A DNA stretch of 39,609 nt from Anaerolineae bacterium (GTDB lineage: Bacteria > Chloroflexota > Anaerolineae > Epilineales > Epilineaceae): contig JAJCYU010000120.1 of assembly GCA_029262755.1 (NCBI GenBank), positions 1 to 39,609 on the forward strand, given 5' to 3'. Positions 1 to 39,609 of the stretch are shown piece after piece. The translations under genes were made by a program, and so were the position numbers. The notes below the pieces were generated by a model that saw only the letters and a program-made list of their open reading frames with translations, had not been told where the DNA came from and did no database searches. Position 1 is the stretch's first letter; each line of letters opens with the position of its first letter.

Positions 1-593
1 AGACGGGCGACCTCGTGATCAACGAGCTGATGGCCGCCAACGAGACCACGCTCGCCGATCCGGAGGGAGAGTTCGACGACTGGGTCGAGCTCCACAACCG
101 CGGCGACGCACCCATCTCGTTGGCGGGCTACTTCCTTACGGACGCGGAGGACGATCCCTTCGCCTACCCGCTGCCCGATCTCACGTTGCCCGCCGGTGGA
201 CACCTCCTCATCTGGGCCGACAACGACCCGGAGCAGGGCCCCGAGCACGCGAACTTCCGCTTGGCTACCTCCGGCGAATCGCTGCTGCTGAACACCGACA
301 CGGAGACCGTCGACCGCATCGACTTCGGCGAGCAGACGACCGACGTGAGCCTGGCCCGCGACCCGGACGGCGGCGCCGCGTGGGTGGCGTGCGCCAGCCC
401 CTCGCCGGGTACGGTGAACGATTGCGCCGGAGGGCCGCCGATCACGCCGCCGGCGACGCCGACCGATGCGCCGTCCACGCCGACGCCCGAAGTCACCGCG
501 CCGCCCGAGTCGACCGCCACGCCAGGCCCGCCGGCGACGTCGACGCCGGACGAGAGCACAATTTGGTTGCCGATCGCGAGGCGGGGAGGCTGA
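1..593 (+). CDS. 5'-truncated secreted protein: lamin tail domain (LTD), Pro/Thr linker and C-terminal IWLPIARR motif; probable paralog of the CotH protein at 28473-30803
   Basis: Frame is open from base 3 (TGDLVINELMAAN...DWVELHNRG...GYFLTD), an LTD signature. It aligns by eye with the C-terminal domain of 28473-30803 (ETGALVINELLADN...DWLELYNRG). The true start lies upstream of the window. Confidence 0.85.
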   Translation, partial: TGDLVINELMAANETTLADPEGEFDDWVELHNRGDAPISLAGYFLTDAEDDPFAYPLPDLTLPAGGHLLIWADNDPEQGPEHANFRLATSGESLLLNTDTETVDRIDFGEQTTDVSLARDPDGGAAWVACASPSPGTVNDCAGGPPITPPATPTDAPSTPTPEVTAPPESTATPGPPATSTPDESTIWLPIARRGG

Positions 594-732
594 CGGTCGC
601 GAGGGCCGTGCAAGGGAAGTCCGTGTAAGGTGCGCCCGGTCGCCCAATCGCCATCGAGCGACTATCGTCGCGTACGCGAGTACCTTGGCCGACGCGAGGC
701 CGGCACGGCGTGCCCCTTGAGAGAGTGAACCC

Positions 733-1218
733 ATGATCGATCGAAGGCTCCGTACTTTTCCAGCCGCGCTCCCATCCCTGGCCCTTGTCCTGACCCTCGG
801 CCTCGGATTCCTGCTGAGCGCCTGCGCATCGACGGCGGTCGCGCCTGGTTCGGACCTGCCGTCCGAGGACGGTGCGGACGGGACGCTGCCGCGGATCATG
901 GCGGGCCTGAGCGAGGACGCCGCCGGCGTCAACGCCGGAATCTGGCTCGAGGACTTCGACTCCATCGCGGCCTCGGCCCAAGCGATCGCCGATCACCCCA
1001 CGGTATCGGACGAAGAGCGCGCTTCCATCCAGGCGGTGCTGGGGGAGGACATGGCCGACTTCGCTCTCGGCGACAAGACCGTACACGAGACGGCGGTGTC
1101 GTTGGTCGAGGCCGCCAAGGCCCAAGACATGGCTGAGGTCCTGGCCCTCAACGCGAAGATGCAGACCGAGTGCGTGGCCTGCCATACGGAGTTCCGGGGC
1201 CGGTTGGCAGATCGATAG
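733..1218 (+). CDS. Lipoprotein c-type cytochrome, four-helix-bundle class II type (cytochrome c'/c556-like)
   Basis: Signal peptide with lipobox LLSAC. Helical body with a single CxxCH (CVACH, 1171-1185) near the C-terminus. Confidence 0.8.
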   Translation: MIDRRLRTFPAALPSLALVLTLGLGFLLSACASTAVAPGSDLPSEDGADGTLPRIMAGLSEDAAGVNAGIWLEDFDSIAASAQAIADHPTVSDEERASIQAVLGEDMADFALGDKTVHETAVSLVEAAKAQDMAEVLALNAKMQTECVACHTEFRGRLADR

Positions 1219-1228
1219 GACGCGCCCG

Positions 1229-1729
1229 TTACATCGCCAGCATCGCATACGAGAGCAGCGCGGTCGCGGCGACGCTGGCGACGGTGCGCACGTGATTCCA
1301 GCGCGTCCACTCCACGCGGTAGCGGTGCCATGCTTCGGCCGAAGCCGGGTCCGTGGCGTCGAGCGATTCCAGCGCGTTGTTGCGGGGCACGTTGAAGGCG
1401 ACCGTGACAAGCAGCCCGCCGATTAGGTAGCTGAGGCTGCCTGCGACGAGGACCATTCCTACCGTGGAACCGTCGGAGTACAGCACGGAGAGTACCAGCA
1501 CAATCAGGCACGCGATGGGCGTGAGCAGGAAGAAGGCAAGGAAGAGCGGGTTGATGATGCGCACGTTGAGGCGCTGCATGGCCGCCATACCGTGAGCGGG
1601 TGGTAGATCGCCGAGCGCCCGCATGGCGAAGTTGGAGAAGTCGAAGAAGAGCCCGCTCATCAGGCCGCAGCCGATGACGGCCAGCCATGTGGCGAGCGGC
1701 AGGATGATGTTCGCGTCAGGATTGCTCAT
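1229..1729 (-). CDS. DUF1772 / anthrone oxygenase family membrane protein
   Basis: Motifs GLMSGLFFDFSNFAMRAL, AMQRLNVRIINPLF, NVPRNNAL and WTRWNHVRT. ATG at 1729 is preceded by GGAG. Confidence 0.85.
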   Translation of the reverse strand: MSNPDANIILPLATWLAVIGCGLMSGLFFDFSNFAMRALGDLPPAHGMAAMQRLNVRIINPLFLAFFLLTPIACLIVLVLSVLYSDGSTVGMVLVAGSLSYLIGGLLVTVAFNVPRNNALESLDATDPASAEAWHRYRVEWTRWNHVRTVASVAATALLSYAMLAM

Positions 1730-1907
1730 GGGTGGCTCCATGCGGGGCGAGGGGAGTTGCGCCGCGGGAGTCTATGCGACGGGGATCGATTCGACCACGG
1801 CCGTCGCGGGGAAGACCTTCGCGACCGAGACCGAGCCTTCCGATTCAACGATTGGATCGACGTCCGGGTCGCCCGTAGACGTGCGCGCTGTGCAGGAGCC
1901 ACGCCCA

Positions 1908-2429
1908 CTACACCGCCGCCAGCATCTCCCGCACGCGCGCCAGATGGTGGTCGTCGTGCTCGGCTTGGAAGAAGAGCATGTCGATGACCCGCATGCGCGT
2001 CTCCAGGCGCGGATGGCGGGCCTCCCGCGCGAAGTACTCGGCGGGCGCCGCGCTGAGGCGTGCGACGAGTCGGCCGCGTTCATCGGCCAGCTCCGCGAGC
2101 ACCGCGTCGATGCCCCGCGCGTTGTGCTCCGCCGCGAAGGTGGCCGCGTTGCCCATGTCGGCCGCGACGAGGATCTCGTCGCCCGCGTCGAATTGGTCCA
2201 GCCGGCGGCTCCACAGGCCCTTGTCGAGGTCCGCCAGGTGGCCGAAGTTCTCGATGATCGACCAATCCGGGCCGTCGCGCAGCGCGAGCAGCGAGGGCGG
2301 GACTGCGCGCACGAGCGCCTCTGCGCGCAGGGGCAGGCTGCGCAGGCGCTCCACGAGCTCGGGGTGCAATTTTGCATCGAGCGTGTAGTCGAAGCGGCGA
2401 GTGGACCAGTCCATCAGCGTGCTTGTCAT
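1908..2429 (-). CDS. DinB/YfiT family protein
   Basis: WSIIENFGHLADLD and HPRL...AEHDDHHL metal-binding His pattern. Start placed at ATG 2429, directly after the VOC gene stop. Confidence 0.85.
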   Translation of the reverse strand: MTSTLMDWSTRRFDYTLDAKLHPELVERLRSLPLRAEALVRAVPPSLLALRDGPDWSIIENFGHLADLDKGLWSRRLDQFDAGDEILVAADMGNAATFAAEHNARGIDAVLAELADERGRLVARLSAAPAEYFAREARHPRLETRMRVIDMLFFQAEHDDHHLARVREMLAAV

Positions 2430-2433
2430 GAGC

Positions 2434-2829
2434 TCAGTTCTCTTCGACGGATTGCCCGAAGGTGATGCGGTTGCCGGAAGGGTCATGGATCGTGAAATCG
2501 CGCATGCCGTAGGGGTAGGTCTGCGGCTCCTGGGCTAACGTGCCGCCGCGCGTGCAAATCGCGTCGGCAAGGCTGTCCACGCCCTCGAGCATGACGTAGA
2601 CCTTGGCGGGTCGGCCGGCCTCGTTGTCGGCGCTATTGAGGTGGATCTGCGCCTCGCCGTGCTGGACGCCGCCGTAGAAGGGGGGCTTGCCTGACTCGGG
2701 TTCGGCCCACAAGAAGGTCGTCTTCCAGCCGAGGATCTCCTCGAACCAGCCGGCGGCGGACGTCACGTCGTCGACGGGCAGGATGGGTACCGCACGGAGG
2801 GTGTTTAGGGGGCCGTTGGTGTCGGTCAT
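2434..2829 (-). CDS. VOC (glyoxalase/bleomycin resistance) family protein
   Basis: AVPILPVDDV...WFEEILGW and PYGMRDFTIHDPSGNRITFG. AAGGAG RBS precedes ATG 2829. Confidence 0.9.
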   Translation of the reverse strand: MTDTNGPLNTLRAVPILPVDDVTSAAGWFEEILGWKTTFLWAEPESGKPPFYGGVQHGEAQIHLNSADNEAGRPAKVYVMLEGVDSLADAICTRGGTLAQEPQTYPYGMRDFTIHDPSGNRITFGQSVEEN

Positions 2830-3000
2830 GGAACTACTCCTTGCGGGGTTGCGCGATGGAGAGTCGGCGCAGCGGGGGCGGGGCGGCGGGCGATCTCGAT
2901 CGCCGTCGAAGGCTACGGCCGAGAGGCGGATCGCGTTCACGAGGCAACGCGCGTGTGACGCGTACGCAAGCCTTCTCGATTGTCCACGCGCAGCGGCACC

Positions 3001-3057
3001 GCGCAAAACGCTCCGTGCAAACGCCGTGCGTAAACACCCAGTGCAAACACCCCGTGC
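3001..3057. repeat. Degenerate direct repeats (G[CT]GC..AAAC[AG]C, about 4 copies) in the divergent VOC/lemA intergenic region
   Basis: gcgcaaaacgctcc-gtgcaaacgcc-gtgcgtaaacaccca-gtgcaaacacccc-gtgc. Confidence 0.55.
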
Positions 3058-3178
3058 TGGCGCACGGCCGGAGCACCTTGTTTAATGCTGGGACCCAACC
3101 GAGTCGAAGCGCGACTCGCAGTACCCGATTCGCGTACACTCCGGAAGAACCCACACCCGATAGCAAGGAGCCCGCCCC

Positions 3179-3751
3179 GTGCTGACGATCTGGATCTTGC
3201 TCGCAGTCACCGCCGTGCTCGTCCTGTGGGCGGCCGTGGTCTACAACAAGCTCGTCGGTCTGCGCAACCGCTCCGACAACGCGTGGTCCGATATCGACGT
3301 ACAGCTCAAGCGCCGCCATGACCTGGTCGGCAACCTCGTGGACGCCGTCGAAGGCTACGCCGGGCACGAGCGCGAGACGCTGCAAGCGGTGGTCGAAGCG
3401 CGCCAGGCGGCATCGGGCGCGGCCGCGCAGGGCGACGCGGCGGCGGCCGGCATGGCGGAGGCGCTGCTGGGACGACGCCTCGGTTCGCTGTTCGCGGTCG
3501 TCGAGGACTATCCGGACCTGAAGGCCAACGAGAACTTTCTCGACCTGCAGCGGCAGCTCGGACAGCTCGAGGACGCGTTGCAACAGGCGCGGCGCTACTA
3601 CAACGCTGTCGTGCGCGATCTGAACACGCGCATCCAGTCGCTGCCCGACGTGCTCATCGCACGCGCCGCCGGGTTCACCGAACGCGCCTTCTTCGAGCTC
3701 GATGATCCAGGCGAGGCCGCCGTGCCGGTCGTCGGCGGGGCGCGAGCGTGA
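3179..3751 (+). CDS. lemA: LemA family protein
   Basis: N-terminal TM helix, YNKLVGLRN...NAWSDIDVQLKRRHDL, YPDLKANENFLDLQ and ARRYYNAVVRDLN. AAGGAG RBS. Confidence 0.95.
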   Translation: MLTIWILLAVTAVLVLWAAVVYNKLVGLRNRSDNAWSDIDVQLKRRHDLVGNLVDAVEGYAGHERETLQAVVEARQAASGAAAQGDAAAAGMAEALLGRRLGSLFAVVEDYPDLKANENFLDLQRQLGQLEDALQQARRYYNAVVRDLNTRIQSLPDVLIARAAGFTERAFFELDDPGEAAVPVVGGARA

Positions 3752-5616
3752 CGCGCCAGGAAGCGAAGGGATCCCTGAGAACTTCGCCAGTCGCTGCGAA
3801 CTCTGCGAACTTCGCGAACCCCGCGAGCCCCGTGAACCCTGTACGCAGTGGCGCCATCGCCCTCCTGCTCGCAGCGCTGCTCGCCACGGCGTTCGCCGTT
3901 GCCCCGGGCGGCGCACGGACCGCCCGCGCCGACCTGGCCGGCTTCACGATCACGGACTTCCACACGGAGCTGTTCGTGGAAGAGGATGCCGGGCTGCTGG
4001 TCGAGGAGACCATCCAGGTCAACTTCAACGAGCCGCGGCGCGGCATCTACCGCACGATTCCCGTGCGCTACACGGACCCGCGTGGCTACCGCTACGGCGT
4101 GCAGTTTCGCCTCCTTGACGTCGTGGACGAGGACGGCAGGAGTCATACGACGGACGTGTCGCGCGAGGGTAGCGACGTTCGCATACGCATCGGGGACGCC
4201 GATCGGACGATCACCGGCCCCGTGACCTACGTGATCCGCTACCACGTGGATGGCGCGATCCAGCACCTCGAGACGCACGACGAACTCTATTGGAACGCGG
4301 TCGGCGACTCCTGGGCCACGACGATCGAGCAGGCCTCCGCCACCGTGCACCTGCCCGGATCGCTGTCCGAGAACGATGTCGAGGCCGCTGCGTTTGCCGG
4401 CGTCTTCGGGAGCACAGAAGGCGACGTATCCATCCAGGTTCCGGAGCCGAGCACGGTGATCTACGCCAGCCCACGTGCGCTCGCGCCCTTCGAGGCGATG
4501 ACCGTGGTGGCCGGCTGGCCGCACGGCAACGTCACGTTTCCCTCGCCGGCGATGATCTGGCTGCGCCGGCTGCTCAGCAATTGGGTGCTCGTGCTGCCCT
4601 TCGTGGCGCTCGCATGGATGACGTCGCGCTACCGAAGCCACGGGCGCGACCCCGAGGGCGCCGGCAGCATCACCGTACAGTACGAGGCGCCGGAAGGCAT
4701 TGGGCCGGGCGAGATCGGCACCTTGGTGGACGAAAGCGTCGATATGCGCGATATCACGGCCACCCTGGTCGACCTCGCCGTGAAGGGCCTGTTGCGCATT
4801 GAGATCGAGGAGAAGAAGGGACTGTTCCGTACGTCGGAGGAAACCGCCTTCGTGCGCATCGCCCCGCCCGACGATCCGCAGCTGGCCGCCCTGCTGCCAC
4901 ACGAACTGGCCGTCTTCAACGGAATCTTTGCCCACGGGCAGCGGGTCGACACCAGCGATCTCAACCACGCCTTCTACCGCGAACTGCCCGGCATCAAGAG
5001 CGCGATGTTCACCCATCTGGTGTCCGCGGGCTTCTTCGCGGAGAGTCCGGAGTCCGTGAAGCTCAAGTACGGTGGGCTCGTCGCGCTGTTGGCGCTCGGG
5101 GTGTTTGCTCTCGGCGCTGTGACGGCCTTTCTTACCGGTGGGATCTTCCCCAACGCGCTTGTCGTGCCGGGTGTTGCGGCCGCATTGACCGGATTGTTCG
5201 CCGCCCCCTTCGTGCCCGCCATGCCGCGCCGCACGGCGGAAGGCGTGCGGATGCGCGAGTGGGCGAAGGGCTTCGAGGAGTTCGTCGGGCGCGTGGAGTC
5301 CGACCGGTTGGAGCGCGTCGAGGCCGTCACGGCCTTCGAGACCCTGCTGCCCTATGCGATGGCCTTGGGCGTCGCCGAGACGTGGGCCAAGAAGTTCGAG
5401 GGCATCTACGCGGAGGGCCGCCAGCCGGGCTGGTATGTGGGGCCGCATCACGGCGGCATGTTCTCGACGCGCTCATTCGAGCGCAGCCTCAGTTCCTCGA
5501 TGGGCGCCGTCGCGACGAGCATGGCCGCCGCACCACGCTCGTCGAGCTCGAGCGGGATGGGCGGCGGCGGCTTCTCCGGAGGCGGCTTCGGCGGCGGCGG
5601 CGGCGGGAGTTGGTAG
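3748..5616 (+). CDS. DUF2207 domain membrane protein (usual lemA partner)
   Basis: GIYRTIP, ELYWNAVG, LPYAMALGV and Gly-rich tail GGGFSGGGFGGGGGGSW. GTGA overlap with the lemA stop. Confidence 0.92.
   Translation: MTRQEAKGSLRTSPVAANSANFANPASPVNPVRSGAIALLLAALLATAFAVAPGGARTARADLAGFTITDFHTELFVEEDAGLLVEETIQVNFNEPRRGIYRTIPVRYTDPRGYRYGVQFRLLDVVDEDGRSHTTDVSREGSDVRIRIGDADRTITGPVTYVIRYHVDGAIQHLETHDELYWNAVGDSWATTIEQASATVHLPGSLSENDVEAAAFAGVFGSTEGDVSIQVPEPSTVIYASPRALAPFEAMTVVAGWPHGNVTFPSPAMIWLRRLLSNWVLVLPFVALAWMTSRYRSHGRDPEGAGSITVQYEAPEGIGPGEIGTLVDESVDMRDITATLVDLAVKGLLRIEIEEKKGLFRTSEETAFVRIAPPDDPQLAALLPHELAVFNGIFAHGQRVDTSDLNHAFYRELPGIKSAMFTHLVSAGFFAESPESVKLKYGGLVALLALGVFALGAVTAFLTGGIFPNALVVPGVAAALTGLFAAPFVPAMPRRTAEGVRMREWAKGFEEFVGRVESDRLERVEAVTAFETLLPYAMALGVAETWAKKFEGIYAEGRQPGWYVGPHHGGMFSTRSFERSLSSSMGAVATSMAAAPRSSSSSGMGGGGFSGGGFGGGGGGSW
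3796..3840 (+). repeat. Five degenerate 9-bp tandem repeats in the 5' end of the DUF2207 gene
   Basis: gcgaactct gcgaacttc gcgaacccc gcgagcccc gtgaaccct (ANS ANF ANP ASP VNP). Confidence 0.8.
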
Positions 5617-5731
5617 GCTAGCGCGGCCTCGGCGGAAGCCGCGGTGGCGGAACATGAAGATTCAGTTCGTTCGAGCATTGGGGCGAATGGTCTCGGGGTA
5701 ACCGGTCGCGGACGAAGTGGAGGGCTGCGCG

Positions 5732-6172
5732 ATGAGCATCAGCCAAGTCGGCGGGGACATTCGCTGGCGTATGCACCTGGGCGCGCCACCGGACGCGGTC
5801 TTCGCGGCGCTGGACTCGGACGAGGGACGTGCGTCCTTTTGGGCGGAATCGGCCGTCGAGACCAAGGGTGGAATCGAGTTCCGCTTTGCCAACGGCTACG
5901 TCTGGCGGGGCAAGTTGCTCGTCCGTCGACCACCGCGGCTTTGGTCCATCGACTACTTCGGCACGCCGGCGACCTTCACGCTCGAGCCGGACAGCGAGGG
6001 GGGCACGGAGCTCCTGCTGACCCACGAAGGCGTCTCGGCCGAGGACTGGCATGAGGTGCATGCCGGCTGGCTCAACGTACTCTTTCCCCTCAAGGCCATG
6101 GTCGATCATGGCGTCGACCTGCGCAATCACGATGCGACGCGCACGTGGGAACAGGGCTACGCCGACCAGTAG
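5732..6172 (+). CDS. SRPBCC/AHSA1 (START-like) domain protein
   Basis: APPDAVFAAL, GGTELLLTHEG and GWLNVLFPLKA. GGAGG RBS precedes ATG 5732. Confidence 0.85.
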   Translation: MSISQVGGDIRWRMHLGAPPDAVFAALDSDEGRASFWAESAVETKGGIEFRFANGYVWRGKLLVRRPPRLWSIDYFGTPATFTLEPDSEGGTELLLTHEGVSAEDWHEVHAGWLNVLFPLKAMVDHGVDLRNHDATRTWEQGYADQ

Positions 6173-6212
6173 ATCGCAATGTCAGATAGCAATGGATGAA
6201 GGAGGCCGTGCC

Positions 6213-6574
6213 ATGACGTCGCTGGGCCGCATCCACGCGGTGCTGGCGGTGCAGTCGCGGATCATCATCCTGCTTTTCGATCAAGCGTCTTTCGTCATGG
6301 ACCCACGCTACCGTGGCGACGAACAAGTTCCTGCGCTGAGTTGACCGAAACAACATGCTCGGCTTGCCGCTGGCGAGCACTACGCGGCGCCGGCGAGTTC
6401 GCCAACGTGGTGTCCGAGGCTATCGGCCTCGCTCTGTACGTCGTTGCGATGCTTGTGGTGCCCACGCCATGGCTGCTCGGGTCGCAGCGAAGGCAACCCC
6501 TGTCCGTGTACTACGCGACGGCCGACTTTGCTGGTCCGGCAGCCATCGGAGCACGGAAGCTGTTGTCCACGTAA
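6213..6574 (+). pseudogene. Probable degraded membrane-protein gene
   Basis: Strong AAGGAGG RBS (6199-6205) before ATG 6213. Hydrophobic segments are spread over different frames: a frameshift at the T-run 6274-6277, then an in-frame TGA at 6337-6339 (FLR*VD), then a further frame change before GEFANVVSEAIGLALYVVAMLVV. Confidence 0.5.
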
Positions 6575-6611
6575 AGTCCGACTCCGTGCGCATCGGGCTC
6601 CAAGCCATGAT

Positions 6612-8018
6612 CTATTCCTCGCGGTGGGAAATGGGCAAGTAGATCCGAGCAGCCACCGTGATGGCTGTCGGAGGGGGCGGGGTGCTGCTGGCTGTAGGCG
6701 CCGGCGAAGTGGCGCCATTGGGCGTTGGCGTGGCGGTCCCGGAAGCCGCAGCGGTGCCGCTCGCGTCGGGCGTCGAGGTGGCGCCGCCGCCGCTCGGTGT
6801 CGGGCTGCCGGACGCGGGTTGGGTCATGGTCGCGCTTGCCGTGGCGAGCGGTGTGCCGTTCGCGGGCGTCGATGTAGCGCTTGATACGGGTGCCGGAGAT
6901 GGCGTAGCGGTCGCGGACGCTGCGGGCGACGCGCCGGCGGTCGGTGATGCGGCCGGCGTTGGGGTCGACGTCGGGACCGTCGACGCGGCCGGCGTGGGTG
7001 TCGGCGTCGCGACGGCGGTCGACGACGCGGTCGACGATGACGTTGCGGTCGCGGCCGGCGATGACGTTGCCGTCGCGGTCGGAAGCGATGTCGCCGTAGC
7101 CGTGGCGGTCGACGAGCTCGTGGGGGTAACAGTCGCGCTCGCCGGGCGCGTTGCGGTGGCCGTCGTGGTGGCGGTGCGGGTGGGCGTGCGCGTCGCGGTG
7201 GGGGACAGGGTGGCCGTGCTCGTCGCCGTCGCGGTCGCGGTTGCGGATGGGGTCGACGATGCCGTGGCCGTTGCGGTGGGCGTCGGCGTCGGCGGGTCGT
7301 AGACGATCACGAGGCGGGGGGCTCGCGAACCCGTTGACTCGAAGAGGCGCTCGAACTCGGTGCCGGCCGGGCCACGGACGACGAGCCCGTGATTGGGCAT
7401 GCTGTCGCGGACCCAGTTCTGGGTCAGTACGCGCAGGTCCCACTCGCGCCAGCCGGGTGATGTCCCAACGGAGGTCGTGGCCCACGTGCCCTGCATGGGC
7501 GGCCGGTTGTTCCAGCGGACGGTGCTCTCATCCCAGGTGAGCGTGATGCGCTGCACGACGAGATCAGCGACCGGCTCGCCACTACCCTGCTCGAGCCACA
7601 TCTCCAGCTCGGCGGATACGATGCGCGACTCCTCGGGAATCGCGCTCGTGTCGAAGCGCAGCAACGGATAGCGCTCCCGTCCTGCCGCGTCGATCTCGAC
7701 CGGCCAGGCGGCAGCATTGTTGTAGTTCGTGGCGGGAAACTGCTCGGCCACGTAGGCATCTGCCTCGGGAGTGAGCGTCACCGACTCATCGGCCACAGGC
7801 GCAACCACAGGTGCGAGACCAGGCGCGAGGACTGGGCCGATCGCAGGTGCGGCGAGCGCGACGTGCGGGCGACCGATCGGCGCCGCGACCGGGGCCGCTA
7901 CCGCGACGGAAAGCGCGAAGCCGAGAGCGGCTCGGCCGACTCTCGGCATGTTGGTGGCTGAAAACCCTTCGCGCTGTCTCCGCCTCGACGGGCGAGTCTC
8001 GTTCGTCAAACCATCCAC
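6612..8018 (-). CDS. Secreted DNRLRE-domain protein with long Pro/Thr/Ser/Ala-rich tail and C-terminal IYLPISHR motif
   Basis: Signal-like hydrophobic segment, then LTPEADAYV...PATNY...LLRFD...IVSAELEM...WDESTVRWNNRP...NHGLVV...APRLVIVY (DNRLRE fold pattern), then about 200 aa of low-complexity tail. The start may be ATG 7949. Confidence 0.85.
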   Translation of the reverse strand: MDGLTNETRPSRRRQREGFSATNMPRVGRAALGFALSVAVAAPVAAPIGRPHVALAAPAIGPVLAPGLAPVVAPVADESVTLTPEADAYVAEQFPATNYNNAAAWPVEIDAAGRERYPLLRFDTSAIPEESRIVSAELEMWLEQGSGEPVADLVVQRITLTWDESTVRWNNRPPMQGTWATTSVGTSPGWREWDLRVLTQNWVRDSMPNHGLVVRGPAGTEFERLFESTGSRAPRLVIVYDPPTPTPTATATASSTPSATATATATSTATLSPTATRTPTRTATTTATATRPASATVTPTSSSTATATATSLPTATATSSPAATATSSSTASSTAVATPTPTPAASTVPTSTPTPAASPTAGASPAASATATPSPAPVSSATSTPANGTPLATASATMTQPASGSPTPSGGGATSTPDASGTAAASGTATPTPNGATSPAPTASSTPPPPTAITVAARIYLPISHREE

Positions 8019-8418
8019 CTCTGATTCGCTACTGGTGAAGCCGCTGCCTACCGGCCGCGGTGTCTATACAACAGTGTTCATCCTTGCGAGCACGCCGTAC
8101 GCGAGCCCGCCATATCTGCAACAGCAACCGCCCGAAAGGGGACGATGTGCCAAGCTCCAATACCCTCAAGCACCAAATCCAAACAGGACGCCCCAACAAC
8201 GGTGTGCAGACATCCAAAGGGCCTACCGGTGCTGCGAACCGCCAAGCAAATGCACGTCAAGCTCCACAAAACCCAACCGCCTCTGCCGTCCCGTTCGCAA
8301 TTCCACGATGGCCGCGCCGCAGCCCTTCGTTTCATCCAGGGAGGTGCGCCGCCTACAAGACGTAGAAGCCGATCACGGGGTTACATCCACCCAAGCACCA
8401 CGTCCAAGAACCCGAGAA

Positions 8419-8470
8419 AAGCACCAAGTACCAAGCCCCAAGGAACAAGAACAAGCACCAAGAAACAAGC
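8419..8470 (+). repeat. Heptameric tandem repeat (AAG[CTGA][ACG][AC]C, about 7 copies), intergenic
   Basis: aagcacc aagtacc aagcccc aaggaac aagaac aagcacc aagaaac aagc. Further caagcacca copies at about 8167 and 8392. Confidence 0.8.
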
Positions 8471-8769
8471 CGAATCACCGAAACACCAGCCTACGTTTAG
8501 AGCATAAGGCCCGCATGGCGGCGCAGCTATGGCGCTTCGCGCTGCAAGGAACCTGGAGCTTTCGCCAGGAGGGTGGGGTTAGGGGGTGGGCGCGGAAGGG
8601 CTTCGCCGGTACCGCAAGGTAGAGCGACGATGGCCGTGGATAGCTGCGAATCACCGGCCGCCGTCTTAGGGCTCGCCCTTAGGGAGTAGCGCGGACGTTG
8701 GGGCTGGGTGTTGCCAAGCGAGCTTGTGTTTGCTGTCGCAGACTCGTCCTCGCCGTGGCGCCAGGGGGG

Positions 8770-8819
8770 TTGAAATCTCCTCAGCAATACCGTAGAATCT
8801 GACAATCATAGAATCAGAC
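8770..8819 (+). promoter_or_regulatory. sigma70 promoter and putative autoregulatory operator of TA module 1
   Basis: TTGAAA (8770-8775), 17 nt spacer, TAGAAT (8793-8798). Direct repeat TAGAATCTGAC (8793-8803) / TAGAATCAGAC (8809-8819). GGAGG RBS follows. Confidence 0.7.
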
Positions 8820-8835
8820 TCGCGGAGGAGCCTAC

Positions 8836-9114
8836 ATGCGTACGACCATGAGTGTTACCGAGTTAGCGCGCAGCCTGGCGGACGCGATCAATCGCGTGTT
8901 GTACCGTGGCGAGCGATTCACGATCCTCCGTGGCGGCAAACCTGTCGCTGAGATCGTGCCCGTGCCGGTTGGGCGCCGTCTCGGCGATCTTCCGGACTTG
9001 CTTGCTTCGCTGCCCCGGTTGGGCAAAGAAGGCGCGGCCTCCTTCGCTGAGGACATCGATAGCGCTCGACACGAGCTTGCCGAAGTGGAGCAGCCTGATC
9101 CATGGGCCACCTGA
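8836..9114 (+). CDS. vapB: Type II antitoxin, Phd/YefM family
   Basis: MSVTELARSLADAINRV..GERFTILRGGKPVAEIVP. Overlaps the downstream PIN gene. Confidence 0.88.
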   Translation: MRTTMSVTELARSLADAINRVLYRGERFTILRGGKPVAEIVPVPVGRRLGDLPDLLASLPRLGKEGAASFAEDIDSARHELAEVEQPDPWAT

Positions 9115-9506
9115 TCGACACGAGCGTGTTCATTGACGCCGAGCGAAAAGGCCTGGACATCCGTGCACGCATCGGCGACAGGACGGAAGACCATTTTTTT
9201 GTCTCTGTCGTGACAGCCAGCGAGTTGCTTCACGGTGTCCATCGCGCTCAGGATAGGGCGACCCGGCAGCGGCGTTCCAGCTTTGTCGAATCGGTATTGG
9301 AGGGCGTACGGCTGCTAGAGGTCGATTTGGCAGTGGCGCGTCAGCACTCCCTGTTGTGGGCGGACCTCGCGTCTCGCGGAATGCTGATCAGTCCCAACGA
9401 CATCTGGTTGGCAGCAACCGCGCTCGCGCACGGTCATGTCTTCGCGACAGCGAATCTCCGACACTTCGAGCGCGTGCCGGGCCTACAAGTTGAGCACTGG
9501 GCCTAG
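9102..9506 (+). CDS. vapC: Type II toxin, VapC PIN-domain ribonuclease
   Basis: LIDTSVFI, SVVTASELLHG, NDIWLAATALAHG and TANLRHFERVPGL acidic PIN residues. Confidence 0.93.
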   Translation: MGHLIDTSVFIDAERKGLDIRARIGDRTEDHFFVSVVTASELLHGVHRAQDRATRQRRSSFVESVLEGVRLLEVDLAVARQHSLLWADLASRGMLISPNDIWLAATALAHGHVFATANLRHFERVPGLQVEHWA

Positions 9507-9609
9507 ATCTCGCCCGCTGCTGGGTCCAACAGCTCCCTCACCCCGTGCGTGGATTGCCCCCACGTGCTCGTTGAAGCGGGTCGTGTAGACTTTGGCGGTA
9601 GACAGTCGC

Positions 9610-9825
9610 TCAACCCTCGACCCGGACCGTCCAAACGTACGCCCGCCCGCGGCCCGCCACGGTCGCGCGGCGCAGGCTGATCTCGCGCTCCATGCGGGCG
9701 ATCCACTCCGGGCATGGCGAGCGGTGGGGTAGGGTGAGGGAGGATTTCAGCTCCGTCCACGTGAGGCCCTCTGGGTGCTCCAAGAGGGCGTCGCGGATTC
9801 GATCTCTGAACTCGACGTAGCGCAT
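9610..9825 (-). CDS. Small hypothetical protein (71 aa), possibly winged-helix-like
   Basis: MRYVEFRDRIRDALLEHPEGLTWTELKSSL... is encoded on the MINUS strand (CAT at 9823-9825, TCA at 9610-9612). The supplied track labels it '+', which does not match the sequence. Confidence 0.7.
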   Translation of the reverse strand: MRYVEFRDRIRDALLEHPEGLTWTELKSSLTLPHRSPCPEWIARMEREISLRRATVAGRGRAYVWTVRVEG

Positions 9826-9923
9826 GGGCTCAGTATAGGCTGTGGAAGGTCGTGGTATCTGGATGGCGTACTGGATGGATTCGATGACATAAGAGAGGCC
9901 GGTCGAAGAACGAGGAGTCGGAG

Positions 9924-12900
9924 ATGAGCCCGCTGTGTGATTGGGATCGAAGGCCGTTGCGATTCGTCGTCCTTGTCCTCGTCCCCGTTCTTGTCATACC
10001 GATGCTGCTCGGAGGCCTCGATGCGTCCGTGCAGGCGCAGCCGTCACTTTTCGAGAGCGAAGCAAGGCCGGTCGATGCGTCAGCGGAGTTTGCCGCGGCA
10101 GCCCAGGTCGTCATCGACCTGCAGCCCGAGAAGGACACGTACGTGTCCGAAGGGTTTCCGACAACCAACTACTGTCAAGACGCGACCTTGCGCACGGGCG
10201 GGCTGTTCTTCGAGAGCCAGACATACAAGGATCGCGCGCTACTTCGCTTCGACCTCACCGGTATTCCGGGCGGCGCGATAATCCAGTCGGCCACCTTGGA
10301 GCTCACGCTTGAAGCGAGTTCCGGTGGCGGCACGTCCACGATCGGCGTCTACCGGATCTTCGGAGCGTGGGACCCGTGCGCGACGACGTGGGATGCGCAG
10401 CCGAGCCACGACGGCTTGTTCGCACAGACGGGTGTGGGCACGGGCGTGCAGGCATACACCTGGGACGTTCGGCAGTTAGTGCAGTTGTGGACCGACGGAA
10501 CCGGCAACTTCGGCATGTTGCTGCGCACTGTGGACGAGACGGAGACCCTGCGTCGACGCTTCCAGAGCGTGGACGTCGGCCAGAGCGTGCCGCGACTACG
10601 TGTGACCTACGCGCTGCCCACGGCCACGGCGACCCGCACGACGCGGCCGACTGCCACGTTCACCGCCACGCCGACGCGGCCGCCGACCCCAACCTCGACA
10701 CCGAGGCCGCTGCCGTCCTTCACCGCGTCGCCGGTTGCAACGTCAACGGCAACGCCGACATCGACCGCGACCGCGACGCCGACGCCAACCGCAACGCCGA
10801 CGATCACGCCGCTGCCAACCCCGACCTCGACGCCGACGCGCACGCCCACTCCAACCGCCACATCGACGCCGTCCGCAACGCCGACGCCGGCGCACACCGC
10901 GACTCCGGTGTTCACGTGCGAGCGCGACGGCTTCGAGCCGAACGACGACGCCGCGTCCGCCGGCCTGATCCCCGCGGACAGTTGGCTCGACGCGTCGCTG
11001 TGCCCGGCCTGGGATCGCGATGTGTACCGCGTGGCGGCGAAGCCGGGCGAGCGGATCCGGGTGGAGCTTCACGGCTTGGACGCCGCGGCATCGGTCGCGC
11101 TCTTCGATCCGGCCGGCGACCTGGTCGCGAACTCGGACAACCCCGACCGTCTGCCGGAGGATCTGCGTGCCGTGGCCAAGATGGAAGGCGAGTACCGCGT
11201 GCACGTCGCGGCGCCGGCTACGTTCGGACAAGCCGTGAAGGGCCAGAGCGGAGGCGACGCGAACGAAACGCCGTACCGCTTGCGCGTCAGCTTGGGCGAT
11301 CCCTTGCTCGAGGCCGTGCCGGCGGTATCGCAAGCGAAAGGCGCCATTTACTTTTCGGGACGTGGGCTTGGGCCGCCGTCCGGCGCCTGCGAGGTGCGGG
11401 CCTATTGGGACGATGCGCGGCCGGAGAACGTGCTCGGTACGGCAGCGATCGATGCCGCGGGATCGTTCTCCATGCAGGTCGCGGTGCCGGATGGTGCGCA
11501 GATCGGCTCGCATCGCATCGTGGCCGAGCAGGTGTGCAGCGACCTGGAGGCGAGTGGCTTCGCGCGTTCCACGGCATCGCGATTCCTCGACGCACAGCCC
11601 GATCGCACCCAGCAAGGCATGCTGCCCCTGCCGGACACGGGGGTTGAGATCGACCCGGAGCTGCTGGAGTGGATGGGCCTGCTGCCGTGCGAACGCAGTG
11701 GTCCGCCTCGGTTCCCCGAGCTCGATCTGACGGTGGCCGACATCGAGGTGACGCAGGCTATCCAATGCCTCGATTCGGAGGAAGGTGACACGGATTGTCC
11801 CGACATCAGCTTGCCGCTGGTGCGGGATCGGCCCACGCTCGTGCGGGTCTACCTTGCGGTGGACGGGATCCCGGAAGGAGAGACCGTGCGCTGGGTCCGC
11901 ACCACGCTCTTCGTGCGGCGACCGGGGGAGGCGGAGCCGGGCGTGACCGTGCGCTCCGTGCACGCCTGGATCGACGTCGAGCGGGAGTGGGAGGGCTTCG
12001 TCACGGATCCGCTCGCGGGGGGCCGCACGACGCGCGAGACCATGTCGGCCACAGCCAACTTCCGGCTACCGGCCGAGTATCTCAGCGGGGACGTGATCCT
12101 CACCGCGCACGTCAACCCGCGCACCGCGCCGCTGTGCGGCACGCCGGAAGAGGACGCGAACCGTGACAACAACGCGGGCGATCCACTCTCGATCTCGTTC
12201 GAAGAACGCAGCGATCTGCGAATCGGCTACGTGCGCGTCGACTACCGTCCGCCGACCGACTGCGGCTTCACGGGCACGCCCGGCCTGCCGGGAGCCACGA
12301 TCCACGACGCCGCGGACTGGCTCTACAAGATCTTCCCGCTCGGTCGTCCTGCCGAGTACGTGCAGGGGCCCGACCTGAGCTTCAATCGGTGCCTGGTCAC
12401 GTGGGACTCCAATCCGGAGGAGCGCGACGACGTGCGCGACGCCGACCGGGCGCTCAACCAGGCGCTCAACCGGCGGTGGAGCCTGCACTTCCTGGCCTGG
12501 CTATTCTCCCTCGGTGGCACGTCGCTGCCACCGGACCAGATCGTCGGCTGGCTGCCCGCGGACGCCGCCGACGCGGTCCGCGGAGGGAAGGCATTGCTCG
12601 GATTTGCGGATCCACGTTGGTACCGGGGCGGCCAGGGTGTCTCCGCTTGGGTGACGGAACCCGGCGGAGGGCGTACGCTGGCGCACGAACTTGGGCACAA
12701 CTTCGGACTCCGGCATTCGAGCCCCGGCGACGAACGCTGGCCCTACGACACCGCGGACATTCAAGAGGACGGCGTAGACGTATTGGAGATGACGGTCATC
12801 GAAGCCGATCGGGCCAAGGACTTCATGTTCGGCCGACGCGAGGACGCCGATTGGATTTCACCTACATCGTGGCGGCGGCTCTTCGATGCCGACCTTCGGC

Positions 12901-13892
12901 CGTCTCGGTTCGCCTTGAGCGCTGCGGACGGGCATGTGTCGGGGTCAGCGGCGGCCGCCTCTACGTCGGCCCAGACTGCTTCCTTGGCCATCATTACCGG
13001 CGAGATCAGCCGTGATGGCGGTGGGGAGCTGGACCCGTTGATCGTCGGTCCGGCCAAGCCGCTGCCTACGGGCCTGAATCCGCCGCCGGGCGAGCAGGCG
13101 TGCGTCGCGTGGTTGGACGCGTTGGGCGCAGAGCGCGCGAGCTATTGCTTCAACCCGCACTTCGAGAGCGCGGAGACCGGTCCGACCGATCGTGTGCCGC
13201 TGCGCCTCGTGCTGCCGCACCCGCCTGACACAGCGGCCGTGCAGCTGCGCTGGCAGGGTCAGCTTGTCGACGAACTGCGGCCGGGTGGAACTTCGCCCGA
13301 CGTGACGCTGCTCTCTCCCAACGGAGGCGAGGTCGTCGCCGGAATGCAGCGCGTGACGTGGGAAGCGAGCGACCCCGACGGCGACCCGCTGCGCTACCAC
13401 GTGCTCGCCAGCATCGACGACGGCGCATCATGGCGCACCGTGGCCACGGACCTCGTGGAGACGAGCACGGTCTGGGATACGACTCGCGCCGGCGGCGGAG
13501 GTGCCGTGCGCCTGCGCGTTGTCGCCACCGATGGCATCCACACCGCGCACGACGACGTCGACGCCGCCTTTGTGATGCCGCGCATGGCGCCTTCGGCGCG
13601 GATCATCACGCCGCGTATGGGATCGGTCTTCGCTCGCAGCCAGGCGGTGCTGTTGCTGGGTAGCGCGCAGGATCCGGAAGAAGGCGCGCTCGGCGGCGCC
13701 AGCCTCCGGTGGACGTCGGATCGCGACGGACCGTTGGGTACCGGCCGACAGGTCGTGAGCCCTGACCTCAGCCGCGGGCCGCACGTCATTTCGTTGCAGG
13801 CAATCGACGCGGACGGCCTCAGCGACGAGGCGACGGTGGAGCTGTTGATCGGCGAGCGGATCTGGATGCCGTGGGCGGGAGGGGGATCGTGA
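9924..13892 (+). CDS. Large secreted multidomain zinc metallopeptidase: signal peptide, DNRLRE, Pro/Thr linker, PPC-like, Ig-like, metzincin domain, Ig-like domains, C-terminal IWMPW motif
   Basis: DTYVSEGFPTTNY...ALLRFDL (DNRLRE); DGFEPNDD...DRDVYRV (PPC-like); HELGHNFGLRH (12684-12716) with a downstream DFM Met-turn; LLSPNGGE and DPEEG..L.WTSDRDGPLGTG Ig-type modules. Confidence 0.85.
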   Translation: MSPLCDWDRRPLRFVVLVLVPVLVIPMLLGGLDASVQAQPSLFESEARPVDASAEFAAAAQVVIDLQPEKDTYVSEGFPTTNYCQDATLRTGGLFFESQTYKDRALLRFDLTGIPGGAIIQSATLELTLEASSGGGTSTIGVYRIFGAWDPCATTWDAQPSHDGLFAQTGVGTGVQAYTWDVRQLVQLWTDGTGNFGMLLRTVDETETLRRRFQSVDVGQSVPRLRVTYALPTATATRTTRPTATFTATPTRPPTPTSTPRPLPSFTASPVATSTATPTSTATATPTPTATPTITPLPTPTSTPTRTPTPTATSTPSATPTPAHTATPVFTCERDGFEPNDDAASAGLIPADSWLDASLCPAWDRDVYRVAAKPGERIRVELHGLDAAASVALFDPAGDLVANSDNPDRLPEDLRAVAKMEGEYRVHVAAPATFGQAVKGQSGGDANETPYRLRVSLGDPLLEAVPAVSQAKGAIYFSGRGLGPPSGACEVRAYWDDARPENVLGTAAIDAAGSFSMQVAVPDGAQIGSHRIVAEQVCSDLEASGFARSTASRFLDAQPDRTQQGMLPLPDTGVEIDPELLEWMGLLPCERSGPPRFPELDLTVADIEVTQAIQCLDSEEGDTDCPDISLPLVRDRPTLVRVYLAVDGIPEGETVRWVRTTLFVRRPGEAEPGVTVRSVHAWIDVEREWEGFVTDPLAGGRTTRETMSATANFRLPAEYLSGDVILTAHVNPRTAPLCGTPEEDANRDNNAGDPLSISFEERSDLRIGYVRVDYRPPTDCGFTGTPGLPGATIHDAADWLYKIFPLGRPAEYVQGPDLSFNRCLVTWDSNPEERDDVRDADRALNQALNRRWSLHFLAWLFSLGGTSLPPDQIVGWLPADAADAVRGGKALLGFADPRWYRGGQGVSAWVTEPGGGRTLAHELGHNFGLRHSSPGDERWPYDTADIQEDGVDVLEMTVIEADRAKDFMFGRREDADWISPTSWRRLFDADLRPSRFALSAADGHVSGSAAAASTSAQTASLAIITGEISRDGGGELDPLIVGPAKPLPTGLNPPPGEQACVAWLDALGAERASYCFNPHFESAETGPTDRVPLRLVLPHPPDTAAVQLRWQGQLVDELRPGGTSPDVTLLSPNGGEVVAGMQRVTWEASDPDGDPLRYHVLASIDDGASWRTVATDLVETSTVWDTTRAGGGGAVRLRVVATDGIHTAHDDVDAAFVMPRMAPSARIITPRMGSVFARSQAVLLLGSAQDPEEGALGGASLRWTSDRDGPLGTGRQVVSPDLSRGPHVISLQAIDADGLSDEATVELLIGERIWMPWAGGGS

Positions 13893-14011
13893 TGGGGATC
13901 GGCCCCGCTCCATTTTTCCGCCTTGGGACACCTGGCTACACTCGAGATCTCGCGAGGCCAACCGCGTCCGCGATCTCGACAAACGCGCTGGAATACGCAC
14001 AGGAGAAGAAC

Positions 14012-14527
14012 ATGAACGGTGTCGATACTCTACGCAGCGCCTTTCAATCGTCCTACACCTGGTTCGACGGCACGGTGGCCGACGTAACGGACGAGCAGGC
14101 GGGGCACACCCCGCCCGGCCGGGCTCATCCGATTGCGGCGCTCGTGGCCCACGTGCACCAGTCCGAGGACTGGGCCGTGCAGGAGCTCCTCCAGGGCAAG
14201 CAAACGCTCTGGGAGAGCGGTGGGTGGGAGGAGAAGCTGGGAATCCCGAACTTGATCACGCTCACCGAAGACTGCGCGGTGAACCCCGCGGGCTGCGTCG
14301 CGGCATTGGCGCCCTACGGCGAGGCTGTTCGCGCGGCGACGGCGGCCTACCTGGACGGCGCGTCGGAGGCCGACTTGGATCGCGAGATCGACATGTCCGC
14401 CTTCCATTTGCCCATGATGCGCGCCGGCGACGTGCTCACCCTGCTTCCGGTGAGCAACACGCTGGCGCACACGGGTGAGATTTCAGCCATCAAGGGCACG
14501 CTCGGGGCGCAAGGCTACGCCTTCTAG
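14012..14527 (+). CDS. DinB family protein
   Basis: PIAALVAHVHQSED and NTLAHTGEISAIKG. AGGAG RBS precedes ATG 14012. Confidence 0.85.
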   Translation: MNGVDTLRSAFQSSYTWFDGTVADVTDEQAGHTPPGRAHPIAALVAHVHQSEDWAVQELLQGKQTLWESGGWEEKLGIPNLITLTEDCAVNPAGCVAALAPYGEAVRAATAAYLDGASEADLDREIDMSAFHLPMMRAGDVLTLLPVSNTLAHTGEISAIKGTLGAQGYAF

Positions 14528-14831
14528 AAGCGCGTTCTGCAAGAAGCTACATTCAGCGGTACTCGGTAGCCGTAGGCGACGTTGCGTTGGGTGCACTCGC
14601 TCGGGCCGACACAGCGGACGACTTTTCGGGTATGGCACCTGCCTACCGCGGCCGCAGCGCCGGCCGTTCCAGCGCACGGTGGGCGAAACGCGTGCCCAGC
14701 GGAGTCGGCCGCGTCTTCGCATATGCACGGTTCCGACGGACGCACGAGCGCAATGCGGGGTTCATACTTCCCTAGCAATCCTCAGGTACATTCGGATCTA
14801 TGATTTCGGAGCCTTTCGAAGGAGATCCGCC

Positions 14832-16292
14832 ATGATCCGATCGCGCGTTCTGTCTTTCATGCTGATGTTCGCTGTGCTTGCTGCGTTCACGGGCGCCTGC
14901 GCGGCCGGGGACACGGACGCACCGGCAGCCGTCGATTCCGCCGTGACCGAAGCCTCGGCGGCCGAAGGTGCCTTGGCGCAACCGGCCGTCCCCGTCCAAC
15001 CCGATGCCGACGCTGCCATCCCAACGTCCTCGTCGGAGGCGGTCGTCGAAGAAGCAGTGCCGGCGGAGGACGACCCCGGGTCGGCACCGCCCGACGCAGC
15101 GGTGCCCGAGCCGGTCGACTCCGACTCCGATGCGGAAGCCCCCGCGCCCGCCGCGGAGATCGACACCGCTTCCGCGGACGCCGATCTGGAGCCCGCGGAG
15201 GCCACGCTCGATTCCGCCTCCGCCGAGGTCGAAGCGCCCCCTGTGCCCGAGGACGGCGGGCCGGCGGCGGCAAGCGTCGACCCGGCATCCGTGCCGGTTG
15301 AAGGCGATCCGTTGCAACCGGGTGCTCCGGACGAGGCGGTCAGCTTTGCATTGCCGCCCGGCTATGAGGTGGGCAATCCCGCCACGCATCCCCTGGCCAT
15401 CGAACGGCTGCGCGGCTTGAGCTATCCCGGCAGCGACCTGGTGGTGGTGCAGGAGCTGCCCGCGGGCAGCAACTACTCCCGTTCGGTCGCCACCTACCAG
15501 TCCGACGGGCTCACGATTCGCGGCCTGCTGACCATCCCGAATGGCGAGCGGCCGCCCACCGGCTGGCCCGTGGTCATCTTCAACCATGGCTACATTCCCC
15601 CCGCGCAGTACCGCACGACGGAACGCTACGTCGCCTACCAGGACGCCTTTGCGCGCGCAGGCTACATCACCTACAAGTCGGATTACCGCGGCCACGGGAG
15701 CTCGGAAGGCGAGTCGGGCAGCTCGCGCGGCACGCCCGACTACACCGTCGACGTCATGAACGCGCTGGCCTCCGTAGAGCGCCATCCAGACTCCGACCCG
15801 GAGCGAATCGGCATGTGGGGCCATTCCATGGGCGGTCTTGTCACCCTCAAGAGCATGGTGATCAGCGACCGGATCAAGGCCGGGGTCATCTGGGCGGGCG
15901 TGGTGGCCTCCTATCCGGATCTGTACAACCGGCTTGGGCGTAGCGACCAACCCTCCAGCGGATCGCAGGACCGGTCCGGCCGTCGTGGATGGCGCACCGA
16001 GCTTGTCGAGCTCTTCGGCCCGCCGGAGGAAAACGCCGCGGGTTGGGATGCCGTCTCACCCAACGCACACCTCGCCGCGATCTCGGGGCCGCTGCAGTTG
16101 CACCATGGCACCGCGGACAGCTCCGTGCCGGTGATCTATTCCACACGGCTTCAGGAGCAGATGGAGGCGGCGGGCCGGCCTTCCGAGACCTTCGTCTACG
16201 AGGGCGACGACCACAACCTGGCCGGAAACTTGTCGACTGCGCTGGCACGGTCCGTAGAGTTCTTCGACCGGCATGTGAAGGGTGGGGGATGA
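14832..16292 (+). CDS. Lipoprotein alpha/beta-hydrolase (S9/prolyl oligopeptidase-like) with acidic Ala/Pro/Asp/Glu N-terminal linker
   Basis: AAGGAG RBS; lipobox FTGAC; nucleophile GHSMGG, acid GTADSSV, His GDDHNL; SDYRGHGSSEG. Confidence 0.88.
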   Translation: MIRSRVLSFMLMFAVLAAFTGACAAGDTDAPAAVDSAVTEASAAEGALAQPAVPVQPDADAAIPTSSSEAVVEEAVPAEDDPGSAPPDAAVPEPVDSDSDAEAPAPAAEIDTASADADLEPAEATLDSASAEVEAPPVPEDGGPAAASVDPASVPVEGDPLQPGAPDEAVSFALPPGYEVGNPATHPLAIERLRGLSYPGSDLVVVQELPAGSNYSRSVATYQSDGLTIRGLLTIPNGERPPTGWPVVIFNHGYIPPAQYRTTERYVAYQDAFARAGYITYKSDYRGHGSSEGESGSSRGTPDYTVDVMNALASVERHPDSDPERIGMWGHSMGGLVTLKSMVISDRIKAGVIWAGVVASYPDLYNRLGRSDQPSSGSQDRSGRRGWRTELVELFGPPEENAAGWDAVSPNAHLAAISGPLQLHHGTADSSVPVIYSTRLQEQMEAAGRPSETFVYEGDDHNLAGNLSTALARSVEFFDRHVKGGG

Positions 16293-16375
16293 GGTAGGGG
16301 ATGAGCGGCCGTCCGGTGCTCCATCCCGGCCCGCCCGGCGCCGGGCGCGTACCCGAGAGACCGTAGGAGCGAACG

Positions 16376-16672
16376 ATGCCTTCGCAAGACTTGTCGAGCC
16401 TGGACCGACCCATCCAGCCCATGCCCGATTTCGTGCGGAAGGCGCTCGAAGCGCGTGGCTTGTGGGGCGCGTACGCGTTGCGGCCGCCCTACCAGCGCAA
16501 CGACTACCTGGGCTGGATCCATCGCGCCAAGCGCGAGGCGACGAAGGCCAAGCGCTTGGCGCAGATGCTCGAGGAGCTCGAGGCCGGCGACGTGTACATG
16601 AAGATGGATTGGCGCGGCGGTGCGGCGGACGATCGTAGCGCGGATGATGGTACGGCGGGCGGTGGTCGCTAG
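16376..16672 (+). CDS. YdeI/OmpD-associated (OmdA) family protein
   Basis: MPDFVRKAL...RPPYQRNDYLGWIHRAKREATKAKRLAQMLEEL. AGGAG RBS. Confidence 0.85.
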   Translation: MPSQDLSSLDRPIQPMPDFVRKALEARGLWGAYALRPPYQRNDYLGWIHRAKREATKAKRLAQMLEELEAGDVYMKMDWRGGAADDRSADDGTAGGGR

Positions 16673-16777
16673 GCTGGAACGGGATAGCAGCGGTCGGGGC
16701 AGTGGCGGTTCTGCCGAAGACGGTTGGCCTCAGTGCCTCCCTTGACCGGCAGGTAGCATTTCAGCCAACGACGGGAA

Positions 16778-16810
16778 CGAGGGCCGGCTCTCAAAAAGAA
16801 CCGGCCCTCG
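16778..16810. terminator. Inverted repeat between convergent genes, probable terminator
   Basis: CGAGGGCCGG (16778-16787) / CCGGCCCTCG (16801-16810), a perfect 10-bp stem. Confidence 0.6.
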
Positions 16811-16891
16811 AACCAACCAACGAACTAAGTACTCATCGTTCCTTCAGAGCGAATCGGGCTGCAATCGCCCCACGGATTCGCAGGTCAGCCT

Positions 16892-19800
16892 CTACGGACA
16901 GCCGGGGATGCTCGCCTGGATCTCGGCGTAGATACCGGCCAGGGCGCCCGTGTCCGGGGCGAAGAAGTAGCGGCCCGCGTCGCCCGCGACGTCGGCCAGC
17001 AGCGCCGCGTCGGCGCCCTCGCCCAGCCCGACCGCGTAGACCGTGATGCCGGCCGCGCGCGCCGCGGCGCCCGCGGTGTAGGCGGTGTCCGGCTCGATGG
17101 TCTGCTGCCCGTCGGAGAGCAGAACGATGACGTGGCCCGCGCCGGGGCGGCCCTGCTCGGCGAGGACGCGCGTCGCCGTGGTCAGGCCACGGTCAATGCG
17201 AGTGCCGTTGCGCGCCGCGATGCGCGCGACGGCGGCCTCAAGCGCGCCGCGATCGTCCGTCATGCGTTGCACGACCGTTGCCTCCGTCGCGAAGTCGACG
17301 ACGGCCACGCGGTCGTAGTTCGTACGCAGGTCCGTGTTGTCGATGAAGCCGCGCATGCTGGCCTTGGCCGCGGCCAGCTTCTCGCCGCTGCCCTCGGCCA
17401 TCGAGGAGGAGACGTCGACGACGAGCGTAATGTCGAAGCGACGCTTGACGGGGAAGCAGGCGGCGTTGCCGGTCCAGGGAAGGTAGATCGCGACCGGCTC
17501 CGGTGTGGGCGTCGGCGGCAAGGGGGTCTGGGTGGCCGGCACCGGGGTGGCGGTCGGCGTTTCGGCCGGCGGGATGACCTCAAGTTGTGGGATCGGGAAG
17601 GTGAGCGTTTGGGCCTGGCCCCAACCGTCGGTGAACGCGGCCACCAGGGAATCGGCGATCGGCATCGTGCCGCCGACCTGGGGCTCGATCGCGACACCGT
17701 AGGCGCCGCCGTTGAAGCCCATCTCCGGTTGGGTCCATGCGAGATTGGGCGCGCTCCATACACCATCGCCCGTGCCGACGATCGTTGCCTCGTCCGGTGT
17801 GATGTCGGCCGGGACCTGGTAGGTCAGCGTGATGTCCGTGGCCAGGTTGGCCGGCGGCTCGTAGAGCACCATGCGGCGGTGCGCCTCGGCGCTGCCGAAG
17901 AGGGCGTCCTCGTCGCTGGAGGCGAGGTCGAAGGCGCCGAAGCTGTTGATCACGATGATCGTGACGCCGTTCTGGCGCAGCAGGAGCGCGGTGTCCTCCG
18001 CGGGCGGGATGCCCTGGCATTGGCCGGGAAAGAACTCGTTCTCCGGGTTGCAGTAGTCGGCGTTGAGGATGACGAGCACCTTGCGGCGGGTGTCGTCGTC
18101 GAAGAGCGTGAAGGCTTCCTCCATGCCGTCCTTGAGGCGCTGTTTGACGTTCTCGTTGGGCGGGTTGAAGCGGGTGATGTTCTCGGTGGCCTCGAAGTAG
18201 GCGTCGCGGTCGTTGGTCAGCGGCAGGTCGACGGTCGTGCCCGTGTAGAAGGACACGATGCCCGCCCGGTGCTTGCTGAAGTTCACGCGGCTGACGAGCT
18301 GCTTCATCTCCGTGATCAAGGTGCGGGCCGGATCGACGCCCTGCTGCAGGCGGCCGAAGTACGGCACGGTAACCACGATATCGGCCGGCTCTTCGAAGAT
18401 GCCGCACTTGCCGAGCATCGAGATCGAGATGGCCGAGGTGGCGCCGAGGTCGAGCGTGGTCGGCGACGCGGTCGTCTCACCCACGAACTCGCAGGCGCCG
18501 TCGCCGGGGACCGGCAACACCAGGCGGTCGGAGGAGGGCGCGAAGACCGTGATCAGGCTGGACTGTGCGTCCGCGACATACACGCGGCCGCTGCCGTCGA
18601 CGGTGAGGTCGGAGAGCGTCGTGGGATCCGAGAAGTCGAGCGGGCGGCCGTCCAGACGGGCGGTGATCGTACCGTCGTCGGCGTAGCGTTCGATGGAGCC
18701 GGGCTCGCGCAAGACGTACACGGCGCCGTCGGGCGACGGCGGGCCGCCTGCAACGCGGCGTGCGTCGAAGGCGACGGGCACATCGACGATCGGCGTGCCG
18801 TCGGGGGCCATGATGCGCACCAGGTCCTCGAAGTCATCGAGGGCGAAGATGCGGCCGTCCGTGGCCACCTTGAGGTCCGTGTACGGGTTGGCGCTGCCGT
18901 CGTCCGGTAGCTCGATGGGCGGCTGGAGCTCGCGGCCCTCTTCGTTGTAGCGGACGATCTGCACGTTCTGCGTACGCTGCTGCTCCACAACGTCCACGCG
19001 GACGACGAGCAGCTCCTTCGTGACGTGGTTCCAGGCGAGCGCGGGCACCTCGATCTCCTCGAACGAAGAGACGAGGGGGTCGGTCCAGATCGGCTCGATC
19101 ACCGTCTCCGTGCCCTGCTGGGAGCGCCGCTCGACGTTCTGGAACCGGCCGATCCCGCCCTCCACGACGAAGTTGCCGCCGGAGCGCTGGCCGTTGAGGT
19201 AGTAGCCGTAGATCTCACCGAGCACGTCGCCGCCCGACGCTTGGATCACTTGGAAGAACTCGAAGTCACCGCCGAAGCTGCCCGACGAGCTGGCGCGCTC
19301 CGACGTGGCCACCTGTTGGCCCTCCAGATCGAAGTAGCGCAGCTGCGCCGAGTTGTCCGACACGAAGAGGTGGTTGGTGCTGGGCATCGTGATGCGGTTG
19401 GGCGCGAAGAGCAGCGGGTTGTCGGAGTTCTCGTTGGACGCCGCTTCCCAGATCGTTTCGACGGACTTCAACGATTCGTCGCCGTACTTCACGATGACCG
19501 GGGTGGTGTCCAGCTCCGTGCGCTTCTCGCCGCAGCGGCCCGTGTTGGGGTCGTTCTGGGCGAGCGCGTAGTAGTCCTGCGTCATGGCGTTGAGGCGGGG
19601 CAGGGTGACGGTGTCCTTGCAGATCGAGCGCGAGTTCGCGCTGGCCGCGATGGCGAAGTCGTAGTCGCGGCCGTCCAAGATGCAGGCCTGCGTCGCTTCG
19701 CCGATGAAGACCTTGTCGCCGCCCATGGCGTTCATGCGCGTCGCGCGGCAGCTGTTATCGCCTTGGGTGTACCTGGGGTTGAGCAGGTCGTAGGACCGGC

Positions 19801-20572
19801 GCAGGGTGAAGGCGGGCGGCGGGGTCTCGCCGCCGAGCTCCTCGGCCGTCGCAAGGTCGAACAGCTGCACGCGCGCACCGCGCTTGTCGCCGACGGCCAA
19901 CACCCGTCCGTCGGGTGAAACGTCGAGGTCGGAGACGTTCGTGAACTGACCGGCGTCTAGCCCGCGCTCCCCGATGCGGAAGAGCTCCTGCCCGCTGAAG
20001 ACGTCGATCACGGAGACGTTGCTCTCGTCCGCGTCGAAGAGGTACACGCGGCCGTCCAGGGAGGCGGCGATGCTGGTGGCGTTGATGTCCTCCCACTGCC
20101 CGGCGTAGCTGCCGTCCATGCGATACATCACGACCCGCTCGACGGCCGGGTCGAGCACGTACAGGCGCTCGGCGGAGAAGGGGAAGCCCGGCACTGTCGG
20201 ATCGGGTCCAATAGCGAGCTTACCGACGCGGCCCAGCTGCTGCGGGAAGCCGCCCATTACCCCGAAGGGCGTCGAGAAGACGCCGGTGGGAAGCAGACGG
20301 TGCACGCCCCCGATGCCTTCATCCGCGATGAACACGGTGCCGTCGCGCGAGAAGACAAGGTCATTGGGCGACTGGAACAGGCCCTCCGCCGTCGAATCAC
20401 GCACCGGCCATTGGTCGACCATCTGATAGGCGAGCAGCGATTCGGTCTCTTGGGCGGTCACCGCATCCGTGCGGGGCAGTGCAACGGCGGCGCAAACGAG
20501 CGCGATGAGGGTGGCGGCCACGGCAGATGCACGACGTGGTGACAGAGTATTCCAAGGCAAACGAGGAGACAT
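16892..20572 (-). CDS. Large secreted protein: NHL-like beta-propeller region, degenerate VWA domain, Pro/Thr linker, internal IYLPW motif, C-terminal VWA domain
   Basis: ATG 20572 with AAGGA upstream (the track's longer ORF start is unlikely). Signal peptide; FQSPNDL..DGTVFIADE and LTVDGSGRVYVAD propeller blades; C-terminal VWA with MIDAS DVSSSM, T and LLSDG. Confidence 0.88.
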   Translation of the reverse strand: MSPRLPWNTLSPRRASAVAATLIALVCAAVALPRTDAVTAQETESLLAYQMVDQWPVRDSTAEGLFQSPNDLVFSRDGTVFIADEGIGGVHRLLPTGVFSTPFGVMGGFPQQLGRVGKLAIGPDPTVPGFPFSAERLYVLDPAVERVVMYRMDGSYAGQWEDINATSIAASLDGRVYLFDADESNVSVIDVFSGQELFRIGERGLDAGQFTNVSDLDVSPDGRVLAVGDKRGARVQLFDLATAEELGGETPPPAFTLRRSYDLLNPRYTQGDNSCRATRMNAMGGDKVFIGEATQACILDGRDYDFAIAASANSRSICKDTVTLPRLNAMTQDYYALAQNDPNTGRCGEKRTELDTTPVIVKYGDESLKSVETIWEAASNENSDNPLLFAPNRITMPSTNHLFVSDNSAQLRYFDLEGQQVATSERASSSGSFGGDFEFFQVIQASGGDVLGEIYGYYLNGQRSGGNFVVEGGIGRFQNVERRSQQGTETVIEPIWTDPLVSSFEEIEVPALAWNHVTKELLVVRVDVVEQQRTQNVQIVRYNEEGRELQPPIELPDDGSANPYTDLKVATDGRIFALDDFEDLVRIMAPDGTPIVDVPVAFDARRVAGGPPSPDGAVYVLREPGSIERYADDGTITARLDGRPLDFSDPTTLSDLTVDGSGRVYVADAQSSLITVFAPSSDRLVLPVPGDGACEFVGETTASPTTLDLGATSAISISMLGKCGIFEEPADIVVTVPYFGRLQQGVDPARTLITEMKQLVSRVNFSKHRAGIVSFYTGTTVDLPLTNDRDAYFEATENITRFNPPNENVKQRLKDGMEEAFTLFDDDTRRKVLVILNADYCNPENEFFPGQCQGIPPAEDTALLLRQNGVTIIVINSFGAFDLASSDEDALFGSAEAHRRMVLYEPPANLATDITLTYQVPADITPDEATIVGTGDGVWSAPNLAWTQPEMGFNGGAYGVAIEPQVGGTMPIADSLVAAFTDGWGQAQTLTFPIPQLEVIPPAETPTATPVPATQTPLPPTPTPEPVAIYLPWTGNAACFPVKRRFDITLVVDVSSSMAEGSGEKLAAAKASMRGFIDNTDLRTNYDRVAVVDFATEATVVQRMTDDRGALEAAVARIAARNGTRIDRGLTTATRVLAEQGRPGAGHVIVLLSDGQQTIEPDTAYTAGAAARAAGITVYAVGLGEGADAALLADVAGDAGRYFFAPDTGALAGIYAEIQASIPGCP

Positions 20573-20586
20573 GCAGGTGTCCTTTC

Positions 20587-20646
20587 GAGGCGCAGGGGCT
20601 TGAGGCGCTGGGATACGAGGCGCTGGGGTGGGAGGCGCTGGGATTC
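20587..20646. repeat. Four 15-bp tandem repeats immediately upstream of the VWA gene RBS
   Basis: gaggcgcaggggctt gaggcgctgggatac gaggcgctggggtgg gaggcgctgggattc. Confidence 0.85.
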
Positions 20647-21026
20647 GAGACAAAGGGGCAGGGCGATGCGGCGGTCGGACAGACGGTGGGCTTGTGGGAG
20701 GGCCGGTGCCGACGCAGCACGGCGCAACCAGAGGGGATGGGGCATGGGATCGGAGCTGGGTTACGCACGAAGTGTGCTTCGGGTTGTCGGTGCGATTTTC
20801 CGGCACCGGGACGTTTGCGCTCGGTACACGCTAGATCGCCGACGCCTGTCCTTCGACGCGCGGGGAGCACAGAGTCTTATCCTTTCTTCGCAATTGGGTT
20901 CGGTGTGGGGCGTACCCTTTTCAAGGAACCACGTGTCTACTTCCAGAGGACGGTGCTGACACCACGGGGGCCACGCAACCATCTGCAGCAGTATCGTCGC
21001 AGGACCACGCCCTTCGGAGAGACGCG

Positions 21027-22388
21027 ATGAAGAACGCTCAGGCGGAACACGGTCGAAGGGAGCGAGGGCGTCGAGTCCTCGTGTACGCGCTGGTTCTGCT
21101 GGTAGGTGGGGCAGCCGCCCGTGGGGTCGATGCATCCCGCGCATCGCGCTTGGCGCAGGTCGCTACGGCGACCCCCGTGCCCGCCATGTCTGATCTCGAG
21201 TTGGGCGAGGTGGTGATCACGTCTCGGCCGGGCGTCGTGTGTGGGCGGACCGCGAGGGGGTTGTTGTTTCGTTTCGCGAACGTTGGCCACGGGCCGGCGT
21301 CAGGCTTTCTGGTGCGGGCCGGCGATCGCTGGCTCGCGGGTGGTCGTGTGGCGGCCGGAGCCAATGGCTGGGTCTGGTTCGATGGCCTGACATCGACCGA
21401 CGTATTGCGGGTGGTTGTGGACGATGCGGATCAGGTGCTCGAGCTCGACGAAGGCAACAACGAGCGGACGGCGCGGCCGGATGAGGGTCCGATCCCCAAC
21501 TGGCCTACGTGCACACCGACGGCGGTGGCCACGGGTCCGCGGCCGACCGCGACCGCGCGACCGGATCTGCTCGCGGAGATTCTCTCCGTCAGCGTCGCGC
21601 CCGATTGGCGCTGCGAGGACACGCCTGTGTTGGGGCTGCGCGCGCAGTTTCGATTCGAAGACGGTGTGGATACGCCGGCCTTTGTGGTGACGACCAACGG
21701 CACGCCGCGCGCGCACGATGGACGCGCATTCCGCTCCCGCGGCACCACCTGGGTTCCGGGCTTTCGTGCGGAGGGGGGCAACGAGTTGGTCGTCGACGCG
21801 GCGGAGCAGGTCGACGAGGCGGATGAGACGAACAACCATCTGGCGGGGGGCACGCCGCTGCCCCTTCCGACGTTGCCGCCCTGCCCTCCCGGACCCAATC
21901 CCGAGGATCTGCCCGATCTGGTGATCGGAGACACACGATGGGTGCACAAGGGCTTCAACGGCATCTGCATCCCGGCCGACGAGGGTATCGAGCTGCGGCT
22001 GGCGGTGTGGAATCGCGGCGGGTCGACGGCCGGGCCATTCCTGGTCCGCATGCGTACCTCCGGCCGCACATGGCGCGTCGAAGGCCTTGCGCCGGGCACC
22101 GTGGTACGGCTCGAGCCGCAATCGGGCTGGCGTGCAGGCGATTTTCCGCTCGAGATCGAGGTCGATCCGGACAACGAAGTGCCAGAGTCCGACGAAACGA
22201 ACAACCGGCGGTCGTTGCCGACCCCGCCACCCTTCACGCCGCCGCCCTTCTGCACGGCGACACCGACGGGAGGCGGACCGACGGTCACCTCGCGCGTGCC
22301 GACGCCGACGGGTACCGTTCCATCGACGACGGCTACCCCAACGGCCGATCCGGTGTACGTGCCGCTTTCGATTCGGGAGGCGCGGTAG
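21027..22388 (+). CDS. Secreted protein with three CARDB (Ig-like) repeats and C-terminal VYVPLSIR motif
   Basis: Three repeats starting (P/S)DL and ending VD..(D/E)QV.E.DE.NN / VDPDNEVPESDETNN. Signal-like N-terminus and Pro/Thr linkers. Confidence 0.85.
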   Translation: MKNAQAEHGRRERGRRVLVYALVLLVGGAAARGVDASRASRLAQVATATPVPAMSDLELGEVVITSRPGVVCGRTARGLLFRFANVGHGPASGFLVRAGDRWLAGGRVAAGANGWVWFDGLTSTDVLRVVVDDADQVLELDEGNNERTARPDEGPIPNWPTCTPTAVATGPRPTATARPDLLAEILSVSVAPDWRCEDTPVLGLRAQFRFEDGVDTPAFVVTTNGTPRAHDGRAFRSRGTTWVPGFRAEGGNELVVDAAEQVDEADETNNHLAGGTPLPLPTLPPCPPGPNPEDLPDLVIGDTRWVHKGFNGICIPADEGIELRLAVWNRGGSTAGPFLVRMRTSGRTWRVEGLAPGTVVRLEPQSGWRAGDFPLEIEVDPDNEVPESDETNNRRSLPTPPPFTPPPFCTATPTGGGPTVTSRVPTPTGTVPSTTATPTADPVYVPLSIREAR

Positions 22389-22526
22389 GAGGGGGCATGC
22401 GAATCGTGGATCGCATGCAGTAGCATCCATTCGGCGAGTATCCACCCGGCCACGGCGCCTCGCGCTGCTCGTCTCTCCCCGTGCCTGCTACTGCTGAGGG
22501 AAAGACGCCCAAGGACGCAGACGACC

Positions 22527-23408
22527 ATGCCCGAGCTCCCCGAGATCGAAGCCTACCGCGCTGCCCTGCGAGCACGCGTCGAAGGCGAGGTCATCGAACG
22601 CGTGCGCAATCGGTCCGTCTCGTTGCTCAAGACGTGGGATCCGCCGCTGGAGGCCGCGCACGGCCGGCGCGTGCTCGACGTGCGGCGATTGGGGAAGCGT
22701 ATCGTGCTGGGGCTGGAGGACGAACTCTTCCTGGTCGTGCACTTGATGGTCGCCGGGCGGCTAGCATGGCTCGCTCCGGGGGCGGCGATCCCCAAGAAGT
22801 ACGGGCAGGCGGCCTTCGACTTTTCAGGCGGGACGCTGCTGCTGACCGAGGCGGGGACGAAGCGCAGGGCGTCGCTGCACGTGGTTCGCGGCGAGGACGG
22901 GCTGGCGGCGCTGGATCCGGGCGGGGTCGAGATCGCGGACGTATCGGCGCCGGACTTCGCGCTGCGCCTGCGCGCAGCACGGCACACCCTCAAGCGTGCG
23001 TTGAGCGACGCGCGCATCCTGAGCGGCATCGGCGGCGCCTTCGCCGACGAGATCCTGCACCGTGCGCGCCTGTCGCCGATGCAGCTGACGACGAACCTCA
23101 GCGACGAGGAGATGGCACGACTGTGGTCGGCGGCGCGTGCGACCATGGCGGAGTGGGAGGCACTACGCGTGGCGGAGACCGGCGACGGCTTCCCGACAAA
23201 GGTGACGGCCTTCCATCCGAGGATGGCCGTCCACGGCAAGTACGGCGAGCCGTGTCCGGTGTGCGGTGCGCCCGTTCAGCGCATCGTCTACGCCAGTCGC
23301 GAGACGAACTACTGCCCCGGCTGCCAGACGGACGGGCGGATCCTCAGGGACCGAGCGCTCAGCCGGCTGCTGCGCGAGACGTTTCCGAAGCACTTGGATG
23401 AGCTGTAG
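22527..23408 (+). CDS. Fpg/Nei family DNA glycosylase/AP lyase
   Basis: N-terminal PELPE, RRLGK, HLMVAG, H2TH LSGIGGAFADEIL and zinc finger CPVC...CPGC. Confidence 0.93.
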   Translation: MPELPEIEAYRAALRARVEGEVIERVRNRSVSLLKTWDPPLEAAHGRRVLDVRRLGKRIVLGLEDELFLVVHLMVAGRLAWLAPGAAIPKKYGQAAFDFSGGTLLLTEAGTKRRASLHVVRGEDGLAALDPGGVEIADVSAPDFALRLRAARHTLKRALSDARILSGIGGAFADEILHRARLSPMQLTTNLSDEEMARLWSAARATMAEWEALRVAETGDGFPTKVTAFHPRMAVHGKYGEPCPVCGAPVQRIVYASRETNYCPGCQTDGRILRDRALSRLLRETFPKHLDEL

Positions 23409-23480
23409 GAAGGACACGAATCGCTTCGGAAACGCAGGCGCACGCAAGCACAAGGCGTGACACGCAACTAGGAGATTACC

Positions 23481-23849
23481 GTGGGAGCCCATCCGCTCAA
23501 CCTTGCCGTTCGATTCGCCCTCGAGTTGGCCGTGCTCGCGACGATTGGTGCATGGGGTTGGCGTCAAGCCGAGGGGTGGCCGCGGTTCGCGCTGGCCATC
23601 GCCCTGCCGCTCGTCGCCGCGACCGCCTGGGGAGTGCTGGCGGTGCCGGGCGATCCGAGCCGCTCCGGTGCGGCTCCGATCCCGGTGCCGGGGATCGTTC
23701 GGCTGGTCCTGGAGCTGAGCCTGTTCGCCGTCGCCGTCGTGGCGCTGCGGCACATCGGCCGACCGGGTCTCGCGGCGGGCCTCGCCGGCGCCACCCTGCT
23801 GCACTACCTGCTGTCGTGGGACCGAATCGCGTGGTTGCTCGGGCGCTAA
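23481..23849 (+). CDS. YrdB (DUF2568) family membrane protein
   Basis: NLAVRFALEL...PLVAATAWGV.AVP.DP...RLVLEL. AGGAG RBS precedes GTG. Confidence 0.85.
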   Translation: MGAHPLNLAVRFALELAVLATIGAWGWRQAEGWPRFALAIALPLVAATAWGVLAVPGDPSRSGAAPIPVPGIVRLVLELSLFAVAVVALRHIGRPGLAAGLAGATLLHYLLSWDRIAWLLGR

Positions 23850-23919
23850 GAACGCAATGCTGGCGGAGCCTGACTCATAGGCCGCAGACCACCAAGGACG
23901 TCTCTCCATCGCCTGACAC

Positions 23920-24642
23920 TCAGCGCTTCGCCGCCCACCACACCTTGAGGCCGTAGCCGAAGGACGCCATGCCGCCGAGCACGAAGAGGGCGAGCATGAC
24001 GCGGCCCGGCGTGCGGCTCCAGCCGTCCACGTGGTCCGCGAGCTGCGCCGAGCGCGGATCGCCGGGAATGTAAACGACCTCGACCGCGTCGCCGATCTCG
24101 TAGCGACGGAACGAGCGCGCCGGAACGTCGATGCGCACCGGCTGGAAGCTGCCGATATCCAGGGACGGCAGCTCGAACTCGCCGGCCATCACGTCGATGT
24201 GGGCGGTCGGACGCGGCGCGGCCGAAGCGCGATGCATGTACGTGATATCGAAGACATGACTCGTGGTGTCTTGGCCTGGATTACGAAACCGCATCTTGTC
24301 GCGCACGGTGGCCTCCGTCCGCAGACCGCTGGCGCGCAGCTCGGCCATTTCCTGCTCGTTGAACCAGAGTATCGAGAGCAGCAAGAGCCCGAGCCCCCAG
24401 ATCGTGATGGCGAGGGCGATAGCGTTGTTACGCGTGGTCTTGGCGGCGGTGCGAGCACTCGATTCACGGTCCGCTTCGTGTTCATCAGCGGCGTTTCGAG
24501 CCTGGTCCGACGCCCTTCGATCCTCGCCCACGATCAAGCGATGACCTTGTGTACAGGGCCGAGCGTCGGGGTGAAACGCGCTGCGATCATGGTCGGCAAC
24601 TCCTGGTGGGGCTTGCGGACAATGCGCTGGGGCGTTGGTCAT
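23920..24642 (-). CDS. DUF3592-like membrane protein (start uncertain)
   Basis: TM helix, G.RTEATV, a beta region ending YEIGDAVEVVYIPGDPRSA, then a C-terminal TM helix. Confidence 0.65.
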   Translation of the reverse strand: MTNAPAHCPQAPPGVADHDRSAFHPDARPCTQGHRLIVGEDRRASDQARNAADEHEADRESSARTAAKTTRNNAIALAITIWGLGLLLLSILWFNEQEMAELRASGLRTEATVRDKMRFRNPGQDTTSHVFDITYMHRASAAPRPTAHIDVMAGEFELPSLDIGSFQPVRIDVPARSFRRYEIGDAVEVVYIPGDPRSAQLADHVDGWSRTPGRVMLALFVLGGMASFGYGLKVWWAAKR

Positions 24643-24724
24643 CGGCAAGCTGGGGTGTGGGATCGCGAAACCAGATTGCTCCAACACGACCGCCGATCAC
24701 TCTGTAGCGGATTCTTGCACCGCG

Positions 24725-25165
24725 TTAGGCGCCGCGGTCAGCGAGCGGATGACGCCAGCGAAGACCCGGAAAACGGCTGAAGTCGCGGTCCGTGGTGATC
24801 CATTCGCAACCGGACTCGATCGCCAGGGCGGCAAAGTAGGCATCTGGAATCAGGTTCCCCTTCGCGCCCGCAGACGTGCAAAGGCGCTCGAAGATTCCCC
24901 AATGTCGATCGCCGGGGCTCACCTTGACGGATGTCGGTGACATCCGCAAGGAGTGGCAAAAGGTCATTGCAGTTCCCAACGGGCTGGGGGGATCGAATAT
25001 CCGAGAATGGGTGACGATTCGAACAAATCCGCTGAGCACATGCTCCGAGAACGCCCAGGAGGCATTGCCGTTGACTATCTCTTCCACCCAAGTGCGGTAG
25101 GCTGCATGGTCGGGCGCGTCCTCACGGTGCGCGTAGACCAAGACGTTGACGTCCATCAGGATCAC
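24725..25165 (-). CDS. vapC: Type II toxin, VapC PIN-domain ribonuclease (mycobacterial-type MILxDVNVLVYA family)
   Basis: MILMDVNVLVYAHRED, GFVRIVTH.RIF..P, GNLIPDAYFAALAIE and TTDRDFSRFPGLRW. Confidence 0.93.
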   Translation of the reverse strand: MILMDVNVLVYAHREDAPDHAAYRTWVEEIVNGNASWAFSEHVLSGFVRIVTHSRIFDPPSPLGTAMTFCHSLRMSPTSVKVSPGDRHWGIFERLCTSAGAKGNLIPDAYFAALAIESGCEWITTDRDFSRFPGLRWRHPLADRGA

Positions 25166-25416
25166 GGCTTCGTATCGTCCGTATTCATGAGGTCAAGGAG
25201 CGCTGCGCCGTCGTCCAGATCGACTCCCGGAAAGAGGCCGTTGCCGCCCACGGTGGCTAGCCGTACAGCGTCGCGCGGAAGCTTCACCTGCTTCTGCCGG
25301 GCAAGGAGATTGCGAAGAGCTTCCTCGATCAGCGAAGTCATGGTGCGGTCGGTCTCAGCCGCAAGGACTCTGAGCTCTTTGAGCAAGCCGTCATCGAGTC
25401 GAATCGTCGTACGCAT
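25162..25416 (-). CDS. vapB: Type II antitoxin, ribbon-helix-helix (CopG/VapB) family
   Basis: MRTTIRLDDGLL..L...AA...RTMTSLIEEALR...GLFPGVDLDD. GTGA overlap with vapC. Confidence 0.9.
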   Translation of the reverse strand: MRTTIRLDDGLLKELRVLAAETDRTMTSLIEEALRNLLARQKQVKLPRDAVRLATVGGNGLFPGVDLDDGAALLDLMNTDDTKP

Positions 25417-25452
25417 GCATCAGAGCATATTGCTGGCGCATCAATATGTCAA
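25417..25452 (-). promoter_or_regulatory. sigma70 promoter for a leaderless vapB transcript, with palindromic operator
   Basis: On the minus strand: TTGACA (25452-25447), 17 nt, TATGCT (25429-25424), 7 nt, ATG (25416). Inverted repeat CATATTG (25426-25432) / CAATATG (25442-25448). No SD sequence. Confidence 0.75.
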
Positions 25453-25501
25453 CCGTCTGCATTATGGATCCAACTCGTCCCAACCCAATAGCGCTCACGC
25501 C

Positions 25502-26587
25502 CTACCGCTCCGCCACGAAGCGGTCCACCTCGGCGCGCATCTCGGGTTCGCGCATCTTCGCCTCCACGGCTTCGGGGCGCAGGCTTAGGGCCGGGATCTC
25601 CGCGGTCACGTCGAGGATGAAGTCCGCGCGTTGCCAGAGCAGGTCGACGAGATCGCGCACGTCCGTTTCGGCGCGTAGGGCGGCGTAGTCGTCGGGGTGG
25701 TTCTCGCGGGCGTGGCGGAGGAAGAATTCCACGTAGAGCATCATCGTGACGAGGCCGTCGCGGTAGCTGGTGCTGCCGCGCAGTTGGTCGTGGATGCCGT
25801 AGCCGGTGAACATGGAATGCGTGTAGGCGTTGAACTCGTCCAGCAACGTGAAGAAGTTCTGGTCGCCGGACTGGCCGGTCAGGTACGTGTCTTTGTATTG
25901 GTTATCCAGATCGCCCGTGATGTATGGGGCGATCTCGGAGCGAGGGAAGGTGTCGATGTTGGGCACAAGGCGCGTGTCGTCTGCGCGGATCGCGTAGTAG
26001 TACTCGCGGAAGAAGGTGGGGAGCGCGCCTTCCTGGAAGCCGAGTTGGTGGTCCATCTCGTGGACGGCGACCTGGAGTGCGCGCAGCAGGCCGTCGAAGG
26101 AATCGCGTTGGCCGCCGGTCCAGATGGCCGCGTTGGTCTTGCTGTCGTCCAAGGCCGTGACGATGAAGTGACCGGTGGCGTAGCGGCGTTCGAGGACGGC
26201 CAGCATCGTCTCGTACCAGCGGTCGGCGTCGTAGCCGTCGCGCAGGTCGTCGATGGACGCGAGGTCCGTCAGCGCTTCGCTGTAGGGCGGCTTGCCCGGC
26301 GTGGCGGCGGCCGTGGATGTGGCGGTCGGAAGAGGCGGCGGCGGGGGCTCGCGGTCCGGCGTGGCGGTGGGGCCCGTGGGTGGCCGCGACGTCGGCGCGG
26401 GCGCGAACGCTGAGTTGCCGGCGTTCCGTGCCACGAGCGGCACGAACAGCCAGGTGCGCTCTGGGTCCGGATCCGGTTGCATCGGCGGCGCGGCACCCGC
26501 GGGCGGTGGGGCGAGTGAAAGCGCGATCGTCAGGCCGACGGCAGCGAGTGCGAATACGCCTTGTTTGAGGGATGAGTCCGACGTCAT
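25502..26587 (-). CDS. Secreted hypothetical protein with N-terminal LFVPLVAR motif, Pro/Thr linker and an HExxH-containing helical domain (putative zincin)
   Basis: AGGAG RBS; signal peptide; HEMDH (26048-26062) and downstream LDEFNAY. Confidence 0.7.
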   Translation of the reverse strand: MTSDSSLKQGVFALAAVGLTIALSLAPPPAGAAPPMQPDPDPERTWLFVPLVARNAGNSAFAPAPTSRPPTGPTATPDREPPPPPLPTATSTAAATPGKPPYSEALTDLASIDDLRDGYDADRWYETMLAVLERRYATGHFIVTALDDSKTNAAIWTGGQRDSFDGLLRALQVAVHEMDHQLGFQEGALPTFFREYYYAIRADDTRLVPNIDTFPRSEIAPYITGDLDNQYKDTYLTGQSGDQNFFTLLDEFNAYTHSMFTGYGIHDQLRGSTSYRDGLVTMMLYVEFFLRHARENHPDDYAALRAETDVRDLVDLLWQRADFILDVTAEIPALSLRPEAVEAKMREPEMRAEVDRFVAER

Positions 26588-26853
26588 GCTTCGCTCCTGC
26601 TCGTCCGTGCGAATCGGCGGGGAGCCTATACTGCCCGTGGCGCGCAGCGATCGCCACTCCAACCGGCGATCCGCCCAGCCGCTAGCACATCATATGTTGG
26701 CCACGCCACCGGGCTTCCGCTATATCACCGCGGCGCGCAATATCTTCGCCGATTCCCCCCTCGTATTTGCCGGCGCGGTCGGCATCGGCGTCGTCCTCGC
26801 GGTGGCCGTGCCCCGAGCGGCGGCGCGCGAACGCTAGCGCCCCCGGAGCCTCC

Positions 26854-28314
26854 ATGACCGCTGCCCCCGACCCGTCTGCCCTCCCCACGACCGTGCGCTT
26901 CGTTCGCGACAACCGACGCCTGCTCGCTTTCGGCCTCTTGACGGCCTTCTTTTCCTCCTTTGGGCAGACGTACTTCATCGGGACCTTCGGCGACGCGTTG
27001 AAGGCCGAGTTTTCGCTTAGCGACGGGCAGTTCGGCGGTCTGTACTCCATAGCCACCTTGGCCAGCGCATTCGCGTTGACGTGGACGGGTCGACAGTTCG
27101 ACCGGCTGCCGCTGCGTCGCTATGTGACGTGGGTGGTGGTTGGTCTCGTCGTGGCAGCCGTATTGATGAGCACGGCGCGCAACGTGTGGATGTTGGGGCT
27201 CGCACTGTTCGCGTTGCGACATACCGGACAGGGCTTGATGAGCCATACGTCAGGCACGAGCATGGCGCGCGCCTTCGACGGGGCGCGGGGAAAAGCGCTG
27301 AGCATCGCGGCGATGGGTTATCCGCTCGGGCAGGCGGTGCTACCCGCGATCGCGGTGGCGGGCGTGGCCTTCCTCGGCTGGCGGGCGACGTGGGGGTTGG
27401 TCGTGCTCGTGCTGCTCGTGCTGGTCGCGCCGGGTCTACGGTGGCTGCTGCACGGCGTGGAGGATCACGGCGAGGAAAATCACACGGACGAGAGCGGGGC
27501 GGGGTCGTCTGGAGGCGGCAAGCCGAAGGCCGTGTTGGGGGGAGCGCAGGAGTCGTCTACGGGAGTGAGCACGGCAGCGGCGTCGGCGTCGAGTGCGGGG
27601 TTGTCGGCAAGCGCACCGTCGTCGTCGAGCGCGACGTTGACGACGGTATCCCTACCTGAGGTATCCCTACCTGATTCGGTGTTGCCGCTACCGCCTGTGC
27701 AGGACGACGACGCGTGGACCCGCAGCCGTGTGCTGCGGGATCCGCGTTTCTGGTTTGTACTGCCGGCCGCGATTGCCCCTGGCTTTATCCTGACTGGGGT
27801 GTTCTTTCACCAGAGCACGCTTGTGGCGGCCAAGGGCTGGGACCTCGCGACGTGGACCGCGCTGTTCATCGTCTACTCCGCGTTCCAGATCGGCGGTTCG
27901 CTTGGGGCGGGGCCGCTCGTAGACCGGGTCACGGCGCGCGCGGTGTTGCCGTTCTTTCTGCTGCCGATGACCGCGGGCCTCGTGCTCCTCGTGGTCGGTG
28001 GTGGGTTGGGCATCTGGCTAGCCCCAGCCTTCCTGGCGACGCAGGGGATCACGGCGGGGCTGAGCATGACCCTCAGCGGCGCGCTGTGGGCGGAGCTATA
28101 CGGGGTGCGACATTTGGGTGCGATCCGTGCGACCGTAACATCGTTTGGAATCATGGGTACCGCCGCATCGCCGGTCGGCATGGGGGCGTTGCTCGATCGC
28201 GGTGTGAGCATGGACACGCTGGCCTGGCTGGCCGTGGGCTATCTCGTGGTGGCCATGCTCGGTGTCGCGATCGGATTGCGTGGTGGCAAACGATCGATGC
28301 GTGAGGTCGTTTGA
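26854..28314 (+). CDS. MFS transporter with an expanded low-complexity central loop
   Basis: About 12 hydrophobic segments; FFSSFGQTYFIG, GRQFDR motif A-like, GKALSIAAMG and WAELYGVRHLGAIR. Confidence 0.9.
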   Translation: MTAAPDPSALPTTVRFVRDNRRLLAFGLLTAFFSSFGQTYFIGTFGDALKAEFSLSDGQFGGLYSIATLASAFALTWTGRQFDRLPLRRYVTWVVVGLVVAAVLMSTARNVWMLGLALFALRHTGQGLMSHTSGTSMARAFDGARGKALSIAAMGYPLGQAVLPAIAVAGVAFLGWRATWGLVVLVLLVLVAPGLRWLLHGVEDHGEENHTDESGAGSSGGGKPKAVLGGAQESSTGVSTAAASASSAGLSASAPSSSSATLTTVSLPEVSLPDSVLPLPPVQDDDAWTRSRVLRDPRFWFVLPAAIAPGFILTGVFFHQSTLVAAKGWDLATWTALFIVYSAFQIGGSLGAGPLVDRVTARAVLPFFLLPMTAGLVLLVVGGGLGIWLAPAFLATQGITAGLSMTLSGALWAELYGVRHLGAIRATVTSFGIMGTAASPVGMGALLDRGVSMDTLAWLAVGYLVVAMLGVAIGLRGGKRSMREVV

Positions 28315-28472
28315 CGGGCTGGGGCTCGATGAATGGGGACCGACGTGCCAGCCAAGAGTACGGCGCCGAGATGCCGAATCGATAACAGTTCCTTGATACG
28401 CTTCCGGCGGCGGTGACGAGGATTGCAACCGCCCCATCCCCCACGACTCGACGAGCCTGTAGGAGCGCCACG

Positions 28473-30803
28473 ATGCGTCGCTACTCGATTCCCACCGTCC
28501 TGCTGCTATTCGGCGCGACGGCCGTGTTCGCCATTGCGCCGGCTTCCGTCGAGCAATCGGTCGCCGCTGCGCCGGTGGATTCGGTGCCGGCCGGCGTCGC
28601 TCCCATCGCCGCGGCGCCCGACGGCCTGCTTCAAGATCCACCGGCCGACGAAGAGCCGGAGCTCTACGACGACCAGGTCGTCCACGACGTGCACTTCACG
28701 TTCGAGTCGAGCGATTGGCAATCCCAGCTGCACTGTCCGGCGCGCGGAGGACCCGGGGGGCCAGGCGGACCGGCTCGCCCAACGCCGGAGCCGCCGACCG
28801 ACCTGCCGGCGCGGTTGGAGATCGACGGGCACGTCATTGAGCGGGTGGGCGTTCGTTGTAAGGGCAACTCTTCGACGGGGATCAACGGCCCCAAGAAGCC
28901 GCTCAACCTCACGATCGACTCGTTCGACGATGGGCAGGATCTGTGGGGCTTCGACGTGATCAACTTCAACAACAACTACAACGACCCATCCCAGATGCGC
29001 GAGGCGATCATCCTGTCCATGTTGGGCACGTACATGCCCGTGCCACGCCATTCGTGGGCGCAGGTGCACGTCAACGGCCAGGTTGTGGGGCTGTACCTGC
29101 TCGTCGAGCAACTCGATCGGACGTACTCGGAGGACACCTTCGGTGATGCGGGGATCATGATTCGCGGCGACTCGCCCGACATCATTGCGTTCGAGTCCTC
29201 GACGCTCAATTGGCTGGGCGAGGACGTCGACGCGTACCGTGCCGGGTACGAGGTGAAGGGGCGCAACGCCGACTCGGACGAGGGCTACGAGCTGGTGCGC
29301 GAGCTGACCCGGGCGCTCGATGCACCCGAGAGCGCGGGCGGGCTCGCGGAGGAAGACCTCAACGAGGGGCTGTGGGAGATCCTCGATGTGGATAGCGCGC
29401 TTTGGTACATCGCTGGACATAACATCACGGCCGATTACGACAGCTACTTCGTGGGCAAGAACTTCTTCCTGCACTACGGAGAGCGCGATCCACGCCACCA
29501 CATGATCAGCTGGGATATGGGTCTGGGCTTTGGGCTGTTCCCCTTTATCGTTCCCGGCGGAGGTTTCGGTCCCGGCGGCCCCGGCGGACCGGGAGGGGGC
29601 ACGCCCGTCGAGCGCGTGGATCCCTTTGCGCAGGCGGAGTCCATGCAGCGGCCGCTGATCCGTCGGCTGCTGAGCGTACCGGAGTTCCGCGCCGACTACG
29701 TGGCCCACTACCGCGAGCTGCGCGCGAGCCTGTTCACTCAGGAATGGGTCGGCGCGTTGGGCGCGCGCTACCAAGAGCTCACCCGCGCGGCCGTGACGGC
29801 CGAGGAGACCGCGAACGGCTCGATCGCCGGCGCGTTCACCCTCGCGCAATGGGAGCAAAACCTCAACGAGCCGGTGGAGATCGCCGGCCGACGCGGCTCG
29901 ACAACGGTGCCTGGAATCGTGTCGCTCGTGCGCGAGCGTGGCGCGTTTCTCGACGGGCTGGCGGTCCTGCAGCCGCCGGACATCGACTTGGCGGAGCACG
30001 CGGTCGTGCCCGAGGCGCCGACCTCACGCGACGCGGTGACGTTGGTCGCGCGCTTCGACGGCGGCGACGCGGTAACGTCGGCGCAGCTGCGCTATCGGGT
30101 GCGGGGCGGCGTCGAGCAGCGCGTGCCGATGACGCGCGACGAGGACGGCTCGTGGACCGCGGTCGTGCCCGCGCAGGCGACGGGTCGGACGGTGACCTAC
30201 GCGTTCCGAGCCGAGATCGAGGATGGCCGCGTGACGTTCTTCCCGGCCGCCAACTGGACGCAACCCTTCGCGTACGAGATTGCCGGCGTCACGCTACCGC
30301 GCGAGGAGACGGGGGCGCTCGTCATCAACGAGCTGCTTGCGGACAACGAGGCCGGGCTGCTCGACGAGGCGGATGAAGCGGAAGACTGGCTCGAGTTGTA
30401 CAACCGCGGCGATGAGCCGATCGACCTGGCCGGCCACTTCATTTCCGACGACGCGGAGGATCCGTGGTCGTATGGACTACCGGCTATGAGCCTGTTGCCG
30501 GGCGAGCACCTACTGATCTGGTGCGACGGAGATCTGGATCAGGGACCGCTGCACACCCCGTTTCGCTTGAGTCGCGGTGGGGAGAGCGTGGTGTTGGCCA
30601 CCGCGGACGCCATCGTGGATCAGGTGGACTTCGGTGAGCAGGTTGCGGACGTTAGTTTTGGGCGTGTCACCGATGGCGCCGACACCTGGGACCAATGCGC
30701 CACGCCCTCGCCGGGGGCGGCCAATGCGTGCACGGGCTATGAAGCGCCGCCCGAGCCGCCGGCGACCTGGAGCCTGTACTTACCCCGAGTTCTGGACGAA
30801 TAA
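28473..30803 (+). CDS. Secreted CotH-family kinase with Ig-like domain, lamin tail domain and C-terminal LYLPRV motif
   Basis: AGGAG RBS; signal peptide; VGVRCKGNSS, KKPLNL, DPSQMRE, GLYLLVEQ, DYDSY..KNFFLH and ISWDMGLGFG CotH motifs; LTD LVINELLADN...DWLELYN. Confidence 0.88.
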   Translation: MRRYSIPTVLLLFGATAVFAIAPASVEQSVAAAPVDSVPAGVAPIAAAPDGLLQDPPADEEPELYDDQVVHDVHFTFESSDWQSQLHCPARGGPGGPGGPARPTPEPPTDLPARLEIDGHVIERVGVRCKGNSSTGINGPKKPLNLTIDSFDDGQDLWGFDVINFNNNYNDPSQMREAIILSMLGTYMPVPRHSWAQVHVNGQVVGLYLLVEQLDRTYSEDTFGDAGIMIRGDSPDIIAFESSTLNWLGEDVDAYRAGYEVKGRNADSDEGYELVRELTRALDAPESAGGLAEEDLNEGLWEILDVDSALWYIAGHNITADYDSYFVGKNFFLHYGERDPRHHMISWDMGLGFGLFPFIVPGGGFGPGGPGGPGGGTPVERVDPFAQAESMQRPLIRRLLSVPEFRADYVAHYRELRASLFTQEWVGALGARYQELTRAAVTAEETANGSIAGAFTLAQWEQNLNEPVEIAGRRGSTTVPGIVSLVRERGAFLDGLAVLQPPDIDLAEHAVVPEAPTSRDAVTLVARFDGGDAVTSAQLRYRVRGGVEQRVPMTRDEDGSWTAVVPAQATGRTVTYAFRAEIEDGRVTFFPAANWTQPFAYEIAGVTLPREETGALVINELLADNEAGLLDEADEAEDWLELYNRGDEPIDLAGHFISDDAEDPWSYGLPAMSLLPGEHLLIWCDGDLDQGPLHTPFRLSRGGESVVLATADAIVDQVDFGEQVADVSFGRVTDGADTWDQCATPSPGAANACTGYEAPPEPPATWSLYLPRVLDE

Positions 30804-31110
30804 GTCGGTTGCGTAGGAGGGCCGCGCCCGGCGATTCGTTCCTCCGGCGCGGCGCTTGCTCTCGGTAGGTTGCGCGCATTGCCGGCGGCCGAATTTGGAG
30901 TGGTGGTCGATGATGACGAAGCACTCGGTGTATCGGCAGACCTCGACGTCCACAAACGGTTGTCACCATGGACGGATTTGCGGGCCGGCAGCCGAACGCG
31001 GTGCCGGCGAAACTCGGCATTCGTCCGCGGCGAGATCGTGGAGGAGACGTGCTCCTGCGCAAGCGACCTGGAGAATGCATGACGCGACCGTCCTCTGTCA
31101 TGAAATTAAC

Positions 31111-31138
31111 TTGTGTTGGGACGTTTTCCGGGTATACT
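31111..31138 (+). promoter_or_regulatory. Putative sigma70 promoter upstream of the cold-shock gene leader
   Basis: TTGTGT (31111-31116), 16 nt, TATACT (31133-31138), with an AT-rich stretch just upstream. Confidence 0.5.
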
Positions 31139-31191
31139 GCCACCGGTATCGCGTCCTAACGGGCGCGTCGAGCAGCCAGAGAACACGCAGC

Positions 31192-31228
31192 GGGGGTCCT
31201 GGGTTGCACTACCGGGAGCCCCCTTTTT
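31192..31228 (+). terminator. Intrinsic-terminator-like hairpin inside the csp upstream region
   Basis: GGGGG-TCCTGG pairs with CCGGGA-(G bulge)-CCCCC, followed directly by a T run. Confidence 0.6.
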
Positions 31229-31346
31229 GCATGGGCTCGTAGGCAAATCGAAACCAGGGAGGGCGACTTGCGCTCTCCCAATGTAGAAGGCGACTCGCGT
31301 CTTCTCAGTATCGTGCACGTGCACGCAACACAGGAGTGGCAACACC

Positions 31347-31556
31347 ATGGCGACCGGTATTGTGAAGTGGTTCAACGACACCAAGGGCTTCGGCTTTATT
31401 ACGCCCGACGGCGGCGGAGAAGACTGCTTCGTCCACCATACCGCCATCCAGGGCACCGGCTTCAAGACGTTGGCCGAGGGTGAGAAGGTTGAGTTTGAGA
31501 TCACGCAGGGCAAGAAGGGCCCCGCGGCCGAGAACGTCGTTCGGATGGGCATGTAA
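31347..31556 (+). CDS. cspA: Cold-shock protein (CspA family)
   Basis: [15 protein letters not shown] (RNP1), DCFVHHTAI (RNP2) and [18 protein letters not shown]. Confidence 0.97.
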
Positions 31557-31620
31557 TTGCTCGTTCGGCACGTGCGGGAAGCGCCTTGCGCGCCGGCTGA
31601 CACGTCGCTAACGACTTAAC

Positions 31621-31654
31621 ATCGGGGGCCGCGCCGCAAGGCGCGGCCCCCGAT
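31621..31654 (+). terminator. Terminator hairpin after csp
   Basis: ATCGGGGGCCGCGCC-GCAA-GGCGCGGCCCCCGAT, a perfect 15-bp stem with a GNRA loop. Confidence 0.8.
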
Positions 31655-31788
31655 TCGTTAAGGGCTCCATGACGACCGGTGTCGTGAGCGAATTCAAGAT
31701 TGGGTGCAATCAATTCGTGCCAGGATGCGTGTACAGGGATGGCGGCCTCGAAGCCGCGACCACGTCCAAGCTCCCCAGGAGAACACCC

Positions 31789-32208
31789 ATGACCGCGATC
31801 ACGCGCCAACTCGATGAACGACTGACAAGCATCGCCGCCCTACCAGGGATCGGGCTATTCGTAACCCGTGTTGCTACGGCGTTGATCTTCCTCTATCACG
31901 GATGGCCGAAGGCCACGGATTGGGCGATGGCCACAGACAAATTTATCGGCTTCGGTTTGCCCGGCTTTCTCGGCCCACTCGTGGGCATCCTCGAGGTCGT
32001 GTTTGGGTTGACCTTGCTCGTCGGCTTCATGACCCGCGTCAGCAGCATCGTGCTTGGCGTCATCATCATCGTGGCGCTTCTGGCGGTGCAGCTTCCCGGT
32101 GGTTCGGTCAGCGCGGGCCTTGAACGCGACGCCATGATTCTGGCCGCCACAATCGTATTGGCCGCCTACGGTCCGGGACGCTGGGCCGCAGACCGAACAG
32201 AAGGCTGA
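31789..32208 (+). CDS. DoxX family membrane protein
   Basis: RVATALIFLYHGWPK, EVVFGLTLLVGFMTR and AYGPGRWAAD. AGGAG RBS. Confidence 0.9.
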   Translation: MTAITRQLDERLTSIAALPGIGLFVTRVATALIFLYHGWPKATDWAMATDKFIGFGLPGFLGPLVGILEVVFGLTLLVGFMTRVSSIVLGVIIIVALLAVQLPGGSVSAGLERDAMILAATIVLAAYGPGRWAADRTEG

Positions 32209-32213
32209 GCAAC

Positions 32214-32795
32214 GTGTCTTCCTCCGCGACGCGGCCCCTTCGATTTCCGGGGTCGCGTCGCGCTTCGGATTCGGGGGCGCAGCCTGGTCCGGATTCGCGA
32301 GCGGAGCTCGACCAAATCGAGGAGCTGCTGCAGCGAGGCTATCGTTATGCGATGGCGTTGACGCACGATGCTGATCGCGCCGCGGATCTGGTGCAGGACG
32401 CGGCCGAAGGGGTGAGCCGACGCGGCGGGCCCTGGTCGCTGCCCTATGTGTTGCGAGCCATTCGCAATCGGCACATCGACCTTCATCGGCGTAAGGGGCT
32501 GTCGCTTGTCGCCCTTGACGTCCGTCATCCTCAGCCGTCGCAGGAACCCGATCTGCCGACCGGCGCCGCCGACCCGCGATTGGAACGCGCATTGGCCGCG
32601 TTGGATACGGACGATCGGGAGCTGCTGTACCTTTCGGCGGTCGAGGGCTGGACCGCGGCCGAGATTGCGGATCTAACCCGTCGCCCTCGCGGCACCGTGT
32701 TGAGCCGCATGGCGCGAGCGAAGGCGCGTATGCGGGCGTCCCTGGAGAAGGAAGGGCAGCCGAACGGTCGGTCGGCGAAGGAGGAAGGCACGTGA
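32214..32795 (+). CDS. ECF-type sigma-70 factor
   Basis: Region 2 YRYAMALTHD..AADLVQD..IRNRHID and region 4 EGWTAAEIADL...GTVLSRMARAK. Confidence 0.9.
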   Translation: MSSSATRPLRFPGSRRASDSGAQPGPDSRAELDQIEELLQRGYRYAMALTHDADRAADLVQDAAEGVSRRGGPWSLPYVLRAIRNRHIDLHRRKGLSLVALDVRHPQPSQEPDLPTGAADPRLERALAALDTDDRELLYLSAVEGWTAAEIADLTRRPRGTVLSRMARAKARMRASLEKEGQPNGRSAKEEGT

Positions 32796-33547
32796 GCGAC
32801 GACCAAGCGCGAAACGATCCGCTCGAGCGGATGCGAGCGCATTATGCGACCCAGCGGATGTCGCCGGACCGACTTGCGGCGATCGTGAAGGGGATCGAAC
32901 GTCAGCGTGTCTTGCCGGAGGATGCCGAGCGCAAATGGCAGGACGGCGCACGAACCGACCAAGATGCCGCGCGCAGGACTCCGGGTGTGCATGGCACTTG
33001 GGAGTACAGTGCTGGACGGTTCGCGCCCTCGGAGCGCCCAGGCCATGCGGCGACGGCCCGGCGCGCGATCCGGGCGCTGCGGCCCTACACCAGCCTCGCC
33101 GCGGCCCTCGTGCTGGCGGTCGCCTTGGGGACGTTCGCGCGGCGCCAACAGCTGCGGGCCGCTCAGATCACCGGGGTAGCGAGTGAGATCGCGCTGAACC
33201 ACCACAAGGCGCTTGAGTTGGACGTTGAGGTGGATGGCTTTGAGGAACTCGCCGGCGCGATGCCGCTGCTCGATTTCTCGCCGATGGCGCCCGGTGCGAT
33301 CGCGACGGAGGGCTATCGACTGCTCGGTGCACGGTATTGCTCAATCGGAGGATCGATCGCGGCGCAGATTCGGCTCGTGGATTCCGGCGGTGTGCGCGCG
33401 ACGCTGTACGAGCTGCGCGAATCGGGCCATGCCGGGTTGGTCGACCACGCGGACACGGAAGTGGACGGGCTGCGGGTCCGGCTCTGGCGGGAGGGTGGCC
33501 TTCTCATGGGCCTCGCTCGGCCGATCGGCGACGTCGCGACACCGTGA
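32792..33547 (+). CDS. Probable membrane anti-sigma factor (DUF3379-like)
   Basis: Overlaps the ECF sigma stop (GTGA). Single TM helix followed by EIALNHHK...LLGARYCSIGG.IAAQIRL. Confidence 0.75.
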   Translation: MSDDQARNDPLERMRAHYATQRMSPDRLAAIVKGIERQRVLPEDAERKWQDGARTDQDAARRTPGVHGTWEYSAGRFAPSERPGHAATARRAIRALRPYTSLAAALVLAVALGTFARRQQLRAAQITGVASEIALNHHKALELDVEVDGFEELAGAMPLLDFSPMAPGAIATEGYRLLGARYCSIGGSIAAQIRLVDSGGVRATLYELRESGHAGLVDHADTEVDGLRVRLWREGGLLMGLARPIGDVATP

Positions 33548-33633
33548 TCCTGTACTGCGATTGCCAGGGACGGCCGCTTCCCTCACACTAGGCGGATGCC
33601 TGCCCCGAATCTACTGCGCCGGACGCGCGTCAC

Positions 33634-36030
33634 ATGAGCCGTCGCGCGAAGCGTAGCCCAAGGCCTCGAGCCGCTCGTAGCGCCATCCTCATCGCTGCGC
33701 CCGATCACGTGACGATGGCGTGGGTGCTGCGGGCCGCACTGTGGGTGACCGCGATGGCGACCGTTGCGCAGGTGGTCTTGGCCGTATGGTCGTCGGAGCC
33801 GGAGGCGCGGCCGCGTGCGGCGATGCTCAACGCCTTGCCGTTGAGCGCCGTGGTTGTGGCGGGGCTCATCCTTCGTGCGAACCGACCGCGTCTCGGGGCT
33901 CAGTCCTTCGTGCTGCTCCTCTGGCTCGATATGGCGATCCACAGCGCGTTGGAAGGCGGCACGAACTCGCCGACCTTCGGTTCGTTCGCGCTCGTTGTGA
34001 TTGCCGCGGGGCTGATGCTCGGAGTGCGTGTTGCATTGATCTATGGCGCCCTGACCATCGCGACGGGTGGCGCGATCCTCGCCTTCGAGCTCGCGGAGAT
34101 GCTGCCGGCCTTCGAGCCCGTGCCAGGGCACCGGCTTGCGGCGCACATCGCCAGGGTTGTCGCCGGAGCTGGAATCCTATGGGTGGCGATGGGCGCGGTT
34201 GTGCAGGCCGTCGGGGAGGCAAGGGAGAGCCAGCGCTCCGAACGGCGCCTGCGGCGACGCTTGGCCGCCCTGCATGCGGTCAGCGTGCAGCTTGCTCGTA
34301 GACGGAGTGTCGATTCCCTGTGCCGCTCCGCCGTCGAGGCGGCCCACAGCACCCTTCATCTCGGACGCGCCGGATTGTGGCTGGTCGACGGCGAAGGGCG
34401 GGCACGAGGTACGTGGGGCATCGATGAGAACGGGCAACTTCGGGCCGAACACGCCCGACGCTTGCGGATCTCCCCGGACTCGGTGATGGGCAAGGTGATC
34501 GCGGGGGAGACGGATCTCGTGATGCGCGAGCAGGCAACCCTTGTCGACGATCGCGGGCGCCCGGTCGGCACGGGCTGGCACGCGGTGATCGGCCTCGGGG
34601 ACGAGAGCGGCGTCCTCGGGTGCCTGTGCATCGACGGGTTGCTGGCGACGAGCGAAGTGCCCCCGCCCTACACGGCGACGATCCTGCGTGACTACGCGGG
34701 GCACCTCGGCCAACTGCTGCGCCGCCTGCGTGCCGAGCGCACGTTGCGTCGGCGCGAACAGGTGCTCGGGGCCGTCGGTGACGCGGCGCGTGCGTTTCTC
34801 GACGCGGCGAGCTGGAGCGACGTCATCGACGATGTCTTGCGGCGCATCGGGGAGGCTGCGGGCGTTGGAAGGGTGTATCTCGTGGAGATCCCTACCCAAG
34901 ATAAAGCCGGGCGGGTGCCCCTGTGGCGAGCAGAGTGGAGCGCGCCCGGAGTCACGCCGTTGCCAGGTCTGCCGGGTGCGGGCGAGTTTCCCGCGTTCGG
35001 GCTACCGCGCTGGACCGACGCCCTCCAGCGTGGCGAGCCCCAACAGGTGGCCGTCGATTCTCTTCCGCCGGCGGAGCGGGCGCTCTTGGCCCCCTTGGGG
35101 ACCCAGTCCTTGGCGGTCGTGCCGGTGCCCGTGGCCGGGGCGGTCTGGGGTTGCCTCGCATTTGACGACATCGAGTTCGAACGCCGGTGGCTGCCGGCGG
35201 AGCTCGATGCGCTTCGCGCCGCCGCCGGCCTGATCGGCGCGGCCGTGGAGCGGACGCGCACCGAGGCGGCCCTGCGCGAGGCGCAGCGGCTGGAGAGCGT
35301 AGGGATGCTGGCCGGCGGCGTCGCGCACGACTTCAACAACCTCCTAACCGGCGTGCTTGGCCAGGCGACCATCGCGCTGGCTGTCATGCCGGAGGACGAG
35401 AAGGCGCGCATCCACGTCCAGAAGTCGGTGCGCGCGGCCGAGCAGGCTGCCGTGCTCGTTCGCCAACTCTTGGCCTACGCGGGCCGCGGCGAACGGGCCC
35501 TCACCGCCATCGATCTCGACGAGGTCGTGCGGGAGACGGCCTTGTTGCTCGATACGGCGTTGCCGAGCGACGTGCTCAACCTACATCTCGCAGGCGACCT
35601 TCCCGCGCTCTATGGCGATCGGACGCAGCTCCAGCAAGTGATCATGAACTTGGTGCTCAACGCGGGGGAAGCGCTCAAGGACCGCAAGGGGACGATCACG
35701 GTCCGGACGAAGCCGTGCCGCCTGCCGAACCCGGCCTTTGCGGACGGGTGGGCGGGCGGGACCGAGCCGCCCGAGGGCGAGATGCTCTGCCTTGCGGTGC
35801 GTGACACGGGCGTGGGTATCGATGACGAGGCCCTGGAGCGCATCTTCGACCCGTTCTTCAGCACGAAGATGCATGGCCACGGGCTCGGTCTCTCGGCCGT
35901 ATTGGGCATCGTGCGTTCCCACGGCGGTGCGATTCAGGTCGAAACGACCGACGCGGGCACGGGCTTTCATGTCTTCCTTCCGGTCCCGACCGCAACGCCT
36001 GCAGAGGCAGGGGTCGTCGGCTGGGCTTGA
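33634..36030 (+). CDS. Membrane sensor histidine kinase (about 5 TM, two GAF domains, HisKA, HATPase_c), no receiver domain
   Basis: H-box AGGVAHDFNNLL, N-box QVIMNLVLNA, G1 DTGVG, F IFDPFFSTK and G2 GHGLGLS. The ORF ends about 15 aa after the ATPase domain. Confidence 0.92.
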   Translation: MSRRAKRSPRPRAARSAILIAAPDHVTMAWVLRAALWVTAMATVAQVVLAVWSSEPEARPRAAMLNALPLSAVVVAGLILRANRPRLGAQSFVLLLWLDMAIHSALEGGTNSPTFGSFALVVIAAGLMLGVRVALIYGALTIATGGAILAFELAEMLPAFEPVPGHRLAAHIARVVAGAGILWVAMGAVVQAVGEARESQRSERRLRRRLAALHAVSVQLARRRSVDSLCRSAVEAAHSTLHLGRAGLWLVDGEGRARGTWGIDENGQLRAEHARRLRISPDSVMGKVIAGETDLVMREQATLVDDRGRPVGTGWHAVIGLGDESGVLGCLCIDGLLATSEVPPPYTATILRDYAGHLGQLLRRLRAERTLRRREQVLGAVGDAARAFLDAASWSDVIDDVLRRIGEAAGVGRVYLVEIPTQDKAGRVPLWRAEWSAPGVTPLPGLPGAGEFPAFGLPRWTDALQRGEPQQVAVDSLPPAERALLAPLGTQSLAVVPVPVAGAVWGCLAFDDIEFERRWLPAELDALRAAAGLIGAAVERTRTEAALREAQRLESVGMLAGGVAHDFNNLLTGVLGQATIALAVMPEDEKARIHVQKSVRAAEQAAVLVRQLLAYAGRGERALTAIDLDEVVRETALLLDTALPSDVLNLHLAGDLPALYGDRTQLQQVIMNLVLNAGEALKDRKGTITVRTKPCRLPNPAFADGWAGGTEPPEGEMLCLAVRDTGVGIDDEALERIFDPFFSTKMHGHGLGLSAVLGIVRSHGGAIQVETTDAGTGFHVFLPVPTATPAEAGVVGWA

Positions 36031-36115
36031 GCGGCGGCGGCGCAGCGCGGTCATGCTAGACTCACGATCCGCCGCGCACATCCGTATCGCTGAAGCTTCC
36101 TAGGAGCCCTAGAAC

Positions 36116-36577
36116 ATGTCCCAGCCAGCCCGTCCCGCCACCGATGCGCCCTACCTGGAGAGCGCGACCCGAATCAGCTTCATGGGTGGGCTCAACTACA
36201 AGGTCGTCAACAACAAGTGGGACCGGTTCCGGGAGCGCTTTCACGACTTCGATGTGGCCCGGGTTGCCGGGTTTTCGCCTGCGGACTTGGAGTCCATGGG
36301 CGAGGACGCCGGCCTGATCCGCAACGCGCGCAAGCTCGCCGCCACCGTCGACAACGCGGAAACGATGATGGCGCTGGCGGAAGAGCATGGATCCTTCGAT
36401 GCGTACGTGGAGGCCCTTCATTCCGAGCGCGGTATGGAAGGCGCCGCGAAGGAACTCGCACGGCAGTTCAAGTTCATATCCGTGAACGGTGCGCGCTTCT
36501 GGATGTGGTCGATGGGCTTCGATATCGGCGACCACGGTGCGGACAGCCGAGCGAAGTACGCGCTTCCGCCCCGCTAG
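36116..36577 (+). CDS. DNA-3-methyladenine glycosylase I (Tag)-like protein
   Basis: FMGGLNYKVVNNKWDRFRERFHDFD, LIRNARKLAATVDNA and KELARQFKFI. AGGAG RBS. Confidence 0.8.
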   Translation: MSQPARPATDAPYLESATRISFMGGLNYKVVNNKWDRFRERFHDFDVARVAGFSPADLESMGEDAGLIRNARKLAATVDNAETMMALAEEHGSFDAYVEALHSERGMEGAAKELARQFKFISVNGARFWMWSMGFDIGDHGADSRAKYALPPR

Positions 36578-36646
36578 CCGCCGTCCGGAGGGTGACTTGA
36601 GAAGCGCCGCGTCGAACCGCGATTCGCCGAGGGTGCAGACGAGCCC

Positions 36647-37450
36647 CTACGAGGCGGCGGTTGCTACGGTACGCATTCGCTCCGCCGCGGTGGCATGCAC
36701 GTCGGTCAGCACATCGGCGACGTACGAGACGGGGTCCGCCTGGGCACGGATGCGCGACCAACGCAGCACGCCACCCGGCGTGCTCCACGACGTGGTCCAC
36801 TGGATGTCTTCCGGTAGATGTGCGGCGAGGCCGTCCACGGCGGGCGAGGCATATACGTAGACGTAGGCTTCGCCGATGTCCGGCGTGCCGGGCGAGAAGC
36901 CGATGTTTAGATGCGGGTCCTTCGCTTCGTCCTCGCCCCGAGCGAACCACAGCGTGGACAGATCGAAGCCGTGGGGCCACAGCGCTATCGGCGTCTGGTA
37001 GCCGCGGATCCCGGCCTTGTAGCGCGCGATGGCTTCAAACAGCCGCCACTGTGCTTCCGCGTACGCTTCACCCGCCGAACGTTGGAGGGCGAAGGGCTCA
37101 TCGCGCGTGACCTTGGCTCGATCCGGATCCAGGCCGGCGTGGCCCAGGTCGCGCAGGCGGTCGAAGACGTCCTCGAACAGGGCTCGTTGGTTGGTGCCCT
37201 CGAGCGGAATCGCGAACTGCTCGACGCCGTCGGCGCGCCACGTCACGGCGGCACGCGCGTAGTCCAGGTGCATGGATCCCCCTAGGGAAAGCTCGCCCGT
37301 GCTCGCGCCACGTCGCTGCGGGATGGTGGCCAGATGCAACCAATTGGGTTGCTCTTGCACACCGAGTTTCCGCGCGGCACGCAGCACCTGCATGGCCTGG
37401 TGCAGCGCATCGCGGGTAGCGGTCCACTCCGTGAGGCGTGGCAAAGACAT
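36647..37450 (-). CDS. DUF5996 family protein
   Basis: W..TRDALH, NWLH, PIALWPHGFDLS and GFSPG...EAYVYVY..P. AGGAG RBS. Confidence 0.75.
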   Translation of the reverse strand: MSLPRLTEWTATRDALHQAMQVLRAARKLGVQEQPNWLHLATIPQRRGASTGELSLGGSMHLDYARAAVTWRADGVEQFAIPLEGTNQRALFEDVFDRLRDLGHAGLDPDRAKVTRDEPFALQRSAGEAYAEAQWRLFEAIARYKAGIRGYQTPIALWPHGFDLSTLWFARGEDEAKDPHLNIGFSPGTPDIGEAYVYVYASPAVDGLAAHLPEDIQWTTSWSTPGGVLRWSRIRAQADPVSYVADVLTDVHATAAERMRTVATAAS

Positions 37451-37471
37451 TCGGGGCTCCTGGGAGGGGGC

Positions 37472-38986
37472 TCAGGCGTCGTCCGTATCGTCGGTGGCGG
37501 GCGTCAGGGCGGGAGAAGGCAACGAGCGTAGATAGTTCAGGACGTCGCCGCGCTGGGACAGGTCGAGCCGGTAGGCGAAAGCGGGGTGTCCAGGGCGACC
37601 GTTCGTGAGCAGCTCCAACATCGCTCGATCCTCCCCTAGCGTCATCGAGCCGGCCGAATCGTGACAGACCGCGCACTCCGCGTTCCACAAACGCGCCCCA
37701 CGTAGCTGGGAGGCCACGCTCGGCGCCGTCGGATTGCCCCACAGTGGCAGGCTAACGGCGTCGAGATGTCGAATCCCGCCCCACCATAGATAGCCCAGCG
37801 CTACGGCCGTGATCGCGCCTCCGGCGGCGCGGGCCGTCCAGCCACCGTCCGGCCATGCTGCACTTGCGGCGCGTGGTTGCGTGCTGGTGGCCCCATGCCC
37901 GCCGTCGATCGCGCTTGCCTTGCCCGGGCCGAGCGCGCCCCACGTGAGCACCGCGACGCCCAGGGCCAGCCCCGGCATGGCCAGAGCCGCGTGCGATGGT
38001 GGCGTGAGCGCGGCAAGGGGCAAGGGCAGCGCCGTCAAGAAGGCCGCGAAGCCGGCGAGAGCCAGGCGGCGTCGCGAGGCGATGTTGCGGGATCCCGGTG
38101 CGACGAGGGCTGCGCCCAACATGCCTGCGCCCAGCACGAGAACGACGATCCGCGCGGCGAGCACCGCCGGCACGGAGAGCCACGCCAGGCTCGCGGCGCC
38201 CAGAGCGGCTAGGAAGACAGGCGGCAACGCTCGCTGCGGCTGCGCGACGCGGTCCACGGGTAGCACGCGGGCGACGATCGCGGCGGCGGCGCATGCGAGC
38301 GCGACGGCGGCCAAGCCGGTGAACGCGTCGCGGCCGACCAACACCGGCCGCCAATCCGCGACGCGCGAGAGGGCGAATAGCGCAGCGGCCACGGCGCCCG
38401 CCACGGTGCCGGGCAGCGCGTAGGCCGGCAGGACCATGAGTCCGGAGACAACCGTGCCCGACATCGTCGCCAGCGTGAGGGCGCCGATGAGCGTGGCGAC
38501 GACGAGGAGGGCGGCCGCGAGCCAGCCGACGGACACGGCGCGAGACACGCGAGAGGCGCCGGCGATCGGCGACTCCTCGACCGCGATCGTGAAGCCGGCG
38601 ACCGGATAGAGTGAGCAGTCGAAGGCATAGTCGCCTTGAGCCGCGAACTGCCGGCGCCAACTCTGGCCGGGATCGAGCACGAAGGGTCCGAAGATGTGAC
38701 GGCTCGTGTCCTGGTTGTCGACCACGAGCTCGATCCCCACCGAGGTCGTGATCCACTGGGGCAGCACATCGTCCAAGGGCAGCCCTGCCTCGGCGCGCTC
38801 GGCCGTGCCCGGTGGGATGACGTAGCGCTTTTCTGCCTCGCTGCGTTGAGCCGGCTCGATACGGGCCACGATCACCAGGCATACAGCGACGAGCACGATG
38901 GGTGTGAGCGCGGAGACCCAGCGCGCGGTGCGACTGTCCGCGCGACGTGCTTCACCGTCCTGGATTGGTTCCGCGCGCATCGTCAA
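37472..38986 (-). CDS. Multi-pass membrane protein with an N-terminal cupredoxin-like domain and a C-terminal c-type cytochrome domain
   Basis: TM helix, then LVVDNQD..RH.FGPF.L.PGQS....F...G.Y.F.CS (cupredoxin-like), about 8-9 hydrophobic segments, and G..LW...CAVCH (37661-37675)...VLNYLRSL. The start may be ATG 38980. Confidence 0.7.
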   Translation of the reverse strand: MTMRAEPIQDGEARRADSRTARWVSALTPIVLVAVCLVIVARIEPAQRSEAEKRYVIPPGTAERAEAGLPLDDVLPQWITTSVGIELVVDNQDTSRHIFGPFVLDPGQSWRRQFAAQGDYAFDCSLYPVAGFTIAVEESPIAGASRVSRAVSVGWLAAALLVVATLIGALTLATMSGTVVSGLMVLPAYALPGTVAGAVAAALFALSRVADWRPVLVGRDAFTGLAAVALACAAAAIVARVLPVDRVAQPQRALPPVFLAALGAASLAWLSVPAVLAARIVVLVLGAGMLGAALVAPGSRNIASRRRLALAGFAAFLTALPLPLAALTPPSHAALAMPGLALGVAVLTWGALGPGKASAIDGGHGATSTQPRAASAAWPDGGWTARAAGGAITAVALGYLWWGGIRHLDAVSLPLWGNPTAPSVASQLRGARLWNAECAVCHDSAGSMTLGEDRAMLELLTNGRPGHPAFAYRLDLSQRGDVLNYLRSLPSPALTPATDDTDDA

Positions 38987-38990
38987 ACTC

Positions 38991-39609
38991 TTAGGCCGCC
39001 TCGCCCGGCGCGACCAGGCCTAACTCGGTCTCCAACGTGACGATCTCATCGCGTAGCACGGCCCGCTCTCCCAATAGCTGGTCTACGGCGCCCTCGATCT
39101 CGTCCGACCACGCGGTTTGCCAGCCGCTCAGGGCACGCAGGAGGTTGCGCGCCGGGGTGAGCAGGTCGTTGCGCAGGGGATCGAGCAAGCGTCCACGCAA
39201 GCCGGGTTCGCCGGAATCGGCTTCGGGTAGCCACAGTTCGCGCAGGGGAGCAATCAAGCCTTCATCCGCCGCCGCGACGGCGTCCGGCGCAAGGCCGAGC
39301 ACGTCGCGGACGGCCTCGAGGGCGGCGCGCGCATCCTCGGCGAAGCCGAAGGGCAAGCGGTCTAGGATTCCGTCCACAAACTGTCCGACCGCTTCCACGA
39401 CGGACCCGGCGGTGGCCTGCAAGGCGCCGGCGAGCAACGTGAGGCGAATGGAGAGTCCTTCGGCGACACCGGCCATACGCTGCAGGCCCGCTTCGAGGGG
39501 CTCGATGGCCTGCTCGAAGACGCGTGCGGCGTCGTCGATGAGGTCGATGCCCGCCGCGAGGATCGAGGCGACCGAGCGCACGACGGAGAACGCGGCGGCC
39601 ACGGTGGCG
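38991..39609 (-). CDS. 5'-truncated hypothetical helical/coiled-coil protein
   Basis: Frame is open to the window edge. Amphipathic Ala/Leu/Glu-rich helices. Stop lies 4 nt before the cytochrome fusion gene, so they are likely co-transcribed. Confidence 0.6.
   Translation of the reverse strand, partial: ATVAAAFSVVRSVASILAAGIDLIDDAARVFEQAIEPLEAGLQRMAGVAEGLSIRLTLLAGALQATAGSVVEAVGQFVDGILDRLPFGFAEDARAALEAVRDVLGLAPDAVAAADEGLIAPLRELWLPEADSGEPGLRGRLLDPLRNDLLTPARNLLRALSGWQTAWSDEIEGAVDQLLGERAVLRDEIVTLETELGLVAPGEAA

What the first reader, a model, noticed from the sequence alone, without database searches (positions are those of the whole stretch)
561..30797. Shared short docking/sorting peptide ([ILV]-[YWF]-[LVM]-P-xxxx) on seven unrelated secreted proteins: candidate uncharacterised surface-display system
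Seen directly in seven places: IWLPIARR (561-584, C-term), IYLPISHR (6621-6644, C-term), IWMPWAGG (13860-13883, C-term), IYLPWTGN (17465-17488, internal), VYVPLSIR (22353-22376, C-term), LFVPLVAR (26426-26449, just after the signal peptide) and LYLPRVLD (30774-30797, C-term). In six of seven it abuts a Pro/Thr-rich linker. The carriers have otherwise different domains (LTD, DNRLRE, metzincin, propeller/VWA, CARDB, HExxH, CotH). Unlike LPXTG or PEP-CTERM signals, no transmembrane helix or long basic tail follows. Internal control: the two lipid-anchored exported proteins (733-1218, 14832-16292) have no such linker-associated motif. Inference: it is a position-independent beta-strand tag that tethers non-lipidated secreted proteins to the envelope, S-layer or a scaffold, or routes them to an export machine. 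I recall similar 'YLPxxxR' tails in Chloroflexota proteins but know of no characterised mechanism; novelty is unverified.
Basis: partly seen in the sequence, partly recalled or inferred. Interest (0 to 1): 0.85.

Follow-up and report, generated by a model that had tools for sequence, protein, structure and literature searches.

The report
YLP tag fills scaffold's missing strand
The short tag is real and is a divergent form of a catalogued but unexplained Chloroflexota sorting motif; it most likely clips exported proteins onto a four-domain surface protein by supplying the one beta-strand that protein lacks, with no attaching enzyme needed.

Summary
All seven motifs are present. About 280 proteins in this genome carry the tag, never more than once, mostly exported non-lipoproteins. 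NCBIfam lists it as the 'YLP-box putative sorting motif' (NF050076, NF053834). The window's copies are too divergent to score, and I found no paper on it.

Best mechanism: donor-strand docking. A compact exported protein of four ASRAH beta-sandwich repeats lacks strand 1 in repeat 1 (26 of 28 loci across the phylum), and the tag resembles that strand. Some paralogues carry it in cis, and AlphaFold2 folds one such tail as that strand. ESMFold2 placed the window's 561 peptide in the vacant slot (0.79, best control 0.02). Thirty of 31 tag-rich genomes encode the scaffold, against 32 of 220 others; exosortase and sortase fit worse.

Binding is predicted, not measured. One tag-rich genome lacks a detectable scaffold. 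The scan noted this tag, and proposed missing-strand docking, before on other DNA (e1-6673957), with binding untested.

The parts
561..584 (+). YLP-box-like tag, C-terminal, on a 5'-truncated lamin-tail-domain protein (ORF 3-593); this peptide was docked in the complex prediction
6621..6644 (-). Tag, C-terminal, after a long Thr/Pro/Ala linker on a DNRLRE/CBM96 protein (ORF 6612-8018)
13860..13883 (+). Tag (LPW-type variant), C-terminal, with no linker, on a DNRLRE/CBM96 protein with weak metzincin hits (9924-13892)
17465..17488 (-). Internal tag between a Pro/Thr linker and a C-terminal VWA domain (first VWA strand 17402-17437) in an NHL-propeller/VWA protein (16892-20572); one of 33 such tag+VWA cassettes among 61 internal tags
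22353..22376 (+). Tag, C-terminal, on a CARDB-repeat protein (21027-22388)
26426..26449 (-). N-terminal tag just after the signal peptide of an HExxH protein (25502-26587); the weakest of the seven by matrix score (8.9 bits)
30774..30797 (+). Tag, C-terminal, on a CotH kinase + LTD protein (28473-30803)
733..1218 (+). Control: cytochrome c' lipoprotein without the tag
14832..16292 (+). Control: alpha/beta-hydrolase lipoprotein without the tag

Best explanation
The tag is a donor beta-strand. Shown in sequence: the cell encodes, outside this window, a compact exported protein of four ASRAH beta-sandwich repeats (G000:C190:1-654 minus strand, C212:3-848 plus strand, and a second 3' end at C59:3-269). 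Repeats 2-4 begin with a strand of consensus T-[TK]-[VL]-[AYF]-[LAV]-P-L-[VIA]-R. Repeat 1 starts at strand 2, leaving a slot. Predicted: the tag fills that slot, pairing antiparallel with strand 6 of repeat 1 and packing against repeat 2. Inferred: after Sec or Tat export, each client clips one-to-one and non-covalently onto a scaffold subunit. The scaffold is an abundant, probably glycan-binding part of the outer envelope layer, so enzymes and adhesins are displayed, often on Pro/Thr stalks, without a sortase or lipid anchor.
For: (1) Vacancy. A strand-1 matrix scores 6 bits or more before repeat 1 in 1 of 86 homologues and 2 of 28 phylum loci, but before repeats 2-4 in 85-86 of 86 and 27 of 28 (matrix trained on repeats 2-4). 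The two loci that have it carry a Pro/Thr linker plus a canonical tag in exactly that position. (2) Fold. The AlphaFold2 model has pLDDT 88 and pTM 0.85, with strand 1 at 136-146, 254-266 and 372-382 and none in repeat 1. Its nearest folds are TM1070 1NC7 (Z 13.4, rmsd 2.9, 110 aligned) and ASRT 2II7 (Z 9.5, rmsd 4.0, 104 aligned). (3) Cis complement. In the genome's own paralogue C212:1150-2634, the C-terminal tag-like tail folds as an 11-residue strand at pLDDT about 91, with the same pattern as strand 1 of the other repeats. (4) Trans complex. Window peptide 501-590 with scaffold homologue P0005 (94% and 91% identical to the genome's two fragments) scored 0.79, best of 3 controls 0.02. The mark was reached by 116 of 157 solved complexes and 2 of 215 mismatched pairs. 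Runs share at least 87% of contacts; partner pLDDT is 51-53 including the linker. Interface: peptide 18-30 with scaffold 43-48, 98-115, 156-160 and 228-230. (5) Co-occurrence. Of 251 Chloroflexota genomes, 30 of 31 with 3 or more strict tag matches have the scaffold, against 32 of 220 others. With a looser pattern, 24 of 24 genomes with an excess of 12 or more over control have it. G145 and G123 lack both tag and scaffold inside families that mostly have both. (6) Usage. There are 228 complete proteins with one tag and none with two (of 2722). None of 51 signal-peptide proteins with an N-terminal or internal tag also has a C-terminal one, against 99 of 516 others (p 5.7e-5). Tags occur in 150 of 567 signal-peptide proteins and 2 of 95 lipoprotein calls. 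(7) Context. Scaffold genes sit beside glycosyltransferases, flippase-like membrane proteins and a conserved small lipoprotein-like gene.
Against: No binding was measured. The predictor may place any strand resembling repeats 2-4 into the slot by pseudo-symmetry, and no scrambled-tag control was possible. G236 (99% complete, 260 contigs) has 5 strict tag matches (3 of 3 checked are long ORFs with extracellular-type domains) but no scaffold with two profiles. G171 has 2 strict matches and no scaffold. Of 62 scaffold-positive genomes, 26 show no clear tag excess, although the patterns are insensitive and some matches are to fused, complete tetrads. Tag and strand 1 are similar, not identical: the tag matrix scores strand 1 at a median of 1.9 bits (all Pro windows -16.4), and only 12% reach 8 bits. 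Eight of the 42 tetrad-domain proteins found here also carry a scored tag, some with strand 1 already present. Kin are not independent, so the co-occurrence p-values overstate. Cryo-ET found no crystalline S-layer in C. aggregans or R. castenholzii (PMC7332563, passages), so 'S-layer' is not established. Signal-peptide classes come from my own heuristic.
Confidence: 0.68

Rival explanations
1. The tag does bind the strand-less tetrad, but only transiently: the tetrad is a carrier or chaperone that escorts folded clients across the outer layers and releases them, rather than a permanent display scaffold.
For: All structural and co-occurrence evidence fits equally well. Surface retention of clients was not shown.
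Against: Giant repeat proteins are fused to complete tetrads at their C-terminus instead of carrying a tag, which reads as an anchor. Long Pro/Thr stalks suit display. Strand complementation is usually very stable (general knowledge of chaperone-usher pili).
Confidence: 0.12
2. The tag descends from ASRAH strand 1 but is now read by a processing enzyme (sortase- or exosortase-like) that cleaves it and links the client to the envelope.
For: The genome has 2 sortases over the cut-off and 1 exosortase-family gene. Sortases occur in 30 of 31 tag-rich genomes.
Against: Exosortase occurs in only 3 of 31 tag-rich genomes. Sortase also occurs in 142 of 220 tag-poor genomes, including 16 of 16 in the nearly tag-free family f2, and was not found in the single-contig genome G069, which has 7 strict tags and the scaffold. 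No transmembrane helix follows the tag. Cleavage at N-terminal tags would release the payload instead of anchoring it.
Confidence: 0.07
3. The tag needs no protein receptor: the short hydrophobic strand inserts into a lipid-like outer layer or self-associates with other tags.
For: The tag is hydrophobic with a basic end. An outer-membrane-like layer of unknown nature exists in some Chloroflexota (PMC7332563, passages). G236 has tags and no detected scaffold.
Against: It explains neither the conserved missing strand, nor the cis-complemented paralogues, nor the co-occurrence. Many tags here are only weakly hydrophobic after the Pro.
Confidence: 0.08
4. The tag binds a different, unidentified receptor, and the likeness to ASRAH strand 1 is an evolutionary relic or a coincidence.
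For: Only three candidate partners were profiled. The consensus match is imperfect. An earlier scan note (e1-6638244, unchecked) reports tags in a diderm deltaproteobacterium, where I could not look for the scaffold.
Against: The slot is kept vacant across the phylum, and the predicted complex passes its controls.
Confidence: 0.05

Closest known systems
NCBIfam NF050076 (sort_motif_YLP) and NF053834 (ultrashort_CTERM), 'YLP-box putative sorting motif-containing protein'
   Same: Same short phi-aromatic-L-P-phi-phi-x-R motif on exported Chloroflexota proteins. Canonical tails in this genome hit both models.
   Different: The seven window copies hit neither model; this lineage often has W or R after the Pro. 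The entries as shown give no mechanism or partner.
ASRAH superfamily (ASRT 2II7, TM1070 1NC7, DUF5719; De Souza, Iyer and Aravind 2009, PMC2739507)
   Same: The scaffold has this fold in a tetrad. The paper describes secreted tetrads in Chloroflexi and predicts sugar binding (passages and section 7 read).
   Different: The paper describes the Chloroflexi tetrads as always fused to an amidase. In the parts I read it does not mention stand-alone tetrads, a missing first strand or a docking tag.
Donor-strand complementation in chaperone-usher and type V pili (recalled)
   Same: An incomplete beta-sandwich is completed by a strand from another polypeptide.
   Different: There it polymerises pilin subunits. 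Here hundreds of unrelated clients would share one donor strand, and the acceptor has no donor of its own.
Cellulosome cohesin-dockerin, SLH and other non-covalent anchoring modules; LPXTG, PEP-CTERM and MYXO-CTERM sorting signals (recalled; PMC11980579 seen as search listing only)
   Same: A portable module on many unrelated enzymes directs them to the cell surface.
   Different: The tag is about 9 residues, is not a folded domain, has no transmembrane helix, works at any position, and fits no enzyme as well as it fits the scaffold. No SLH match was found in this 84%-complete genome.

Membership tests
YLP-box putative sorting motif (NF050076/NF053834) | Score above the model's curated cut-off, for the seven window copies | tested here: not met
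   0 of 7 window peptides hit any NCBIfam model at E up to 10, and none is among the genome matches. They are therefore filed as divergent variants, not formal members.
YLP-box putative sorting motif (NF050076/NF053834) | Same motif class present over cut-off elsewhere in this genome | tested here: met
   2 of 14 matches are over cut-off for NF050076 and 11 of 11 for NF053834; control genomes also ring (2 and 10 of 14 over cut-off).
YLP-box putative sorting motif (NF050076/NF053834) | Short motif on many unrelated exported proteins, mostly near the C-terminus | tested here: met
ASRAH superfamily (scaffold) | Eight-stranded beta-sandwich superposing on TM1070/ASRT | tested here: met
   Z 13.4 (rmsd 2.9, 110 aligned) and Z 9.5 (rmsd 4.0, 104 aligned). 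Repeat 1 has seven strands.
ASRAH superfamily (scaffold) | Conserved Asn at the end of strand 2; occurs as tetrads | tested here: met
   N52, N159, N277 and N398 are invariant in alignment A1.
ASRAH superfamily (scaffold) | Carbohydrate binding | not testable with these tools
   Only gene context was available.
Sortase/exosortase tripartite signals (LPXTG, PEP-CTERM) | Motif followed by a transmembrane helix and basic tail | tested here: not met
   Of 144 C-terminal tags, 3-21 residues follow the Pro, mostly 4-9.
Sortase/exosortase tripartite signals (LPXTG, PEP-CTERM) | Cognate enzyme co-distributed with the signal | tested here: inconclusive
   Exosortase occurs in 3 of 31 tag-rich genomes; sortase in 30 of 31, but also in 142 of 220 tag-poor genomes.
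S-layer protein (scaffold) | Self-assembles into a 2D lattice and is highly abundant | not testable with these tools
   Only a weak codon-bias hint: ranks 223 and 227 of 3295 with a noisy measure.

The most novel reading that the evidence does not exclude
Filamentous-type Chloroflexota use a genome-wide, enzyme-free surface-display code. A 9-residue strand split off from an ASRAH domain plugs hundreds of different proteins into a vacant slot of a four-repeat scaffold, and that scaffold is the building block of the phylum's unexplained outer envelope layer. This would be a new class of protein sorting signal and a natural plug-and-display pair.
Probability: 0.45. Interest if true: 0.92.

Novelty: new variant of a known kind. 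Interest (0 to 1): 0.78.

Why it matters
The YLP-box marks roughly a quarter of this genome's signal-peptide proteins and is catalogued without a mechanism. The composition of the Chloroflexota outer layers is stated to be unknown (PMC13319060, sections 2.2 and 3 read; PMC7332563, passages). The model names one receptor, one slot and one register, so both questions become testable with a peptide-binding assay and a crystal structure. If right, it adds split-domain strand complementation to the known surface-sorting mechanisms and offers a very small affinity-tag pair.

Tried and rejected
Literature: 8 searches found no paper on the tag or the mechanism. Terms were Chloroflexi+YLP, Chloroflexota sorting signal (13, 0 papers), YLPL+Chloroflex (14, quinone papers only), YLP-box and the model names (25, 0 papers), envelope cryo-ET (19), ASRAH/DUF5719/S-layer (69), donor strand (106) and secretome/anchor (111). 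The library lacks most subscription papers, and bioRxiv supplements were not seen.

NCBIfam scans of the window carriers and peptides gave no YLP-box hit. Pfam and NCBIfam do not name the scaffold, apart from one DUF5719 hit on a paralogue. Foldseek on the whole model returned mostly non-specific Ig-like chains, with 1NC7 at rank 16. A sequence search of the PDB ranked two CBM2-type domains above 1NC7.

A regex re-test of the missing strand on 119 further homologues skipped 75 and mis-indexed the repeats (repeat 3: 1 of 44), so it was not used. The first regex count was inflated by signal-peptide prolines and was replaced by the matrix test. My gene caller missed the window's 6612-8018 gene, and the 26426 tag falls below the 12-bit threshold, so the genome tallies undercount. 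Many 'cytoplasmic' tag carriers are mis-started exported proteins, and a few are false positives such as histidine-kinase terminal strands.

The codon-bias ranking is noisy. Metatranscriptome contigs of relatives (all under 95% alike) cover the scaffold gene they were found with, which cannot rank expression.

In the L. aerophila sheared-filament proteome (PMC13319060, Table_2, part 1 of 33 read), the second most abundant protein by copy is a 49-kDa 'CARDB domain-containing protein' (A0A540VDF2). I did not establish whether it is the tetrad, so it is not evidence. The supplement search found no YLP or DUF5719 labels. No scaffold was found in G236 with two profiles. No SLH domain was found in the genome.
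Full report
OBSERVATION. The window is G000:C120. Homologues of the genome's scaffold protein are labelled Ardenticatenales, Anaerolineae or Chloroflexi by their sources, which places it in Chloroflexota. With my own gene caller (3516 genes), 169 of 3167 stop-ended genes have [ILVAFMT][YFW][LIVM]P within 12 residues of the end, against 121 of 43,607 non-gene frames, with a sharp peak 4-9 residues after the Pro. A weight matrix finds 313 sites against 39 in a shuffled proteome: 186 C-terminal and 127 elsewhere. At 12 bits there are 282 sites in 3516 genes.

USAGE RULES. Among 2722 complete genes, tags occur in 150 of 567 signal-peptide proteins, 2 of 95 lipoprotein calls and 48 of 1440 'cytoplasmic' calls. 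Many of the last are visibly mis-started exported proteins (heuristic classes, no SignalP). There are 228 proteins with one tag and none with two. None of 51 proteins with an N-terminal or internal tag has a C-terminal one, against 99 of 516 others (p 5.7e-5), so the three positions are alternatives for one function. Of 61 internal tags, 33 precede a VWA domain, as at 17465. Ten of 61 proteins with an RR-like motif near the start carry the tag; five look like real Tat signals by eye. This suggests the tag acts after export, on folded clients (inference). The Pro/Thr linker is optional: 64 of 144 C-terminal tags have one, and 46 clearly do not.

WHAT IS KNOWN. Earlier scan notes pointed to NCBIfam NF050076 and NF053834, and I verified them. 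Both are described as 'YLP-box putative sorting motif-containing protein' and hit canonical tails in this genome. The seven window copies do not score, so they are divergent variants; the LPW variant recurs across the family and order. No paper names the motif in the library searched (and seven other searches).

THE PARTNER. A scan note on this genome (e1-7454195) said the tag resembles strand 1 of ASRAH repeats, and I followed that lead. The genome holds 42 proteins with such repeats. In the compact members, repeats 2-4 start with an LPL-type strand but repeat 1 starts directly at strand 2. The main compact gene is split across contig ends (C190:1-654 and C212:3-848, with a second 3' end on C59); homologue P0005 is 94% and 91% identical to the two fragments. 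A strand-1 matrix scores before repeat 1 in 1 of 86 homologues and 2 of 28 phylum loci, and before repeats 2-4 in 85-86 of 86 and 27 of 28 (trained on repeats 2-4, and it misses divergent cis strands). Natural intermediates exist. L024 and L028 have a Pro/Thr linker and a canonical tag exactly where strand 1 belongs. About a dozen homologues carry a tag-like strand at the N-terminus and about as many at the C-terminus (by eye). Giant repeat proteins end in a complete tetrad and carry no separate tag. Later I saw that note e1-6673957 had proposed the missing-strand model in another genome, with binding untested.

STRUCTURE. AlphaFold2 of P0005 (pLDDT 88.4, pTM 0.85) shows strand 1 in repeats 2-4 only. 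The fold matches TM1070 (Z 13.4, rmsd 2.9, 110 aligned; model 371-488 to chain 3-115) and ASRT (Z 9.5, rmsd 4.0, 104 aligned). PMC2739507 (passages and section 7 read) places strands 1, 3 and 4 in one sheet with strand 2 opposite, in each half of the sandwich; strand 6 therefore shares strand 1's sheet (my inference). In the genome's paralogue C212:1150-2634, the C-terminal tag-like tail becomes an 11-residue strand (491-501, pLDDT about 91) with the same lead-in pattern as strand 1 elsewhere (coordinates were not returned, so its site is inferred). ESMFold2 of the mature scaffold with the window's 501-590 peptide scored 0.79 (runs 0.80, 0.74, 0.79), best of 3 controls 0.02. The mark was reached by 116 of 157 solved complexes and 2 of 215 mismatched pairs, and these counts hold only roughly with my alignments. 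Runs agree in at least 87% of contacts, and partner pLDDT is 51-53. Peptide residues 21-26 pair with scaffold 102-107 (strand 6 of repeat 1) and touch 43-48, 113-119, 156-160 and 228-230, which is the vacant strand-1 position. This shows fit, not affinity, and may reflect the protein's own pseudo-symmetry.

DISTRIBUTION. In 251 Chloroflexota genomes a strict tag-plus-stop DNA pattern matched in 66 and the scaffold profile in 62. Thirty of 31 genomes with 3 or more tags have the scaffold, against 32 of 220 others. With a looser pattern, all 24 genomes with an excess of 12 or more have it, but 26 of the 62 scaffold-positive genomes show an excess under 5. G145 and G123 lack both inside families where both are the rule. 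G236 is a real exception: it has tagged proteins and no scaffold with two profiles, in a 260-contig assembly; scaffold genes often break assemblies, as in G000. Rival partners fit worse. Exosortase occurs in 3 of 31 tag-rich genomes. Sortase occurs in 30 of 31 but also in 142 of 220 tag-poor genomes, and was not found in single-contig G069. Among near relatives, 19 of 21 genomes have the scaffold. In 31 loci the scaffold gene neighbours a flippase-like LPG_synthase_TM gene (11 loci), a SAM methyltransferase (10), a small CarboxypepD_reg lipoprotein-like gene (10) and GT2/GT4 glycosyltransferases, as expected for a surface glycoprotein locus (inference).

ENVELOPE CONTEXT. L. aerophila has inner and outer layers of unstated composition and a lattice-like protein layer (PMC13319060, abstract and sections 2.2 and 3 read, plus one part of Table_2). 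C. aggregans and R. castenholzii have amorphous external layers and no S-layer, and Viridilinea has a hexagonal S-layer only at the apices (PMC7332563, passages). I therefore call the tetrad a scaffold, not an S-layer protein. bioRxiv 10.1101/2024.05.28.596244 (four passages) mentions a beta-propeller S-layer in Dehalococcoides, a different fold.

VERDICT. The motif is a divergent variant of a catalogued tag. The donor-strand docking mechanism is not in the literature searched, was proposed by earlier scan notes, and is supported here by a conserved vacancy, cis intermediates, two structure predictions, co-occurrence and a one-per-protein rule. Shown: sequence patterns and distributions. Predicted: the complex. 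Inferred: surface display, scaffold abundance and glycan anchoring. Confidence 0.68; interest 0.78.

Noticed in passing
L014, L015, L017, L025, L027, L030, L036, L039, L040, L041 (e.g. L025:773-1594, minus strand): A small lipoprotein-like gene with a carboxypeptidase-regulatory-like domain and repeated YP motifs lies directly beside the scaffold gene in 10 of 31 loci; a candidate membrane anchor for the scaffold.
   Followed up: partly
window 16892-17488 and 32 more genome sites: A mobile cassette of tag + Cys + VWA domain closes many unrelated exported proteins (33 of 61 internal tags).
   Followed up: partly
G000:C209:3619-38286, C44:14307-28733, C108:3559-18087, C384:1862-11038: Giant repeat proteins (up to 11,555 aa, 5' open) end in a complete ASRAH tetrad and have no tag; the tetrad looks like an alternative anchor.
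   Followed up: partly
G000:C190:1-654, C212:3-848, C59:3-269: The main scaffold gene appears duplicated and breaks the assembly; two near-identical copies also occur in relatives G267 and G270.
   Followed up: partly
window 8836-9506 and 24725-25416: Two antitoxin plus PIN-domain toxin pairs of VapBC type (label from sequence and recall, no call).
   Followed up: no
window 3179-5616: A LemA-like gene (recalled) followed by a DUF2207 membrane protein.
   Followed up: no
window 32214-33547: An ECF-type sigma factor and a probable membrane anti-sigma factor (recalled; no Pfam hit for the second).
   Followed up: no
window 33634-36030: The last strand of the histidine-kinase ATPase domain mimics the tag's core and is a recurrent false positive in motif scans.
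   Followed up: yes
G000:C141:15144-16917: An exosortase-family gene with a downstream partner gene; its substrates were not identified.
   Followed up: no
L052: A close scaffold homologue on a 1.7-kb contig in a bin labelled Burkholderiaceae, and another in a protein labelled Competibacteraceae (P0192); probably mis-binned, not checked.
   Followed up: no
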